Below are positions 1-39,233 of a stretch of DNA of 39,233 nt, piece by piece. Each line of letters begins with the position of its first letter. Positions within the stretch are counted from its first letter, which is position 1. The notes under the pieces are model-generated. The model was not told the origin of the DNA, searched no databases, and saw nothing but the letters and a program-made list of their open reading frames with translations. Made by a program: the position numbers and the translations under genes. Source of the DNA: Escherichia phage Peacock. The DNA is taken from the sequence record MK903279.1. The stretch is one strand, 5' to 3'.

Positions 1-185
1 TCTCACAGTTCAAGAACCTCAAGTCTCCCCATAGGCCCTCTTTCAGTCCAGACCAAAGGCCCTACCCCAGTCTATCATAAGGTTAGACCGATGGTCAAGA
101 CTTCAGGTCAACGATAGGTTGTGGATATGGCTTAGGGAAGGACGATAGGTGGGGACTATTGGTCTGTCTTTGAGTCTCTATCTGT
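1..185 (+). repeat. Physical left genome end; probable terminal-repeat region (extent uncertain)
   Basis: Window begins TCTCACAGT, the same 9 nt that begin the T7 genome as I recall it; region is non-coding. Only one copy is in the window, so repeat length cannot be measured here. Confidence 0.35.
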
Positions 186-191
186 ATCAGA

Positions 192-256
192 CCTTGAGTC
201 ACTACCTTCAGTCTAACTGCCTTGAGTCACTACCTACAGTCTAACTACCTACAGTC
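192..256 (+). repeat. Tandem direct repeats next to the left terminal region
   Basis: 27-nt unit CCTTGAGTCACTACCT(T/A)CAGTCTAACT at 192-218 and 220-246 (1 mismatch), followed by ACCTACAGTC; related ACCTACAGT/GACCTACGG motifs recur at 278-300 and near the right end. Confidence 0.6.
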
Positions 257-412
257 ATCGACCATCGGTAATGACGCTACCTACAGTCAGAGACCTACGG
301 TTAATAGACACAAGGCTATAGACTTAAGGTCTAAGACATGTTAGTCAAAGACTACATCCTCTTACACCATGGGGCCGACGATAGCTTAATCAATATTATT
401 TCAAATTACCTA

Positions 413-443
413 TTGACTATATGTCCAGACTATGGCTTAATAG
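413..443 (+). promoter_or_regulatory. Candidate host (sigma70-type) early promoter, T7 A1-like position
   Basis: TTGACT at 413-418 with a weak -10 candidate TAATAG at 438-443 (19-nt spacer); flanking sequence resembles the T7 A1 region as recalled. Confidence 0.3.
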
Positions 444-553
444 CTTACGTCAACACGACACGGCAACAACCGGATAGTGAAGACGCCGGGTCATCCCGGT
501 TAAGTAGACAGCCTGATAAGTCATACGAACAACAGGCAGATGACAGAAAGTAG

Positions 554-583
554 TTGACAAGCAGTACAGACTTAAAGTAGTAT
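554..583 (+). promoter_or_regulatory. Candidate host (sigma70-type) early promoter, T7 A2/A3-like
   Basis: Consensus -35 TTGACA at 554-559, 18-nt spacer, -10 TAGTAT at 578-583, followed by GTACCACAT as in the T7 A3 promoter (recalled). Confidence 0.4.
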
Positions 584-702
584 GTACCACATCAACACGA
601 AACAACGGTGAGTCCCAACACTGAAACGGGATAGCACGGCGACGACAGCCAACGCGAATGCTCTTTAACAATCTGGATAAACTCTTAATGTGCGCCGATA
701 GC

Positions 703-759
703 GACTAACTACAGGGTCTTTGAGTCTACATCTGAAGGCCCTGACTGATAGTCACTAAC
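703..759 (+). promoter_or_regulatory. Conserved structured leader element (R0.3-like, putative RNase III site), copy 1
   Basis: GACTAACTACAGG...CCTGACTGATAGTCACTAAC; upstream CTCTTTAACAATCTGG matches the sequence preceding T7 R0.3 as recalled; imperfect inverted repeat AGTGA..CAGG / CCTG..TCACT. Confidence 0.45.
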
Positions 760-766
760 TTAACGG

Positions 767-1021
767 ATGGACACTATGAAACACTTAAGCACAATCACTA
801 ATCACAATGAAGTATTCGTGAACACTAAAGGTTATGCGTGGATTCAGCTTAAAGAGACGACAGGAGCGCGTCACCGTGTGGTAGTGCGCAAGGTCTCAAG
901 CAAGCCGTTCAGCAACTACAGCGTAGATACTGTTCGTATAGACAACGAGACCTACCTGATAGACTCGCAGATAACCGTGAGTCCTACAGCGAGCGCCTCA
1001 GCTCCTTATTTCGCTAACTGA
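767..1021 (+). CDS. Hypothetical early protein (84 aa)
   Basis: ORF directly downstream of leader element copy 1; no motif recognised. Alternative start at second ATG (776). Confidence 0.55.
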   Translation: MDTMKHLSTITNHNEVFVNTKGYAWIQLKETTGARHRVVVRKVSSKPFSNYSVDTVRIDNETYLIDSQITVSPTASASAPYFAN

Positions 1022-1025
1022 GAGT

Positions 1026-1076
1026 GATTAACTACAGGTCGTTAGACTCATAGCGGCCTGACTGATAGTCACTAAC
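1026..1076 (+). promoter_or_regulatory. Conserved structured leader element, copy 2
   Basis: GATTAACTACAGGTCGTTAGACTCATAGCGGCCTGACTGATAGTCACTAAC; differs from copy 3 by a single base. Confidence 0.5.
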
Positions 1077-1094
1077 AACCTAAGAGGATTCATT

Positions 1095-1373
1095 ATGAGA
1101 CTGAACAAAGCTACAGCAGAAGCCTTTCGCAAGGAGCTTGAATCAAGATTATTGTGTGGAGTGGCGGAAGGAGCCGCTCGGTATAAAGAGAATGGTCTAA
1201 CGTTCAAGCGCTTTATGTGGGATTGCTATCACGGAGTGGGCCATAAAAAGGCGCAGGATATAATCACCAGTAACAATGCGGAAGTGCAAGTGGTGGGAGG
1301 ATATATGACTAACGTGAAGGATTCACACATAGAGACCATGCTCAAGAATGCACTTAAAGATGTAGCCTACTAG
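1095..1373 (+). CDS. Hypothetical early protein (92 aa)
   Basis: ORF with AAGAGGA ribosome-binding site 7 nt upstream of ATG; follows element copy 2; no motif recognised. Confidence 0.6.
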   Translation: MRLNKATAEAFRKELESRLLCGVAEGAARYKENGLTFKRFMWDCYHGVGHKKAQDIITSNNAEVQVVGGYMTNVKDSHIETMLKNALKDVAY

Positions 1374-1374
1374 T

Positions 1375-1425
1375 GATTAACTACAGGTCGTTAGACTGAT
1401 AGCGGCCTGACTGATAGTCACTAAC
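1375..1425 (+). promoter_or_regulatory. Conserved structured leader element, copy 3
   Basis: GATTAACTACAGGTCGTTAGACTGATAGCGGCCTGACTGATAGTCACTAAC; near-identical to copy 2. Confidence 0.5.
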
Positions 1426-1457
1426 ATACACACAAACAACTTTGAGAGGATATAACT

Positions 1458-1790
1458 ATGGAACGTAACGCTAACGCATACTATGAGCTGCTGGCTGCAA
1501 CCGTTGAAGCATTTAACGAGCGTATTCAGTACGACGAAATAGCTGAAGGCGATGATTATCACGATGCGCTGCATGAGGTCGTAGACGGTCAGGTTCCGCA
1601 CTATTACCACGAGATTTTCACGGTGATGGCTGCTGATGGTATAGACCACGAGTTCGAAGACTCTGGGCTAATGCCTGATACCAAGGATGTGACGCGTATA
1701 TTGCAAGCTCGCATCTATGAGGCGCTTTATAACGATGTGCTTAATAACTCGGATGTGGTCTGGTTTGAGGCTGAAGAGGACTGCGAGTGA
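1458..1790 (+). CDS. ocr: Ocr-like anti-restriction protein (DNA mimic, T7 gene 0.3 homolog)
   Basis: Translation ...[43 protein letters not shown]... matches T7 Ocr (...[43 protein letters not shown]...) as recalled; highly acidic; GAGAGGA RBS. Confidence 0.9.
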
Positions 1791-1945
1791 TGGTAACTTA
1801 TGGTCTCTGCCAGCACCATGTAGCCAACGCCCGGATTATGGTCAAGACCGGGCAGTTAAACCACGATGCGACTATGCGTCACCTGAAGGCGGTCTATGAG
1901 GGCCGCAAGCGTATTCACGACAGCTTACACGATGAGGGCAAGTAA
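1790..1945 (+). CDS. Small hypothetical ORF (51 aa), translationally coupled to ocr
   Basis: ATG at 1790 overlaps the ocr stop (TGATG); open for 51 codons to TAA 1943-1945; not in ORF track (below 60 aa). Confidence 0.35.
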   Translation: MVTYGLCQHHVANARIMVKTGQLNHDATMRHLKAVYEGRKRIHDSLHDEGK

Positions 1946-1947
1946 AC

Positions 1948-2073
1948 ATGTACCAGATAACGTATAGCAGTGAACAGGCGTTCTACGATGGGTGCTACGA
2001 GATGATGAGGCGCGGGGCTTGCTACGTGGCTAATCACCAGAGCCTGACCATAACGCTGACGGGTGGTTACTGA
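1948..2073 (+). CDS. Small hypothetical ORF (41 aa)
   Basis: ATG at 1948 three nt after the previous stop; 41 codons to TGA 2071-2073; weak RBS. Confidence 0.3.
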   Translation: MYQITYSSEQAFYDGCYEMMRRGACYVANHQSLTITLTGGY

Positions 2074-2143
2074 GTGATAGACGAGAGGTCATCGACTGAT
2101 AGGTGGCCTCAAAGATTGCCACTTACATTGATAGGAGTTAACT

Positions 2144-2233
2144 ATGAACATCGGTTACTGGGTATGCTTATCTCCGGTCATCTTTCTGATAGCTTGGGGA
2201 CTTCTGGACGCAATCAAGCGAGGGTCATTCTAA
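2144..2233 (+). CDS. Small hydrophobic peptide ORF (29 aa)
   Basis: AGGAG RBS 6 nt upstream of ATG 2144; translation MNIGYWVCLSPVIFLIAWGLLDAIKRGSF; stop TAA overlaps the next ATG (TAATG). Alternative reading is the GTG-initiated 2074..2430 track ORF. Confidence 0.25.
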   Translation: MNIGYWVCLSPVIFLIAWGLLDAIKRGSF

Positions 2234-2430
2234 TGAGCTGGGTACTTCTGGGTATCTTCGGCTATGGACTTATCGTCTACGTACTGGTGAGTGACATCAA
2301 CAAGGCGCGTAAAGTCTACAAATTCAACTATGTACGTCTGGGTCGCTGGACTGTACGTCAACCTAACGGGCGATTCATGCGCAACTTAGCAAACGTCTGG
2401 GATATAGCAACACTTGGGAGCAAACTGTAA
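2233..2430 (+). CDS. Small membrane protein (65 aa; may extend upstream to GTG 2074)
   Basis: GAGGG RBS 8 nt upstream of ATG 2233; N-terminal hydrophobic stretch MSWVLLGIFGYGLIVYVLV then basic tail; track ORF 2074..2430 is the same frame with a GTG start. Confidence 0.45.
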   Translation: MSWVLLGIFGYGLIVYVLVSDINKARKVYKFNYVRLGRWTVRQPNGRFMRNLANVWDIATLGSKL

Positions 2431-2756
2431 TGAACAAGTCATACGGGATTAATCTGGTACACTCTATGGACGCAGACATGCAAATGTTAAGCCTACTGGC
2501 TACCGGGTATCGTCACGGAACGTCAAGTCACTCCGCACGTCAACAGCAGGAGAGGGACCGGGTACTGCAAGCAAGACTCCGGGCTGAGGGCCATAAGTCC
2601 GAGCTGATGTGTCTGGCGTATGGTGGACGACCAATCACTGACGATGGTAAACTTTTAGTCTCAGGCTGGAAGGCGATAGACCAACGGTCAACCATCAAGC
2701 ACACGACTCATGGTGACTTCAGTCATCTTCACGCTAACCCACTGATATGCAAGTGA
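2430..2756 (+). CDS. Hypothetical early protein (108 aa)
   Basis: ATG overlaps the preceding stop (TAATG); no motif recognised; occupies the position where T7 carries gene 0.7. Confidence 0.55.
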   Translation: MNKSYGINLVHSMDADMQMLSLLATGYRHGTSSHSARQQQERDRVLQARLRAEGHKSELMCLAYGGRPITDDGKLLVSGWKAIDQRSTIKHTTHGDFSHLHANPLICK

Positions 2757-2761
2757 TTCTG

Positions 2762-2784
2762 ACTTAACTATCACTATAGGACTC
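2762..2784 (+). promoter_or_regulatory. Phage RNA polymerase promoter immediately upstream of gene 1
   Basis: ACTTAACTATCACTATAGGACTC fits the 11-copy family consensus (TAAACTATCACTATAGGGA), +1 G at 2779. Confidence 0.6.
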
Positions 2785-2853
2785 AAGGTCTAAGACTCCA
2801 AGTGAAAGACCAAAGAGACTTTAAGTGAAAGACTAATAACAAGGACTTTAAGT

Positions 2854-5535
2854 ATGAGCGTCATCTCTATTGACAAACACGACTTCTCTGATGTGTCGAA
2901 CGCCATTGAGCCGTTTAACCTGCTGGCTGACCACTACGGGCAAGACCTTGCAGTCAAACAGCTTCAGCTTGAGCATGAGGCATACACTGAAGGCGAGCGA
3001 CGTTTCATCAAAAACCTTGAGCGACAGACTGAGCGCGGGGAACTGGCAGACAATCAGGTCGCCAAGCCTTTGATGCAGACTCTGGTCCCTAAGATTGCGC
3101 AAGCCGTCAGGGAGTGGCATGAAGGTCAAGACGGGAAGCTGTCAACCTCTCGTCCTAGCGTAGCGTTCACCATGTTGAGCACTGAAGAGAAGGCCGTTAA
3201 AGACCGCTCTATGCGCATCTCCTGCGAGTCTGCTGCGGTTATCATACTGAAGGTCATCCTCAGCAAGCTGGTCAAGCCTGAAGGGATACCGATTACACCG
3301 ATGGCCTCAGCGATAGGTCGCACACTTGAGGATGAAATCCGCTTCGGTCGCATTCGTGACAAGGAGAAGGAGCACTTCAAGAAGGCGATAGCTGATAACC
3401 TGAATAAGCGGGCTGGGGCATCCTACAAAAAAGCCTACATGCAAGCGGTTGAGGCATCCATGCTGGAGCAAGGACAACTGGAAGATGCGTGGGGGACTTG
3501 GAGTCCGACCGAGGCTGTCCACGTTGGAATCAAGATGCTTGAGATTGTCATCCAGTCAACACAACTGGTCGAGCTTAAGCGCTACGGTGCTGGCAATGCA
3601 GCGGCTGATGTAGAGATGGTCCACCTGTCAGACTTCTGGGTCAAGAAGATGGCACAACGAGGCTTCAGCCTTGCGGGTATCGCTCCGGTCTATCAACCTT
3701 GCGTCGTTCCACCTAAGCCGTGGACTGGTGTCGTAGGCGGTGGGTACTGGGCCAAAGGTCGCAGACCACTACCATTGATTCGCTTAGGGTCTAAGTCTGC
3801 GGTGGCACGCTATGAAGACGTGTACATGCCTGAAGTCTATGACGCTGTGAATATCATCCAGAATACGCCTTGGAAAGTGAACAAGAAGGTGCTGGACGTG
3901 GTGAACATGGTCGAGAAGTTGAACAACACGCCTATTGATGACATCCCTCAGATGGAGCCACTGAAGCCTGAAGACTATGCGGGTGAGACTGAAGAGGAAC
4001 TCAAGGCATGGAAGAAGACTGCTGCTGGTATCTACCGCCGAGAGAAGGCCCGCCAGTCACGCAGATTGTCACTGAGCTTTATCGTTAACCAAGCGAACAA
4101 GTTCTCTCAGTTCAAGGCCATCTGGTTCCCGTATAACATGGACTGGCGCGGTCGCGTCTACGCTGTGCCGATGTTCAACCCTCAGGGTAACGACATGCAA
4201 AAGGGTCTCCTGACTCTGGCAGTCGGTAAGCCTATTGGTGCTGATGGTTTCAAATGGCTGAAGGTCCACGGTGCAAACTGTGCGGGTGTCGATAAAGTCA
4301 CCTTCGAGGAGCGCATCAAGTGGGTGGAAGATAACCACGACAACATCATGGCTACCGCTAAGGCACCGATGGACAGCATTGAGTGGTGGGGTAAGTTAGA
4401 CTCTCCGTTCTGCTTCCTAGCGTTCTGCTTCGAGTATGCTGGCGTAATGCACCACGGTTTGTCTTACTCCTGCTCGCTGCCGATAGCTTTCGATGGGTCC
4501 TGCTCTGGGATTCAGCACTTCAGCGCGATGCTTCGTGATCACATCGGTGGACATGCAGTAAACCTGACGCCTTCCGGTAAGGTCCAAGACATCTACCGCA
4601 TCGTGTCTGACCGCATTGAGGAGGAGCTTAAAGTCCTGCTGGTTAATGGCACGGACAACGAGGTGGTCACTCACGAGGATAAGAAAACTGGCGAGATTAC
4701 CGAACGTATCAAGCTGGGGACACGAGAGCTGGCCCGCCAGTGGCTGACCTACGGTATGTCACGCAAGGTCCCTAAGCGTTCAGTAATGACTCTGGCCTAC
4801 GGGTCGAAAGAGTATGGCTTCGCAGACCAAGTTTACGAGGACATCGTGATGCCAGCGATTGACTCAGGGTCTGGCGCTATGTTCACCGAGCCAAGCCAAG
4901 CGTCTCGCTTCATGGCTAAGATGATTTGGGAAGCTGTGAGTGGAACCGTAGTTGCTGCTGTTGACGTGATGAAGTGGCTTCAGGGTGCTGCCAAGCTGCT
5001 GGCTGCTGAAGTGAAGGACAAGAAGACTGGAGAAATCCTGAAGCCTTGCCTTCCGGTACACTGGGTCACACCTGATGGGTTCCCGGTCTGGCAGGAATAT
5101 CGCAAGAAGGATACCACTCGTCTGAACCTGATGTTCTTAGGGTCATTCAACCTTCAACCTACGGTCAACAAAGGCACGAAGAAAGAGCTGGACAGGCACA
5201 AGCAGGAGTCAGGCATTAGCCCGAACTTCGTCCACTCACAAGATGGAAGCCACCTACGCAAGACTGTAGTCCACACGCATCGCAAGTATGGCGTGATATC
5301 ATTCGCAGTGATTCACGATAGCTTCGGGACCATCCCGGCTGACGCTGAGTATCTGTTCCGTGGTGTCCGTGAGACGATGGTCGAGACCTACCGAGACAAC
5401 GATGTGCTGTTGGACTTCTACGAGCAGTTTGACTGCCAGCTTCACGAGAGCCAGCGCGACAAGTTGCCAGAGCTTCCGAAGAAAGGTAAACTGAATATCG
5501 AGGACATCTTGTCTTCAGACTATGCATTCGCTTAA
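2854..5535 (+). CDS. Single-subunit DNA-dependent RNA polymerase (T7 gene 1 homolog)
   Basis: 893 aa; N-terminus KHDFSDVSNAIEPFNLLADHYG and C-terminus ...HESQRDKLPELPKKGKLNIEDILSSDYAFA match T7 RNAP as recalled (...FAFA end); specificity-loop region PTVNKGTKKELDRHKQESG present. Confidence 0.97.
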   Translation: MSVISIDKHDFSDVSNAIEPFNLLADHYGQDLAVKQLQLEHEAYTEGERRFIKNLERQTERGELADNQVAKPLMQTLVPKIAQAVREWHEGQDGKLSTSRPSVAFTMLSTEEKAVKDRSMRISCESAAVIILKVILSKLVKPEGIPITPMASAIGRTLEDEIRFGRIRDKEKEHFKKAIADNLNKRAGASYKKAYMQAVEASMLEQGQLEDAWGTWSPTEAVHVGIKMLEIVIQSTQLVELKRYGAGNAAADVEMVHLSDFWVKKMAQRGFSLAGIAPVYQPCVVPPKPWTGVVGGGYWAKGRRPLPLIRLGSKSAVARYEDVYMPEVYDAVNIIQNTPWKVNKKVLDVVNMVEKLNNTPIDDIPQMEPLKPEDYAGETEEELKAWKKTAAGIYRREKARQSRRLSLSFIVNQANKFSQFKAIWFPYNMDWRGRVYAVPMFNPQGNDMQKGLLTLAVGKPIGADGFKWLKVHGANCAGVDKVTFEERIKWVEDNHDNIMATAKAPMDSIEWWGKLDSPFCFLAFCFEYAGVMHHGLSYSCSLPIAFDGSCSGIQHFSAMLRDHIGGHAVNLTPSGKVQDIYRIVSDRIEEELKVLLVNGTDNEVVTHEDKKTGEITERIKLGTRELARQWLTYGMSRKVPKRSVMTLAYGSKEYGFADQVYEDIVMPAIDSGSGAMFTEPSQASRFMAKMIWEAVSGTVVAAVDVMKWLQGAAKLLAAEVKDKKTGEILKPCLPVHWVTPDGFPVWQEYRKKDTTRLNLMFLGSFNLQPTVNKGTKKELDRHKQESGISPNFVHSQDGSHLRKTVVHTHRKYGVISFAVIHDSFGTIPADAEYLFRGVRETMVETYRDNDVLLDFYEQFDCQLHESQRDKLPELPKKGKLNIEDILSSDYAFA

Positions 5536-5547
5536 CAGGAGAGAGTT

Positions 5548-5763
5548 ATGAAATTTGCACACAAGCAGACTGGCGTTAAGGGTGGGACCCAAATCGTGAC
5601 CGTAACAGAGCACAATGGTAAGGGTCTAGTGAAGACCACGGTCATCCCTACCGAGATGTCAAAGCAGCTTAATGTCCCATTCAAGACTCTTGTATATCTG
5701 GTCGAGTCAAGCCACGAGAAGTACCTGAAGGACGCAGTGTCCAAACTGGAGCAGACCAAATGA
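5548..5763 (+). CDS. Hypothetical protein (71 aa)
   Basis: GGAGAG RBS 6 nt upstream of ATG; no counterpart recalled at this position in T7. Confidence 0.55.
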   Translation: MKFAHKQTGVKGGTQIVTVTEHNGKGLVKTTVIPTEMSKQLNVPFKTLVYLVESSHEKYLKDAVSKLEQTK

Positions 5764-5842
5764 CAGACCTACAGTTACTAGCCTTGTGGCTGGGAGCACT
5801 TGCAGTATTCACTTTAATCCAACGAAGAAGAGGTTAACCCAT

Positions 5843-5959
5843 ATGTTCAACCGTAAACTGAAAGCACGTATCGCAGATCTCGAAGCAACCATCCAGCGTC
5901 AGGACCATAATCTTGAGCTGGCTAACCGGGAGCACGCACGGCTAAGGGCCAAGATTTAG
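5843..5959 (+). CDS. Small ORF (38 aa), in frame with downstream ORF across a TAG
   Basis: AGAGGT RBS; translation MFNRKLKARIADLEATIQRQDHNLELANREHARLRAKI, then TAG at 5957-5959. Confidence 0.3.
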   Translation: MFNRKLKARIADLEATIQRQDHNLELANREHARLRAKI

Positions 5960-6004
5960 AAGGCTGAAGAGAAGCGTGAAGTCGAGCCGTTCGAGGTTAA
6001 GCGG

Positions 6005-6304
6005 ATGGTCGGCCTGAAGTTCAAGGCTCTGTTCAATAGCCTCTACCAGCCGACTGAGTTCAAGACCGGGCCTGGAGCATGCGGTAAGATTGTGACGCAC
6101 TTCACCACGAGTCGAGACGAGCGGACCCTGACCATCCACCAGCACCACACGGATGGCTCTCAGAAGGACTTTGAGTACCGACTGAGCGACATCGACGGTC
6201 GCATCCAGTATGACTACGAGCAAGTTAAAGTCTATGGACAGGAGGCCGAACGTGAGCGAGCGATTCAGGCATTCACGCAGGTAAGACCGCGCATCATCTT
6301 CTAA
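6005..6304 (+). CDS. Hypothetical protein (99 aa); possibly the C-terminal part of an amber-interrupted gene
   Basis: Same frame as 5843..5959, separated by one TAG and 15 sense codons; own GAGGT RBS. Confidence 0.5.
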   Translation: MVGLKFKALFNSLYQPTEFKTGPGACGKIVTHFTTSRDERTLTIHQHHTDGSQKDFEYRLSDIDGRIQYDYEQVKVYGQEAERERAIQAFTQVRPRIIF

Positions 6305-6322
6305 ACTATCACTATAGGATTA
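6300..6322 (+). promoter_or_regulatory. Phage promoter (phi1.1-like)
   Basis: CTAAACTATCACTATAGGATTAG; +1 G at 6317. Confidence 0.7.
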
Positions 6323-6364
6323 GACTCAAGGTCATGACTCAAAGTCGTGGCCTTCATGATTAAC
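6318..6364 (+). promoter_or_regulatory. RNase III-type processing hairpin (R1.1-like)
   Basis: AGACTCAAGGTCAT...GTGGCCTTCATGATTA; same element recurs at 13114 and 36221 and resembles T7 R0.3 (ACTCAAGG...GCCCTTTATGATA) as recalled. Confidence 0.5.
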
Positions 6365-6402
6365 CCTTACTACTAAACGTAAACTACTGGAGATTTAGCC
6401 AT

Positions 6403-6576
6403 ATGTATCAGAACACTATCAACTTTGAGCGCATCCGTGAACGCCAGCAGACTGAAGGTTACATTCCTAAGGGCCGCAAGCTGAACAAGACTAAACGTGG
6501 TGGTGGCGTGAAGGGAGCTTTCCGAAACGCTGAAGGTAAAGACTCTCTCTGGTCAACCAAGAGAAATACTTCGTAG
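6403..6576 (+). CDS. Gene 1.1-like small basic protein (57 aa)
   Basis: Translation contains GRKLNKTKR, shared with T7 gp1.1 as recalled; not in ORF track (below 60 aa). Confidence 0.6.
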   Translation: MYQNTINFERIRERQQTEGYIPKGRKLNKTKRGGGVKGAFRNAEGKDSLWSTKRNTS

Positions 6577-6588
6577 GAGCATAACCAA

Positions 6589-6852
6589 ATGGGCCGACTT
6601 TATAGTGGCAACCTCAACGCTTTCAAAGCAGCGTGTAACAGGCTTTATCAGTTAGACTTCGCTGTTATATCTCAGGAGTTTCAAGACCATACGTCACGCC
6701 AAGAGTGCATGAAACTCAGGGTGGAGGACCGAGCTGGTAACATCTTCGCGCTTGAGACCTTCGCACACTACGATGAAGACGTGCTGTATAATACTGCAAC
6801 AGACTACCTCAACGGTCTCGCTGACCAACTCGACACATGGAGCAAAGCATAA
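6589..6852 (+). CDS. Gene 1.2-like protein (inhibitor of host dGTPase in T7)
   Basis: MGRLYSGNLNAFKAACNRLYQLDFAVI... matches T7 gp1.2 (MGRLYSGNLAAFKAATNKLFQLDLAVI...) as recalled. Confidence 0.85.
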   Translation: MGRLYSGNLNAFKAACNRLYQLDFAVISQEFQDHTSRQECMKLRVEDRAGNIFALETFAHYDEDVLYNTATDYLNGLADQLDTWSKA

Positions 6853-7904
6853 TGACAACTATCAAAACTAACCCGCACCGCGCTGTAGATTACTCTGAGT
6901 CTGGCATTAAGAAGGCACTGGAAGCAGCCGGGTCTCTGGAAGCTGAAGTGAAGTACGATGGTGTCCGGTTGAACCTTCCGGTGCTGCGAGAAGGTGAGAC
7001 ATACTGGTTAAGCCGTGAGTCTAAACCGCTGCCAGCACTGGAGTGGATGAACTCTGAGTTAGGGAATGCGTGGACTCAAGCTGACTGGCGATGGTTCCTG
7101 CGTCAAGCTGGATACGAAGGCGTAGGCCTGATGATTGACGGAGAGGTAATGGTCAAAGGTGTTGACTTCAACACATCATCGGGTCTCATCCGAACGAAGT
7201 GGCTGAAGCCTAGCAACGAGGAGTTCGCTGAATGCTATCCGGGACGTGGCAAGAAGGTCCCGTTCTGGGTCGCCCGGTCACGACTCAAGGTTGTGGTCTA
7301 CGGCGTCGTAGATATGACAACCATTGCTGACCCGAAAGCCGAAGGTCCTATCCATAGCGTCACACGCCTGAAGGCCGAAGCTATCGTCCCTCTCCTCCAG
7401 AAATACTTCCCGGAAATCGACTGGGTTCTGTCTGAGTCACACACGGTCTATGACCTTGAGTCGCTCAACTCCCTATATGAAGAGAAGCGTCTGGAAGGAC
7501 ATGAGGGTCTGGTAGTCAAGGACCCACTGGGTAAGTGGAAGCGTGGAAAGAAGTCAGGAATGTGGAAAATGAAGCCTGAGGATACCATTGATGGTACTGT
7601 GTGTGGACTCGTGTGGGGGACTCCGGGTAAGGCCAACGAAGGCAAGGTCATTGGCTTTGAGGTGCTGCTGGAGGACGGAATGGTAGTGAATGCGTGCGGC
7701 CTGACTGAGGAGCAGAAGGATGAGTTCACCGCTTCCGTTCTAAACTGGCGTAAGGGGTTATGCTCAAGCACTATTTATGGAAACCCGTTTGCGGGTAATC
7801 AGGTGGAAGTCCTCTTCATGGAGCGGTTCCCTGATGGCTCCCTTCGTCACCCCAGCTTCAAGTGCTGGCGTGGAACCGAAGACAACCCAACGGTGAAGTC
7901 ATGA
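6852..7904 (+). CDS. ATP-dependent DNA ligase (T7 gene 1.3 homolog)
   Basis: Start set at ATG 6852 overlapping the 1.2 stop (TAATG); MTTIKTNPHRAV... and adenylation motif EVKYDGVR match T7 ligase; track ORF begins 15 nt upstream. Confidence 0.92.
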   Translation: MTTIKTNPHRAVDYSESGIKKALEAAGSLEAEVKYDGVRLNLPVLREGETYWLSRESKPLPALEWMNSELGNAWTQADWRWFLRQAGYEGVGLMIDGEVMVKGVDFNTSSGLIRTKWLKPSNEEFAECYPGRGKKVPFWVARSRLKVVVYGVVDMTTIADPKAEGPIHSVTRLKAEAIVPLLQKYFPEIDWVLSESHTVYDLESLNSLYEEKRLEGHEGLVVKDPLGKWKRGKKSGMWKMKPEDTIDGTVCGLVWGTPGKANEGKVIGFEVLLEDGMVVNACGLTEEQKDEFTASVLNWRKGLCSSTIYGNPFAGNQVEVLFMERFPDGSLRHPSFKCWRGTEDNPTVKS

Positions 7905-8080
7905 GTACACAACTTTATATCAACATAGCAAGTGGTCAACTCTACGCTGTGGTAAATGGCGAGCTGTGGTATCGTAAACTCAAGAAGTGGGCCAAGTCCT
8001 ACTACGATGAAGAGACAATATCAACCATGAGTCATCGCTACCGTAAGGCTGCTAAGGTGAACAACTTTAAGATGCGTTAA
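7901..8080 (+). CDS. Small hypothetical protein (59 aa)
   Basis: ATG overlaps the ligase stop (ATGA); track ORF 7862..8080 is the same frame. Confidence 0.5.
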   Translation: MSTQLYINIASGQLYAVVNGELWYRKLKKWAKSYYDEETISTMSHRYRKAAKVNNFKMR

Positions 8081-8086
8081 CGTCAA

Positions 8087-8117
8087 CCCAGTGGTCTTAG
8101 GACTGCTGGGTTTCTTT
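8087..8117 (+). terminator. Candidate intrinsic terminator (early terminator TE-like position)
   Basis: CCCAGTGG ... ACTGCTGGG stem (about 8 bp with two G-U pairs) followed by TTTCTTT; lies after the ligase gene block and before the next phage promoter. Confidence 0.4.
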
Positions 8118-8139
8118 GCGTCTGGTCCACCAGCTAGAC

Positions 8140-8162
8140 CCTAAGCTATCACTATAGGACAA
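8140..8162 (+). promoter_or_regulatory. Phage promoter
   Basis: CTAAGCTATCACTATAGGACAAC; +1 G at 8157. Confidence 0.65.
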
Positions 8163-8187
8163 CCTAACCGACCAAAGGAGAAACCTT

Positions 8188-8442
8188 ATGTCTAAAAACT
8201 TAATGTTCAACCGATTTACTCGAAGCTTCCACCTGTCGCATAGCCCATTCAGCTTCCATAAAGCTAATCAACCATTACCCCGATTTGGTAAGACAGTGGC
8301 TCTGTCTCCTACAGTTCATGCGCTAGTCACCCGCAAGTCTATGCTGAATGCTATGGATAAAGAACAAATTGATGTACCTGTGGTCGTTACAAAATGGCCT
8401 CGCATTAAGCTGGCACTTCTGGTAATTAAGGAGGCGCTCTGA
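8188..8442 (+). CDS. Hypothetical protein (84 aa)
   Basis: AAAGGAGAAA RBS; downstream of the promoter at 8140; no motif recognised. Confidence 0.55.
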   Translation: MSKNLMFNRFTRSFHLSHSPFSFHKANQPLPRFGKTVALSPTVHALVTRKSMLNAMDKEQIDVPVVVTKWPRIKLALLVIKEAL

Positions 8443-8780
8443 TGACATACTGTGATAGCACCACATACTGTGAAGCATGTAATGGTGACGACCGCTTCCC
8501 GCACGTTGGTAAACTTGTAGGTAACAAACTACAAGAAATTGATGTCGTCCGCAAGCCGTCCCACTATAAGGTCTTTGATGGCGTGGAATCCATTGAGATT
8601 ATTGCACGGTCAATGACTGTGAGTGAGTTCCGTGGGTTCTGCATGGGTAACGTCCTGAAGTATCGACTCCGGGCTGGTAAGAAGTCCGAGATGGCTACTA
8701 TGGAGAAGGACTTGAACAAAGCAGCCTTCTATCAGGAGCTATTCGACCTGCACAAAGGTAAGTGCTATGACTCCAAGTAG
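8442..8780 (+). CDS. Gene 1.7-like protein (DUF3310-type C-terminal region; T7 gp1.7 is a nucleotide kinase)
   Basis: ...KPSHYKVFDGVESIEIIARSMTVSEFRGFCMGNVLKYRLRAGKKSE...KDLNKAAFYQELF resembles the T7 gp1.7 C-terminus as recalled; shorter than T7 gp1.7. Confidence 0.65.
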   Translation: MTYCDSTTYCEACNGDDRFPHVGKLVGNKLQEIDVVRKPSHYKVFDGVESIEIIARSMTVSEFRGFCMGNVLKYRLRAGKKSEMATMEKDLNKAAFYQELFDLHKGKCYDSK

Positions 8781-8858
8781 TTGGTGTTTTAGACAGTGGG
8801 TCTCAACCGGGAATGTGGACTACCTGTCCATATACCATATGTGGAAGGAGAAAGGGCT

Positions 8859-9017
8859 ATGAGCCTTGAAGAAAAGAAATACATCGTGGAGCTTGAGGGT
8901 CGCGTTCAGTCCTTCGAGGTTCCGGTGTATGCAAAGTCTCTTGAAGAGGCTACTCTGAAGTCCCAAGAGTATGAGGACGCTGGGTTTGTGGTCGGACGGA
9001 TTCGTCCTGAGACCTAA
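8859..9017 (+). CDS. Gp2-like inhibitor of host RNA polymerase
   Basis: Start set at ATG 8859 (GGAGAAAGGG RBS); ...[32 protein letters not shown] resembles T7 Gp2 (...[33 protein letters not shown]) as recalled. Confidence 0.8.
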
Positions 9018-9035
9018 ACTATCACTGTAGGACAG
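9013..9035 (+). promoter_or_regulatory. Phage promoter, divergent copy (phi2.5-like)
   Basis: CCTAAACTATCACTGTAGGACAG; G in place of A at -3. Confidence 0.55.
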
Positions 9036-9074
9036 ACGTCCAGTTCGTAACTTTAAATTAGGAGATTTACACCA

Positions 9075-9773
9075 ATGGCTAAAGAGCAACTGAAGACTTT
9101 CACCACTCCGGTAGCTGGTATCGTTGAGCCTTACGCATGGCTGAACAAAGCAGACACCAAGTTTAATGAGCGTGGTGAGCATAAGGTTAACCTGACATTC
9201 GACCTGAGCAACCCGAAGGTCCGTAAGATGATTGATGTCTTACAGAAGATTCACGACGATGCGTATGCGAAAGCACTCGCAGACCACGAGAAGAACCCAC
9301 CTCAGGTTCAGCGTGGCAAGAAGCCTATTGAACCACGAGAGGGCGACATGCCGTGGATTGAGAATGGTGACGGTACTGTTACCCTGAAGTTTAAATGCTT
9401 CGCGTCTTACCTGAAGGATGGTAAGTCAGAGCCTATCGTATTACGGTTCTACGACACCGATGCTAAGTTAATCCGTGACGTCCCGAATATTGGCGCTGGC
9501 TCAAAACTGAAGGTCAAGTTTAAAGTCCTGCCGTTCAAGTGGAACGCTGCGACTGGTGCAAGCGTTAAGCTACAGCTTGAGTCCTGCCTTCTGGTAGAAC
9601 TGAAGGAGTGGAAAGGTGATGGTACTGGTGGCGATGGCGGCTGGGGTGATGATGAAGACCTCGGTACTGGCTACAAAGCATCAACCGATGGTGACTTCGG
9701 GTCTGATGACTTCGGTGACGATGGTTACGAAGGTGGTGACGCCTCCAACTCTGGTGGCGATTACGACTTCTAA
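9075..9773 (+). CDS. Single-stranded DNA-binding protein (T7 gene 2.5 homolog)
   Basis: MAKEQ... start, ...GASVKLQLESCLLVEL... and acidic C-terminal tail ending ...GGDYDF match T7 gp2.5 as recalled. Confidence 0.92.
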   Translation: MAKEQLKTFTTPVAGIVEPYAWLNKADTKFNERGEHKVNLTFDLSNPKVRKMIDVLQKIHDDAYAKALADHEKNPPQVQRGKKPIEPREGDMPWIENGDGTVTLKFKCFASYLKDGKSEPIVLRFYDTDAKLIRDVPNIGAGSKLKVKFKVLPFKWNAATGASVKLQLESCLLVELKEWKGDGTGGDGGWGDDEDLGTGYKASTDGDFGSDDFGDDGYEGGDASNSGGDYDF

Positions 9774-10225
9774 TGGCCCAATGGTCTGCAAAACGGGGGC
9801 ACTCTGTGGGTGCCTACCGCTCTGGACTTGAAGCCAAGAACCAGCAGTGGCTGGAACAGAACGGCGTCAAAGCGGAGTACGAAAGCCATTATATCAACTA
9901 TGTGATTCCGGCTTCCGACCACAAGTACACACCAGATTTTATCCTTCCCAACGGTATCATCGTGGAGACCAAAGGTATCTTCGATAGTGATGACCGTAAG
10001 AAGCACCTTCTGGTACGAGAACAGCACCCAGAGTTAGACATCCGGTTCGTGTTCTCAAGTGCCCGCTCCAAGTTATACAAAGGGTCTCCGACCACGTATG
10101 GCGCATGGTGCGAAAAGAACGGCTATAAGTATGCCGATAAGTTCATCCCGGTTGAGTGGCTGCGAGAGGCGACTGTACGTCTGCCTTCAGGTATACTCAT
10201 CCCCAAGAAGAAAGGAGTTAAGTGA
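9773..10225 (+). CDS. Endonuclease I, Holliday-junction resolvase (T7 gene 3 homolog)
   Basis: ...YRSGLEAKNQQWLEQNGVKAEYE...VIPASDHKYTPDFILPNGIIVETKGIFDSDDRKKHLLVREQHPELDIRFVFSS... matches T7 gp3; ATG overlaps the SSB stop. Confidence 0.92.
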   Translation: MAQWSAKRGHSVGAYRSGLEAKNQQWLEQNGVKAEYESHYINYVIPASDHKYTPDFILPNGIIVETKGIFDSDDRKKHLLVREQHPELDIRFVFSSARSKLYKGSPTTYGAWCEKNGYKYADKFIPVEWLREATVRLPSGILIPKKKGVK

Positions 10226-10449
10226 TGACTCAGGAAGTTAAGGTCGTTCGTCAGCGTCTGACCATTGATAAAATCCCGGTAGGCTATGCGTTTATCGTCC
10301 ACGGTAAGCCGGGTGAAGTGTACGTGAAGATTAGTAACTCTCACGTCTTCAACCATAAGTTACTCCAGATGCACACCACGGATGCTAACCGCTTCCAACG
10401 TCATCTGAACCTCGTAGCTGTAGAGCTGGTGGTGTATGATGGTGAGTAA
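10225..10449 (+). CDS. Hypothetical protein (74 aa) inserted between endonuclease I and lysozyme
   Basis: AAGGAG RBS; ATG 10225 overlaps the gene 3 stop; 3' end overlaps the lysozyme start; no motif recognised. Confidence 0.55.
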   Translation: MTQEVKVVRQRLTIDKIPVGYAFIVHGKPGEVYVKISNSHVFNHKLLQMHTTDANRFQRHLNLVAVELVVYDGE

Positions 10450-10897
10450 GGTGCAATTCAACCCACGGTCACGGACTGACGCTATCTTCGTTCACTGTTC
10501 GGCTACCAAGCCAGAGATGGACATCGGGGTAGAGACCATCCGTATGTGGCACAAGCAGCAAGGATGGCTGGACGTAGGCTACCACTTTATCATCAAGCGC
10601 GATGGTACTGTGGAAGAGGGTCGCCCGGTCAATGTCGTAGGGTCACACGTTAAGGACTGGAACTCCAAGTCCGTAGGCGTCTGCCTTGTAGGTGGAATCA
10701 ACGCTAAGGGTCAGTTTGAAGCTAACTTCACTCCAGCCCAGATGAACTCCCTGCGCAACAAGCTGGCTGACCTGAAGGCCCTGTATCCTCAGGCAGAAAT
10801 CAAAGCACACCATGACGTAGCACCAAAGGCGTGTCCAAGTTTCGACTTACAACGCTGGCTGTCTACCAATGAGCTGGTCACTTCCGACCACGGTTAA
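10436..10897 (+). CDS. N-acetylmuramoyl-L-alanine amidase / T7-type lysozyme (gene 3.5 homolog)
   Basis: ...RTDAIFVHCSATKP...WLDVGYHFIIKRDGTVEEGR...VGVCLVGGI...AHHDVAPKACPSFDL... matches T7 lysozyme including its zinc-ligand positions. Confidence 0.93.
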   Translation: MMVSKVQFNPRSRTDAIFVHCSATKPEMDIGVETIRMWHKQQGWLDVGYHFIIKRDGTVEEGRPVNVVGSHVKDWNSKSVGVCLVGGINAKGQFEANFTPAQMNSLRNKLADLKALYPQAEIKAHHDVAPKACPSFDLQRWLSTNELVTSDHG

Positions 10898-10921
10898 TAA
10901 ACTCTAAAGGAGAATAACTCA

Positions 10922-11137
10922 ATGATTAAACTTATCGAATTTCTCGGTCGTCTGGTGGTGCGTGGTTATCGTCGTGCTGCGGTTATGGAACGAAAGGTAG
11001 CAGAGAAGACTGCTGACGGTGCGGCTGATGCTGCTGCTCTGGCTGACAAGCTGACCATCGCGTCACTGGAAGCTGGCATGAAGGCACGTCAGGCTGACAC
11101 CAAAGCTGACCAGTTGTCTAAGTTCTTCAAAGCCTAA
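10922..11137 (+). CDS. Hypothetical Ala/Lys-rich protein (71 aa)
   Basis: AAGGAGAA RBS; no motif recognised. Confidence 0.5.
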   Translation: MIKLIEFLGRLVVRGYRRAAVMERKVAEKTADGAADAAALADKLTIASLEAGMKARQADTKADQLSKFFKA

Positions 11138-11155
11138 ACTATCACCTTAGGGATG
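11133..11155 (+). promoter_or_regulatory. Phage promoter, divergent copy (phi3.8-like)
   Basis: CCTAAACTATCACCTTAGGGATG; CT in place of TA at -4/-3. Confidence 0.5.
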
Positions 11156-11202
11156 GGACCATGAGTCCTGTCCCTTTGTTCGCATTTATGATTAAGGAGT
11201 GA

Positions 11203-12948
<1,746 letters not shown>

Positions 12949-12949
<1 letters not shown>

Positions 12950-13113
12950 TGTTAAAGAAACTTAAAGCTCGATACCATCGGTTCATGTACAAATGGTGGA
13001 GCGATGAAGCAACCTGCCTGTCGAACATTCTGGGAGACCAGAGGTTCGACTCTAAGGCATGGAAGAAAGCTAACCGGAAGTTCATGTACCACTTCTTGCG
13101 TACAGACTTATAG
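12949..13113 (+). CDS. Small basic hypothetical protein (54 aa, GTG start)
   Basis: GGAGG RBS 7 nt upstream of GTG 12949; not in ORF track (below 60 aa). Confidence 0.4.
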
Positions 13114-13160
13114 GTCTAGACTCAAGGTCATTCACATCGAGTGGCCTTTATGATTAGACT
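13114..13160 (+). promoter_or_regulatory. RNase III-type processing hairpin (R4.7-like)
   Basis: GGTCTAGACTCAAGGTCATTCACATCGAGTGGCCTTTATGATTAGAC; AAGGTCAT can pair with GTGGCCTT (G-U pairs allowed). Confidence 0.5.
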
Positions 13161-13177
13161 AAAGCGGAGGATTAACC

Positions 13178-15349
13178 ATGTTTGACCTTAAGGATATTTG
13201 GGGTTCGGACATCGAGACCAACGGTCTCCTTGACACCGTGTCCCAGTTCCATTGTGGGGTCCTGATTAATGCCGAGTCGAATGAGACCCTTAAGTATGGG
13301 GTAGCTCCGATGGTCGGTATCATCGGTGGCTTCAAAGAGTATGTGCAGAAGGTGGAAGAGATTGCTGCAACGCCTACGGGTATGCTGGTATTCCATAACG
13401 GTATCAACTATGACGTCCCGGCTATAGACAAGCTGAAGCGTTTGTACTTTGGGAAACGCTTTAACTTCCCGAAACACAAGATGATTGATACCTTGGTGTT
13501 GGGCCGCTTGATGTATCCCAACATTAAGTTCTCAGACATGGGCGCGGTGAAAGCTGGTCGTCTGCCTCCTAAGATGATGGGACGCCAGTCTCTTGAGGCT
13601 TGGGGCTATCGTCTCGGTGAGATGAAGGGTGAGTACAAACACGATTACGTTGCCAAGTGCAAGGCCGAAGGTATCGAATATAAGGCTGGGGACGAATGGT
13701 TGTTCCCGTCTCAGGAGATGCTGGACTATAACGTTCAGGACGTTGTGGTCACACTGGCGTTGTTCAAGAAGTTCCTGACTGACAAGTATTACTTCCAGTC
13801 TGAACAGTTCGCTTTCGAACAGATTTATGCGTTGCGTCTGGAACATGATGCTGCGTGGACCTGTGCGAAGATGGAGCGTAACGGCTATCCGATGAATACC
13901 GAGATGGTCGAAGGCTTATATCGTGAACTCACCGTCAAACGTGCAGAGCTGCTGGACAAGCTGCGTTCGACTTTCGGTAGCTGGTATGCACCGAAGGGAG
14001 GCAAGGAGTTCTTCAGACATCCACGGACAGGTAAGGACCTTCCGAAGTATCCGCGAGTCGTGTATCCTAAGGTTGGGTCAGTATTCAAGAAGCCGAAGAA
14101 CAAAGCTCAACGCTTAGGTCTGGAGCCTTGCGAGTTCGACTCACGAGACACGATGGAAGGAGCACCATTCACGCCAATCACTTACGTTGAGTTTAATCCG
14201 GGAAGCGGAGACCACTTAGCGAAAGTTCTGATGGAGCGTGGTTGGGAGCCTGTGGACTTCACTGACACCGGGAAACCTGTAGTCGATGACGAGACGTTGG
14301 AACACGTTAAGTTACCAGACGCAGAGGCTCAGGCTTGCGTAGAGCTGGTCCGTGAGTATCTGGTGGTCCAGAAGCGCATCGGTCAGGCTGCTGAAGGTAA
14401 GAACGCATGGTTGAAACTTGTAGGTCCAGACGGACGTATGCACGGTTCAATCAACCCATGTGGTGCAGTAACCGGACGTGCGACCCATAGTTCACCAAAC
14501 ATGGCTCAGGTACCGGCTAACGGTGCTCCGTATGGTGAGACTTGCCGTGGTGCTTTTGGTGCAGCGTGGAACAAGAAGGACGGTAAACCAGACCCTTGGA
14601 TTCAAGTAGGTGTGGATGCTTCAGGTCTTGAGCTTCGTTGTCTGGGGAATCGAGCGGCTCCGTTTGATGGTGGAGACTATGCGAAGACTGTGGTCGAAGG
14701 TGACATCCACTGGGCCAACGCAGTCAACGCTGGGTTAGCACCTAACGTTCCACGCGATAAGTCGAACCACGACCACGATGCTTTCCGTAATAACGCCAAG
14801 ACGTTCATCTATGCGTTCCTGTATGGTGCAGGGGCCGCGAAGATTGGACTTATAGTTGGAGGTGGTAAGAAGGAAGGTGCGGCCCTGATGAAGAAATTCA
14901 TTGAGGGTACACCAGCTATCAAGGACCTGCGAGAGGCTGTGCAGAACACGCTCATCTCAGAGTCGAAGTGGGTAGATGGTGAGAACATCGTGAAGTGGAA
15001 ACGTCGCTGGCTGAAAGGTCTGGATGGTCGCCGAATTCACATCCGGTCGCCACACTCAGCACTTAACGCTCTACTTCAGGGTGATGGTGCGGTTGTCTGT
15101 AAGCACTGGATTGTCGAGACCGAGCGTATGCTCGAAGAGGCCGGGTATGTCCACGGCTGGGAAGGAGACTTCGCGTACATGGCATGGGTTCACGATGAGC
15201 TACAGATTGCGTGTCGTACTCAGGAGATTGCCGAAGAAGTCGTCAAAATTGCTCAACTTGCTATGCGTAAGGTGGGTGAGTTCTATAACTTTAAATGTGT
15301 CCTTGATACCGAAGGTAAGATTGGACCAACGTGGAAGGAGTGTCACTAA
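13178..15349 (+). CDS. DNA polymerase (T7 gene 5 homolog)
   Basis: 723 aa; ...DIETNGLL...FHCGV..., ...GEMKGEYKHDY..., ...AKTFIYAFLYGAG..., ...DFAYMAWVHDELQ... match T7 gp5 as recalled. Confidence 0.95.
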   Translation: MFDLKDIWGSDIETNGLLDTVSQFHCGVLINAESNETLKYGVAPMVGIIGGFKEYVQKVEEIAATPTGMLVFHNGINYDVPAIDKLKRLYFGKRFNFPKHKMIDTLVLGRLMYPNIKFSDMGAVKAGRLPPKMMGRQSLEAWGYRLGEMKGEYKHDYVAKCKAEGIEYKAGDEWLFPSQEMLDYNVQDVVVTLALFKKFLTDKYYFQSEQFAFEQIYALRLEHDAAWTCAKMERNGYPMNTEMVEGLYRELTVKRAELLDKLRSTFGSWYAPKGGKEFFRHPRTGKDLPKYPRVVYPKVGSVFKKPKNKAQRLGLEPCEFDSRDTMEGAPFTPITYVEFNPGSGDHLAKVLMERGWEPVDFTDTGKPVVDDETLEHVKLPDAEAQACVELVREYLVVQKRIGQAAEGKNAWLKLVGPDGRMHGSINPCGAVTGRATHSSPNMAQVPANGAPYGETCRGAFGAAWNKKDGKPDPWIQVGVDASGLELRCLGNRAAPFDGGDYAKTVVEGDIHWANAVNAGLAPNVPRDKSNHDHDAFRNNAKTFIYAFLYGAGAAKIGLIVGGGKKEGAALMKKFIEGTPAIKDLREAVQNTLISESKWVDGENIVKWKRRWLKGLDGRRIHIRSPHSALNALLQGDGAVVCKHWIVETERMLEEAGYVHGWEGDFAYMAWVHDELQIACRTQEIAEEVVKIAQLAMRKVGEFYNFKCVLDTEGKIGPTWKECH

Positions 15350-15639
15350 TGGCTATGACCAAACGTATGCGAGTTTCGTTCTCGCTGGGTGCTGTGTTTC
15401 CAACTGAAAACGTGGAGAACTTCAAGAAGACTCTCTGCGAGCTGAGCCGTAAGGTCCTCAACGGAGAGAAGACCACTGGTTTTGAGCATAAGATGGTAGA
15501 GGTTGGTGTAACTGAAGGTCTTGAAGCTGTAGTCGAACTGGTCATCAAGAAAGTTATCGTCGAGCAGCTGAAAGAAGACCTGAGCGATTACGATAGCCAG
15601 CCGAGCTTTGGCAACTTCCGGGTGGAGTTCGAACGATGA
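15349..15639 (+). CDS. Gene 5.5-like protein (H-NS-binding in T7)
   Basis: Start set at ATG 15349 overlapping the gene 5 stop; MAMTKRMRVSF matches the T7 gp5.5 start MAMTKRFKVSF. Confidence 0.75.
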   Translation: MAMTKRMRVSFSLGAVFPTENVENFKKTLCELSRKVLNGEKTTGFEHKMVEVGVTEGLEAVVELVIKKVIVEQLKEDLSDYDSQPSFGNFRVEFER

Positions 15640-15845
15640 GTGAATACTTACGGGTCCTAGCGGCCCTTAAGTCCTGCCCGAAGACCTTTCAGTCCAACTA
15701 TGTGCGCAACAACGCTGCACTTGTGGCTGAGGCTGCGAGTCGTGGACATCTAAGCTGCCTGTCTATGGACGGGCGTAACAACGGTGCGTGGGAGATTACC
15801 GCTGCTGGCACCAAGTTCCTGAACCAACACGGAGGCTGTCTATGA
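15636..15845 (+). CDS. Gene 5.7-like protein
   Basis: MSEYLRVLAALKSCPKTFQSNYVRNNAALVAEAASRGHLSCL... is near-identical to T7 gp5.7 as recalled. Confidence 0.85.
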   Translation: MSEYLRVLAALKSCPKTFQSNYVRNNAALVAEAASRGHLSCLSMDGRNNGAWEITAAGTKFLNQHGGCL

Positions 15846-16060
15846 ACCAAGACGTATCAGGACGAGAACTTAAGGTAGGACAGAAGGTTGCTTTCTGTCT
15901 GGCTGGAAAATCATACGCAATGTGTATAGGCGAAGTCGTCCGGGTAATGCCTAAGACGGTAGCCATCAAGCATAAGACATTTATTCGCTGGAAAGGAGCT
16001 GCCGAGGAAGTCGAGACGGTACGTGCATTCTCTTCAGTGTGTATCGTTGAGGAGGCGTAA
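15842..16060 (+). CDS. Hypothetical protein (72 aa)
   Basis: ATG overlaps the 5.7 stop (ATGA); sits where T7 has gene 5.9 but shows no resemblance to it as recalled. Confidence 0.5.
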   Translation: MNQDVSGRELKVGQKVAFCLAGKSYAMCIGEVVRVMPKTVAIKHKTFIRWKGAAEEVETVRAFSSVCIVEEA

Positions 16061-16926
16061 TGTCTGACAAGAAGATAGCTCTGGTTCTGGATGGTGACTA
16101 TCTGGTATTCTCTTCTATGGCTGCGGCTGAGGATGAGACAGATTGGGGCGATGATATTTATACTCTGATTTGTGACCACGCAAAGGCTCGTCGTATCCTT
16201 GAGAACACCATCGCTGAAATCGTTAAGAAGCGAAAGGCGTGGAAAGACGCTAAGATTGTTATGTGCTTCACCGATGACGTGAACTGGCGCAAGTCAATAC
16301 TACCGACCTATAAGGCCAACCGTAAAGGTTCTCGCAAGCCTGTAGGTTACAAGAAGTTCGTAGCCGAAGTGATGGCTGACCCACGGTTCAACAGCTTCCT
16401 GCGGCCAACGCTGGAGGGAGATGACTGTATGGGTATCATCGGGACACGACCTCAGATTGTAGGTTGTGACCATGCGGTTCTGGTATCCTGCGATAAGGAC
16501 TTCAAGACCATCCCGAACTGTGAGTTCTTCTGGTTAACCACTGGTGAAATCCTGAGTCATACGACTGCTGAGGCAGACTACTGGCACATGGAGCAGACCA
16601 TCAAGGGTGACACTACAGATGGCTACGGCGGGATTCCGGGGATGGGTGAGGACACCACTCGTGCGTTCCTTGATGAGCCGTACTACTTCGTGCAGGAGAG
16701 CCGTGAGCTTAAGACTGGTAAGAACAAAGGCCAGATTAAGACTGAGTGGAAGAAGTATCCAAAGCGTGAAGACATGACGCTGTGGGACTGCATGGTTACT
16801 CTGGCGGCTAAAGCTGGGATGACCGAGGAGGAGCTTCTGGTCCAAGCTCAGGTCGCTCGTATTTGCCGAGCCTCCGACTATGACCCTAAGTCCAAGGAGG
16901 TCATCCTGTGGACACCATCCATGTAA
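16060..16926 (+). CDS. 5'-3' exonuclease (T7 gene 6 homolog)
   Basis: ...CDHAKARRILEN...FTDDVNWRK...YKANRKG...SCDKDFKTIPNCEFFW...TIKGDTTDGYGGIPG...WDCM...AKAGMTEEEL... match T7 gp6. Confidence 0.93.
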   Translation: MSDKKIALVLDGDYLVFSSMAAAEDETDWGDDIYTLICDHAKARRILENTIAEIVKKRKAWKDAKIVMCFTDDVNWRKSILPTYKANRKGSRKPVGYKKFVAEVMADPRFNSFLRPTLEGDDCMGIIGTRPQIVGCDHAVLVSCDKDFKTIPNCEFFWLTTGEILSHTTAEADYWHMEQTIKGDTTDGYGGIPGMGEDTTRAFLDEPYYFVQESRELKTGKNKGQIKTEWKKYPKREDMTLWDCMVTLAAKAGMTEEELLVQAQVARICRASDYDPKSKEVILWTPSM

Positions 16927-17000
16927 TCTACTGGGCCGGACTTCTGGCCCTTTACTGCATGTACAAGTGGTTCGGGTCGAACAACCGCCCTAAACACTGA
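16908..17000 (+). CDS. Small hydrophobic peptide ORF (30 aa, GTG start)
   Basis: AAGGAGG RBS 7 nt upstream of GTG 16908; overlaps the gene 6 3' end out of frame. Confidence 0.3.
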   Translation: MDTIHVIYWAGLLALYCMYKWFGSNNRPKH

Positions 17001-17052
17001 GTCTAACCGATAGTCATATCCTATCAATCCAACAGTCATCCATAGATGAAAC

Positions 17053-17075
17053 ACTAAACTATCACTATAGGGACT
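17053..17075 (+). promoter_or_regulatory. Phage promoter (phi6.5-like)
   Basis: CACTAAACTATCACTATAGGGACTTT; +1 G at 17070. Confidence 0.7.
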
Positions 17076-17136
17076 TTAGGACCTAAGATATGACTATAAG
17101 ATAGACTTTAGTCTTAACTTAAAGAGGAGATTCAAG

Positions 17137-17409
17137 ATGGCGATTAATGCTATTGAAAATGTTGTTAAGCAGCTACAGGAAGAAAGACTTGATGTCCCGA
17201 ACATCTCCCAGTCTGCCATCCAGTTCCTGCACGTATTGTTCAACGCAAGCTACGCTGAGAAGATGGGAGCTATCAGTCTCCTCAAGCAGCAAGGCTACAG
17301 CGATGCGTTCATTGCCGGGTTCATCAAGGGTCTCCAGTATTGCTCTGACACTCTCGACTCTGCGATTGCTATGCGTCGTGAGCTGAAAGATACCGTTCAG
17401 TTTGATTAA
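17137..17409 (+). CDS. Gene 6.5-position hypothetical protein (90 aa)
   Basis: AAGAGGAGA RBS; assigned by position only. Confidence 0.55.
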   Translation: MAINAIENVVKQLQEERLDVPNISQSAIQFLHVLFNASYAEKMGAISLLKQQGYSDAFIAGFIKGLQYCSDTLDSAIAMRRELKDTVQFD

Positions 17410-17423
17410 CTGTAGGAGGGACC

Positions 17424-17648
17424 ATGTGTTTCAGTCCAAAGATTAGCACTCCGAAGCCTTCGGTCCAAGCACCTGAACCAGCACCTCTGAGTGAGGAAGT
17501 TGCGTCAGTTGACATCGGGGCTGAATCGGATGTGGACACCAACGAGACCAAAGGTATCAAAGACCTGAAGGTTAAGAAGGAGTCTGCGCCTAAAGATAAA
17601 TCGTCAGTAAGTCGCGCTATGCGTAACTCTGGCGTCAACATGGGGTAA
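17424..17648 (+). CDS. Gene 6.7-like virion protein
   Basis: MCFSPKISTPK start matches the T7 gp6.7 start MCFSPKIKTPK. Confidence 0.8.
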   Translation: MCFSPKISTPKPSVQAPEPAPLSEEVASVDIGAESDVDTNETKGIKDLKVKKESAPKDKSSVSRAMRNSGVNMG

Positions 17649-17652
17649 GACA

Positions 17653-18057
17653 ATGCTACCATATCTCAACTCACGCGAAGGTCGCCACATGTGTGCTTGT
17701 CGCCTCTGGGAAGACGGGCAGTCTAACTTCAAGTCATTCGAGGACTTCAAGGCTCATACTTACCGTATGGCTGACGAGTTCGATGGTGAAGAGTACACAA
17801 TATACGATGTCTCAGGTCAACCAGTAGCGTATCTCTACATGCTGGCTACCGCATCTTGGCACCGACCGACTCCCGGTCTTGACCTTTCAATCGTCGCTAT
17901 TCGTCGTGACTCGCAGTCCTCCCGCAAGGTTCTTGAGACTGTCAGGCGCATCGTAAACGAAGAGTGCAAGCGTTGGGGTCTTGACTGGTATTCTCGTGTC
18001 AAGCATGTTTCTGGGTCGGTAGACATCGTAACAACTAAGGAGATTAACCGTGGGTAA
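17653..18057 (+). CDS. Gene 7-position protein (134 aa)
   Basis: Assigned by position between 6.7 and 7.3 and by size; function not supported by motif. Confidence 0.5.
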   Translation: MLPYLNSREGRHMCACRLWEDGQSNFKSFEDFKAHTYRMADEFDGEEYTIYDVSGQPVAYLYMLATASWHRPTPGLDLSIVAIRRDSQSSRKVLETVRRIVNEECKRWGLDWYSRVKHVSGSVDIVTTKEINRG

Positions 18058-18298
18058 ATCAATCAGTAAAGCTTTCAAGAAGGTGGTTAACAATGCACTG
18101 GGGACAGTTGGTCTCGGTAAAGATGAAGCACCTAAGGTTGTTGAGGCTCAGACCCCAGCAGCTCCAGTTGAAGTGCCAAACGACCAAGTGGAAGATGTGG
18201 ATACCGAGGTGACTGCATCTGACGAGAAGAAAGTGAAGCGCACTGGTAAGCGTGGACTTCAGGTCTCTCGTAACTCTGGCGGCGGTATTTCTATTTAA
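18050..18298 (+). CDS. Gene 7.3-like tail/virion protein
   Basis: MGK... start and ...SRNSGGGISI end resemble T7 gp7.3 (...ARSSGGGINI). Confidence 0.8.
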   Translation: MGKSISKAFKKVVNNALGTVGLGKDEAPKVVEAQTPAAPVEVPNDQVEDVDTEVTASDEKKVKRTGKRGLQVSRNSGGGISI

Positions 18299-18309
18299 GG
18301 AGGTGACAA

Positions 18310-19878
18310 ATGGCTGAACGTGAAGGGTTCGCTGCTGAAGGAGCCAAAGCGGTCTATGACCGACTGAAGAACGGTAGACAGCCATATGAGACACGCGCTC
18401 AGAACTGTGCTGCTGTCACTATCCCGTCACTATTTCCTAAGGAGTCAGACAACTCGTCTACCGAGTACACAACTCCGTGGCAAGCTGTAGGTGCTCGCTG
18501 TCTTAACAACTTGGCTGCAAAGCTGATGTTGGCGTTATTCCCTCAGTCACCGTGGATGCGTCTGACAGTCTCAGAATACGAGGCCAAGACCTTGAGTCAA
18601 GACTCAGAGGCAGCTGCTCGTGTTGACGAAGGGCTGGCTATGGTCGAACGTGTGTTAATGGCCTACATGGAGACTAACAGCTTCCGTGTTCCACTGTTCG
18701 AAGCTCTGAAACAGCTTATCGTCTCAGGTAACTGTCTTCTCTACATTCCTCCTCCAGAACAAGGAACCTACAGTCCCATGCGAATGTACCGCTTAGTGTC
18801 TTACGTTGTTCAACGTGATGCGTTCGGTAACATCTTGCAGATTGTGACTCTCGACAAGGTAGCGTTCAGTGCCCTACCGGAAGACGTGAAGTCTCAGCTC
18901 AACGCAGACGACTATGAGCCTGACACCGAGCTTGAAGTGTATACGCACATCTACCGTCAAGACGACGAGTATCTACGCTACGAGGAAGTGGAAGGAATTG
19001 AGGTAGCAGGGACCGATGGTTCCTACCCGCTGACTGCATGTCCGTACATCCCGGTACGAATGGTTCGACTGGATGGTGAAGACTACGGTCGTTCTTACTG
19101 CGAAGAGTATCTGGGAGACCTGAACTCTCTGGAGACGATTACAGAAGCTATCACCAAAATGGCTAAGGTAGCCTCCAAGGTGGTGGGCCTCGTTAACCCG
19201 AACGGCATCACGCAACCTCGACGTCTGAACAAGGCGGCTACAGGTGAGTTCGTTGCTGGTCGCGTTGAGGACATCAACTTCCTGCAACTGACGAAAGGTC
19301 AGGACTTTACGATTGCTAAGTCGGTGGCTGACGCTATCGAGCAACGTTTAGGCTGGGCCTTCCTTCTTAATAGTGCTGTTCAGCGTAATGCCGAGCGTGT
19401 CACTGCTGAAGAGATTCGTTATGTTGCTGGCGAACTGGAGGCGACCTTAGGTGGCGTGTACTCAGTACAGTCACAAGAGCTTCAGTTACCTATCGTCCGT
19501 GTGCTGATGAACCAGCTTCAGTCTGCTGGAATGATTCCTGACCTTCCGAAAGAAGCGGTAGAGCCTACGGTCTCCACTGGTCTGGAAGCGTTAGGTCGTG
19601 GTCAAGACTTAGAGAAGCTGACTCAGGCAGTCAACATGATGACCGGGCTACAGCCTCTGCAACAGGACCCAGACATTAACTTGCCGACCCTGAAGCTGCG
19701 ACTGCTGAATGCCTTAGGCATTGACACCGCTGGTCTACTCCTTACGCAGGACGAGAAGTTGCAACGTATGGCTGAACAATCCGCTCAAGGAGCTGTGGTC
19801 AACGGTGCGTCTGCTGCTGGTGCTAACATGGGAGCTACTGTTGGACAAGTAGCTGGTGAGGACGTGGCTCAAGCCTAA
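18310..19878 (+). CDS. Portal (head-to-tail connector) protein (T7 gene 8 homolog)
   Basis: ...YETRAQNCAA.TIPSLFPKESDNSSTEYTTPWQAVGAR.LNNLA.KLMLALFP... and ...YRLVSYVVQRDAFGNILQ... match T7 gp8. Confidence 0.95.
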   Translation: MAEREGFAAEGAKAVYDRLKNGRQPYETRAQNCAAVTIPSLFPKESDNSSTEYTTPWQAVGARCLNNLAAKLMLALFPQSPWMRLTVSEYEAKTLSQDSEAAARVDEGLAMVERVLMAYMETNSFRVPLFEALKQLIVSGNCLLYIPPPEQGTYSPMRMYRLVSYVVQRDAFGNILQIVTLDKVAFSALPEDVKSQLNADDYEPDTELEVYTHIYRQDDEYLRYEEVEGIEVAGTDGSYPLTACPYIPVRMVRLDGEDYGRSYCEEYLGDLNSLETITEAITKMAKVASKVVGLVNPNGITQPRRLNKAATGEFVAGRVEDINFLQLTKGQDFTIAKSVADAIEQRLGWAFLLNSAVQRNAERVTAEEIRYVAGELEATLGGVYSVQSQELQLPIVRVLMNQLQSAGMIPDLPKEAVEPTVSTGLEALGRGQDLEKLTQAVNMMTGLQPLQQDPDINLPTLKLRLLNALGIDTAGLLLTQDEKLQRMAEQSAQGAVVNGASAAGANMGATVGQVAGEDVAQA

Positions 19879-19896
19879 ACTATCACTATAGGAACA
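19874..19896 (+). promoter_or_regulatory. Phage promoter (phi9-like)
   Basis: CCTAAACTATCACTATAGGAACA; overlaps the portal stop. Confidence 0.7.
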
Positions 19897-19993
19897 CCGA
19901 AAGTAAGAGCGACTAAGCCGACCATATGGTAGCCGTTAGTTACACACTGCAAGTAGGTGTTTACCTATTAACGACTTAAAGGAGAATGACTCA

Positions 19994-20884
19994 ATGTCTC
20001 AATCAGTTTATGCCGAGTTCGGCGTTAGCTCTAATGCAATCACTGGTTCAGTTGAGGACCTGAACGAACACCAAAAGTCTATGCTTGAACAGGACGTAGC
20101 TGTTCGTGATGGGGACGACGCTATTACCTTCAAGCAACTGGAAGCCGAAAACGAAGAGGCTACCGAAGAAGACGAGAACGTCGAAGAGGCTGAAGGTGGA
20201 GAAGAAGAAGACCACGAGTCCGATGACGAAGAGTCTGAGACCGATGGTGAACAGCCTGAGTTCATTGAACTGGGTGATGCACCGAAAGAGCTGACCGAAA
20301 GTGTCACCGCTCTGGATGAAAACGAAGCTGCATTCGACGACATGGTGTCTTCTGCTGTGGAAGCTGGCAAGGTCACTGCTGATGAAATTACCGCTATCAA
20401 GGCTGAATACGCCAAGGACGGTAAGCTGTCTGACGCATCCTACGCTAAGTTGCAGGAAGCAGGTTATACCAAGCGTTTCGTAGATTCGTTTGTCCGTGGT
20501 CAGGAAGCTCTGGCTGAACAGTATGCTGCTGGAGTGGTTCGCTACGCTGGTGGAGCTGAACAGTTTAACCGCATTCTGTCTCACCTTGAGTCAACCGACC
20601 CGTCAACTCGTGAGGCACTGGAAGCTGCTATCGTTCGTAAGGACATTGCGACTACCAAAGCTCTGCTGAATCTGGCTGGCAAGACTCTTGGTAAAGCTGT
20701 AGGCGTTAAACCTCAGCGTACCATCACCAATCAGGCTAAACCTGTGGTAGCACCTAAGGCTCCTAAGACCGAAGCATTCAGCTCTAAGGCTGACATGATT
20801 AAGGCTATGAGTGACCCGCGATACCTGCGTGACGCTAAGTACACGATGGAAGTGCGCGCTAAGGTAGCTGCATCGAGCCTGTAG
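19994..20884 (+). CDS. Capsid assembly (scaffolding) protein (T7 gene 9 homolog)
   Basis: ...VYAEFGV.SNA.TGSVE...RDGDDAI..., acidic central region, ...AGYTKRFVDSFVRGQEAL.EQY... and ...IKAMSDPRY..DAKY... match T7 gp9. Confidence 0.9.
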   Translation: MSQSVYAEFGVSSNAITGSVEDLNEHQKSMLEQDVAVRDGDDAITFKQLEAENEEATEEDENVEEAEGGEEEDHESDDEESETDGEQPEFIELGDAPKELTESVTALDENEAAFDDMVSSAVEAGKVTADEITAIKAEYAKDGKLSDASYAKLQEAGYTKRFVDSFVRGQEALAEQYAAGVVRYAGGAEQFNRILSHLESTDPSTREALEAAIVRKDIATTKALLNLAGKTLGKAVGVKPQRTITNQAKPVVAPKAPKTEAFSSKADMIKAMSDPRYLRDAKYTMEVRAKVAASSL

Positions 20885-20885
20885 G

Positions 20886-20908
20886 ACTAAACTATCACTA
20901 TAGGGAGA
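20886..20908 (+). promoter_or_regulatory. Phage promoter (phi10-like), best consensus match
   Basis: ACTAAACTATCACTATAGGGAGACC; initiating GGGAGA as in T7 class III promoters. Confidence 0.75.
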
Positions 20909-21011
20909 CCAAGAGACAGACTCAAGGTTTCCCCTATTACTTCAGTCCATACGGATTGGGCGTACAGTAAGTAATAAACTTTATCTTTCAATTGAATAGG
21001 AGAATTATCAT

Positions 21012-22061
21012 ATGGCAAACGTTCCGGGTCAGAAAGTTGGTACAGACCAAGGTAAAGGCAAATCTGGTTCCGACGCTCTGGCGTTGTTCCTGAAGGTCTT
21101 TGCTGGCGAAGTCCTGACCGCATTCACTCGCCGCTCTGTAACTGCTGACAAGCATATTGTCCGCACCATTCAGAACGGTAAGTCTGCTCAGTTCCCGGTC
21201 ATGGGTCGCACCTCTGGTGTGTATCTGGCTCCGGGTGAGCGACTGTCCGATAAGCGTAAAGGTATCAAACATACCGAGAAAGTGATTACCATTGATGGTC
21301 TGCTGACTGCCGATGTGATGATTTTCGACATTGAAGACGCGATGAACCACTATGACGTGGCTGGCGAGTACTCCAACCAGTTGGGCGAAGCTCTGGCTAT
21401 CGCTGCTGATGGTGCGGTACTGGCTGAGATGGCTATTCTGTGTAACCTACCGGCTGCATCTGATGAAAACATCGCTGGTCTTGGCAAAGCGTCTGTGCTG
21501 GAAGTTGGTACTAAAGCCGACCTGAACACTCCGGCTAAGCTGGGTGAAGCAATCATCGGTCAACTGACCATTGCTCGTGCGAAGCTGACATCCAACTACG
21601 TTCCTGCTGGCGACCGTTACTTCTACACCACGCCGGACAACTACTCTGCAATCCTCGCGGCTCTGATGCCGAACGCTGCTAACTATGCTGCGCTGATTGA
21701 CCCAGAGACTGGTAACATCCGTAACGTAATGGGCTTCGTGGTTGTTGAAGTTCCACACTTGACTCAGGGTGGTGCTGGGGAAACTCGTGGTGACGATGGT
21801 ATCACTATTGCTACTGGTCAGAAGCACGCCTTCCCAGCTACTGCTACTGGTGATGTTAAAGTTGCTCTGGACAACGTTGTGGGCCTGTTCTCTCACCGTT
21901 CTGCTGTAGGTACTGTTAAGCTGCGTGACTTGGCGCTGGAACGTGACCGTGACGTCGATGCTCAGGGCGACCTGATTGTTGGTAAGTACGCTATGGGCCA
22001 CGGCGGTCTGCGTCCAGAAGCGGCAGGAGCACTGGTTTTCACAGCGGCGTCAGCGGGTTAA
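21012..22061 (+). CDS. Major capsid protein (T7 gene 10A homolog)
   Basis: ...LALFLKVF.GEVLTAF.R.SVT...KSAQFPV.GRT...YLAPGE...KHTEKVITIDGLLTADV.I.DIEDAMNHYDV... and ...HRSAVGTVKLRDLALER... match T7 gp10A. Confidence 0.97.
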   Translation: MANVPGQKVGTDQGKGKSGSDALALFLKVFAGEVLTAFTRRSVTADKHIVRTIQNGKSAQFPVMGRTSGVYLAPGERLSDKRKGIKHTEKVITIDGLLTADVMIFDIEDAMNHYDVAGEYSNQLGEALAIAADGAVLAEMAILCNLPAASDENIAGLGKASVLEVGTKADLNTPAKLGEAIIGQLTIARAKLTSNYVPAGDRYFYTTPDNYSAILAALMPNAANYAALIDPETGNIRNVMGFVVVEVPHLTQGGAGETRGDDGITIATGQKHAFPATATGDVKVALDNVVGLFSHRSAVGTVKLRDLALERDRDVDAQGDLIVGKYAMGHGGLRPEAAGALVFTAASAG

Positions 22062-22324
22062 CGACCTTTAAGGCCCTCTCTACAGAGGGTCCTACCTTAG
22101 AGACGTATAGTTCTACGGTGGGAACCAGCTTGAAGGTTGACTTCCCTGAGCTTTCAGATGTGACCGACTGGTCGCTGCTTGATGTTGCTACGCCTGATGG
22201 TGTTAGCTACTCCCGTAGAACCAACAGTCTCTACTTCAAGGCCACCTCTGGCGTGGAAGGTCTAGTGATTGTTGAGTATGACGGTTCGCCTGTGCGTTCC
22301 TTCAACGTATCTTTCACAAACTAA
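22034..22324 (+). CDS. Predicted -1 frameshift extension of the capsid protein (10B-like minor capsid C-terminal extension)
   Basis: Heptamer G_GTT_TTC at 22034-22040 sits 7 codons before the 10A stop; the -1 frame is open from there to TAA 22322-22324 (96 codons). Confidence 0.5.
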   Translation, partial: GFHSGVSGLTTFKALSTEGPTLETYSSTVGTSLKVDFPELSDVTDWSLLDVATPDGVSYSRRTNSLYFKATSGVEGLVIVEYDGSPVRSFNVSFTN

Positions 22325-22328
22325 TTGA

Positions 22329-22368
22329 AACCCCTTGGGTGCCTTCGGGTGCTTGAGGGGTTTTTTTG
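22329..22368 (+). terminator. Intrinsic terminator (T-phi-like) after the capsid gene
   Basis: CCCCTTGGGTGCC - TTCG - GGTGCTTGAGGGG (13-bp stem with G-U pairs, UUCG tetraloop) followed by TTTTTTT; closely resembles T7 T-phi as recalled. Confidence 0.8.
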
Positions 22369-22382
22369 CTTAAGGAGGGCCT

Positions 22383-22949
22383 ATGGCTCAATACATTCCA
22401 CTAAATGCTAACGATGACTTAGATGCCATCAACGATATGTTAGCTACTATCGGTGAACCAGCAGTCCTACAGCTTGACGAAGGTAACGCTGACGTCTCGA
22501 ACGCCCAACGTATCCTGCATCGTGTTAATCGTCAGGTCCAAGCTAAAGGCTGGAACTTTAACATCAACGAAGCTGCTGTCCTGACACCTGATATCCAAGA
22601 CAACAGGATTCGATTCCTACCGTCATACCTTCGGGTCATGACTGCTGGTGCTACCAGTTACTACAGCAACATGGGGGGCTATCTCTATGACCTGTCCACT
22701 CAGTCCACGACCTTCACTGGACCAATTACAGTCGAACTGGTGGAGATGAAACCGTTCGCTGAGATGCCTGTAGTATTCCGTGACTACATCGTTACCAAGG
22801 CTAGCCGTGAGTTCAACGCTAAGTTCTTCGGTAGCCCAGAGTCTGAACTGTACCTTCGTGAGCAGGAAGCAGAACTCTACCAGCAGGTGATGGAGTACGA
22901 GATGGACACTGGTCGATACAACATGATGTCCGACATCGGGAGGGACTAA
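22383..22949 (+). CDS. Tail tubular protein A (T7 gene 11 homolog)
   Basis: ...A.NDMLATIGEP.V..L.EGNAD..NAQRIL...NRQ.Q.KGW.FNI... and ...YIVTKASREFNAKFFG.PE... match T7 gp11. Confidence 0.92.
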   Translation: MAQYIPLNANDDLDAINDMLATIGEPAVLQLDEGNADVSNAQRILHRVNRQVQAKGWNFNINEAAVLTPDIQDNRIRFLPSYLRVMTAGATSYYSNMGGYLYDLSTQSTTFTGPITVELVEMKPFAEMPVVFRDYIVTKASREFNAKFFGSPESELYLREQEAELYQQVMEYEMDTGRYNMMSDIGRD

Positions 22950-23176
22950 TGTCTAGTCACAACCTGAAGATTCACCGCCAGCACTTTGGCCCGGTACAAC
23001 TAGGTCTAAAGACAGCAGAGCTGAGACTTAACGACCGGGACTTTAAGGTTGGCGACTGGCTTATCCTGAATGAGTGGGACAACGGGTATACTGGACAACA
23101 GGTAGCACGTAAGGTTGTCCACATTGCTGACGTTGGTGACATCGCTGAGGGATACGTCCTAATGAGTATGATTTAA
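22949..23176 (+). CDS. ASCH/DUF3850-like small protein inserted between tail tubular genes A and B
   Basis: HNLKIHRQHFGPVQLGLKTAELRLNDRDFKVGDWLILNEWDNGYTGQQVARKVVHI...EGYVLMSMI fits the DUF3850 pattern as recalled; ATG overlaps the gp11 stop (TAATG). Confidence 0.6.
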   Translation: MSSHNLKIHRQHFGPVQLGLKTAELRLNDRDFKVGDWLILNEWDNGYTGQQVARKVVHIADVGDIAEGYVLMSMI

Positions 23177-23185
23177 GGAGGGCCT

Positions 23186-25543
23186 ATGCCGCTAATTACT
23201 CAATCAATCAAGAACCTTAAAGGTGGTATTAGCCAGCAGCCAGACATACTGAGGTTCTCAGACCAAGGCGAGGAGCAAGTTAACTGCTGGTCATCCGAAA
23301 GTGATGGACTCCAGAAGCGTCCACCTACAGTCTTCAAGAGACGTCTTAACATCGACGTTGGGAGTAACCCTAAGTTCCACCTGATTAACCGTGACGAGCA
23401 TGAGCAGTATTACATCGTGTTCAATGGGTCCAACATTCAGGTAGTTGACTTGAGTGGTAATCAATACTCAGTTTCCGGTGCGGTAGATTACGTTAAGTCC
23501 TCCAACCCACGAGATGACATCCGTGTCGTTACCGTTGCAGACTATACGTTCATCGTGAACCGTAAGGTTGTCGTTAAAGGTGGAAGCGAGAAGTCACACT
23601 CTGGTTATAATCGTAAAGCACGTGCTTTAATTAACCTGCGTGGTGGACAGTATGGTCGCACCCTTAAGGTAGGAATCAACGGAGGAGTTAAGGTTTCGCA
23701 TAAGTTGCCAGCAGGTAATGATGCCGAGAATGACCCTCCTAAGGTTGATGCTCAGGCTATCGGTGCAGCTCTAAGAGACCTTCTTGTTGCTGCTTACCCT
23801 ACCTTCACGTTCGACCTTGGGTCTGGCTTCCTGTTAATCACTGCCCCTTCAGGTACTGACATTAACTCAGTGGAGACGGAGGATGGATACGCTAACCAGC
23901 TAATCAGCCCAGTCCTCGACACGGTGCAAACAATCTCTAAGTTGCCTCTTGCAGCTCCAAATGGGTACATCATTAAGATTCAAGGTGAGACCAACAGTAG
24001 CGCCGATGAATATTACGTGATGTATGACTCCAACACTAAGACGTGGAAGGAGACAGTAGAGCCGGGAGTGGTCACTGGGTTCGATAACACCACAATGCCA
24101 CATGCTCTGGTGAGACAATCTGACGGCTCCTTTGAGTTCAAGACTCTGGACTGGTCCAAGCGTGGTGCTGGTAATGATGACACAAACCCTATGCCTAGCT
24201 TCGTGGATGCCACGATTAACGATGTGTTCTTCTACAGGAACAGGCTGGGGTTCTTGTCAGGTGAGAACGTAATCATGAGCCGTTCAGCCAGCTACTTTGC
24301 GTTCTTCCCTAAGAGTGTGGCGACACTGAGTGATGATGACCCTATTGATGTAGCTGTAAGTCACCCTCGAATCTCAATCCTTAAGTATGCCGTTCCGTTT
24401 AGCGAGCAGCTACTACTTTGGTCTGATGAGGTTCAGTTCGTGATGACAAGCTCTGGGGTGCTTACCTCGAAGTCTATCCAGCTTGATGTAGGCTCAGAGT
24501 TTGCCTTAGGCGATAATGCCAGACCGTTCGCTGTAGGACGCTCAGTCTTCTTCTCAGCGCCTCGTGGGTCATTCACCAGCATTAAGCGATACTTCGCTGT
24601 AGCAGATGTGTCTGACGTGAAGGATGCCGATGATACCACTGGTCACGTACTGTCCTATATCCCTAACGGGGTGTTTGACATTCAAGGTACAGGGACTGAG
24701 AACTACATCTGCGTCAACTCTACAGGTGCATACAACCGAATCTACATCTACAAGTTCTTGTTTAAGGACGGCGTACAGCTTCAAGCCTCTTGGTCGCACT
24801 GGGAGTTCCCTAAAGCTGATAAGATTCTGGCGTCTGCGTCGATTGGCTCTACCATGTTCATTGTTCGTCAGCACCAAGGCGGAGTGGACATTGAGCACCT
24901 TAAGTTCATCAAGGAGGCAACTGACTTTCCGTTAGAGCCATACAGACTCCACGTTGACTCCAAGGTGTCTATGGTAATACCAATTGGCTCATACAACGCT
25001 GACACCTATAAGACTACGGTTGACATTGGTTCTGCTTATGGTGGAAACGCTCCGTCTCCCGGTCGGTACTATCTGATTGACAGTCAGGGTGCCTACGTGG
25101 ACCTTGGTGAATTGACCGACATCTCAGCTGTGGCTGTGCTCAATGGCGATTGGTCAGGACGTACAGTGTTCATCGGACGGTCTTATCTGATGACCTACAA
25201 GTTCTCACGGTTCCTGATTAAGATTGAAGACGAGAGTGGCACTCAGTCTGAAGACACTGGACGCCTACAACTTCGTCGGGCTTGGGTCAACTACAAGGAC
25301 ACTGGCGCTCTTAGACTCATTGTCAGAAACGGTGAGCGGGAGTTCGTTAACACCTTTAATGGGTACACCCTTGGTCAGCAAACCATCGGGACTACCAACA
25401 TTGGGGATGGTCAGTATCGCTTCGCTATGAATGGTAACGCATTAACCACGAGTCTAACCTTAGAGTCAGACTATCCTACCCCAGTGTCCATCGTTGGCTG
25501 TGGCTGGGAGGCGTCATACGCTAAGAAAGCTCGTTCCGTCTAA
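23186..25543 (+). CDS. Tail tubular protein B (T7 gene 12 homolog)
   Basis: MPLITQSIKNLKGGISQQPDILRF.DQG...WSSE.DGLQKRPP..., ...HLINRDEHEQYY... and ...GRLQLRRAWVNYKDTG... match T7 gp12. Confidence 0.95.
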   Translation: MPLITQSIKNLKGGISQQPDILRFSDQGEEQVNCWSSESDGLQKRPPTVFKRRLNIDVGSNPKFHLINRDEHEQYYIVFNGSNIQVVDLSGNQYSVSGAVDYVKSSNPRDDIRVVTVADYTFIVNRKVVVKGGSEKSHSGYNRKARALINLRGGQYGRTLKVGINGGVKVSHKLPAGNDAENDPPKVDAQAIGAALRDLLVAAYPTFTFDLGSGFLLITAPSGTDINSVETEDGYANQLISPVLDTVQTISKLPLAAPNGYIIKIQGETNSSADEYYVMYDSNTKTWKETVEPGVVTGFDNTTMPHALVRQSDGSFEFKTLDWSKRGAGNDDTNPMPSFVDATINDVFFYRNRLGFLSGENVIMSRSASYFAFFPKSVATLSDDDPIDVAVSHPRISILKYAVPFSEQLLLWSDEVQFVMTSSGVLTSKSIQLDVGSEFALGDNARPFAVGRSVFFSAPRGSFTSIKRYFAVADVSDVKDADDTTGHVLSYIPNGVFDIQGTGTENYICVNSTGAYNRIYIYKFLFKDGVQLQASWSHWEFPKADKILASASIGSTMFIVRQHQGGVDIEHLKFIKEATDFPLEPYRLHVDSKVSMVIPIGSYNADTYKTTVDIGSAYGGNAPSPGRYYLIDSQGAYVDLGELTDISAVAVLNGDWSGRTVFIGRSYLMTYKFSRFLIKIEDESGTQSEDTGRLQLRRAWVNYKDTGALRLIVRNGEREFVNTFNGYTLGQQTIGTTNIGDGQYRFAMNGNALTTSLTLESDYPTPVSIVGCGWEASYAKKARSV

Positions 25544-25567
25544 CTTATTGAAGGGCCTATAGATTTA

Positions 25568-25590
25568 CCTTAACTATCACTATAGGGACT
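25568..25590 (+). promoter_or_regulatory. Phage promoter (phi13-like), embedded in a 10-bp inverted repeat
   Basis: CCTTAACTATCACTATAGGGACT; flanked by GGGCCTATAG (25553-25562) and CTATAGGCCC (25589-25598). Confidence 0.7.
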
Positions 25591-25619
25591 ATAGGCCCTT
25601 AAGGTTATAAGGAGACTTT

Positions 25620-26090
25620 ATGTATATTCGCAAGGCTACGGAACCAGATGTCCACTACTTTATGCGACATCTTTCAGTAGATGACGTTAATGAGTGCAAA
25701 GCAAACTACGGGTCAACCGTTGGTCTCTCTGAAAGACTGCTTAAGCATTTATCTCCGTCATCTGTGGTTTTAACGAACAGTGTAGGTGAAGTGTTTGCCT
25801 ATGGTGGAAACCAAGGGGATAACGTATGGTTCTTGACTTCAGGTTTGGTCTACAAGCTGAGACCTAAAGAGAAGAGAGAGTTCATAAAGCGTATCTCTGA
25901 GTACAGGGACTTAATGTTAGACCAATACGGGACCATCTGGAACTACGTGTGGTCAGGCAATAAGTCTCACATTAAATTCTTGAAGTTGCTTGGCGCTAAA
26001 TTCCATGATGATTGGACTGTAAGTCCAGTAACTGGTGAGCGTTTTCAACTATTCACTATCTCTAAGGAGGACGTATGTGCGAGCCAGTAA
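25620..26090 (+). CDS. Gene 13-position internal virion protein A (156 aa)
   Basis: Assigned by position and size; AAGGAGA RBS; 3' end overlaps the gene 14 start as is usual in T7-like genomes. Confidence 0.55.
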   Translation: MYIRKATEPDVHYFMRHLSVDDVNECKANYGSTVGLSERLLKHLSPSSVVLTNSVGEVFAYGGNQGDNVWFLTSGLVYKLRPKEKREFIKRISEYRDLMLDQYGTIWNYVWSGNKSHIKFLKLLGAKFHDDWTVSPVTGERFQLFTISKEDVCASQ

Positions 26091-26662
26091 GTATCGGCAT
26101 GGGTATTCTGGCTGTATCTGGTGCCACTATGTCCGCTTCTAGTCAGGCCAAAGCTGAGGGTGCTGCTATCGACGCTCAGAACCGTCAGGCTCAGGAGATG
26201 GTTAAGCAGATGAACTACTCTGACGCCAACCTGAAGATGCAGGAGCGAGACCTGAAGGAACAGCAGATGGCTGAACTGACAGAGACCACGTTAAACGGTA
26301 TCCGCAATCAGGGTATGGTCCGAGCTGCGGTAGCTGAGTCCGGTTTGGAAGGTAACTCTATGGACAGGATTGAACGTCAGGTAGAGGGAGATACAGTCAA
26401 GGAGCGAGCCGGGATTACAGAAAGCTACAACCGCGACTATGCGGCTATCTTTGGGAACCGTATCGCCAACATTGAGAACACCAAGTCTGCTATCCGTGGT
26501 CAAGGTAAAATCATCAAGACCAGCCCACTAGCTCATGCACTTAATGTTGCTAACGCCGGGATGCAAGGGTACGCTGCTGGTAAATCTATCGCCGGACCTT
26601 CAAGCTCTGGTGGTGCTGCACCGATTAGTGCTGCTAAAGGCACACCTACAGGTCATAGCTAA
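26075..26662 (+). CDS. Internal virion protein B (T7 gene 14 homolog)
   Basis: MC... start, ...EGNSMDRIERQVEG... and ...SYNRDYAAIFG... resemble T7 gp14 (...EGSSMDRIKRVTEG..., ...NYRRDYQAIFA...). Confidence 0.85.
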   Translation: MCEPVSIGMGILAVSGATMSASSQAKAEGAAIDAQNRQAQEMVKQMNYSDANLKMQERDLKEQQMAELTETTLNGIRNQGMVRAAVAESGLEGNSMDRIERQVEGDTVKERAGITESYNRDYAAIFGNRIANIENTKSAIRGQGKIIKTSPLAHALNVANAGMQGYAAGKSIAGPSSSGGAAPISAAKGTPTGHS

Positions 26663-26673
26663 GAGGAGGACTA

Positions 26674-28956
26674 ATGGCTAGTAATATTGAATCAGCTCTG
26701 GCTAATCGGACTATGGGTCGCGGCAGAGCGCCAGGTAAAACTATCGCCGTCAACTATCAAGCAGCCAACGTTCAGGCTCCGACTGGTGACTCAGGACTGG
26801 CTCGTGCGTTAACCAACTTCGTTGAGTCTGGGACTGGATTGTACAAGCAGTTCAAAGACGATGAGAAGACACGGGCTGACGAGCGGTCTAACGAGATTAT
26901 CCGTAAGCTGACACCTCAGCAAAGACGTGAGGCTATCCAGAACGGCACACTGCTATATCAGGACGACCCTTACGCTATGGAAGCACTTCGAGTCAAGACA
27001 GGTCGTAACGCTGCCTTTGCGGTGGATGACGAAATTAACGTTAAGATTCAGAACGGTGAGTTCCGTACACGTCAGGACATGGAAGAGTATCGCCACCAGC
27101 GGCTTCAGGACGCCGCTAAGTCCTATGCTGAAGAGGCGGGTATCAACCCTACCGACGAGTTCTTCCAGCGCGGGTTCAACGATAACATCACAGACCGAAA
27201 CATCGCCATCTATGGGTCTTTCAATAAGTATTTCAGCAAGCAGTCTGAAGAGACAGCAATGTTGAACACTCGTATTGAGATGAACTCGTTCCTTAACGAT
27301 GGGGACCTGATGCGTTCGCCTGAGTCTGGAAAGACCTTCATGGCCTACCTTCGGGATGGACTGACGACTGCTGCTATCCCTTCGGACCAGCGAGCACGAG
27401 AGGTAATCACCCAGACGGTACGTGACGCAATCCAGAAGTCAGGAGGCTCAAACTTCCTACAGCAAGTCCGTGGCGAGCGTATCACCCTTAACGGTATTGA
27501 TGCTACCATCGAAGAGATTGTAGGCCCTGACGTCTTCAATGCTGCTGTGGTTGAGGCTCAAGGTACTGAGTACAAGCTGGTGGCTAAGTATCAGGAAGAC
27601 TTATCGTTAGGCGTTCAGTCTGCGATTCTTCAGGACGACCCAACCATCGGTCTTGCCCAGATTCAGAAACTCAAGGAGCAGAACAACCTGCTTCAGCCGG
27701 GGGAAGAACTCACGCCTCAGCGTCAGATGCTTATTAATGCCGAAGCCAGCTTACTGGAAGCGGTCAAGCGTAAGTCTGCTGAACAGGCGAAGGAGAACAC
27801 TAAGTTAATCCAGACTCAGAACAAGCAACTGGTCATCGACCAAGTTTATCAGCGACGTCTGGCTGGGGACAACGTGTCCACCAACTATGAGGACCTTCCG
27901 GTCTCTGAAGCCACAGGAGAGTTCAAGCGTTCAGACATGAACAACTACGCGTCTGCCAAGCTACAGCAGATTGACCAGATGGACATCCCTGAGGCTGCTA
28001 AGGACGCTCAGAAGGTGGCATTGTTAAGAGCTGACACTAACAACGGTCCGTTCCGTAATGCATTCCAGACGCTTACTCAGGACGCTGCTGGTGAGTGGCA
28101 AGCTGCGGTCATCCGTGGACAGTACGACCCAGACAAGATGCAACGCTTCGAGTCTCTTCGTCGTGCCTACACTCAGGACCCTTCAAGTTTTGCTGCTCTG
28201 TATCCTGACCAAGCTCAGTTGTTCTCTACGTTCGACCAGATGGACAAGATGGGTCTGGACCCTCAGACGATGATTGAAGCTGATAAGCAAGCTGCAAGTC
28301 AAAGCCGTGAGATGCGCATGGAGTCAGACAAGGCGTGGCAGGAGCTGAAGAACGACTCCAAGAACACCCAGTTGTCTCGCCTCCCAACGTCTCTGGACTC
28401 AAGTGCTCGTAAGGTCTGGGACTCATGGTACTACCGTACAGGTAACGCTGATGCTGCAACTCAGCAGACTCAACGATGGCTGAATGAAAATACCGTAACG
28501 TTCCAGTCTGAAGGTTCTGACGGTAAGTCCATCGGCATGGTGTCAAAGCACCAGCTTATGGTCGGGGATAACCCAGAGTCGTGGCAGGTTGGTCGAGACA
28601 TTATCGACACCGCTCGTAAGCAGCTCATTAAGGCCAACCCTTGGGTAGTGAACTCTCAGTTGTCCGTTGTTGAACAGAACGGCTCTATCTTCCTCCAAGA
28701 CGCTACAGGTACTATTCGTATTCGCTACGATAAAGAACTTGTAGGTAAACTCTACCGCGAACAACAGCAGAAGGCACAAGATGCCGCATACGCTCAGGCA
28801 GAACGTGACGCTAACAAGCGAGCGCGTATCGTCGGGACTAAAGCTGCTGGTTACAAACGTCGAGCTGACCGAGAGGCCAACATCGAGAAGCGCGGAGGGA
28901 TGTACAATGACGTCTCATTGGAGGGTATCGCAAACGTACTAATCGGTAAGGAGTAA
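26674..28956 (+). CDS. Internal virion protein C (T7 gene 15 position)
   Basis: 760 aa ORF between genes 14 and 16, matching the T7 gp15 size class (about 747 aa); assigned by position and size. Confidence 0.8.
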   Translation: MASNIESALANRTMGRGRAPGKTIAVNYQAANVQAPTGDSGLARALTNFVESGTGLYKQFKDDEKTRADERSNEIIRKLTPQQRREAIQNGTLLYQDDPYAMEALRVKTGRNAAFAVDDEINVKIQNGEFRTRQDMEEYRHQRLQDAAKSYAEEAGINPTDEFFQRGFNDNITDRNIAIYGSFNKYFSKQSEETAMLNTRIEMNSFLNDGDLMRSPESGKTFMAYLRDGLTTAAIPSDQRAREVITQTVRDAIQKSGGSNFLQQVRGERITLNGIDATIEEIVGPDVFNAAVVEAQGTEYKLVAKYQEDLSLGVQSAILQDDPTIGLAQIQKLKEQNNLLQPGEELTPQRQMLINAEASLLEAVKRKSAEQAKENTKLIQTQNKQLVIDQVYQRRLAGDNVSTNYEDLPVSEATGEFKRSDMNNYASAKLQQIDQMDIPEAAKDAQKVALLRADTNNGPFRNAFQTLTQDAAGEWQAAVIRGQYDPDKMQRFESLRRAYTQDPSSFAALYPDQAQLFSTFDQMDKMGLDPQTMIEADKQAASQSREMRMESDKAWQELKNDSKNTQLSRLPTSLDSSARKVWDSWYYRTGNADAATQQTQRWLNENTVTFQSEGSDGKSIGMVSKHQLMVGDNPESWQVGRDIIDTARKQLIKANPWVVNSQLSVVEQNGSIFLQDATGTIRIRYDKELVGKLYREQQQKAQDAAYAQAERDANKRARIVGTKAAGYKRRADREANIEKRGGMYNDVSLEGIANVLIGKE

Positions 28957-28960
28957 CATA

Positions 28961-31900
28961 ATGGCGACTCGTGGTATTCGCAATAACAATCCGGGTAACA
29001 TCCGGGTAAGTAAGGACCAATGGGAAGGAATGACTGGAGATGATGGCGCATTCGTCACCTTCGATAGTCCAGAGTCTGGCGTCCGAGCTTTAGGTAAAAA
29101 CCTGCTGTCCTACGGTCGCCAAGGTTATGATTCCATCGAGAAGATTATCAACAGATGGGCACCTCCTAACGAGAACGACACTAAGGCTTATATTGACTCA
29201 GTGGTGGCTGCAACTGGTATTCCAGCTACACAGAGTCTCGACCTATCGGACCCTGACACCCTGTCTTCTCTGGCACAAGCTATCAGCTTCCATGAGACAG
29301 GCTCACGGTACGACCCTGAAGTCTATCAGAAGGGAGTCGCACGGGCACTCACCGGCATTAGCCCAAAGACTCCACCAGTAAGCGCTAACGTATTTGACGC
29401 ACTCACGGAAGGACTCAAGGCTAAACCTAAAGTAGCTCTTGGTGAGAACCTTCCGACCTCTGCTGGTCTGAACATTGAGGGTCAAGCACCTGAAGCTCCC
29501 AACGAATCGTTCGGTGAGATGTTCTATAAGGCTACTGGAGAGACCATGCAGGAGCAAGAGGACCGCTCTACGTGGTTCGGTTTCGGTGCGGCTACAGAAG
29601 CTGAAGTGAAGAACTCTATGGTCGGCGTGGCTATCCGCGCTGGTCAGACTGAGGACTCACTGGATGTCATTGGCGACGTGTTCAACCCGACCCGCTGGAA
29701 CAACCACAAGTGGTCCCGCGAGGAGTTAGACCAGATTCGTAACGCTGGGGTCCTGCCTCAGTATTACGGGGTTATCACTGGCGGCTCCCCTCAGAACCTG
29801 ACCGAGCTGATTAACTTGGCGCTGGAGAACCAGAAGTTAGACGCTGAGAAGGCTAAGGCCGGGACTGGCGCTCAACTGGCTGCTGGTGTAATTGGTGCTG
29901 GTGTGGACCCTCTAACCTACGTTCCTATCGCTGGACAGGTAGGCAAAGGTGGTAAGCTCGTCAACAAGATGTTCACCGTGGCTGCTCAATCCGGGGCACT
30001 GGCTGGTGTGTCTGAGATGGCCCGTACCTCAGTGGCTGGTGGTGATGCTCATGTGGCTGAAGCTATCCTTGGTGGTGCTCTCTTCGGTGGTGGTATGACT
30101 GCTATAGCTGATGGCCTAGGCAGAGCCTTAGGTCGCAACACTAACGAGTTCGCTGGTCCAGCTACACGTCTGGAAGCTCGCGAGACTGCTCGTAACGTTG
30201 ATGGTCAGGACCTATCTCGTCTACCTATTCAGGAAGGTGAGCAGACCTTTAGTCATCAAGGTGTTAAGTTCGCAGACGTTCCTAACGAGCCGGGTAGTGT
30301 ACGACTGGAAGATGGTTCAATCCTGATTGGTGAGAACCCTCTGAACCCTAAGACACGTCAAGTCTTTGACGAAGTGATTGAGCCGGAACGTGCCGCTGCT
30401 GGTGTGAACCTTGGTGGACTTACCGAGATTGGCCTGAAGCTGCTTCGGTCCGAGAACCCAGAGATTCGTGGAGTAGCTGCTGACTTAGTGCGTTCACCGA
30501 CTGGTATGCAGTCTGGGGCCTCAGGTAAAATCGGGACCACTGCGTCAGACGTATTCGAGAGACTTCGTGCTGTGGACCATCGGTTCTACAACGACATCGA
30601 CGATGCTGTTACTGAGGCACTCAAGGACCCTTACTTCCAGACAGCATTCTGGCGAGACTCTGGCGCATTCCGTCAAGACATCTATCAGCGTGTGTCTATG
30701 GCTATTGAAGATGGTAGCGGAAACCTGAAGGCTGAACTGACTCCGGGAGAACTGAAAGTCTATGACCTACTGAAGAACCAGTTTGACGCCAAGCGTGAGA
30801 TGATGGAGAACCCAGCTATGTTTGGTCGGCCAGACGCTAAGTCTATCTTTCCGGGTAGCCGCTTCAAGGGAACCTACGTCCCGCATGTGTATAGCAACCA
30901 GATGAAGGAGCTGTACATCAAGGAGCTTGGGAGTCCAGAGGCGTTGCAGGAGGCAATCAAGAAGTCATGGCTGACCAGCTATGCGTCTCGACCTGAAGTC
31001 AAGAAACGTGTGGACGAGGCACTCTTAGAGGCTGACCCTACGTTGACCCCAGAAGGACTTGCGGCTGCGGTAGATAAGTACGCCAACGATAAGGCTTACG
31101 GTATCTCTCACACCGAGCAGTTCGAACGTTCATCCGTAATGGAAGAGAACATCAACGGTCTGGTAGGTCTGGAGAACAACAGCTTCCTTGAGGCTCGCAA
31201 CCTGTTCGATAGCGATATGTCAATCGTCCTGCCTAATGGTCAGACCTTCAGTGTCAATAACCTACGTGAGTGGGACATGGACAAGATTGTCCCGGCCTAC
31301 AACCGTCGAGTTAATGGCGACATTGCTATCATGGCGGGTACAGGCAAAACCACGAAGGATATGAAGGACTTGGTTGAGACCATGATGAACAAGGCTGGTG
31401 ATGACGGCAAGTTGAAAGGTGAGGTCTCGACCTTGCGTGACACCTTGAAGATTCTCACAGGTCGTGCTCGACGTGATGGTGCTGACGATGCGGCCTTCGC
31501 TACCGTGATGCGCACGATGACAGACCTATCGTTCTTCGCTAAGAATGCCTACATGGGTGTTCAGAACTTAACGGAGATTGGTGGTATGCTGGCTCGTGGT
31601 AACGTTCGTGCACTACTGCATGGAGTTCCAATGTTCCGTGACCTAGCCTTCCGTAACAAGAAGGTTGGGGCCTCAGAGGTTAAGGACCTGCACAATGTTA
31701 TCTTCGGTAAGGAACTGGATGACTCAATCCGTCCGTCTAAACAGGATGTTATTGACCGTCTGCGCTCCTATAGCGACCTAGGTCGTGGGGCAGCTACAGC
31801 TCTGGGGACTGCCAAGTATTACACTGGCGAACTTGCAGTACGCTCTCCGTTCACTAAAGTCCTCAACGGTACGACCAACTACCTGTTAGATGCTGGACGT

Positions 31901-32848
31901 CAGGGCTTCCTGTCTGACATCGTGGAGCATAGTCTGACTGGTAGTAAGCGTCGGTTCGATGACCGCTGGCTGAAGACCGCTGGTATCTCTGACGAGCAGT
32001 GGAAGGGCATTAAGTCCCTAATCCGTGAGTCAGTGACTCGTGGTCCAGACGGGAAGTACACCATCAAGGACAAGAAGGCGTTCAGTCAGGACCCAAGGGC
32101 TATGGACCTGTGGCGTATGGGTGACACCATCGCTGACGAAACGTTACTAAGGCCTCATAAGCTGTCTAACATGGACGCCAAGGCTTATGGTCCTCTCGCT
32201 AAGACTGTCCTTCAGTTTAAGAACTTCGTCATCAAGTCCATCAATGGGCGAACCATGCGAACCTTCTATAACGCCACGAAGAACAACCGAGCGATGGATG
32301 CTGCCCTATCTACCGTGATGTCTATGGGTCTGGCTGGTATCTACTACATGGCTCAGGCTCACGTCAAGGCTTACGCTATGCAGGATGGTAGAGACCGTGA
32401 ATACCTCAAGCAAGCTCTGGACCCGATGATGATTGGTTATGCGGCTCTGTCCCGTAGTTCACACCTTGGTGGCCCACTTGGGGTAGCTAACATTCTAGGT
32501 GGCATCGCTGGGTATGAGGACACTAAGATGCTCCGTTCGTCTATCCTACCTCGTTCACCTACAGAGAAGCCTGAACGTGCTATCGCGTATGGTGCGGCTA
32601 CAAGTGACCCTGTGATGAATGTCGTTGGTAACTTTTTGGAGCAGGTTCCAGCTTTCGGATATGCTGCTAACGTTGGTGCTTCTGCTTATAACTTGGCTGG
32701 CTACCTCAAGGCTGATACTCGTGTCAACGAGCGAGACTACATGACCGGGATGTATAATACGTTCCGTGAACTGGTCCCGAACGACCCAATTACCCAGAAG
32801 CTATTACTTGGAACGTTTGAGGAGCAAGGTATCCACATCAAGGACTAA
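28961..32848 (+). CDS. Internal virion protein D (T7 gene 16 homolog) with an atypical N-terminal domain
   Basis: 1295 aa; from about residue 190 onward (...RLEARETARN..., ...VRSPTGMQSGASGK..., ...RELMENPA.FG..., ...GTYVPHVY..., ...ENNSFLEARNLFDSD..., ...VNGDIAIMA.TGKTTK...) matches T7 gp16; N-terminal RNNNPGNIR-containing region does not match the T7 lytic transglycosylase domain as recalled. Confidence 0.9.
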   Translation: MATRGIRNNNPGNIRVSKDQWEGMTGDDGAFVTFDSPESGVRALGKNLLSYGRQGYDSIEKIINRWAPPNENDTKAYIDSVVAATGIPATQSLDLSDPDTLSSLAQAISFHETGSRYDPEVYQKGVARALTGISPKTPPVSANVFDALTEGLKAKPKVALGENLPTSAGLNIEGQAPEAPNESFGEMFYKATGETMQEQEDRSTWFGFGAATEAEVKNSMVGVAIRAGQTEDSLDVIGDVFNPTRWNNHKWSREELDQIRNAGVLPQYYGVITGGSPQNLTELINLALENQKLDAEKAKAGTGAQLAAGVIGAGVDPLTYVPIAGQVGKGGKLVNKMFTVAAQSGALAGVSEMARTSVAGGDAHVAEAILGGALFGGGMTAIADGLGRALGRNTNEFAGPATRLEARETARNVDGQDLSRLPIQEGEQTFSHQGVKFADVPNEPGSVRLEDGSILIGENPLNPKTRQVFDEVIEPERAAAGVNLGGLTEIGLKLLRSENPEIRGVAADLVRSPTGMQSGASGKIGTTASDVFERLRAVDHRFYNDIDDAVTEALKDPYFQTAFWRDSGAFRQDIYQRVSMAIEDGSGNLKAELTPGELKVYDLLKNQFDAKREMMENPAMFGRPDAKSIFPGSRFKGTYVPHVYSNQMKELYIKELGSPEALQEAIKKSWLTSYASRPEVKKRVDEALLEADPTLTPEGLAAAVDKYANDKAYGISHTEQFERSSVMEENINGLVGLENNSFLEARNLFDSDMSIVLPNGQTFSVNNLREWDMDKIVPAYNRRVNGDIAIMAGTGKTTKDMKDLVETMMNKAGDDGKLKGEVSTLRDTLKILTGRARRDGADDAAFATVMRTMTDLSFFAKNAYMGVQNLTEIGGMLARGNVRALLHGVPMFRDLAFRNKKVGASEVKDLHNVIFGKELDDSIRPSKQDVIDRLRSYSDLGRGAATALGTAKYYTGELAVRSPFTKVLNGTTNYLLDAGRQGFLSDIVEHSLTGSKRRFDDRWLKTAGISDEQWKGIKSLIRESVTRGPDGKYTIKDKKAFSQDPRAMDLWRMGDTIADETLLRPHKLSNMDAKAYGPLAKTVLQFKNFVIKSINGRTMRTFYNATKNNRAMDAALSTVMSMGLAGIYYMAQAHVKAYAMQDGRDREYLKQALDPMMIGYAALSRSSHLGGPLGVANILGGIAGYEDTKMLRSSILPRSPTEKPERAIAYGAATSDPVMNVVGNFLEQVPAFGYAANVGASAYNLAGYLKADTRVNERDYMTGMYNTFRELVPNDPITQKLLLGTFEEQGIHIKD

Positions 32849-32866
32849 ACTATCACTATAGGAAAC
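32844..32866 (+). promoter_or_regulatory. Phage promoter (phi17-like)
   Basis: GACTAAACTATCACTATAGGAAACG; overlaps the gene 16 stop. Confidence 0.7.
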
Positions 32867-32912
32867 GGGAGGCGCTACCATAGGTCTCCCTTTAAATCAC
32901 AAAGGAGGCATA

Positions 32913-35612
32913 ATGTCTACTATTACACAATTCCCTTCAGGAAACACTCAGTACAGGATTGAGTTCGACTACCTAGCCAGAACGTTTGTTGTTGTTACGC
33001 TGGTGAATAGCTCTAACCCAGCCCTGAACCGTGTACTGGAAGTTGGTCGAGATTACCGATTCCTTAATCCAACAATGATTGAGATGTTGGTTGACCAATC
33101 AGGTTTCGACATCGTTCGTATTCACCGTCAGACTGGAACTGACTTAGTGGTAGACTTCAGGAATGGCTCAGTGTTGACATCTAGTGACCTGACCAATGCA
33201 GAGCTTCAGGCTATCCATATTGCAGAAGAGGGTCGAGACCAAACTGTTGACTTAGCGAAGGAATATGCCGATGCTGCTGGTAGCTCTGCTGGCAACGCTA
33301 AGGATAGCGAGGACGAAGCACGACGAATCGCTGAGAGTATCAAGACCGCTGGCCTACTGGGGTATGTTACCCGTCGCTCCTTCGAGAAAGGCTTCAACAT
33401 TACTGCATGGAACGAGGCACTGCTGTGGGAAGCGGATGGTAACTATTACTGCTGGGATGGTACACTTCCAAAGAACGTTCCTGTTGGCTCAACTCCTGAG
33501 ACTGCTGGTGGTATTGGTAACGGGAAGTGGGTCAGTATTGGAGATGCGGCACTACGAGGGCAGATTTCAGACCCTGAAGGTGCAACAAAATATCCTGAAC
33601 TACAAATTGCTCGCTGGCGTGATAATGGCGATCCGCGTGGATGGGGGGCTATTGGTGATGGAGTTACAGATGACACATTAGCGTTACAAGCGTGTTTTGA
33701 CACCGCTACTTGCGACATAGATTTAGGTGGAAAGACATATTTAGTTAGAAAAAATCCCACATTGGCTGCTACATATCCTAATGAGCCTGACTTCTCTGAT
33801 GGTTCTTATAACTACAGTCCTTGTTTGGCACTAGTAGGTAAAAAGAACATCAAGATTCACAATGGAGCGCTCATTGTTGAAACTCATGGTCTCGATGCAA
33901 TTAGTCTTATTGCGTGTGAGCATGTTACTGTTGATTTAACAATCAAGGGTCCAGGCATCTTCCCAGCGATCGATACACCAACCGGATATGCAGAGAAAGG
34001 TGAGGCAAACTTCGGTTACGACTCGTCCTTATTGCTAGCCCCAAACAATGCCCTTGATACAAGTGCATACACTGGAGGGGCATACGCAGGAGTAGCAGGT
34101 CAGTTCCCTAAATACAATGCGGATGGAAGTCAAGCTTCTGGTTGGCAAAGTACATGGGGTACATTCCTTGGTGGCTACATCGGTAGCTGGGCTTGTGGTG
34201 TTAAGGTGCAGCGTGCATGCCGTGGTATTCTGATCAATGACTGTGACATCTCTGGGTTTAACTTTGGTGCTGTAGGTATTGGAATCCGTAACACAGCAGC
34301 GGCCTATGGTGCAAGTGATTACACCACAGATGCAGATATACCTGATGGTGTTATGGTTATTAACACACGCATTCGCAAGTGCTACAGTGCAGGTATCTAC
34401 GTCCTATCTGGTTATCGCCTTAACTACATGGCGAACAACATTGAAGACATCGGTCACCCTAATGGCAATGATGCATTGAACGCAAGCTATGACCCCGGCT
34501 ATGGTATTACCCATGGTCGCAATCGTCGCATCCGTAATGTAACGATTACAGAGAACATGATTCGTAACTGCCGACGCAAGTGTATTGACTTCCACGGAGG
34601 TGGTCAGGCTATCATCGCCAAAAACCATTGCCTTGAGCATGGTGTTGTTGGTATCTACGCTAAGTGCGGTCCGGGCTGGTCGCCCAACTACGAACCATAC
34701 AACCTGATTATCGCTGACAACTATGTTCGTTCACGTGATGTTCCAGCAAGTGAAACCACAGGTCCACTTATTGGTGCTAAGTATACTCGAAGCATCGATG
34801 TAGGTGGTGGTGGTGAGGCAACACAGGCTACCTATCCAGACCCGTTTGTCAAGATTCACAATAACTATTGTGAGCTTCGTGCATACGATGGAGTGGCAAT
34901 TAGTACAGGCGCAGGTGATGACAATTACAATGTCTTCATGGACATTGATGTCAGCCACAACACGGTTGTGCTTAAGTGCAACACACCTAACAACTTCGCA
35001 GAGGGCATCGGCATTAACGCAGGTGCAGCATCTAACAAGGTGTATCGTGGGCAGAGAGTCAAGCTTATTGGTAACAGCATTAAGCAGCTAAACACACTCA
35101 ACCTAACCTATCGAAGTGCAGGGTATAAGATTCAGGGTATCCCTAAATCACTTATAATGCATGGCAATACGTTGGACTTGAATGTGTCTACTCAGAGTTG
35201 CAAGCTGTGTGACTTCGTTATCGACAGTCGTATAAACTACAGCTTCGAAGGGAACCAAGTGTTAAGCTTCAGTGCTCGTGACAGTGCAACTCTGCAAGAG
35301 GTGTGGTTGTACGACAATATGAAGATCACACGTCCAGCGGCAGCAGCAGCAGCTACCATCAGTGGCAATCTGTTCCGTGGCATCTGGCAGGTATGCATTG
35401 CAGGTACAGGTGATGCCTTTGGTGCCAAGCAGACACAGTTTGCAAGCACTGGCTCAGGCGGTACAGGGTTCGATGTGGTTCGTTCAGCTACTACAGGCTT
35501 CATTGCCACCTTTGGCATTGGTGCAAGCGGCTTAATAGTGCCAGCAGTAACCCAAGAGTCTCAGGTGCAAATCAACCTTAAGTTGGTTAGCTCATTGGAT
35601 TCTGTAGCTTAG
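32913..35612 (+). CDS. Tail fiber / tailspike: T7 gp17-type N-terminal adaptor fused to a pectate-lyase-like beta-helix (putative polysaccharide depolymerase)
   Basis: N-terminus ...IEFDYLARTFVVVTLVN...DYRF...LVDF.NGSVL...AE.Q..HIAEEGRD... matches T7 gp17 residues 1-150; downstream WGAIGDGVTDDTLALQACFD is the hallmark motif of pectate-lyase-fold glycosidases and tailspikes; third codon positions become A/T-rich from about 33580. Confidence 0.88.
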   Translation: MSTITQFPSGNTQYRIEFDYLARTFVVVTLVNSSNPALNRVLEVGRDYRFLNPTMIEMLVDQSGFDIVRIHRQTGTDLVVDFRNGSVLTSSDLTNAELQAIHIAEEGRDQTVDLAKEYADAAGSSAGNAKDSEDEARRIAESIKTAGLLGYVTRRSFEKGFNITAWNEALLWEADGNYYCWDGTLPKNVPVGSTPETAGGIGNGKWVSIGDAALRGQISDPEGATKYPELQIARWRDNGDPRGWGAIGDGVTDDTLALQACFDTATCDIDLGGKTYLVRKNPTLAATYPNEPDFSDGSYNYSPCLALVGKKNIKIHNGALIVETHGLDAISLIACEHVTVDLTIKGPGIFPAIDTPTGYAEKGEANFGYDSSLLLAPNNALDTSAYTGGAYAGVAGQFPKYNADGSQASGWQSTWGTFLGGYIGSWACGVKVQRACRGILINDCDISGFNFGAVGIGIRNTAAAYGASDYTTDADIPDGVMVINTRIRKCYSAGIYVLSGYRLNYMANNIEDIGHPNGNDALNASYDPGYGITHGRNRRIRNVTITENMIRNCRRKCIDFHGGGQAIIAKNHCLEHGVVGIYAKCGPGWSPNYEPYNLIIADNYVRSRDVPASETTGPLIGAKYTRSIDVGGGGEATQATYPDPFVKIHNNYCELRAYDGVAISTGAGDDNYNVFMDIDVSHNTVVLKCNTPNNFAEGIGINAGAASNKVYRGQRVKLIGNSIKQLNTLNLTYRSAGYKIQGIPKSLIMHGNTLDLNVSTQSCKLCDFVIDSRINYSFEGNQVLSFSARDSATLQEVWLYDNMKITRPAAAAAATISGNLFRGIWQVCIAGTGDAFGAKQTQFASTGSGGTGFDVVRSATTGFIATFGIGASGLIVPAVTQESQVQINLKLVSSLDSVA

Positions 35613-35765
35613 ACATGAAGGGCAGACTTAGTTATGCCCAAGGAGGGATGTGTCAGTAACAGGGCAGGCGGCTCGAAGACTGTGGAAGTAGAGGCGAACT
35701 ACACGCTGGTTAACGTAGGGTAACAACTTTGGGTCAAGGACGACCCGCTTTAAACTGGAGGTTTT

Positions 35766-35960
35766 ATGATTGAGTTAGACTTCAAGAATGAGGTCCTTAA
35801 AGCCTCTCCTATAGTCGGGACCGCTGCGGCTGATGGTGCCAGTCGGTTCTTCTTCGGACTCACACTGAACGAATGGTTCTACGTTGCAGCGATCGCGTAC
35901 ACCGTTGTCCAGATTGGTGTGCTGGTCTACAAAACGATTAAAGGAGGTGGTAAAACATGA
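35766..35960 (+). CDS. Holin (T7 gene 17.5 homolog)
   Basis: ...LKASPIVGTAAADGASRFFFGLTLNEWFYVAAIAYTVVQIG... near-identical to the T7 holin as recalled. Confidence 0.9.
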   Translation: MIELDFKNEVLKASPIVGTAAADGASRFFFGLTLNEWFYVAAIAYTVVQIGVLVYKTIKGGGKT

Positions 35961-36220
35961 CTCAGATGGACTTAGAGAAGTTCCTCTTGATGCTTGATAC
36001 TGAACGTGCTCGACTTATGCTGAAAGACTTGCGGGATGACACTAAGCGTTCACCTCAGCTCTACAACGCCATTGAGAAGCTGCTTGCTCGTCACAACTTT
36101 GTGTTAAGCAAGGTGTCTGTGGACGAGAAGACGCTGGCTGATATGGAGGCCCTGAACGCAGAGTACGATAAGGTGCTTTCAGCGACTGAGGATAATGACA
36201 CCGGGTATGGTGTTCAATAA
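35957..36220 (+). CDS. Terminase small subunit (T7 gene 18 homolog)
   Basis: ...LLMLDTERARLMLKDLRDDTKRSPQLYNAIEKLLARHNF... matches T7 gp18 (...LEMLDTAMAQRMLADLSDHERRSPQLYNAINKLLDRHKF...). Confidence 0.85.
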   Translation: MTQMDLEKFLLMLDTERARLMLKDLRDDTKRSPQLYNAIEKLLARHNFVLSKVSVDEKTLADMEALNAEYDKVLSATEDNDTGYGVQ

Positions 36221-36270
36221 GTGTTAGACTCAAGGTCATTACTATATGTAGTGGCCTTTATGGTTAACAC
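36221..36270 (+). promoter_or_regulatory. RNase III-type processing hairpin (R18.5-like)
   Basis: GTGTTAGACTCAAGGTCATTACTATATGTAGTGGCCTTTATGGTTAACAC; third copy of the 6318/13114 element. Confidence 0.5.
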
Positions 36271-36321
36271 TAACTAGTGGAGGCGACTCTACGTGAAATA
36301 TGATAAACCGGGAGGGCAACT

Positions 36322-36771
36322 ATGCTCGAATTTTTAAAGAGAGCGGCTCCGTGGTTACTTGCAGCAGTGATGTTTGCTGGTGGCTACCACACCGCTAACA
36401 ATAAGTGGGAGGCTAAGGTCAATGCAGAATACACCTCGAATCTTAAGGCATCGGAAGATACAAGGCTTGCTGTCCAAGCTGAAGTCAACAAAGTGTCCAA
36501 GCGGTTTCAGGACGAAATGTCCTCGCTGGAAGGCAGCACTGATAGGATTATTGCTGACCTTCAGTCTGACAATAAGCGGCTGCGCATCCGAGTCAAACCA
36601 ACGAGTGGAGCCACGCAAAGTGACGGTCGATGCGTCATTGATGGTTACGCCGAACTTGACGAACGAGATGCTAAACGTCTTATCGCCATCGGAGTGAAAG
36701 GAGACAAGTGGATTAAGGCCCTTCAGGACACTGTGAGAGCCTTACAGCAAGATAAGGAGGTGACGCATTGA
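36322..36771 (+). CDS. Rz-like i-spanin (T7 gene 18.5 homolog)
   Basis: [21 protein letters not shown]... N-terminal transmembrane segment and ...[24 protein letters not shown]... match T7 gp18.5. Confidence 0.85.
36422..36697 (+). CDS. Rz1-like o-spanin lipoprotein embedded in Rz in the +1 frame (start uncertain)
   Basis: Embedded ORF with hydrophobic stretch [16 protein letters not shown] followed by Cys (lipobox-like ISGC); ATG 36422 is the first in-frame ATG, and the track ORF starts at TTG 36374. Confidence 0.45.
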   Translation: MQNTPRILRHRKIQGLLSKLKSTKCPSGFRTKCPRWKAALIGLLLTFSLTISGCASESNQRVEPRKVTVDASLMVTPNLTNEMLNVLSPSE

Positions 36772-38531
36772 GTAAAGACCTAGTGGCGCGTCAGGCGCTA
36801 ATGACTGCCCGTATGAAGGCAGACTTCGTGTTCTTCCTGTTCGTCCTGTGGAAAGCTCTGTCACTACCAGTCCCGACTCGCTGTCAGATTGACATGGCGA
36901 AGAAACTATCAGCTGGGGACAACAGGCGCTTCATCCTTCAGGCGTTCCGTGGTATCGGTAAGTCCTTCATTACGTGTGCCTTCGTGGTCTGGAAGCTATG
37001 GAACAACCCAGACTTGAAGTTCATGATTGTGTCGGCCTCAAAGGAACGAGCAGATGCGAACTCCATCTTCATCAAGCGAATCATCGACCTCATGCCACAG
37101 CTTCAGGAGCTCAAACCTAAGCAGGGACAGCGAGATGCGGTTATCAGCTTCGACGTTGGGCCAGCCAAGCCAGACCACTCACCTTCTGTTAAGTCAGTTG
37201 GTATCACTGGTCAGTTGACTGGTAGTCGTGCTGACATCCTGATTGCCGATGACGTGGAGGTTCCGAACAACTCAGCGACTCAGGCTGCACGAGACCGTCT
37301 GTCAGAGCTTGTGAAAGAGTTCGACGCTATTCTGAAGCCGGGAGGTACAATCATTTATCTGGGTACTCCTCAGAACGAGATGACCTTGTACCGTGAGCTG
37401 GAAGGTCGTGGATATACCACTACTATCTGGCCTGCTCGTTATCCACGCGACAGGAAGGACTGGCAGTCTTACGGCGACCGTCTGGCTCCTATGCTTCAGG
37501 CAGAGCTGGAAGAGGACCCTGAGTCCTTCTACTGGCGTCCGACTGATGAAGTACGATTCGATGATACGGACCTGAAGGAACGTGAGCTGTCCTACGGTAA
37601 AGCTGGCTTCGCTCTACAGTTCATGCTTAACCCGAACCTGAGTGATGCCGAGAAGTACCCTCTGAAGCTCCGTGACCTTATCGTAGCCGACTTGGACCCA
37701 GCGTCCAGCCCAATGGTCTACCAATGGTTGCCGAACCCTCAGAACAAGCGTGAGGACGTTCCTAACGTTGGACTCATTGGTGACTCGTACCACACGTATC
37801 AGACTGTAGGTTCTGCCTTCAGCTCATACACCCAGAAGATTCTGGTCATTGACCCTAGTGGTCGTGGTAAGGATGAAACTGGTTATGCGGTACTGTATCA
37901 GCTCAACGGCTACATCTTCGCTATGGAAGTAGGTGGTATGCGTGGTGGTTATGAAGACTCTACGTTGGAAGCCTTGGCTAAGATTGGTCGTAAGTGGAAG
38001 GTCAACGAGTACGTCATTGAGGGTAACTTCGGTGATGGTATGTACCTTGAGTTATTCAAGCCTGTAGCTGCCCGTATCCATCCTGCTGCTGTAACTGAAG
38101 TGAAGAGTAAGGGTCAGAAAGAACTACGCATCTGTGACGTTCTGGAGCCTATCATGGGGTCTCACAGACTTATCGTTAACGCTGCTGCTATCGTCCAAGA
38201 CTACCAGTCAGCCTCTGATAAGGATGGTGTTCGTAATCCTATCTACTCTCTCTTCTACCAGATGACACGTATATCTCGTGAACGTGGCGCCTTGGCACAC
38301 GATGACCGACTTGATGCGCTGGCTATCGGTGTACAGTTCTTCGTTGAGTCTATGGCTAAGGATGCCAACAAAGGCGAACGTGAAGTAACTGAGGAGTGGC
38401 TGGAGGAACAGATGGAGAACCCACGGAAAGGCTTCGAGTCCATCCACACTGAGTTCTGGGACAATGGGGTCCGGGTAACTCACGATACGGACGACGAGCT
38501 TGGACTAGGGTCCTACGTTACGTTCCACTAG
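36768..38531 (+). CDS. Terminase large subunit (T7 gene 19 homolog), TTG start
   Basis: ...[59 protein letters not shown]... matches T7 gp19 including the Walker A region; AAGGAGG RBS 7 nt upstream of TTG 36768 gives the same N-terminal length as T7. Confidence 0.95.
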
Positions 38532-38625
38532 CTGAATGAATAATTATAGGTGAAAGCTGCATGAATACGCGGTTAGTAACCTATAGTTACTACCAGTCTA
38601 ACCTACTGTTTTACAAGGAGTTTGG

Positions 38626-38648
38626 ACTTAACTATCACTATAGGGAAG
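38626..38648 (+). promoter_or_regulatory. Phage promoter (phiOR-like)
   Basis: GACTTAACTATCACTATAGGGAAGACC; +1 G at 38643. Confidence 0.7.
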
Positions 38649-38828
38649 ACCCCCGGTTACTTATAGTATTACTGTAGTGAATATACATATGCAGACTTTA
38701 TGCAAGACCTTAGGAGGCAGACTCCGAGTTCTTACCTAAGGCTTGCACCGCTGTAAGGAGGGTGATATTAATCATAATCCCTCCAATACAGATAGTCACC
38801 GACCATAGATACAGGAGGTATGTAGCAT

Positions 38829-38987
38829 ATGGCAAAGACCAAAGCTGTACTTAAAGCTCTGGCGACCAATCGAGCTACATACAGGTTTCTTGCTGCTGTT
38901 CTACTTGCTGCTGGCGTTACTGCTGGAAGTCAGTGGGTCGGGTGGGTCGAGACTCTCGTATGTACTCTGGTCTCTCAGTGTAATTAA
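38829..38987 (+). CDS. Gene 19.5-like small protein (52 aa)
   Basis: ...TYRFLAAVLLAAG... resembles T7 gp19.5 (...VTYRFLVVLCAALG...); GGAGGT RBS; not in ORF track (below 60 aa). Confidence 0.55.
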   Translation: MAKTKAVLKALATNRATYRFLAAVLLAAGVTAGSQWVGWVETLVCTLVSQCN

Positions 38988-39020
38988 CGCAATCATGGTA
39001 ACGATTCATGAGCGGAAGAC

Positions 39021-39063
39021 CTAAGGTCAGTACGTGGATAAAGACTCACTCTACTGACCTTAG
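39021..39063 (+). repeat. Perfect 12-bp inverted repeat (hairpin) near the right genome end
   Basis: CTAAGGTCAGTA (39021-39032) and TACTGACCTTAG (39052-39063) around a 19-nt spacer. Confidence 0.6.
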
Positions 39064-39186
39064 CTACTGTAGTCAAGGACTTTAGGTAACACCATTCAGG
39101 CTCTCACCTCTGGTCTACCTACTGATTGGTTCACTGGTCGTCATCCGATGGTCTTAGACCTACGGTCCTTGACCTACAGTAGCTGG
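39061..39186 (+). repeat. Right-end repeat region: imperfect inverted repeat and ACCTACAGT-type motifs
   Basis: TAGCTACTGTAGTCAAGG (39061-39078) is the near reverse complement of CCTTGACCTACAGTAGCTGG (39167-39186); GACCTACGGT / GACCTACAGT motifs mirror those at 247-300. Confidence 0.5.
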
Positions 39187-39233
39187 TTCCTAAGTAGGGA
39201 CGATGAGTTTTGGACCAAAAGTTTGAGACCACA

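Follow-up and report, generated by a model that had tools for sequence, protein, structure and literature searches.

A probable T7-type early transcription unit with repeated RNase III-type hairpins and no gp0.7 kinase gene in Escherichia phage Peacock

The RNA-processing hairpins of bacteriophage T7 act within a single read-through transcript. These RNase III processing signals were reportedly described by Dunn and Studier in 1983, in the account from which the T7 coordinates used here derive, and R1.1 is said to have been the subject of work in the Nicholson laboratory. R0.5 and R1.1 belong to the early RNase III sites of T7 (PMC3643576). The gp0.7 kinase of T7 (T7K) is a hyperpromiscuous anti-defence kinase, and phages that carry it deplete serine, threonine and tyrosine in their early proteins (PMC13645617); it is also reported to stimulate RNase III (Mayer and Schweiger 1983). 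In T4-type phages, PeSL cassettes combine an early promoter with a stem-loop (Arbiol et al. 2010, PMC2839356; Comeau et al. 2014, PMC4122927). Here we compare the early region of Escherichia phage Peacock with these systems.

The window, that is, the whole 39,233-nt stretch analysed, is the complete genome of a Kayfunavirus, a K1F-like coliphage of the T7 group; it holds no right-hand copy of the terminal repeat. Over the left 6 kb compared, it is collinear with ECG4, LS3 and Vec13, all Kayfunavirus, at 92.6–95.3% DNA identity, and it has gene order and protein families in common with these records and with LM33_P1 and Hafnia phage Ca. The ECG4 early region has the same arrangement (R-A-R-B-R-ocr-0.4-D-R-E-F-G). 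The parts of the early region (Ocr, a gp0.4 homologue and RNase III signals) are textbook material and near-identical genomes are already public; still, Peacock matches no GenBank record exactly, and its second and third hairpins, diverged in ECG4, are nearly identical. In public Kayfunavirus records the early genes are named hypothetical, or Ocr is wrongly labelled a kinase, and no hairpin is annotated in the records examined.

The region is very probably a class I (early) transcription unit of the T7 type, with RNase III-type hairpins, a gp0.4-type gene, no kinase and exchange of cassettes among relatives, which supports the first-pass annotation in its reading of a T7-like early layout that has Ocr and lacks the 0.7 kinase. 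The strongest sigma-70-type promoter found by consensus scan, TTGACA-18-TAGTAT at 554..583 on the plus strand (10/12 positions), probably gives rise to the early transcript crossing the region, by analogy with the T7 promoters A1–A3; a T7 A1-like TTGACT lies at 413. Host RNA polymerase would start at sigma-70 promoters at ~413–583 and transcribe rightwards. The right border is gene 1 (2854..5535, plus strand), an 893-aa ORF for a single-subunit RNA polymerase with 62% identity to T7 gp1. Before gene 1, T7 has an R1-type hairpin; Peacock instead has a phage-RNA-polymerase-type promoter motif (2765..2782, plus strand, 87 nt upstream of the gene), and 2750–2853 showed no R1-type hairpin, with a folding z of −0.43 and no covariance-model match. 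The motif occurs 10 times in the genome, always on the plus strand, against 0.01 expected, and stands at the same offset before gene 1 in all Kayfunavirus-type loci.

Between these borders lie four copies of a hairpin. Three ~50-nt elements had been noted at first, copies 2 and 3 differing by one base; the near-identity holds, as c2 (1023–1077) and c3 (1372–1426) differ at 1/55 positions with c1 (697–762) more diverged, but the count does not, a fourth copy, c4 (within 2068–2131), having been overlooked upstream of the ORF at 2144. As RNase III-type hairpins on the plus strand, the copies span 699..757 (c1; −22.9 kcal/mol, z −2.5 against shuffled sequence, 68.2 bits with the covariance model), 1022..1077 (c2, cassette-associated; −24.7 kcal/mol, z −3.9, 81.7 bits), 1371..1426 (c3; z −3.5, 85 bits) and 2072..2127 (c4; z only a modest −1.8, 71.7 bits). 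All four form an irregular two-stem hairpin of ~55 nt, in which 20 pairs form two helices, a lower and an upper stem with an asymmetric internal loop (~4 and 5 nt) between them, and the T7 sites fold alike. The internal loop of c1–c3 reads ACUA / ACUGA, compared with the common ACUC / UAUGA of T7, and is nearest to that of T7 R1. The first hairpin after the promoters, c1, whose loop is longer, corresponds in position to T7 R0.3; a hairpin of its type comes first in 19/21 related loci typed (window included). The last, c4, is equivalent to T7 R0.5 in both position and sequence (GAGUGAUAGAC...GGUC...GGCCU...CACUU). Placement is regular too: 47/52 measured hairpins start on the stop codon of the preceding gene or immediately ahead of it, and in related early regions the next ATG typically follows 12–16 nt past the covariance-model end. 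A scan of the whole window with Rfam at gathering thresholds gave no match, and no T7 RNase III family.

Judged by homology and structure, the four repeats are predicted T7-type RNase III processing hairpins, as the likeness to reiterated RNase III sites first remarked on had suggested. First, a covariance model built only from the four window copies and then run on T7 gave seven matches at E<0.02 (20.9–35 bits) and no other at E<0.1. These lie upstream of gene 0.3 (849-908), at 0.4/0.5 (1424-1486), 0.7/1 (3097-3155) and 1/1.1 (5844-5902), before 4.7 (13850-13909), before 6.5 (18498-18577) and at 18/18.5 (36813-36873), positions that we take to be R0.3, R0.5, R1, R1.1, R4.7, R6.5 and R18.5 of Dunn and Studier 1983; T7 GenBank records do not list RNase III sites as features. 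Second, in a set of 94 hairpin copies drawn from related phages, pairing was seen in 93.8% of cells, compared with 27–49% in slid controls, and 17/20 base pairs showed compensatory changes, with G–U pairs frequent, counts that are inflated because the model served to fit the alignment behind them. With that same fitting in mind, the covariation points to RNA-level structural selection on the transcribed strand. The repeats are no product of chance, as they fold better than shuffles and also covary. Third, like the T7 signals, the Peacock hairpins are two-stem structures with an asymmetric loop, set on the transcribed strand in the gap from a stop codon to the following RBS, with sites ahead of ocr and past the 0.4 block; unlike T7, Peacock has two additional sites upstream of ocr, each with its own gene.

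Host RNase III would be expected to cut each hairpin once, near 746, 1063, 1412 and 2113 respectively, each time on the 3′ side of the internal loop; these predicted cuts (~746/747, ~1063/1064, ~1412/1413 and ~2113/2114 in c1–c4) presumably correspond to those of T7, from whose coordinates (Dunn and Studier 1983) we transferred them. The resulting mRNAs would be A, B, ocr-0.4-D, and E-F-G continuing into gene 1. The RNA upstream of each cut would end in a protective hairpin, and that downstream would start 30–45 nt before the start codon, just 5′ of the RBS.

All eight ORFs of the first-pass annotation exist in the window at the coordinates given there. The small early ORFs are conserved among related phages, phage-restricted and under purifying selection, with pN/pS of 0.2–0.63 across all of the ORFs and SD-like motifs at each. 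Coupling is tight: at ocr/1790, 2144/2233 and 2233/2430 the neighbouring frames share a single base (TGATG or TAATG), and the ORF at 1948 starts 2 nt past the stop of the preceding one. Ocr alone exceeds the Pfam cut-offs among the early ORFs. It is encoded at 1458..1790 on the plus strand, as had been proposed, by the homologue of gene 0.3, whose product is an acidic DNA-mimic anti-restriction protein; it scores 113.2 bits with PF08684 (cut-off 25; E 9.1e-33), is 57% identical to T7 gp0.3 over 94 aa (tblastn) and has a pI of 4.1, Asp and Glu together making up 28 of its 110 residues.

The other small ORFs had been called unknown. That description stands for A, B, D, E, F and G, for which Pfam, PHROG and sequence searches found no characterised relatives, but not for ORF C (1790..1945, plus strand; 51 aa), whose first codon overlaps the stop of ocr, as it does in T7, and which is the syntenic homologue of T7 gp0.4, directly after 0.3. 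The two proteins are 39% identical over 41 aa (blastp), cluster together and both match phrog_5058, 7202 and 25044 (reciprocal PHROG cross-matches). T7 gp0.4 is described as an FtsZ cell-division inhibitor (Kiro et al. 2013, cited in PMC7693777); by sequence, ORF C is a homologue of this gp0.4-type inhibitor, with putative FtsZ binding.

The first two plus-strand genes, ahead of ocr, are accessory cassette genes. The frame of ORF A had been given as 767–1021; the frame holds, and its start is most likely ATG 776 rather than 767 (776..1021; 81 aa, or 84 aa from 767), because 81 aa is the length of 30/42 homologues found and residue 4 is the first that the PHROG match covers. The protein is basic and beta-rich, with homologues down to 68% identity. 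ORF B (1095..1373; 92 aa), between c2 and c3, is basic, with five helices. The confident structure models of A and B matched no solved fold, and PDB sequence searches with A, B and G returned nothing at E<0.09. We rejected A and B as Ocr-like DNA mimics because both are basic, and in sequence, fold and acidic DNA-mimic character neither resembled known anti-defence proteins.

Past ORF C, also on the plus strand, ORF D (1948..2073; 41 aa) matches phrog_33188 weakly (E 1e-5) and varies in presence among relatives, being absent from five loci (L006, L009, L010, L012 and L015). ORF E (2144..2233; 29 aa) occupies the position of T7 gene 0.5. One ORF with a transmembrane segment had been noted; instead, two have a hydrophobic segment, ORF E (Kyte-Doolittle 17-residue maximum 2.04) and ORF F (2233..2430; 65 aa), where it is N-terminal (maximum 2.31) and precedes a basic tail. 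ORF F matches phrog_2385 (E 1.6e-28) and was found in 32/50 loci. ORF G (2430..2756; 108 aa; phrog_7066, E 6e-46) is a genus-wide gene directly upstream of gene 1, with a conserved C-terminal ~84 aa and a variable N-terminus. Against 1.84 billion proteins it forms 143 clusters at 90% identity and only 13 representatives at 50%; the profile search of those representatives recovered 13 proteins, close family save one weak repetitive match, and linked G to no known family.

It is unlikely that A, which has a weak RBS, D and E are chance frames in conserved leader or spacer RNA and not genes. ECG4 annotators called none of the three, E has no PHROG match beside the weak one of D, and A offers few informative substitutions (pN/pS 0.63 from 36 differences). 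However, pN/pS is 0.20 for D over 8 sequences and 0.29 for E, conserved in 9 loci, with high synonymous divergence among these 8–9 distinct sequences; a strong AGGAG RBS precedes E, which is coupled in translation to F; and A has 42 homologue clusters of conserved length and a confident predicted fold (pLDDT 82).

Maps of 28 early regions suggest, from sequence comparison, that A, B, the kinase and other early genes are hairpin-bounded cassettes in related phages. Blocks of homology with the window end at 759-766, 1020, 1077, 1369-1372, 1394, 1406, 1428-1431, 2069-2073 and 2124-2131. Breakpoint clusters fall inside hairpins in 11/43 cases, hairpins making up 11% of the region (binomial p 0.006, a value to be read with the fact that breakpoints inherited by descent are not independent events), and two further clusters are found at the edges of hairpins. 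Plain gene borders (1789, 1931-1948, 2231 and 2428-2438) gather breakpoints as well, so the hairpin positions could reflect selection for intact genes and not recombination. Hairpins of the c2 type stand behind A, B and x4, three genes unrelated to one another, the order of A and B is reversed in Vec13, and one locus (L069) has a c4-type hairpin only, with neither ocr nor 0.4. Conserved hairpins may thus serve as homology patches through which relatives gain, lose and reorder A, B, x4, x6 and the kinase.

If the repeats acted mainly as DNA, as a small mobile or recombinogenic repeat whose RNA fold is incidental, homology breakpoints and cassette borders would likewise coincide with them, and c2 and c3 do form near-identical direct repeats around one gene. 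We regard this as very improbable. Many G–U pairs are kept, whereas selection on the opposite strand or on a cruciform would meet C–A mismatches; every model match at E<0.05 is on the transcribed (plus) strand, with minus-strand scores at the same places dropping to 7–18 bits; the hairpins hold fixed syntenic positions in common with T7, including the late site between 18 and 18.5; and no transposase or integrase gene lies nearby.

Taken as processing hairpins, the repeats invite comparison with the PeSL system. As in PeSL, short stem-loop repeats flank small non-essential genes in a hypervariable early region, and the borders of insertions, deletions and replacements between relatives fall in the repeats. 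Unlike PeSL, in which a strong sigma-70 promoter is joined to a terminator stem-loop, the Peacock hairpins have neither element (the consensus scan found no promoter in or beside them), are predicted RNA-processing signals and have no sequence relation to PeSL; recombination and mini-circles were shown by experiment for PeSL, and exchange at the Peacock hairpins is inferred. That the hairpins are intrinsic terminators or attenuators limiting read-through between early genes, as their stable G+C-containing stems right after stop codons and the transcription-terminating PeSL stem-loops might suggest, is barely credible, as no T-run follows any of c1–c4 (the following sequences are CACTAACTTAACGG, CACTAACAACCTAAG, CACTAACATACACAC and CACTTACATTGATAGG), a terminator scan was empty at all four positions, the T7 homologues are processing sites inside one read-through transcript, and the downstream genes, including gene 1, need that same transcript.

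Going beyond processing, we suggest tentatively, as a possibility that we lean slightly against, that the hairpins of T7-group phages are conserved ~55-bp junctions for the exchange, duplication, reordering and deletion of accessory early genes during co-infection, anti-restriction genes, the anti-defence kinase and genes such as A and B among them, and that A and B are new counter-defence or takeover proteins with new folds; lying ahead of ocr, A and B would then enter the cell and be expressed first. Such a system would be the T7-group counterpart of T4-type PeSL. We found nothing on hairpin-mediated exchange in the T7-like or Autographiviridae literature searched, weak evidence of novelty as the older T7 literature lay mostly outside the search. 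The cassette pattern predicts easy loss or swapping, for example of B between its two 98%-identical repeats, which is relevant to engineered and therapeutic phages, and the hairpin-bounded pattern offers a simple rule by which accessory early genes could be found and delimited across the T7 group. Mainly, the region shows that a T7-type early operon is recoverable through careful reading.

Finally, the absence of the gp0.7 kinase, proposed for the early region, was confirmed for the entire window: tblastn with T7 gp0.7 reached no better E than 1.2, a maximum-sensitivity search of the six-frame translation with a kinase profile reached no better than 1.8, and no ORF before gene 1 exceeds 118 codons, the earlier size limit, which is set within 700–2760 by a GTG extension at 2074–2430. 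This absence is not peculiar to Peacock, as the 18 closest Kayfunavirus-type relatives examined also lack the kinase. The slot itself, from the R0.5-type hairpin to the genes before gene 1, exists in Peacock without the gene, and in seven further G-encoding loci (L058, L059, L064, L065, L066, L068 and L039) the kinase is present beside these hairpins. We considered ORF G as a remnant of the C-terminal shut-off domain of gp0.7 and rejected it for lack of similarity (best E 1.2–1.6). The anti-defence kinase is missing from a large coliphage group, including members under study for phage therapy, which has other small early genes in its stead; for an alternative counter-defence, A, B and G are therefore reasonable candidates to try first. 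The amino acid composition of the early proteins is in line with the depletion observed in kinase carriers (PMC13645617): Ser, Thr and Tyr together make up 12.6% of T7 early proteins compared with 15.1% of the rest of its proteome, and 15.3% compared with 15.5% in Peacock.

Judged by its sequence, the window (39,233 bases) is a complete Kayfunavirus genome. A nucleotide search with its first 6 kb drew matches from 707 phage records, the top ones being Escherichia phages ECG4, LS3/LS2 and Vec13 (92.6–95.3% identity, 95–100% query coverage); the ECG4, Vec13 and LM33_P1 records carry the lineage Autographiviridae, Studiervirinae, Kayfunavirus (the K1F-like group). Given this identity and a T7-like RNA polymerase gene (gene 1, 2854–5535), the feature is the part of a T7-group phage that the host transcribes early. 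The region is a further example of kinds already described.

The region is punctuated by copies of a structured element. A first-pass annotation had counted three; all three are real, but a fourth (2068–2131) lies just 5′ of the ORF at 2144. As the annotation also held, the second and third are nearly identical, differing at 1 of 55 positions (1023–1077 versus 1372–1426), and the copy at 697–762 diverges more than this pair. Folding bears out their proposed structure: each copy has two stems, the lower of about 9 pairs and the upper of 10, on either side of an asymmetric internal loop (about 4 + 5 bases), and a small loop, with folding energies 2.5–3.9 SD below those of shuffled sequences for copies 1–3 and 1.8 SD below for copy 4.

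Three observations bear on the annotation's proposal that these are RNase III sites. First, a covariance model built from the four window copies only, then searched against T7, gave seven matches at E<0.02, each in an intergenic stretch with a documented T7 RNase III site: 849–908 upstream of gene 0.3, 1424–1486 between 0.4 and 0.5, 3097–3155 between 0.7 and 1, 5844–5902 between 1 and 1.1 and, at record positions 13850–13909, 18498–18577 and 36813–36873, before 4.7, before 6.5 and between 18 and 18.5, respectively. Beyond these, the T7 genome held no match to this model below E 0.1. Ten RNase III sites are known in T7, of which the model recovers seven. We take these to be R0.3, R0.5, R1, R1.1, R4.7, R6.5 and R18.5 (Dunn and Studier 1983). 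R0.5 and R1.1 are described as RNase III sites in the T7 early region (PMC3643576). The T7 sites adopt the same folded shape as the window copies, and the resemblance of copy 4 to R0.5 extends base for base through both stems. Second, compensatory changes occur in 7 of the 20 pairs among the four window copies alone and in 17 of 20, with frequent G–U pairs, across 94 matches in 50 related loci, where 93.8% of cells are paired as against 27–49% with partners slid. Third, all model matches at E<0.05 lie on the transcribed strand, no copy has a T-run on its 3′ side and a terminator scan was empty at the hairpin positions. Homology and covariation give good support to reading the elements as T7-type RNase III processing signals, and it is from these two lines that we infer the cleavage itself.

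In all four T7 folds the cut coordinates, which we take to be 890, 1468, 3138 and 5887, coincide at one base in the internal loop's 3′ side. The corresponding window cuts are predicted near 746/747, 1063/1064, 1412/1413 and 2113/2114, and would yield separate mRNAs for ORF A (776–1021); ORF B (1095–1373); ocr (1458–1790) with ORFs C (1790–1945) and D (1948–2073); and ORFs E (2144–2233), F (2233–2430) and G (2430–2756) with gene 1. The covariance model also marks three more RNase III-type hairpins in the window, at 6311–6374, overlapping a phage promoter (6303–6320) as T7 phi1.1A overlaps R1.1; at 13107–13168; and at 36215–36278, between homologues of genes 18 and 18.5, as T7 R18.5.

Every ORF of the first-pass annotation was found where it had been placed, except that the first probably starts at ATG 776, giving 81 aa, the length of 30 of its 42 homologues. 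They are closely packed, with one-base overlaps at the ocr/1790, 2144/2233 and 2233/2430 junctions and the ORF at 1948 starting 2 bases past the preceding stop, and each follows a Shine–Dalgarno-like motif, that of A being weak. All eight are conserved against relatives (pN/pS 0.20–0.63), including the 29-codon (0.29) and 41-codon (0.20) ORFs. The profile search that the annotation had proposed gave PHROG matches for all but the 29-codon ORF. Ocr was correctly named (PF08684, E 9.1e-33; 57% identity to T7 gp0.3 over 94 aa by tblastn), and function is unknown in all the other matched families; the description of the small ORFs as unknowns nevertheless fails for C, which sequence comparison identifies as a homologue of T7 gp0.4. 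The two share 39% identity over 41 residues, are reciprocal matches with the same three PHROGs, fall in one single-linkage cluster and both start on a one-base overlap with the ocr stop. T7 gp0.4 is cited as an FtsZ inhibitor (Kiro et al. 2013, in PMC7693777). A hydrophobic segment is present in two ORFs (2144–2233 and 2233–2430), not one as annotated. In the alignment of G, the C-terminal domain (about 84 residues) is conserved and the N-terminus variable; its family is very narrow (13 representatives among 1.84 billion proteins), and no similarity to gp0.7 was detected. An anti-defence role for the early ORFs, proposed from their position, is a guess.

The reported lack of a 0.7-type kinase was upheld across the whole window, with best E values of 1.2 (tblastn with T7 gp0.7) and 1.8 (a profile of three gp0.7-family proteins against the six-frame translation, all filters off). 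All 18 of the closest Kayfunavirus-type relatives likewise lack a kinase: the absence is real, yet typical of the phage's nearest relatives. Seven further G-encoding loci (L058, L059, L064, L065, L066, L068 and L039) carry a gp0.7-type kinase of 242–244 aa without T7's C-terminal (shut-off) domain, placed in six of the seven between two hairpins and directly 5′ of the E/F/G block; in L059 the upstream hairpin was not detected. F and G are common to the window and these seven loci, six of which have a SAM lyase (PF23780) in place of Ocr, the exception being L039, with Ocr.

According to a recent description, the T7 kinase is hyperpromiscuous and disables many defence systems, and kinase-bearing Autographiviridae are depleted of Ser/Thr/Tyr in their early proteins (PMC13645617). 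In T7 these residues make up 12.6% of early proteins and 15.1% of the remaining proteome, compared with 15.3% and 15.5% in the window; for the ORFs before gene 1, a small sample, the values are 17.0% in the window and 12.1% in T7. These values match a depletion confined to kinase-carrying phages, and the small-sample comparison fits a lineage long without the kinase rather than a recent deletion. Stimulation of RNase III is a further activity for which the kinase is cited (Mayer and Schweiger 1983, in PMC13645617); the window phage retains seven predicted RNase III sites despite lacking the kinase. Two Ocr homologues are labelled 'protein kinase' in public records: Vec13 vec13_03 (1610–1942 of its locus; 96% identical to the window's Ocr) and LM33_P1 GP3 (1121–1624; 85%), the latter a long variant of 167 aa.

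When hairpins and ORF families were mapped across 28 early regions, hairpins proved to begin at a stop codon or just ahead of it, with 12–16 nt typically separating the model's end from the following start codon. The genes between them vary. Of 50 Ocr-bearing loci, 5 have A and 4 have B, in the order B–A in Vec13 versus A–B in the window, and an unrelated 58-aa gene (x4) fills their place in other phages. Several loci carry a 115-aa gene (x6) that weakly matches HTH-type DNA-binding domains, flanked by two hairpins where both were detected (L008, L011, L058). The anti-restriction slot is taken by Ocr, by a SAM lyase (PF23780) or by an unknown 174-aa protein. This last, found in some Kayfunavirus-type phages (L053–L056, for example L054 1420–1944), has no Pfam match; its N-terminal LIGKGAFTKCY resembles a glycine-rich nucleotide-binding loop. 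In L054 (2576–2998), L064, L065 and L068, F and G are separated by an ORF of the Endonuclease VII family (PF02945, E 2.8e-26; about 140 aa), which looks like a homing-endonuclease-type insertion.

Hairpin type tracks position. Wherever a Kayfunavirus-type locus has an upstream gene block, its first hairpin is of the copy 1 type and its last before E/F/G of the copy 4 type, and additional hairpins behind A, B or x4 are all of the copy 2 type; the more distant, kinase-carrying L058 and L066 fit less cleanly. L069 (1–1434) has a single hairpin, of the copy 4 type, followed by x1, F and G, without ocr or 0.4, the layout expected from recombination or deletion between first and last hairpins. In comparisons of the window with 26 relatives, blocks of homology stop inside hairpins, with breakpoint clusters at 700–740, 1020, 1077, 1369–1372, 1394, 1406, 2069–2073 and 2124–2131, and at hairpin edges (759–766, 1428–1431). 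Hairpins make up 11% of the sequence but hold 11 of 43 clusters (binomial p 0.006, for events non-independent through shared ancestry). Because of this non-independence, and because the remaining clusters include plain gene junctions, the hairpins as recombination substrates are a reasonable but not proven reading. The nearest described parallel, the PeSL system of T4-type phages, consists, unlike the window hairpins, of a promoter plus terminator and is experimentally supported (PMC2839356). Processing hairpins as cassette borders may be the sole part going beyond existing descriptions, older T7/K1F literature lying outside this comparison.

A phage-RNA-polymerase-type promoter motif, TAACTATCACTATAGGAC, lies at 2765–2782, 87 nt 5′ of gene 1, a position occupied in T7 by an RNase III site (R1) and not by a phage promoter. 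Its copies number 10 genome-wide, on the + strand only, versus 0.01 expected, and its offset is unchanged throughout the Kayfunavirus-type loci (L001 2786–2799, L002 3001–3014, L003 2838–2851 and others). This layout suggests that gene 1 is under positive feedback.

At the window's right end, comparison of 1–400 with 38634–39233 found no terminal direct repeat; the Vec13 record annotates one of 179 bp, and the window seems to have been deposited with a single copy. A 71-codon ORF at 338–553 matches K1F 'gp0.1' (phrog_30192, E 2e-46) and overlaps the host-promoter region (TTGACT at 413, TTGACA at 554). A stretch of it aligns with the T7 A1–A2 promoter region, and its conservation may reflect promoters instead of coding.

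Follow-up and report, generated by a model that had tools for sequence, protein, structure and literature searches.

A predicted phage promoter directly upstream of the gene for RNA polymerase in phages of the genus Kayfunavirus

The stretch of DNA analysed here (the window; 39,233 nt) is the complete genome of a K1F-like phage belonging to the genus Kayfunavirus, subfamily Studiervirinae, in the T7 group. The features surrounding gene 1, which encodes the single-subunit RNA polymerase, are collected in Table 1. Positions 2000-3600 are matched by 220 phage records at 80-99% identity, mostly from Escherichia, Salmonella, Enterobacter and Citrobacter phages of Kayfunavirus, and the identity between the window's polymerase and the K1F enzyme covers the region of the specificity loop too. 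Between the early ORF upstream and gene 1 there is a gap of 97 nt, filled by the phage promoter at 2762; the stop codon of the ORF lies 6 nt 5' of that promoter.

Several landmarks of the early region bear on how gene 1 might be transcribed. The best sigma-70-like candidate for a host promoter occupies a place similar to that at which host RNAP promoters are annotated in the EcoDS1 record, and no terminator-like site was found on the + strand between 554 and 2854. Positions 1-2853 contain no gene of the size of the 0.7 kinase; a 0.7-like kinase gene is present in Dev2, LET1 and P7124, members of the same genus. Downstream of gene 1, the promoter at 6300 is directly followed by the RNase III hairpin at 6323, with no second promoter after the pair, and it is probably at this hairpin that the gene 1 transcript is processed at its 3' end.

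Table 1. Features of the window discussed in the text, in order of position.
Feature	Coordinates	Strand	Remarks
Best sigma-70-like host promoter candidate	554-583	+	TTGACA, 18 nt, TAGTAT
ocr	1458-1790		T7-like neighbour
Early ORF upstream of gene 1	2430-2756	+	counterpart of gp0.38 in related records
Predicted phage RNA polymerase promoter, -17 to +6	2762-2784	+	ACTTAACTATCACTATAGGACTC; predicted start G2779
5' leader of gene 1, 75 nt	2779-2853	+	32/75 A, 64% A+T
GACTCAAGGTC at +2 to +12	2780-2790	+	kept in both leader types
Imperfect direct repeat, 21 nt	2793-2813 and 2816-2836	+	23-nt period, 86% identical
Ribosome-binding region	2841-2853	+	Shine-Dalgarno AAGGA (2841-2845) plus spacer
Gene 1, single-subunit RNA polymerase	2854-5535	+	893 aa; 98% identity to K1F enzyme, 64% to that of T7
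T3 gene 1.05-like ORF	6005-6304		T7-like neighbour
Next phage promoter, then T7 R1.1-like RNase III hairpin	6300-6362 (promoter 6300-6322)	+	counterpart of T7 phi1.1A + R1.1
T7-style RNase III hairpins (three)	6323-6362, 13119-13160, 36227-36265		GACTCAAGGTCAT...GTGGCCTTyATGrTTA; close to T7 R1.1
dGTPase inhibitor (1.2)	6589-6852		T7-like neighbour
Ligase	6837-7904		T7-like neighbour
Endonuclease I	9773-10225		T7-like neighbour
Amidase_2 protein (lysozyme homologue)	10436-10897	+	T7 gene 3.5 position; PF01510, E = 2.3e-16
phiOR-like promoter	38626-38648	+	sole other site with the identical 19-mer ACTTAACTATCACTATAGG

The initial annotation had described a good copy of the phage promoter some 75 nt ahead of gene 1, with transcription starting at 2779, and this description was borne out: the 19-mer ACTTAACTATCACTATAGG occupies 2762-2780 on the + strand, the first G after TATA is 2779, and a 75-nt leader separates it from the ATG at 2854. 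Allowing up to three mismatches, ACTTAACTATCACTATAGG occurs at 10 sites in the genome, all on the + strand, a figure that may be compared to an expectation of 0.01 by chance. The genome was scanned with a weight matrix built from these ten sites. The ten promoters yield scores of 32.8-37.4 bits, among which the site at 2762, with 34.4 bits, ranks seventh. It matches the genome's own consensus at 18 of 19 positions between -17 and +2, and at 19 of 23 overall, and its bases at -12 to -7 (ACTATC) are identical in nine of the ten promoters. According to PMC3458549, a promoter with the predicted K1F-subfamily consensus at these same positions, -12 to -7, is activated in vivo by a T7 polymerase equipped with the K1F specificity loop. 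We estimate at roughly 80% the probability of the overall explanation given here, in which the site at 2762 is a real promoter, class II-like in sequence, that serves the T7-type RNA polymerase of the phage itself. The initially transcribed sequence at 2779, GGACTC, is class II-like, unlike the GGGAGA at 20886; since it has just two G and departs from GGGAGA, the predicted promoter may be a weak one.

The best score after the ten, 24.9 bits, belongs to CCTAAACTATCACCTTAGGGATG at 11133-11155, a candidate eleventh and weaker phage promoter situated ~70 nt upstream of a 566-aa ORF starting at 11206. The same scan revealed no phiOL-type promoter near the left end, the best score in 1-2700 being 5.4 bits.

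A promoter before gene 1 is present in every one of the 24 distinct Kayfunavirus sequences compared, in 20 of 20 IMG/VR relatives found through the polymerase N-terminus and, in a second, wider scan, in 17 of 17 Kayfunavirus loci. The most distant members of the genus that were found, LET1, Dev2 and P7124, each possess it. Its distance from the ATG is -75, -76 or -81 in all Kayfunavirus loci, and the 40 nt comprising the promoter and the start of the leader are found in 213 phage-database records, 155 of them at an identity of at least 99%.

Conservation was assessed quantitatively as the proportion of invariant columns among the 24 distinct Kayfunavirus sequences. The promoter (-17 to +2) is invariant at 89% of positions (17/19) and the block from the Shine-Dalgarno sequence to the ATG (2840-2856) at 94% (16/17). 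For comparison, the value is 74% for the first 39 codons of gene 1, 70% for +3 to +12, 41% for the last 123 nt of the upstream ORF and 40% for the middle of the leader, the least conserved segment. No other parts of the region are as well conserved as the promoter and the ribosome-binding site, and the promoter exceeds the neighbouring coding DNA in this respect. That the site at 2762 might be a chance or decayed copy of a promoter, devoid of function, is scarcely credible given its 18/19 match to the consensus, a sequence invariant or nearly so in the 213 records and across two diverged types of leader, and a conservation above that of the adjoining coding DNA. The conservation shows the predicted promoter to be under selection. 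It does not pin the selected role to autoregulation of the polymerase, because replication priming, expression of the ORFs beyond gene 1 or DNA entry would conserve a promoter equally.

The first type of leader, found in K1F and the window, measures 75 nt and goes with the promoter form CACTATAGG; the second, found in Dev2, LET1 and P7124, measures 81 nt, goes with CACTAAAGG, and has a middle that differs by many substitutions and indels. The base at -2 accordingly varies within the genus, TATAGG accompanying the 75-nt leader and TAAAGG the 81-nt leader, while the next promoter of the type 2 phages, the phi1.1A counterpart, retains TATAGG. The A at -2 of the CACTAAAGG form is also found in T7-type promoter sets and in T7 phi1.5 and phi1.6, and is for this reason compatible with function.

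Inspection of individual records gives the same picture. K1F (DQ111067, about 2474-2496) has the same promoter, followed by a leader that differs at one of 75 positions. In the EcoDS1 RefSeq entry (NC_011042) a 23-nt 'phi' promoter is annotated at 2244-2266, with gene 1 at 2336, in the same relative place, and the CR44b entry (NC_023576) has a 23-nt 'predicted promoter' at 1814-1836, again in the same place relative to gene 1. With the EcoDS1 and CR44b annotations both assigning it to the phage, the promoter is already known. The arrangement had initially been singled out as noteworthy, on the understanding that it would cease to be so if close relatives proved to have an equivalent promoter as standard. 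They do, as K1F, the 24 of 24 Kayfunavirus sequences and the 213 records attest, and by that measure it is unremarkable: the predicted promoter before gene 1 is a fixed trait of the genus Kayfunavirus.

One record differs in its label. In PE3-1 (KJ748011.1, 2874-2896; locus L004) the phage-type promoter before gene 1 is called a 'host RNAP promoter', which is likely to be an annotation error. A host sigma-70 promoter at the site, suggested by this label and by promoter C of T7, was considered for the window and rejected, no sigma-70-like site being found near 2700-2850 on the + strand.

Beyond the genus, the 600 nt upstream of gene 1 are free of phage promoters in all 63 loci compared from other Studiervirinae. 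Among these are loci of the T7, T3, Kvp1/Berlin, Pectobacterium/Dickeya, EamP-L1 and K11 types, and their polymerases are 58-64% identical to that of the window. Their nearest upstream phage promoter is phiOL-like and is positioned ahead of the early genes, 1.7-3.4 kb from gene 1 in all but locus L064, and their first downstream promoter directly follows gene 1, at +2650 to +2673. L064, a T3-like contig whose early region is very short, is only an apparent exception: the promoter at -627 is phiOL, and a host promoter comes after it. The predicted promoter before gene 1 thus separates Kayfunavirus from its sister genera. Nor can it be equated with phiOL. The site at 2762 is 2.76 kb from the left end and downstream of the early genes, whereas phiOL in the other Studiervirinae loci, L064 included, lies 0.6-3.4 kb upstream of gene 1 and ahead of those genes; the similarity of the window's leader to that of T7 phiOL is not significant (score 4.0).

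The initial annotation had described T7 gene 1 as lacking a phage promoter directly before it, and the annotated T7 record agrees. There, phiOL at 405 is the sole phage promoter upstream of gene 1, about 2.8 kb away; the E. coli promoters A1-A3, B and C lie between phiOL and gene 1 (3171), and phi1.1A is at 5848. The T7 sequence directly 5' of gene 1 has no similarity to the window's leader.

Two observations concern the early regions of other phages. In K11-type Klebsiella phages (loci L067-L103), whose own promoters are AATTAGGnnnCACTATAGGGAGA, there is a conserved word, AGAyAACTATCACTATAGGTCTA, that agrees with the core of K1F-type promoters, AACTATCACTATAGG; it is located ~57 nt downstream of phiOL and roughly 2.3-2.9 kb upstream of gene 1. 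In the early region of locus L063, a contig of the T7 group, a 21-nt unit, GGAACCACTGAGTATCATTRA, is repeated eleven times in tandem, some 1330-1540 nt upstream of gene 1.

The leader itself contains the most A-rich 60 nt of the genome, and its A+T content is 64-67%; A/T-rich stretches also lie downstream of other promoters in the window. The AAGGA of the ribosome-binding region is placed 8 nt before the ATG, and the 15-mer AGGACTTTAAGTATG (2842-2856) recurs unchanged around the start of T7 gene 1.1. A 14-nt match between the leader and T7-type loci was discarded as a coincidence, falling as it does inside a coding region there.

The leader had also been said to contain two pairs of direct repeats. 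Both words are indeed present, with two of the four coordinates requiring a shift of 2 nt: AAGTGAAAGAC occurs at 2800-2810 (not 2798-2808) and 2823-2833, and GACTTTAAGT at 2817-2826 (not 2815-2824) and 2844-2853. The imperfect 21-nt repeat includes both AAGTGAAAGAC copies and the GACTTTAAGT copy at 2817-2826, and shorter copies of the form GACTyyAAGK are seen at 2780 and 2844. An exact 11-nt repeat in a 75-nt leader has a P of about 0.001 (2000 dinucleotide-preserving shuffles); in the type 2 leader of Dev2, LET1 and P7124 the exact repeat is not significant (P = 0.09). The emphasis originally placed on a repeat-containing leader is not sustained, the exact repeat being limited to one leader type and there being no significant RNA structure.

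The latter point was assessed by folding. The leader RNA folds no better than its shuffles (z = +0.56, or -0.51 when the 60 nt upstream of it are included), a search for inverted repeats in it was negative, and there is no Rfam match anywhere in the window. A single consensus pairing is shared across relatives, that of 2781-2790 with 2844-2853, but it is weak (-4.4 kcal/mol) and without covariation. By the same measure the three T7-style RNase III hairpins give z values of -2.3, -2.4 and -5.2. These hairpins are of interest here since GACTCAAGGTC, of which the genome has ten copies on both strands against 0.16 expected, forms their 5' arm (at 6323, 13119 and 36227) and is the very word found at 2780-2790. 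T7 too carries an RNase III site immediately ahead of its gene 1, a class of site that the annotated T7 record does not list, and one might suppose the region to be a processing site, the counterpart of T7 R1, in which the promoter-like sequence is incidental. This is very improbable. The 3' arm (GTGGCCTTyATGA) that would match the word at 2780 is missing from the leader, which is why we do not consider the leader an RNase III site, and against such a site stand also the fold scores just given, the lack of an inverted repeat or Rfam match, and the weakness of the only pairing. When a hairpin with the upper stem AAGGUCAU...GUGGCCUU and an internal loop was looked for, the 5' word was the only element present.

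A further possibility is suggested by the composition of the repeats. GACT occurs five times in the 75 nt of the leader, where 0.53 copies are expected, and again five times in the type 2 leader (81 nt); no 75-nt segments of the genome other than those of the gene 1 leader hold at least five copies. The copies of the leader repeat are perfect or one-off instances of GAC-N5-GTC, a palindrome enriched about five-fold genome-wide whose sites are kept between relatives above control positions. The four GACTyyAAGK copies could conceivably be putative binding sites for a phage or host protein that would throttle transcription or translation of gene 1, a negative control of the autogene. We regard this as quite improbable: the final C is missing from three of the four copies, conservation does not extend to the exact repeat and is lowest in the middle of the leader, no candidate for the binding protein emerged, and about a dozen other regions are equally dense in relaxed GAC-N5-GTC matches, so that the leader was rejected as a uniquely dense cluster of them.

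The palindrome merits description in its own right. GAC-N5-GTC has 79 sites in the window, a number that may be compared to an expectation of about 14.5 (simulation maximum 24), and no other 3-Nk-3 palindrome of the genome is as strongly enriched, its z being about 15. Examples are found at 86, 99, 154, 190, 2780, 6323, 13119, 36227, 39018 and 39157. Their occurrence does not depend on reading frame and shows a three-fold concentration in non-coding DNA. Of the 79, 22 lie beyond or on the borders of the inferred genes, whose coverage leaves out about 10% of the genome; 11 are within the first 2 kb. Of the groups sampled, Kayfunavirus alone shows the excess: 39 kb hold about 97 sites there, compared to about 13 in loci of the T7 and Kvp1 types and 20 in those of the K11 type. 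Relatives keep these sites at a higher rate than they keep control positions; in one instance 19 of 29 are kept, for an expectation of 0.375. No paper was found on GACNNNNNGTC together with phage. The related GAC-N3-GTC shows the reverse, with no sites in the window against about 17 expected, and is nearly absent from all Studiervirinae groups sampled (loci L026-L105), at 0-1 per 39 kb, or 4.8 in the K11 type. Also absent or nearly so from the window are the 6-bp palindromes CTGCAG, GTCGAC, ACCGGT, TGGCCA and GGTACC.

A resemblance of a different kind links the leader to T7 5925-6006, the leader that runs from phi1.1B to gene 1.1, which forms the AT-rich portion of T7's primary origin of replication. 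Their alignment scores 23.5, whereas 1000 dinucleotide shuffles have a mean of 3.4, a standard deviation of 3.7 and a maximum of 18.5 (z = 5.4). Five other T7 promoter-downstream regions score -8.5 to 4, and the leaders of nine other promoters in the window -4.5 to 5.5, near background. The promoter and its A/T-rich leader might, then, be mainly or also a replication origin, counterpart of the T7 primary origin (phi1.1A, phi1.1B and AT-rich region), the transcript of which would prime DNA synthesis, with transcription of gene 1 as a side effect or second use. Consistent with this, the 6300 region has the phi1.1A and R1.1 counterparts and no second promoter, and the leader, with its extreme in A content, follows the leftmost phage promoter of a genome without phiOL. 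Nevertheless we think such a function unlikely. The alignment signal stems mostly from the shared 15-mer at the ribosome-binding site, and once the last 14 nt are left out z falls to 3.3 for the type 1 leader and to 1.7 (P = 0.06) for type 2. The leader has 64% A+T against 73% in the T7 segment, stretches similarly rich in A+T follow other promoters of the window, and the segment is fully explained as a 5' UTR with a ribosome-binding site. Bolder still, and a long shot, is the idea that in Kayfunavirus the T7 module of phi1.1B and AT-rich leader, a primary origin situated after gene 1, was moved to a place before gene 1, where it would start replication, drive autoregulation and replace phiOL, with the GAC-N5-GTC-like repeats binding a putative factor that would also mark the rest of the genome.

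Positive autoregulation of the phage polymerase remains the most likely function of the predicted promoter at 2762. It is mechanically plausible because no terminator-like site occurs between the promoter and gene 1, and the layout is that of an autogene: a cognate promoter 5' of gene 1 and a 75-nt leader, with no terminator-like site and no stable hairpin. Host RNA polymerase, starting from left-end sigma-70 promoters of which that at 554-583 is the best candidate, would read through the early genes into gene 1. The first molecules of phage polymerase would then bind 2762-2784 and start at G2779, giving an mRNA with an unstructured, A-rich leader and the AAGGA site ahead of the ATG, from which further polymerase would be made independently of the host enzyme, a positive feedback. 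The transcript would extend across the small ORFs that follow gene 1, reach the RNase III hairpin near 6330 and go on from there. The class II pause signal ATCTGTT occurs once in the gene 1 transcript, at 5351, and three times in the genome, about the number estimated for chance.

Two brakes on this loop may be envisaged by analogy with T7. The T7 gene 3.5 lysozyme inhibits the phage polymerase, and the lysozyme homologue encoded in the window could do likewise; stronger late promoters of the GGGAGA type would, in addition, compete for the enzyme. With no phage promoter to its left and phiOL absent, the promoter at 2762 could also be the earliest place for the fast phage polymerase to take over transcription, and perhaps DNA entry. 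Our literature searches found neither transcript mapping or in vitro transcription for Kayfunavirus nor an explicit statement on the promoter before gene 1 of these phages.

If autoregulation is indeed what the promoter serves, the textbook T7 rule, by which gene 1 is expressed only from transcripts of the host polymerase, does not hold across the T7 group. Kayfunavirus would be a genus with a natural autogene, and one that includes phages used in therapy studies as well as the source of the K1F promoter of synthetic biology. It would offer a convenient natural system for learning how a self-amplifying polymerase loop is held in check during a lytic cycle, and might reveal whether the genome enters faster when the phage polymerase takes over earlier from that of the host. 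In practical terms the value is modest, and the concept is not new, the same reading having been published for the phages LUZ100 and phiA318.

Among known systems, T7 resembles the window genome in overall gene order, in the promoter architecture around the CACTATAGG core, and in the succession of a promoter and then a leader or RNase III hairpin; the window genome differs in being without phiOL and without a gene of the size of the 0.7 kinase. A polymerase gene driven by its own cognate promoter is likewise the essence of the synthetic T7 autogene, T7 gene 1 under a T7 promoter, which Dubendorff and Studier are said to have built in 1991 and which, on a plasmid, reportedly needed control by repressor and lysozyme for its maintenance. 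That autogene is an engineered plasmid construct, whereas the arrangement in Kayfunavirus is natural and belongs to a lytic genome, for which runaway expression poses no maintenance problem.

Natural arrangements of a similar kind have been proposed elsewhere. In Vibrio phage phiA318 the predicted promoter phi-A8 lies upstream of the kinase and RNA polymerase genes, and autoregulation was proposed (PMC4099482); it differs from the present case in preceding kinase and polymerase together and in belonging to another promoter family, and it too is a prediction only (PMC4099482). In LUZ100, a phi1 promoter directly upstream of the gene for RNA polymerase had its start mapped by ONT-cappable-seq and positive feedback was proposed (Putzeys et al. 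2023, PMC10134795). LUZ100 is a distant, temperate-like Pseudomonas phage in which a MarR-like repressor is proposed to gate the promoter (PMC10134795), while the window genome has no lysogeny module and its promoter is predicted from sequence. What LUZ100 and the window have in common is a phage-specific promoter directly before the polymerase gene, from which feedback is proposed to follow the first, host-driven transcript (PMC10134795).

What the first reader, a model, noticed from the sequence alone, without database searches (positions are those of the whole stretch)
2762..38648. Eleven-member promoter family with -12 to -8 specificity different from T7
Eleven copies of a ~23-bp motif (consensus TAAACTATCACTATAGGGA; +1 G at 2779, 6317, 8157, 9030, 11150, 17070, 19891, 20903, 25585, 32861, 38643) occupy typical T7 promoter positions. 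They share the CACTATAGG core of T7/SP6/K11 promoters but read ACTAT at -12 to -8 where T7 has CGACT, implying a distinct polymerase specificity. Consistently, the polymerase specificity-loop region reads PTVNKGTKKELDRHKQESG where I recall T7 as PTINTNKDSEIDA(R/H)KQESG. Two copies are degenerate (CACTGTAGG at 9021-9031 and CACCTTAGG at 11142-11151) and may be weak or regulated promoters.
Basis: partly seen in the sequence, partly recalled or inferred. Interest (0 to 1): 0.45.

Follow-up and report, generated by a model that had tools for sequence, protein, structure and literature searches.

The report
Known K1F-type phage promoter set
The eleven repeats are the standard promoters of a K1F-like (Kayfunavirus) phage, read by the phage's own T7-type RNA polymerase; this promoter specificity, distinct from T7, is already described and already used as a synthetic-biology part.

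Summary
Eleven copies of the motif lie on the + strand at the stated +1 positions. A weight matrix scores them 30.5-37 bits; the next best site scores 15 and shuffled sequence at most 11.9.

The window is a unit-length Kayfunavirus genome, about 92-95% identical to ECG4, LS3, Vec13 and K1F. Phage K1F carries the same eleven sites at the same gene junctions, and both "degenerate" copies have the same core there.

The distinct specificity is real but already known. ACTAT at -12 to -8 pairs with polymerase residues S754, N756 and V761 (T7 numbering), and the window's polymerase has all three. Temme et al. 2012 grafted this loop into T7 polymerase and obtained orthogonal transcription. Takatsuki et al. 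2025 purified the native Ro45lw polymerase (93.7% identical to the window's) and mapped initiation at the G of ACTTAACTATCACTATA-GGGA.

That is just downstream of the base-reading residues, so it is not the informative difference.

Ten of the eleven sites match T7 promoter positions. The eleventh lies 75 nt upstream of the polymerase gene and has no T7 counterpart.

Verdict: real, ordinary, already known.

The parts
2762..2784 (+). Promoter upstream of gene 1 (RNAP), +1 G at 2779; ACTTAACTATCACTATA|GGACTC
   Evidence: It lies 75 nt before the RNAP ATG. T7 has no phage promoter here. It is conserved in all 10 other Kayfunavirus genomes looked at, and it switches to AACCCTCACTGTAGG in EcpYZU01.
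6300..6322 (+). Promoter after gene 1, before the gene 1.2/1.3 block (phi1.1/1.3 equivalent), +1 at 6317
   Evidence: K1F has the same -16..+6 sequence at 5569 (-17 differs: T in the window, C in K1F). The TAA at -15..-13 is the stop codon of the upstream ORF.
8140..8162 (+). phi1.6 equivalent, +1 at 8157; the only copy with GCTAT at -12..-8
   Evidence: It is identical in K1F, Ro45lw, ECG4 and Dev2. The Ro45lw record annotates the homologous site as phi1.6.
9013..9035 (+). phi2.5 equivalent, +1 at 9030; degenerate core CACTGTAGG (G at -3)
   Evidence: It is letter-identical in K1F, Ro45lw and ECG4, and is annotated phi2.5 in Ro45lw.
11133..11155 (+). Promoter before gene 4 (primase/helicase), +1 at 11150; degenerate core CACCTTAGG
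   Evidence: The same core occurs in K1F, ECG4, Dev2 and LET1. The homologous EcpYZU01 site has C at -9.
17053..17075 (+). phi6.5 equivalent, +1 at 17070 (first late/class III-type promoter, GGGA start)
19874..19896 (+). phi9 equivalent, +1 at 19891
   Evidence: It overlaps the stop codon of gene 8.
20886..20908 (+). phi10 equivalent (major capsid), +1 at 20903; GGGAGA start as in T7 class III promoters
25568..25590 (+). phi13 equivalent, +1 at 25585
32844..32866 (+). phi17 equivalent (tail spike), +1 at 32861
   Evidence: The Ro45lw record annotates the homologous site as phi17. It overlaps the stop codon of gene 16.
38626..38648 (+). phiOR equivalent after gene 19, +1 at 38643
   Evidence: T7 phiOR sits at the equivalent place.
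2854..5535 (+). Gene 1: single-subunit RNA polymerase (893 aa), the protein that reads the promoters
   Evidence: Identity is 98.0% to K1F gp1, 93.7% to Ro45lw gp1 and 63% to T7 RNAP.
5098..5193 (+). Specificity loop (window aa 749-780 = T7 739-770). Base-reading residues in window numbering: R756, N758, N766, Q768 (= T7 R746, N748, R756->N, Q758). Also S764 (= T7 Q754->S) and V771 (= T7 I761->V).
   Evidence: The residue roles come from PMC8874028 and PMC11880802.
3130..3213 (+). AT-rich recognition loop equivalent (aa 93-103, DGKLSTSRPSV; T7 K93, R96 and K98 replaced by D, L and S), followed by an 11-aa insertion (aa 110-120, TEEKAVKDRSM) absent from T7
   Evidence: A role in reading the invariant C-16/T-15 is inferred, not shown.
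22327..22364 (+). T-phi-like terminator (17-bp GC-rich stem followed by a T run) between gene 10 and gene 11
   Evidence: This is the same position as T7 Tphi.
10436..10897 (+). Gene 3.5 (lysozyme/amidase, 68% identical to T7 gp3.5). In T7 this protein binds the RNAP and preferentially damps class II promoters.
   Evidence: The regulatory role is carried over from established T7 knowledge and was not tested here.

Best explanation
The window is one unit-length genome of a K1F-like phage (genus Kayfunavirus, Studiervirinae). The eleven repeats are its complete set of promoters for the phage-encoded single-subunit RNA polymerase, gp1 (2854-5535).

By analogy with T7 (inferred, not tested here), host RNA polymerase transcribes the left end and gene 1, and gp1 then binds each about 23-bp promoter as duplex DNA.

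- The specificity-loop beta-hairpin reads the major groove at -12 to -7. Here it carries N at the position of T7 R756 and S at Q754, matching A at -9 and the ACTAT word instead of T7's CGACT.
- A remodelled N-terminal AT-rich loop probably reads the upstream part, NCTWA, with C-16 and T-15 invariant.
- The TATA at -4..-1 melts and transcription starts at the G of GG(G/A).

The sites before genes 1.1-4 act as middle (class II-type) promoters. These include the two off-consensus ones before genes 2.5 and 4. The sites from 6.5 onward act as late promoters, with a T-phi terminator after gene 10.

Shown here: the motif statistics, synteny and identity with K1F, the polymerase residues, and natural co-variation. 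Shown in the literature on near-identical or grafted enzymes: promoter activity, the +1 position and orthogonality to T7. Inferred: the class II/III timing, the weakness of the two degenerate sites, and the role of the AT-rich loop.
For: 1. Statistics. There are 11 sites, all on the + strand, against 0.01 expected. They score 30.5-37 bits, against 15 for the next best site and 11.9 for the best shuffle.

2. Identity. The window is 92-95% identical to Kayfunavirus genomes. K1F has the same 11 sites at the same junctions, with the same degenerate cores. Ten K1F-type genomes each have 11-12 such sites.

3. Placement. Every site lies in a gap or over the stop codon of the upstream gene. Ten of the eleven lie 31-272 nt upstream of a gene; the eleventh (38643) follows gene 19. 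Ten of the eleven correspond to T7 phi1.1/1.3, 1.6, 2.5, 3.8/4, 6.5, 9, 10, 13, 17 and OR. A T-phi-like terminator lies at 22327-22364.

4. Polymerase. The loop reads TRLNLMFLGSFNLQPTV against T7's TRLNLMFLGQFRLQPTI, which is exactly the 754S/756N/761V set listed for the ACTAT promoter.

5. Experiments on relatives.
- T7 RNAP carrying the K1F loop gives 17-fold induction on the ACTAT promoter and is orthogonal to the T7, T3 and N4-type promoters (PMC3458549).
- Purified native Ro45lw RNAP transcribes from ACTTAACTATCACTATAGGGA, with +1 = G established by 5' deep sequencing (PMC12272871).
- Native K1F RNAP and PK1F are used as an orthogonal expression pair (PMC12218169).

6. Natural co-variation. 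EcpYZU01 is in the same genus, and its RNAP is 84.5% identical to the window's. It has D748/R756 in the loop, and all twelve of its promoters (the eleven syntenic with the window's plus one before gene 5) read A-C-(C/A)-C-T. The non-promoter look-alike downstream of phi6.5 stays essentially unchanged, with one base different in its core.

7. Cross-scan. The window's matrix finds no site above 12 bits in T7, and the T7 consensus scores -1.1 bits.
Against: - No transcript 5' ends or enzyme assays exist for this particular genome. Function is carried over from relatives with 93.7-98% identical polymerases.
- The Temme graft used T7's own upstream TAATA and gave only moderate induction (17-fold). 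The loop therefore explains -12..-8 but not necessarily the whole motif.
- N748 is unchanged although -11 and -10 differ from T7, so the residue-to-base logic at those two positions is not explained by simple one-to-one contacts.
- The strength and timing of individual promoters, including the two degenerate ones and the gene-1 promoter, are untested.
Confidence: 0.95

Rival explanations
1. The repeats are not promoters. They are another kind of dispersed phage repeat, such as recombination, packaging or replication signals, that happens to resemble T7 promoters.
For: No transcript mapping exists for this genome. The terminal copy at 38643 sits where T7 phiOR also serves replication and packaging.
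Against: - All copies are on the coding strand at gene junctions syntenic with T7 promoters.
- The identical sequence drives transcription by the Ro45lw polymerase in vitro, with +1 mapped.
- The sites co-vary with the polymerase loop in EcpYZU01.
Confidence: 0.02
2. The promoter sequence differs from T7, but the polymerase is not really specific. It would use T7, T3 and K1F-type promoters about equally, so the ACTAT word reflects drift rather than a distinct specificity.
For: R746, N748 and Q758 are unchanged from T7. PMC11880802 describes Temme's grafted sets as having 'a limited extent of orthogonality'. No cross-promoter assay of a native Kayfunavirus polymerase against a T7 promoter was found in the papers read.
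Against: - ACTAT or GCTAT is invariant across 11-12 sites in each of ten genomes.
- It switches as a block when residues 748 and 756 change.
- T7(K1F) was reported as highly orthogonal.
- Native K1F RNAP showed about 46,000-fold on-target activity against 6-27-fold off-target on the MmP1 and VP4 promoters.
Confidence: 0.04
3. The specificity difference is encoded in the stretch the first reader quoted (window aa 769-787, PTVNKGTKKELDRHKQESG = T7 759-777), rather than in residues 754/756.
For: This stretch is the most divergent part of the loop region between the window and T7, with 8 of 19 residues different. T7 residues 759-770 are formally part of the specificity loop, defined as 739-770.
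Against: - The graft that switched T7 RNAP to ACTAT covered only Q744-I761 and changed only 754, 756 and 761.
- The base contacts are R746, N748, R756 and Q758.
- EcpYZU01 keeps a very similar downstream stretch (PTVNRGNSKELDKHKQESG) yet uses T3-type promoters.
Confidence: 0.03

Closest known systems
Phage K1F (Kayfunavirus K1F) promoters and gp1 RNA polymerase, including the synthetic-biology parts PK1F, T7(K1F) and K1FR
   Same: - The same 11 promoters occur at the same gene junctions, with the same degenerate cores.
- The polymerase is 98% identical, with an identical base-reading hairpin.
- The ACTAT word is the one used in PK1F.
   Different: - The window is a different isolate, about 94% nucleotide identity to K1F.
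- It has a different tail-spike gene. The right half of the window aligns to K1F over only 86% of its length; that the unaligned part is gene 17 is inferred, not checked.
- It has no intron or HNH insertion in gene 5 (13178-15349 is uninterrupted).
- One conservative change lies just past the loop: R781, where K1F has K.
Escherichia phage Ro45lw RNA polymerase and promoter (Takatsuki et al. 2025, PMC12272871)
   Same: - The polymerase is 93.7% identical with the same S/N/V loop residues.
- The tested minimal promoter ACTTAACTATCACTATAGGGA matches the window's sites at 38643 exactly and at 25585 except at -17.
   Different: - Ro45lw has a twelfth promoter before gene 5 that the window lacks.
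- Its gene-1 and gene-4 promoters carry different off-consensus bases: CACTAAAGG and CACCTAAGG.
Phage T7 class II/III promoters and T7 RNA polymerase
   Same: - The same architecture: a 23-bp promoter, a CACTATAGG core and a +1 G.
- The same layout, with ten positions in common, and a T-phi terminator after gene 10.
- Off-consensus middle promoters and a consensus-like late set.
- R746, N748 and Q758 are conserved.
   Different: - -12..-8 reads ACTAT, not CGACT. -17..-13 reads NCTWA, not TAATA.
- The polymerase has Q754S and R756N, a remodelled AT-rich loop and an 11-aa insertion.
- There are 11 promoters, not 17. There is no phiOL, phi1.5, 4c, 4.3 or 4.7, and the window has one extra promoter upstream of gene 1.
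- The T7 consensus scores -1.1 bits on the window's matrix.
T3-type promoters (AACCCTCACTAAAGG), and their natural occurrence inside Kayfunavirus in Enterobacter phage EcpYZU01
   Same: The same family of polymerase and the same promoter layout. A at -12 and C at -11 are shared with the window's motif.
   Different: The T3 type has C at -10 and -9, paired with D748 and R756. The window has T-10 and A-9, paired with N748 and N756.

Membership tests
T7-group (Studiervirinae) single-subunit RNAP promoters | Conserved motif of about 23 bp (-17..+6) with a CACTATAGG-type core and a purine (G) start | tested here: met
   There are 11 sites carrying 36 bits of information. Nine have an exact CACTATAGG and two are one- or two-base variants.
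T7-group (Studiervirinae) single-subunit RNAP promoters | A cognate T7-like single-subunit RNA polymerase is encoded in the same genome | tested here: met
   Gene 1 (2854-5535) aligns end to end with T7 RNAP (E = 0, 63% identity).
T7-group (Studiervirinae) single-subunit RNAP promoters | All copies are co-oriented with the genes, at gene junctions syntenic with T7 promoters, with a T-phi terminator after gene 10 | tested here: met
   All copies are on the + strand. Ten of the eleven are at T7-equivalent junctions. The terminator is at 22327-22364.
T7-group (Studiervirinae) single-subunit RNAP promoters | Transcripts start at the predicted +1 in infected cells or in vitro | not testable with these tools
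   This has been shown only for the relative Ro45lw, in vitro (PMC12272871).
K1F-type (Kayfunavirus) promoter specificity class | ACTAT at -12..-8 in the promoter consensus | tested here: met
   Ten of the eleven sites read ACTAT and one reads GCTAT. This is the same word as PK1F and as the consensus CTWAACTATCACTATAGG reported for another Kayfunavirus (PMC13298934).
K1F-type (Kayfunavirus) promoter specificity class | Polymerase specificity hairpin with S754, N756 and V761 (T7 numbering), and R746, N748 and Q758 retained | tested here: met
   TRLNLMFLGSFNLQPTV.
K1F-type (Kayfunavirus) promoter specificity class | The genome belongs to the K1F lineage, with promoters at the same junctions as in K1F | tested here: met
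   Nucleotide identity to Kayfunavirus genomes is 92-95%. The site sets correspond one to one with NC_007456.
K1F-type (Kayfunavirus) promoter specificity class | The polymerase prefers its own promoter over the T7 promoter | not testable with these tools
   Literature on the grafted loop and on native K1F RNAP against MmP1 and VP4 promoters supports this. No assay exists for this isolate.
T7-type specificity (Teseptimavirus) | CGACT at -12..-8 with R756 in the polymerase | tested here: not met
   The window has ACTAT and N at that position. The cross-scan finds no site in T7 above 12 bits.
T3-type specificity | ACCCT at -12..-8 with D748 and R756 | tested here: not met
   The window has N748-equivalent and N756-equivalent residues and T-10/A-9. 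The T3 consensus scores 11.9 bits, against 30.5 or more for the real sites.

The most novel reading that the evidence does not exclude
The least explored aspect is not the ACTAT word but the rest of the recognition system.

First, the invariant C-16/T-15 may be read by the remodelled N-terminal AT-rich loop. In that loop T7 K93, R96 and K98 are replaced by D, L and S, and an 11-aa insertion follows. That would make a second, separately swappable specificity module. It co-varies with the upstream promoter bases in the one informative natural case: EcpYZU01 has a T7-like loop, no insertion, and AT-rich -17..-13.

Second, the conserved promoter 75 nt upstream of gene 1 would put the polymerase gene under its own control. 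T7 lacks such a positive-feedback arrangement.

Neither point was found tested in the papers available here. However, I could not read the original K1F genome paper.
Probability: 0.3. Interest if true: 0.3.

Novelty: already known. Interest (0 to 1): 0.1.

Why it matters
It matters little as a discovery. The K1F-type promoter and polymerase pair has been in the literature since the K1F genome (2005). It has been engineered (2012, 2014), used as an orthogonal expression and mutagenesis system, and a native Kayfunavirus enzyme was characterised biochemically in 2025.

For this genome the result is useful annotation. It gives eleven phage promoters with +1 positions, a T-phi terminator, and the polymerase residues that set specificity.

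The comparison also provides a clean natural control. Inside one genus, a change at polymerase residues 748 and 756 is accompanied by a concerted change of all promoters, including the degenerate ones. This supports the view that every one of the eleven sites is functional.

Tried and rejected
- Original papers. I tried to read the K1F genome paper (Scholl and Merril 2005, PMC1317022) and Chen and Schneider 2005 (PMC1275584) for the originally published promoter lists. Neither is held. "Known since 2005" therefore rests on citations of these papers and my own knowledge, while the hard evidence cited is from 2012 onward.
- K1F GenBank records. NC_007456 and AM084414 carry no promoter features. 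Only the Ro45lw record annotates six of its sites.
- A twelfth promoter at 17099 (15 bits, CCTAAGATATGACTATAAGATAG). Rejected for three reasons. It has G at -7 and A at +2. It lies 29 nt inside the phi6.5 leader. In EcpYZU01 its upstream half stays TATATGAC and does not switch to the T3-type word as the true promoters do.
- Additional weak or minus-strand copies. None scores above 12 bits.
- A promoter before gene 5, as in Ro45lw, Dev2 and LET1. It is absent from the window; only TATAGG survives.
- Rfam scan of the window. No family matched.
- Sigma-70 and terminator scans of the left end. These were not enriched over shuffles and found no TE-like terminator after the ligase gene.
- Failed calls. 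A first regular-expression attempt at aligning leaders failed and was redone. Other failed calls were 6, 9, 22, 39 and 51.
- Structure prediction of the polymerase. Considered but not run, because a DNA-free model would not decide any open point.

Full report

Yes. CACTATAGG occurs nine times, always on the + strand, where shuffles give 0.24.

A weight matrix over -17..+6 built from these eleven sites carries 36 bits. It scores them 30.5-37 bits. The next best position on either strand scores 15 bits (17099), everything else is below 8, and the best score in 20 shuffled windows is 11.9. Because the matrix was built from these same sites, their high scores are partly circular; searches are the independent support.

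C at -16 and T at -15 are invariant, giving CTWAACTATCACTATAGG.

Two quoted sub-ranges are off by one or two bases. CACTGTAGG is at 9023-9031 and CACCTTAGG at 11143-11151.

**2. What is the sequence?**

The window is 92-95% identical over its whole length to Escherichia phages ECG4, LS3, LS2, Vec13, LM33_P1 and K1F, all genus Kayfunavirus, subfamily Studiervirinae. It starts at the same bases as K1F and ends at the sequence that in K1F lies about 180 nt from the right end, the published length of K1F's terminal repeat. It therefore looks like one unit-length genome with a single copy of the repeat. A direct check that K1F's first and last 179 nt are identical failed.

Its genes are collinear with T7 genes 0.3 to 19.

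**3. Are these the known promoters of that lineage?**

Scanning K1F (NC_007456) with the window's matrix finds eleven sites at the same gene junctions, and both "degenerate" cores are the same there. ECG4, IME177, Ro45lw, Dev2, LET1, MBBL139, BHUENT8 and CHRF_20120 each have 11-12 sites with ACTAT at -12..-8 and NCTWA at -17..-13.

A 2026 genome note on another Kayfunavirus reports the consensus CTWAACTATCACTATAGG and calls the copies promoters (PMC13298934). The Ro45lw GenBank record annotates six of its copies as promoters, naming four of them phi1.6, phi2.5, phi6.5 and phi17. In IMG/VR the 18-mer occurs in multiple copies almost only on contigs of 39-40 kb.

**4. Placement**

Using T7 homology and the T7 record's own promoter annotation, the sites map as follows.

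| +1 position | Location or T7 equivalent |
|---|---|
| 2779 | 75 nt upstream of gene 1; no T7 counterpart |
| 6317 | after gene 1, before genes 1.2/1.3 |
| 8157 | phi1.6 |
| 9030 | phi2.5 |
| 11150 | before gene 4 |
| 17070 | phi6.5 |
| 19891 | phi9 |
| 20903 | phi10 |
| 25585 | phi13 |
| 32861 | phi17 |
| 38643 | phiOR |

Ten of the eleven therefore have T7 counterparts. The site before gene 1 does not: T7 has only E. coli promoters between phiOL and phi1.1A.

A 17-bp-stem terminator followed by a T run lies at 22327-22364 between genes 10 and 11, where T7 has T-phi.

In five promoters the TAA at -15..-13 is the stop codon of the upstream gene. T7 uses the same economy with its TAA at -17..-15 (coordinates).

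**5. The polymerase**

Gene 1 encodes 893 aa. It is 63% identical to T7 RNAP end to end, 98.0% to K1F gp1 and 93.7% to Ro45lw gp1.

T7's specificity loop is residues 739-770 and its AT-rich loop is 93-101. The base contacts are R746:G-7, N748:-11/-10, R756:G-9 and Q758:A-8 (PMC8874028; PMC11880802). In the HMMER alignment the window reads YRKKDTTRLNLMFLGSFNLQPTV where T7 reads YKKPIQTRLNLMFLGQFRLQPTI.

- R746, N748 and Q758 are kept.
- Q754 becomes S, R756 becomes N and I761 becomes V.
- This is exactly the set "754S, 756N, 761V - ACTAT" listed for the K1F graft (PMC11880802 Table 2).

But it corresponds to T7 759-777, downstream of the contacts. EcpYZU01 has nearly the same stretch yet uses different promoters, so it is not the informative part.

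**6. Experimental basis in the literature**

- Temme et al. 2012 replaced T7 Q744-I761 with the K1F sequence and T7 -12..-7 with the K1F consensus. They obtained 17-fold induction and described the set as highly orthogonal (PMC3458549).
- Segall-Shapiro et al. 2014 built a K1F-loop sigma-like fragment with its PK1F promoter (PMC4299498).
- Native K1F RNAP with PK1F is used as an orthogonal system in E. coli and Halomonas. On-target activity was about 46,000-fold, against 6-27-fold off-target on the MmP1 and VP4 promoters (PMC12218169).
- Takatsuki et al. 2025 purified the native Ro45lw polymerase. They showed transcription from ACTTAACTATCACTATAGGGACT, mapped +1 to the G by deep sequencing of 5' ends, and defined ACTTAACTATCACTATAGGGA as the minimal promoter (PMC12272871). 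That sequence equals the window's site at 38643, and the site at 25585 except at -17.

**7. A natural control found here**

Enterobacter phage EcpYZU01 is classified in the same genus, and its RNAP is 84.5% identical to the window's. Its loop reads TRLDLMFLGTFRLQ (D748, R756, as in T3), and its AT-rich loop is T7-like without the 11-aa insertion.

Its promoters at all the syntenic junctions read AACCCTCACTATAGG-type sequences with an AT-rich -17..-13. This includes the gene-1 site, and the gene-4 site, which reads ACACT.

By contrast, the promoter look-alike 29 nt downstream of phi6.5 (window 17082-17104) is conserved in all genomes and does not switch. This argues that all eleven sites, including the degenerate ones, are under selection as polymerase targets, and that the look-alike is something else. 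It may be part of a leader hairpin; the fold gives -10.1 kcal/mol.

**8. The two degenerate copies**

They lie before genes 2.5 and 4, which are replication functions. Their deviations (G at -3; C and T at -4/-3) persist in K1F, ECG4 and, with variations, in Dev2, LET1 and Ro45lw.

T7's own class II promoters are off-consensus in the same region, for example CACTAAAGG at phi1.5, 1.6, 3.8, 4c and 4.3, whereas its six late promoters are identical. From established T7 biology, class II promoters are weaker and more sensitive to gp3.5 lysozyme, and the window encodes a 68%-identical gp3.5. "Weak or regulated" is thus a fair but untested inference.

**9. What remains unexplained or unexplored**

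- N748 is unchanged although -11 and -10 differ from T7.
- The invariant C-16/T-15 and the remodelled AT-rich loop (K93D, R96L, K98S, plus an 11-aa insertion at aa 110-120) suggest a second recognition module. The Temme graft did not test this.
- The promoter ahead of gene 1 implies that the polymerase can transcribe its own gene.

I could not read the original K1F paper, so I cannot say whether these points were discussed there.

**10. Verdict**

Novelty: already known. Interest: low.

Noticed in passing
window 17082-17104 (pseudo +1 at 17099): A promoter look-alike, CCTAAGATATGACTATAAGATAG (15 bits), lies 29 nt downstream of the phi6.5 start. It is conserved in all ten relatives. Unlike the true promoters, it does not change to the T3-type word in EcpYZU01. 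It is probably a leader RNA element; an RNase III-type hairpin, as at T7 R6.5, is my guess.
   Followed up: partly
window 2762-2853: A phage promoter lies 75 nt upstream of the polymerase gene itself. T7 has no phage promoter there. It is conserved across the genus and co-varies with polymerase specificity in EcpYZU01, which implies positive feedback on gene 1.
   Followed up: partly
window 13095-13177: Ro45lw, Dev2, LET1, MBBL139 and BHUENT8 have a twelfth promoter before gene 5 (DNA polymerase). In the window, as in K1F and ECG4, the leader downstream is homologous but the promoter is gone; only ...ACTTATAGGTCT remains.
   Followed up: partly
window 6302-6304, 9015-9017, 11135-11137, 19876-19878, 32846-32848: In five promoters the conserved TAA at -15..-13 is the stop codon of the upstream gene, always in the same register. 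T7 does the same with its TAA at -17..-15 (for example genes 1.2, 8 and 16).
   Followed up: partly
L006 (Enterobacter phage EcpYZU01, NC_048135), RNAP 22885-25551: This member of the same genus has T3-type promoters (AACCCTCACTATAGG), D748/R756 in the loop, and a T7-like AT-rich loop without the insertion. This is a natural specificity switch within Kayfunavirus.
   Followed up: partly
window 3130-3213 (RNAP aa 93-120): The AT-rich recognition loop has lost T7's K93, R96 and K98 (now D, L and S). An 11-aa insertion, TEEKAVKDRSM, follows it. All K1F-type polymerases share this, and it coincides with the invariant C-16/T-15 in the promoters.
   Followed up: partly
window 22327-22364: A strong intrinsic-terminator-like hairpin (17 pairs followed by a T run) lies between genes 10 and 11, equivalent to T7 T-phi.
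   Followed up: partly
window 554-583: This is the best sigma-70-like site in the left end (TTGACA, 18-nt spacer, TAGTAT; 10 of 12 matches). It is a candidate early host-polymerase promoter like T7 A1-A3. The scan as a whole was not enriched over shuffles.
   Followed up: no
window 32913-35612 and 13178-15349: Gene 17 (899 aa) resembles T7 gp17 only in its first 112 aa or so. The right half of the window aligns to most relatives, including K1F, over only about 86% of its length, and to LS2 over 99%; a non-K1F tail-spike module shared with LS2 would explain this but was not checked. Gene 5 is uninterrupted, unlike K1F's intron/HNH-containing gene 5.
   Followed up: no
L104 (OR786095, 'Staphylococcus phage MBBL139'): This record is a typical Kayfunavirus. 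Its RNAP is 93% identical to the window's and it has 12 K1F-type promoters. The Staphylococcus aureus host label looks implausible.
   Followed up: no

Follow-up and report, generated by a model that had tools for sequence, protein, structure and literature searches.

A likely nonsense allele of gene 1.05 in Escherichia phage Peacock that probably leaves a separately translatable domain

Introduction

In phage T3, gene 1.05 is located between gene 1 and the elements phi1.1, R1.1 and gene 1.1, and it is preceded by the promoter phi1.05 and by the primary origin. Its product is a protein of 90 aa devoid of a helical arm, and it belongs with gp1.05 of phages EcoDS1 and phiSG-JL2 to a group that shares the same beta domain. 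In Kayfunavirus, on the other hand, gp1.05 is normally a long protein of about 150-160 aa that carries a helical arm. No paper found in our literature searches assigns a function to gp1.05, which is named there as a hypothetical protein only.

Three other situations are useful for comparison with a gene that appears in two pieces. Phage T7 gene 4 gives rise to the proteins 4A and 4B, which are both produced from an intact ORF and are both functional. The A1 protein of phage Q-beta is an example of programmed stop-codon readthrough. Finally, dispensable accessory genes of phages are also encountered as natural nonsense or frameshift pseudogenes.

Here, we describe a locus of Escherichia phage Peacock that can be compared with all of these systems. 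Two ORFs lying in the same frame, of 38 and 99 codons, occupy the position of T3 gene 1.05. They encode the same beta domain (85.9 bits), and the 99-residue ORF matches the short architecture of the T3 protein, while the long Kayfunavirus form is cut at codon 39. Where T3 has a promoter and the primary origin ahead of gene 1.05, Peacock displays no promoter and two small ORFs. As in T7 gene 4, an ATG inside the reading frame, equipped with its own Shine-Dalgarno site, is predicted to deliver the C-terminal part as a separate protein; in Peacock, however, a stop codon eliminates the long form, and the strong internal site exists in one subgroup of the family only. As in accessory pseudogenes, the lesion concerns a single base and the gene is absent or broken elsewhere among the relatives (phages SH3, ST57 and Vec13, contig L031), but the Peacock lesion lies upstream of a domain with a usable start and mimics a short isoform instead of creating a plain null. 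Q-beta A1 has in common with this locus an in-frame stop between two coding segments. The Peacock stop is nevertheless not conserved, its surroundings revealed neither a stimulatory context nor an RNA structure, and the downstream part possesses its own start. In our view, the two ORFs are likely to represent a nonsense allele of gene 1.05, which is an accessory gene found in the T3/T7 group (Studiervirinae); this allele would leave a separately translatable domain.

Results

Organization of the interval between gene 1 and gene 1.1

Peacock is a T7-like podophage of 39,233 bp that was isolated on E. coli 4s and sequenced at 514-fold Illumina coverage (Peacock genome announcement). It belongs to Kayfunavirus. 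The window analyzed here is the whole stretch of 39,233 nucleotides (sequence record MK903279.1). The features of the interval and of its borders are the following.

2854-5535: gene 1, 893-aa T7-type RNA polymerase
5548-5763, + strand: 71-codon ORF, 71 aa, located 3' of gene 1
5760-5837, + strand: 25-codon ORF, hydrophobic peptide MTDLQLLALWLGALAVFTLIQRRRG
5843-5959, + strand: N-terminal fragment of gene 1.05, 38 aa, MFNRKLKARIADLEATIQRQDHNLELANREHARLRAKI, ending with TAG 5957-5959
5957-5959, + strand: nonsense codon TAG, codon 39 of gene 1.05
5960-6004, + strand: codons 40-54 of the original gene 1.05 (15 sense codons, frame unchanged), now an untranslated spacer with the internal Shine-Dalgarno site GAGGT
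6005-6304, + strand: C-terminal ORF of gene 1.05, 99 aa, starting at Met55
6300-6322, + strand: phage RNA polymerase promoter, equivalent of phi1.1, with the core AACTATCACTATAGGA at 6304-6319
6328-6354, + strand: hairpin, equivalent of T3 R1.1, downstream boundary of the gene 1.05 unit
6403: start of gene 1.1

A first-pass annotation of this DNA had described ORFs 5843-5959 and 6005-6304 as lying in one frame, with only the TAG and 15 sense codons between them, and this was recovered when the coordinates were re-derived; read through the TAG, 5843-6304 amounts to 153 codon positions. It had also credited each ORF with its own ribosome-binding site. Indeed, the 38-codon ORF is preceded by AAGAGGT at 5828-5834 (-6.5 kcal/mol against the 16S 3' end) and the 99-codon ORF by GAGGT at 5993-5997 (-6.6 kcal/mol), 7 nt before the ATG at 6005. 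Both Shine-Dalgarno sites match those of genes 1.1 and 1.2 (-6.4 and -6.5 kcal/mol) and stand at about the top 10% of the ATGs of the window. The same annotation placed no phage promoter in the interval and the next one at 6300, in agreement with our scan: the promoter core AACTATCACTATAGGA, found at 11 sites in the window versus 0.32 expected, has zero sites in 2766-6304, the nearest one being at 6304-6319. Two other statements had to be amended. The three ORFs listed between gene 1 and gene 1.1 are real, but the interval contains four conserved ORFs, that at 5760-5837 having been overlooked. T7 had been taken as the term of comparison, and T3 fits better, since gene 1.05 is present there and is followed by phi1.1 and R1.1.

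The order gene 1, gene 1.05, phi1.1, R1.1, gene 1.1 is indeed common to the window, T3 and EcoDS1. The promoter core at 6304-6319 overlaps the stop codon of the 99-codon ORF, and a promoter is annotated at the matching place in EcoDS1 and T3. Downstream, the hairpin at 6328-6354 (-16.6 kcal/mol, z -3.46, with 0 of 200 shuffled sequences folding as well) aligns with the annotated R1.1 stem-loop of T3, an RNase III site. Searches of the interval yielded no Rfam family, no sigma-70 promoter above background and no intrinsic terminator.

The 71-codon ORF is a conserved Kayfunavirus accessory gene. It matches PHROG 8082 (E 3.6e-42), with zero matches in Pfam, NCBIfam and PADLOC, and annotated copies occur in LS3, SH3, EcoDS1, Vec13 and metagenome contigs; relative to the ECG4 copy, 20 codons have changed synonymously and 6 non-synonymously. 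The start of the 25-codon ORF overlaps the stop of the 71-codon ORF (ATGA), and its final codons contain the Shine-Dalgarno site of gene 1.05. Of 28 related loci, 25 contain this small ORF, the exceptions being contig L007, T3 and phiSG-JL2; Vec13 keeps it although gene 1.05 is absent there. Its 19 different DNA versions, which show numerous synonymous changes, all have 25 codons, and it is annotated as a CDS in IMM-002.

The two ORFs correspond to a single gene in related phages

The joined 153-residue product matches PHROG 8103 (E 6e-52) over profile positions 11-162 of 165, whereas the 99-aa ORF alone covers positions 68-162 only (E 1e-45); no protein family of its own was found for the 38-residue ORF in the PHROG search. 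Since a single protein family accounts for the joined product over its whole length, the split arrangement is not a matter of chance. The Pfam family PF25755 (Phage_T3_1_05, 'Enterobacteria phage T3 gene 1.05 protein') is matched with 85.9 bits (E 1.9e-24), well above its curated cut-off of 27 bits, by residues 55-125 of the joined product over profile positions 2-73 of 73. The domain thus begins exactly at Met55, the first residue of the second ORF.

A tblastn search with the joined query retrieved 118 phage records, 88 of which gave one collinear match with at least 80% coverage, a type of match that is blind to internal stops. Loci and proteins were inspected directly in about 20 relatives (EcoDS1, EcL30g, EV136_1, P7124, IMM-002, Ro103C3lw, ten IMG/VR contigs and three metagenome contigs among them), and gene 1.05 was uninterrupted in these, with about 150-160 codons; the EcoDS1 orthologue is annotated as gp1.05 and has 156 aa. 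At the position of the TAG, the intact relatives read AAG (Lys) or CAG/CAA (Gln) between the same flanking nucleotides, and the 15 'spacer' codons are coding sequence, KAEEKREVEPF[ER]VKR. Peacock departs from this long form, one open ORF of about 150-160 codons, by the TAG at codon 39. Of the possibilities raised by the first-pass annotation, that of a single gene, about 153 codons long and cut by a nonsense mutation, is thus borne out, including the uninterrupted ORF of about 150 aa that it proposed to look for in related phages. That of two independent genes does not hold for the history of the locus, given the intact orthologues, but retains some practical truth, the second ORF being a full Pfam domain with its own ribosome-binding site. 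Altogether, the ORF pair is almost certainly a single gene 1.05 split by a nonsense mutation.

The TAG codon is one allele shared by descent

The nearest intact relatives, contigs L023, L024 and L025, carry AAG at codon 39 within flanks that are otherwise almost identical, and L023 is identical to the window over the first 114 nt of gene 1.05 except for 1 nt. CAG or CAA is found in more distant relatives. The most parsimonious origin of the stop, judging from these alignments, would be one A-to-T transversion from AAG (Lys), while a C-to-T change from CAG (Gln) is possible. The CAG-to-TAG transition had been our first choice and was dropped because the nearest intact relatives carry AAG.

The same TAG was found in ECG4, LS3 and LS2 only, three records from one laboratory. 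A pattern scan provided no further copy, with 1 match in IMG/VR (reading CAG) and 0 in the JGI metagenomes. These three records are the nearest ones in the phage collection (92-93% identity over 25 kb), and all are Kayfunavirus. They differ from the window by 2 synonymous codons across the 153 codons of gene 1.05, while divergence amounts to 9-12% in the flanking 71-codon ORF and in gene 1.1, for the most part at synonymous sites. Since their gene 1.05 is almost identical to that of Peacock, the TAG is one inherited allele and not an independently conserved stop. Relatives with a stop at the same place, which the first-pass annotation regarded as an argument against a split gene, are therefore limited to one allele by descent. 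Its presence in ECG4, LS3 and LS2 also means that the TAG is real and heritable. On the evidence of these divergences, we take it to be one young allele on a recently shared cassette. The window itself shows no lineage-specific change in gene 1.05.

The C-terminal ORF spans a complete domain behind an older internal start

The 99-aa product is 100% identical to the hypothetical protein CPT_Peacock_014 and spans the complete T3 gp1.05-type beta domain with the C-terminal helix. The AlphaFold model of an intact relative (P0001, pLDDT 86.6) consists of a helix (residues 2-44), a six-strand beta domain (50-130) and a C-terminal helix. The TAG position falls inside the long helix, ahead of the beta domain. 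When modelled alone, the 99-residue ORF (pLDDT 78.5) displays seven strands and a helix and forms the same domain as in the full-length model. This small predicted beta domain bears a weak resemblance to Sm/SH3-like barrels. Searches with gp1.05 returned no PDB sequence match and no PADLOC or NCBIfam match, and the homologues found in BFVD are uncharacterised phage proteins only.

Family lengths are bimodal. Among 74 representatives taken at 50% identity, 40 have at most 112 aa and 29 have 140-200 aa, with the domain in C-terminal position. Stand-alone short homologues of 73-91 aa exist in other phages, and short forms are found in BFVD for phages of Pseudomonas, Dickeya, Ralstonia and Aeromonas. 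The sequences of the family suggest that the beta domain can stand alone, and we regard it as a self-sufficient module.

Met55 is at least 90% conserved in an alignment of 40 sequences. The internal Shine-Dalgarno site is strong (-6.3 to -6.6 kcal/mol) in 5 of 26 loci, namely the window, ECG4, LS3, L023 and L024, and weak (+0.1 to -3.3 kcal/mol) in the other 21. L023 and L024, which are intact, already read TTC GAG GTT AAG CGG ATG. We had considered that GAGGT (R51E, CGA to GAG) could be a compensation for the stop; this is ruled out by its presence in these two intact relatives, which makes it older than the stop. Because the strong site is confined to this haplotype group, the stop arose where the domain was already separately translatable. 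The sequence thus speaks for a 99-codon ORF that is probably still translated. That the 99-residue protein is actually made and retains activity is, to our mind, slightly better than an even bet.

Gene 1.05 is lost or damaged in several relatives

In Vec13, gene 1.05 is absent and the stop of the 25-codon ORF (...GAGGTTAACC) is directly followed by the phi1.1 promoter; YZ1 and EPr2 give the same shortened match. Citrobacter phage SH3 carries an independent TAG at an invariant Tyr of the beta domain, and Salmonella phage ST57 and protein P0164 have in common a 1-nt deletion that splits this domain. In contig L031, an independent 4-nt deletion in the helix region leads to the same 99-codon ORF from Met55. 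Gene 1.05 is thus dispensable among the relatives and often broken. Moreover, because the lesions of SH3 and ST57 hit the beta domain and Vec13 does without the gene, we see no general pressure to keep the domain.

Discussion

We propose the following course of events. An ancestral long gene 1.05, coding for a helix of about 45 residues and the PF25755 beta domain, would have acquired a TAG at codon 39 in Peacock and the three sister records. In a non-suppressing host, the full-length protein would be lost and ribosomes would release a 38-residue helical stub at the TAG. The beta domain would then be translated from Met55 (6005) through the pre-existing GAGGT located 7 nt upstream, with ribosomes either starting afresh or re-initiating after termination 45 nt upstream. 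The resulting 99-residue protein would have the architecture of natural short forms such as T3 gp1.05 (90 aa). As for the stub, the 38-codon ORF aligns with residues 1-38 of intact gp1.05, that is, with the helical, coiled-coil-like arm. From this alignment the fragment is probably a remnant, and it probably has no function.

The main alternative is that the whole gene is dead, both fragments being functionless and the 99-codon ORF being open only because the mutation is recent. We consider this possible, although with less confidence than the persistence of an active domain. As lesions strike both halves of the gene among the relatives, this explanation stays alive: gene 1.05 is missing from Vec13, YZ1 and EPr2, the beta domain has been broken independently in SH3 and ST57, and the TAG clade itself carries a Ser at Gly66, a position invariant in 40 aligned homologues. 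The lack of lineage-specific changes in the window would also mean that the ORF has had little time to decay. However, the internal Shine-Dalgarno site is as strong as those of real genes on the same mRNA, so that some product would be hard to avoid, and the short stand-alone domain is the commonest architecture of the family.

Further damage in both halves is seen in ECG4 and LS3. In both, the start codon of the N-terminal fragment is ACG and 10 of its 11 changed codons are non-synonymous; the count in this comparison is 1 synonymous and 10 non-synonymous changes for the fragment versus 134 and 22 for the RNA polymerase (Fisher p 2e-7). In the C-terminal half, substitutions affect the invariant F110 and Y112, and an insertion has removed the stop codon. 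Such damage would fit a decay of the whole gene. We had taken the decay of the N-terminal fragment as proof of relaxed selection, but this argument was downgraded since the cassette is almost without synonymous divergence. For the same reason, neutral decay fails to explain the changes, which exceed what it would produce in so young a segment. Moreover, a 93-bp (ACGT)n/(TGCA)n insert is present in ECG4, LS3 and LS2 alike, and in LS2 a series of eight ordered blocks, each a copy of part of the 71-codon ORF of that record, overlies gene 1.05. The ECG4 and LS3 records look unreliable in the 1.05 region. With changes above neutral expectation, 93-bp inserts and a scrambled LS2, we have given little weight to the ECG4 and LS3 differences.

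Another hypothesis would be that certain hosts, through their defences, select against phages with gene 1.05 and that its repeated knock-out in natural Kayfunavirus populations is a means of escape, Peacock being an arm-less escape variant that keeps the beta domain by way of the older internal ribosome-binding site. A parallel can be drawn with T7, whose gp1.2 and gp10 trigger exclusion by the F-plasmid protein PifA. This idea, which proceeds by analogy, seems to us improbable. If it were true, the Peacock allele would be conditionally reversible in amber-suppressing hosts. The lesions observed are amber codons of two independent origins, two or three frameshifts, and cases in which the whole gene is absent.

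Slightly less probable still is that amber readthrough or host suppression restores the 153-residue gp1.05, the stop being leaky or conditional and giving two products or host-dependent ones. Lys or Gln is tolerated at the stop position, so that a supE-type Gln suppressor or a Lys suppressor would recreate a natural sequence. In the window, the N-terminal ORF still has both a start codon and a Shine-Dalgarno site, and a second natural allele, that of SH3, is likewise a TAG. However, basal UAG readthrough is low in E. coli. The sequence after the stop contains no RNA structure, the fold of 5930-6040 being no better than that of shuffled sequences (z -0.63). No tRNA gene is present in the window, where no other gene is split by TAG and where this codon serves the phage as a normal terminator. 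The first-pass annotation had mentioned expression by amber readthrough, a suggestion that these findings do not sustain. Nor is the stop conserved across diverged relatives, since it is found within one allele only and about 20 other loci or proteins have a sense codon. Peacock was isolated on E. coli 4s, a strain that, judging from the title of its cited paper, came from horse faeces and is not a laboratory suppressor strain.

One could also assume that the ORFs are two bona fide separate genes and that their in-frame layout is normal for this phage group. The ribosome-binding site on each ORF and the entire Pfam domain within the second one would fit this view. It is nevertheless hardly credible, given the continuous ORF across the junction in all relatives outside the single TAG allele, the conservation of the 15 spacer codons as coding sequence and a 38-residue ORF that belongs to no family of its own. 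Finally, a sequencing or assembly error, for which none of our results speaks, is practically excluded by the same TAG in ECG4, LS3 and LS2, which come from another continent, and by the 514-fold Illumina coverage of the published Peacock assembly.

Read as a nonsense allele of gene 1.05, the locus illustrates the ordinary decay of a known dispensable accessory gene and leaves the picture of T7-group biology unchanged. The twist is a modest one: what remains after the cut is a self-sufficient domain with a usable internal start ahead of it, which makes Peacock a natural arm-less allele for the study of the gp1.05 family. For annotation, the 'hypothetical protein' of 99 or 130 residues in Peacock, ECG4 and LS3 corresponds to the tail of gene 1.05 as split by the nonsense codon, and the 38-codon ORF to its head. 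The labels 'microtubule-binding protein' given to intact homologues appear to be an artefact of the helical, coiled-coil-like arm.

Gene 1.05 as a cassette

Gene 1.05 is missing from the related phage Vec13 (L026, locus 960-1060 in its own coordinates), and likewise from YZ1 and EPr2. In Vec13, the phi1.1 promoter directly adjoins the stop codon of the 25-codon ORF that lies upstream of gene 1.05 in the window (...GAGGTTAACC). Gene 1.05 thus behaves as a presence/absence cassette among phages that are ~94% identical to the window over the aligned parts. When window 5843-6304 is compared with gene 1.05 of ECG4 (L001) and LS3 (L002), which display the same TAG, synonymous differences are found at just 2 codons, whereas the genes flanking 1.05 differ by 9-12%; the cassette has therefore been recently shared. 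With respect to the window, the 38-codon fragment of ECG4 and LS3 has lost its start and accumulated 10 non-synonymous changes, and FEY110-112 is replaced by YML. These changes exceed what neutral decay explains.

The records of ECG4, LS3 and LS2 (L027) look artefactual or edited. All three of them contain a 93-bp insert (approximately locus 1400-1495), placed between the phi1.1 promoter and codon 152 of gene 1.05, within which (ACGT)x8 is followed by (TGCA)x4. Moreover, gene 1.05 of LS2 is overlaid with eight ordered blocks of 12-45 nt copied from the 71-codon ORF of LS2 itself.

Other broken alleles of gene 1.05

A separate in-frame TAG, of independent origin, interrupts gene 1.05 of the Citrobacter phage SH3 (L003, locus 943-1413), where it takes the place of an invariant beta-domain Tyr (ALFDGK*QPTEF); the gp1.05 annotation of this record covers the 70-residue head only. 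The gene is split in the Salmonella phage ST57 (L029, locus 695-1173) by a 1-nt deletion, GGGCCC to GGGCC, that yields ...TGPGHVARQ*. The identical deletion is observed for protein P0164, and the N-terminal variants of these two phages differ; the deletion may be recurrent, spread by recombination or due to a sequencing error. Finally, the ENA metagenome contig L031 (locus 1830-2300) has lost 4 nt from the helical-arm part of gene 1.05, and what remains is a called 99-residue ORF that starts at Met55 as in the window. The Peacock allele has an independent parallel in this contig.

Neighborhood of gene 1.05

The following features, all on the + strand, surround the gene in the window:
5760-5837, 25-codon hydrophobic ORF MTDLQLLALWLGALAVFTLIQRRRG
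6328-6354, stable hairpin (-16.6 kcal/mol, z -3.46)
6403-6852, genes 1.1 and 1.2, an in-frame pair separated by TAG

The start of the 25-codon ORF and the stop of the 71-codon ORF share nucleotides (ATGA), and the 3' end of the 25-codon ORF also serves gene 1.05 as its Shine-Dalgarno site. This small ORF probably represents a genuine micro-gene encoding a membrane peptide. It is kept at a constant length of 25 codons in 25 of the 28 related loci, in 19 DNA versions with numerous synonymous changes, and Vec13 retains it despite being devoid of gene 1.05.

On the other side, the hairpin lies just 3' of the promoter and aligns with the annotated RNase III site R1.1 of T3. Further downstream, gene 1.1 stops at TAG 6574-6576 and gene 1.2 (6589-6852) begins four codons on in the same frame. 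This arrangement appears coincidental, because the two genes occupy different frames in SH3.

Annotation errors in related phages

Some annotations in the records of relatives (L017, H19, H24, H33 and L004) are erroneous. Intact gp1.05 is labeled "microtubule-binding protein", apparently because of its helical, coiled-coil-like arm. The 71-codon ORF of EcoDS1 is named "gp1.1", besides the true gene 1.1, and the gp1.05 start in IMM-002 and EV136_1 is annotated at an upstream GTG, overlapping the 25-codon ORF.

Follow-up and report, generated by a model that had tools for sequence, protein, structure and literature searches.

Gene 17 of Escherichia phage Peacock, a K1F-like (Kayfunavirus) podophage of the T7 family, in all likelihood encodes a modular tailspike, in which a conserved tail-docking head carries an exchangeable beta-helix module, the latter most likely binding and cutting the O22-like O-antigen of E. 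coli 4s. The gene (positions 32913-35612, plus strand, stop codon included, as given by the list of open reading frames) specifies 899 amino acids and was analysed within a 39,233-nucleotide stretch of sequence record MK903279.1, hereafter the window. Modular tailspikes of this design are ordinary and have been well described before, and the modular build and conserved flanking motifs of Kayfunavirus receptor-binding proteins are published (PMC10408124). For Peacock, we establish here the domain homologies, the predicted fold, the breakpoints of the exchanged segment and the distribution of the module among phages, and we assign a likely receptor class, the O22-like O-antigen, to this one tailspike. 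An earlier note on this DNA had proposed a T7-type adaptor fused to a horizontally exchanged receptor-binding and enzymatic module of pectate-lyase fold, a proposal supported by the predicted fold, the mapped breakpoints and the spread of the module.

Genomic context of gene 17

The Peacock backbone is 92-94% identical at the nucleotide level to ECG4, LS3, Vec13 and other Kayfunavirus genomes across 24 kb, and the genome has a G+C content of 50.1%. Gene 17 is flanked by gene 16, which encodes internal virion protein D, and a class II holin gene, in the order gene 16, gene 17, holin, terminase small subunit that Peacock shares with K1F, Vec13 and T7. Upstream of it, in the conserved backbone, is a phage RNA-polymerase promoter (CTAAACTATCACTATAGGAA, 32845-32864, plus strand), one of ten copies in the window of the consensus ACTATCAC(T/C)NTAGG and the counterpart of the T7 phi17 promoter, which occupies the equivalent relative position immediately upstream of T7 gene 17. 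The top PHROG hits of the product were families of tail fibers and tail spikes (best 1.1e-70). Look-up of the exact 899-aa sequence returned no database record; a 99%-identical protein is present in Logan SRR13318105. A literature search on phages LS2, ECG4 and LS3 found no publications.

A conserved two-layer anchor

The first layer, a T7 gp17-type tail-attachment (adaptor) domain (aa 1-125, 32913-33287, plus strand), was recognized by the Pfam model PF03906, Phage_T7_tail (aa 10-115, 57.6 bits against a cut-off of 25.2, E = 1.6e-15), by alignment with T7 gp17 (40% identity over aa 6-113, E = 2e-19) and by matches to the T7 gp17 N-terminus in the PDB (7boz and 8dsp, E ~1e-16). It includes IEFDYLARTFVVVTLVN (aa 16-32, nt 32958-33008) and shows ~97% nucleotide identity with K1F and Vec13. 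The N-terminal kinship with T7 gp17 described in the earlier note is therefore real, but extends over about 113 residues rather than about 150; its observation that the rest of the protein has none of the T7 shaft or tip sequence held, with no similarity to T7 gp17 found there. T7 gp17 has the homologous attachment domain at the same locus, and its coiled-coil shaft and tip domain bind LPS without enzymatic activity. The first 264 residues of the solved tail spike 9vvr, a structure of 18 chains, are ~90% identical to the gene 17 product; by analogy with this structure and with T7 tail structures, the adaptor may bind the gp11/gp12 tail as six trimers.

Residues ~114-260 are a second conserved layer, composed of a helical linker, a Tail_spike_N neck domain and a GDGVTDD cap, which is common to K1F and to Ackermannviridae tailspikes. 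The neck (aa 151-222, 33363-33578, plus strand; PF18668, E = 2.7e-17) also occurs in tailspikes from other families of phages, CBA120 TSP1 and G7C gp66 among them, and aa ~150-225 match PDB entries 4oj5, 5w6h, 6nw9 and 9occ. Its nucleotide sequence is 97-99% identical to that of Enterobacter Kayfunavirus MII_004 and only 72-85% identical to K1F and Vec13. The beta-helix N-terminal cap motif WGAIGDGVTDDTLALQACFD was found as previously cited (aa 244-263, 33642-33701, plus strand). It has the pattern GxGDGxTDDT, and the profile aligned it with GH55 glucanases, AlgE epimerases, the endosialidase N-terminus and Phi92 gp150; Pfam End_N_terminal scored 19.5 bits, under its cut-off of 26.3.

Limits of the exchanged cassette

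BLAST homology to K1F and Vec13 stops at 33677-33686, inside the cap motif and just past GDGVTDD, and is back at 35675. Between 33687 and 35674, BLAST found no similarity to K1F or Vec13, whereas the flanks are 90-96% identical. This loss of homology between two homologous sides delimits an exchanged receptor-binding cassette at ~33687-35674 (plus strand), comprising aa ~259-899 and 62 nt of 3' non-coding sequence. More than 100 Kayfunavirus records matched nt 1-780 of the query only. The gap that separates gene 17 from the holin gene (which starts at 35766) falls into two parts on the plus strand: its first 62 nt (35613-35674) are cassette-specific, identical in the Logan relative L002 and unalignable with K1F and Vec13, with the 3' junction at their end, and its last 91 nt (35675-35765) are a conserved holin-gene leader that contains the ribosome-binding site GGAGG and has 96% identity with K1F and Vec13. 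The cassette recombined between two conserved flanks: 5' of it is the neck and GDGVTDD coding sequence, and 3' of it the holin leader. These limits could guide host-range engineering via receptor-binding-domain swaps.

K1F gp17, the endosialidase tailspike of the Kayfunavirus prototype, follows the same logic of a conserved anchor (~260 aa) carrying an exchangeable enzymatic module: its first 287 aa, covering the adaptor, Tail_spike_N and GDGVTDD, are 81% identical to Peacock, and beyond aa ~287 no similarity to K1F gp17 was found. In K1F the module is the catalytic part of the endosialidase and bears the annotation 'catalytic beta propeller domain', whereas that of Peacock is modelled as a beta-helix and a beta-sandwich. 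K1F gp17 has a cleaved C-terminal chaperone; a Pfam search of the 899-aa protein detected no Peptidase_S74 chaperone domain in Peacock. With no K1F similarity, no S74 match and a beta-helix model, the Peacock module falls outside the endosialidases.

Spread of the module among phages

Relatives of the cassette with 45-80% amino acid identity occur in four other phage groups, which identifies it as a horizontally traded module. They include Agtrevirus ChubbyThor gp208 (78-80%; 78% over aa 234-898), Uetakevirus BUCT554 (78%), P46FS4 (70%), Enterobacter Kayfunavirus phages (57-70%) and the P22-like Hf4s (45%), and phages of Enterobacter, Shigella and Salmonella supply the closest natural relatives. 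Proteins 75-79% identical to the cassette were also found on large genomic contigs of Enterobacter hormaechei, where they probably belong to prophages. Hf4s gp15, ChubbyThor gp208, P46FS4 TSP1-22 and the BUCT554 protein have the same receptor-binding module as Peacock on anchors that differ from its own, namely the P22 head-binding domain PF09008 (whose bearers carry the module at 45% identity), the Ackermannviridae TSP anchor and the Uetakevirus anchor. In all, phages carry the same cassette on four other types of N-terminal anchor.

Copies of the module in E. coli genomes, sought in order to read off a serogroup, gave no nucleotide-level match in 5,426 complete genomes. TSP1-22, the matching Ackermannviridae subtype, is an entry in the tail-spike typing table of PMC10892097.

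Predicted fold and candidate active site

Fold prediction, suggested earlier as a check on the C-terminal region, returned a right-handed parallel beta-helix of pectate-lyase-like type for the cassette. In the model, a helix body (aa ~263-790, 33699-35282, plus strand, boundaries approximate) is accompanied by a C-terminal beta-sandwich domain (aa ~804-899, 35322-35609, plus strand); the latter, residues 590-685 in the numbering of the model, forms strands outside the helix rungs, and a low-confidence loop lies at aa ~850-861. Up to aa 898, ChubbyThor and other close homologues conserve the beta-sandwich together with the rest of the cassette, whereas Hf4s-type proteins diverge beyond aa 851. 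Kinship with the pectate lyase families lies in fold and cap motif only: no pectate-lyase family model (Pectate_lyase_3 and similar) was among the Pfam matches at E<=1. The best-ranking structural neighbours of the model were the alginate epimerase AlgE4, an alginate epimerase/lyase, and the lyase RbmB, and the neighbours also included the beta-helix adhesins PfbA and Vag8. A deacetylase-type spike, as in G7C, was rejected, the fold being a beta-helix and not an esterase fold.

Solved beta-helix depolymerases (the HK620, Sf6, Dettilon, phi297, LKA1 and CBA120 TSPs) and epimerases or lyases of the AlgE4/RbmB type share only 9-17% sequence identity with the module, and their comparison with the helix core gave no sequence-detectable relation. 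Profile searches against all PDB sequences, run with the whole module and with aa 440-625, returned only the cap motif or non-significant matches. Catalytic residues are therefore non-transferable from solved structures, and any that are named are guesses. As a candidate substrate groove or active site, we point out a cluster at aa 491-571 (34383-34625, plus strand), in which Y491, H515, Y530, R555, K556, D559, H561 and N571 are invariant in 34 of the 34 aligned homologues, down to 22% identity, within the motifs CY, IGHP, DPGYG and RKxIDxH. Their spacing of ~24-29 residues suggests that they sit on successive beta-helix rungs. Conserved candidate catalytic residues are thereby available for this receptor-binding family.

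Likely receptor and proposed mechanism

Peacock was isolated on E. coli 4s, which is likely its host, an O22-like smooth strain; the polysaccharide-bearing host implied in the earlier note is in line with this. Kulikov et al. reported 45% identity between the Peacock tail spike and the C-terminus of that of Hf4s, a phage isolated on the same host and, by their account, strictly dependent on the 4s O-antigen; our recomputed identity of the cassette agrees with theirs. The literature already ties the Peacock tail spike to O-antigen recognition. The Enterobacter, Shigella and Salmonella origin of the closest natural relatives and the lack of a match among the 5,426 E. coli genomes weigh against an E. 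coli O-antigen target, so that the O22 assignment is based on the host of Peacock together with the 45%-identical Hf4s spike.

In the proposed mechanism, T7 and K1F serve as the analogy for aa 1-125, which would dock six trimers on the tail; the helical linker, Tail_spike_N neck and GDGVTDD cap (aa ~126-262) would lead to the beta-helix (~263-790) and beta-sandwich (~804-899). The beta-helix would bind and most likely cleave a surface polysaccharide of the host, the likeliest target being the O22-like O-antigen of E. coli 4s, and this cleavage would give the short tail access to the outer membrane. Trimerisation, enzymatic cleavage and the O-antigen as substrate are what we infer from the comparisons above.

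Compared with the O-antigen, neither a K-antigen capsule nor a different exopolysaccharide, for instance colanic acid, is a likely target, given the strict O-antigen requirement of Hf4s and the occurrence of homologues on P22-type and Uetakevirus-type anchors and in Ackermannviridae tailspikes, which mostly recognise O-antigens. The BUCT554 homologue, moreover, adjoins genes for glucosyltransferase and GT2 functions such as occur in the Gtr clusters of O-antigen seroconversion. Still less probable is a beta-helix that serves as a polysaccharide-binding adhesin spike without cleavage. PfbA, which has no enzyme activity, and Vag8 are among the structural neighbours and homology gave no catalytic residue assignment, but the eight polar residues strictly invariant on successive rungs form a typical active-site pattern, and most tailspikes of such architecture are depolymerases according to a review (PMC10743462).

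For a module that cleaves O-antigen, glycosidase/hydrolase and lyase are equally possible as candidate activities. Hydrolases work with an Asp/Glu pair, for which the conserved acidic residues D354, E361, D475, D520, D559 and D755 would be candidates, and lyases with a Tyr/His/Lys/Arg base. A more specific proposal, that the module is an O-antigen lyase rather than a glycosidase, is put forward tentatively, as a rather doubtful reading. It draws on the universally conserved polar residues, which are only Tyr, His, Arg, Lys and a single Asp (Y491, H515, Y530, R555, K556, D559, H561), on the ranking of AlgE4, an alginate epimerase/lyase, and the RbmB lyase as best structural neighbours, and on the presence in the E. 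coli 4s O-unit of glucuronic acid, a residue of the type required for beta-elimination by a lyase. If true, the module would represent an uncharacterised family of O-antigen lyase tailspikes, common to T7-like, P22-like, epsilon15-like and Ackermannviridae phages of Escherichia, Enterobacter, Shigella and Salmonella.

Codon usage and the intergenic gap

The earlier note had also reported a codon-usage break at about 33580, quoting 'aaa tat cct gaa cta caa att', which is indeed present and starts at nt 33588. Gene 17 is GC3-poor (0.427, against 0.557 in 13 other large genes), significantly so over aa 241-899 (binomial p ~1e-11), but its conserved N-terminal 240 codons are equally poor (0.429, p = 7e-5). 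The unusual codon usage is confined to a local trough at codons ~181-420: GC3 is 0.28 in every 60-codon window of codons 181-330, self-CAI is 0.53-0.58 at codons 211-420, where most windows fall under the background minimum of 0.569, and GC3 returns to ~0.5 at codons 481-600 and 661-840. The trough is genuine. A sharp change-point at the junction was rejected, the best single one in the gene, at codon 669, being non-significant (permutation p = 0.077). GC3 is as low in gp17 of K1F (0.39) and Vec13 (0.41), which have unrelated C-termini and whose gene 16 stands at 0.55-0.60, so that low GC3 is characteristic of gene 17 in the genus and does not mark the Peacock fusion.

The gap before the holin gene is exactly 153 nt, as stated earlier, against 58 nt in T7. 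It is 133 nt in K1F, 158 nt in Vec13 and 153 nt in LS2 and the Logan relative, so its length is typical of the genus and does not indicate a recombination scar, although the 3' junction does lie within it. Neither a phage or sigma-70 promoter nor a terminator beyond chance was found in the 153 nt, and no stable RNA fold was detected there (fold z-score 0.18).

It is accordingly improbable that a recent capture from a donor of low GC content left the low GC3 and the long gap behind as direct scars. The depth of the trough, its self-CAI mostly below the background range and the position of the 3' junction would fit such a capture; the equally GC3-poor N-terminus, the values in K1F and Vec13, the lack of a significant single change-point and gaps of 133-158 nt as the rule in the genus speak against it, as does the fact that the trough begins ~230 nt before the backbone junction is reached. 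In this case, neither low GC3 nor a long intergenic gap can be relied on as a sign of recombination.

The phage LS2 record

The closest GenBank match to gene 17, from LS2, contains back-translated, artificial DNA. The two sequences have 659 identical amino acids and differ in 439 codons, which could suggest an extraordinary synonymous divergence; this was rejected, since the LS2 stretch uses exactly one codon per amino acid, and it follows that the LS2 record was back-translated and that the Peacock sequence is the natural one. The partly back-translated LS2 entry would corrupt codon-based or dN/dS analysis and calls for caution in database use.

Domain organization of gp17

The window spans the complete genome of a T7-family phage belonging to Kayfunavirus (K1F-like). 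Across 24 kb it shares 92–94% identity with ECG4, LS3, Vec13 and further phages of this genus, and its length (39,233 bp) and composition (50.1% G+C) are those published for Peacock (MK903279; PMC6763663), a T7-like E. coli podophage that is a relative of Vec13 and has E. coli 4s as its isolation host. The phage promoter consensus occurs ten times, one copy (32845–32864) lying directly upstream of gene 17, a plus-strand ORF (32913–35612, 899 aa) with gene 16 on one side and the class II holin gene on the other, an order shared with K1F, Vec13 and T7. An earlier note had read gene 17 as a T7-type adaptor carrying an exchanged beta-helix module; the sequence strings that it quoted were all found where it had placed them, and this reading proved essentially right, as judged by domain matches, structure model, breakpoints and spread of the module. 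Gene 17 is an ordinary, already published gene type in an already published phage.

In the encoded tailspike (gp17), Pfam recognized Phage_T7_tail at aa 10–115 (E 1.6e-15), Tail_spike_N at aa 151–222 (Pfam match aa 153–211, E 2.7e-17, stretched to ~aa 150–225 by solved tailspikes), Beta_helix at aa 480–606, just over its cut-off, and a sub-threshold End_N_terminal at aa 246–283, covering the GDGVTDD motif. T7 gp17 could be aligned with the Peacock protein over aa 6–113 only (40% identity), whereas K1F gp17 was 81% identical over aa 1–287, with no alignment past there. The sequence-related solved structures, namely a tail spike of Kayfunavirus type (9vvr), the N-terminal part of T7 gp17 and the neck domains of CBA120 TSPs, covered only the N-terminal 264 aa; for the helix core, sequence profiles retrieved none. 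An AlphaFold2 model of aa 215–899 (pLDDT 89.2, pTM 0.89) began with a short helical linker, continued as a long all-beta solenoid (aa ~263–790) and ended in a C-terminal beta-sandwich (aa ~804–899).

Breakpoints and spread of the beta-helix cassette

By BLAST against backbone relatives, homology to K1F/Vec13 stopped at 33677–33686, just past the GDGVTDD-coding stretch, and restarted at 35675, 62 nt beyond the gene 17 stop codon; in more than 100 Kayfunavirus records, the match was limited to query nt 1–780 and the 3' end. In a sliding comparison, identity to K1F/Vec13 was ~97% up to ~33270, ~84% after that and ~72% by 33500. The stretch 33147–33560 (aa ~79–216), over which this identity fell from 97% to ~72–85%, matched Enterobacter Kayfunavirus vB_Ecl_MII_004 at 97–99% identity, compared with only 69–78% on either side of it, and is an extra recombination patch within the "conserved" anchor. 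The identity break at the K1F/Vec13 junctions and this MII_004-like patch thus indicate that gene 17 underwent several exchanges. Their boundaries lie where the T7-type adaptor ends and at the GDGVTDD motif.

The cassette (aa ~259–899) was found again on other phage anchors, in Agtrevirus ChubbyThor gp208 (78% over aa 234–898), P46FS4 (subtype TSP1-22, 70%), Uetakevirus BUCT554 (78%, adjoining glucosyltransferase and GT2 genes) and P22-type proteins with a head-binding domain, Hf4s among them (45%). Many Enterobacter hormaechei proteins (75–79%) also carried it, encoded on large genomic contigs that are probably prophages. Such a modular, horizontally traded tailspike design, with conserved DNA motifs beside the receptor-binding domain, has been published for Kayfunavirus and for other tailspikes (PMC10408124).

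In vB_Ecl_MII_004 (L005, 1579–4247) and in Enterobacter phage 04_vB_Eclo_IJM (L007, 1579–4178), the homologous tailspike gene is split into 6–11 small "hypothetical" ORFs, most likely through frameshift sequencing errors and not true fragmentation. A close relative assembled as a Logan contig (SRR13318105; L002) is 97% identical to the window and has the same tailspike (99% aa); it carries, between the spanin and large-terminase genes, an HNH_3 homing-endonuclease ORF (7837–8274) that the window lacks.

The gap between gene 17 and the holin gene measures 153 nt, against 58 nt in T7, and had been read as a possible recombination scar. Its initial 62 nt go along with the cassette; its final 91 nt, at 96% identity to K1F and Vec13, belong to the backbone and hold the holin ribosome-binding site. 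The 3' crossover thus falls inside the gap. The length of the gap, however, is typical of the genus, where it is 133 nt (K1F), 153 nt (two close relatives) or 158 nt (Vec13). A search of these 153 nt gave neither a promoter nor a terminator, nor any stable structure.

Codon usage of gene 17

The codon-usage break noticed by eye near 33580 has a basis, since GC3 is low gene-wide and genus-wide and a real local trough (0.28–0.40) spans codons ~181–420, but it has no diagnostic value for the fusion point. Gene 17 has the lowest GC3 among the large genes (0.427; pooled value 0.557), yet its first 240, conserved codons are equally poor (0.429), as are K1F and Vec13 gp17 (0.39–0.41), whose C-terminal modules differ, and the best internal change-point was not significant (p = 0.077). 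Self-CAI over codons 211–420 was 0.53–0.58, mostly under the range of 235 background windows. The trough starts ~230 nt 5' of the backbone junction and fades deeper into the module.

Part of the LS2 tail-spike record is artificial

The nearest database match is Escherichia virus LS2 (MN518894.2), in which 3721–5808 of the matching locus (L001) aligns with window 33633–35720. Over codons 241–899, every amino acid in the LS2 tail-spike CDS is encoded by a single, invariable codon (GCG, CTG, AGC etc.); the protein is 100% identical to that of the window there, yet 439 of the 659 codons differ. Past its stop codon, the "intergenic" DNA can likewise be read as a back-translated peptide (ECLWLEAAFQRRRCERIESRLTELELIIKKAKEIES). 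The public record in this region is artificial back-translated sequence, not natural DNA.

Probable receptor and candidate active site

Glucuronic acid is a constituent of the 4s O-unit. The tail spike of Hf4s was 45% identical to the window's module, the value that Kulikov et al. give for the Hf4s and Peacock tail spikes; according to the same authors, Hf4s is strictly dependent on the O22-like O-antigen of strain 4s. Since Peacock was isolated on E. coli 4s, the O-antigen is most likely the gp17 receptor. By analogy to the solved tail structures of T7 and Kayfunavirus, six gp17 trimers would dock on the tail via the T7-type domain; the beta-helix would bind the O-antigen and probably cleave it, allowing the tail to reach the membrane.

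Across an alignment of 34 homologues, eight polar residues (Y491, H515, Y530, R555, K556, D559, H561 and N571) were invariant in 34/34 sequences, down to 22% identity, and are spaced as successive rungs. On these grounds we propose that they form the active site or a substrate groove. A lyase (beta-elimination) is slightly favoured over a hydrolase by the abundance of Tyr, His, Lys and Arg in this invariant set and by the epimerase/lyase top matches, but the module contains further conserved acidic residues besides this set.

Other elements in the window

A ~50-nt element (TAGACTCAAGGTCAT...AGTGGCCTTTATGATTA) has three intergenic copies (6313–6372, 13109–13156 and 36217–36276), one of them separating gene 18 from the spanin gene; they are possible RNase III processing hairpins of the T7 R18.5 kind. 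Within the Rz-like gene (36322–36771), an embedded +1-frame ORF (36374–36697, plus strand) with a lipobox-like motif is probably the o-spanin (Rz1 / T7 18.7 equivalent). The early region contains a 55-nt direct repeat (1023–1077 and 1372–1426, 98% identical) with a third, degenerate copy at 2073–2127.
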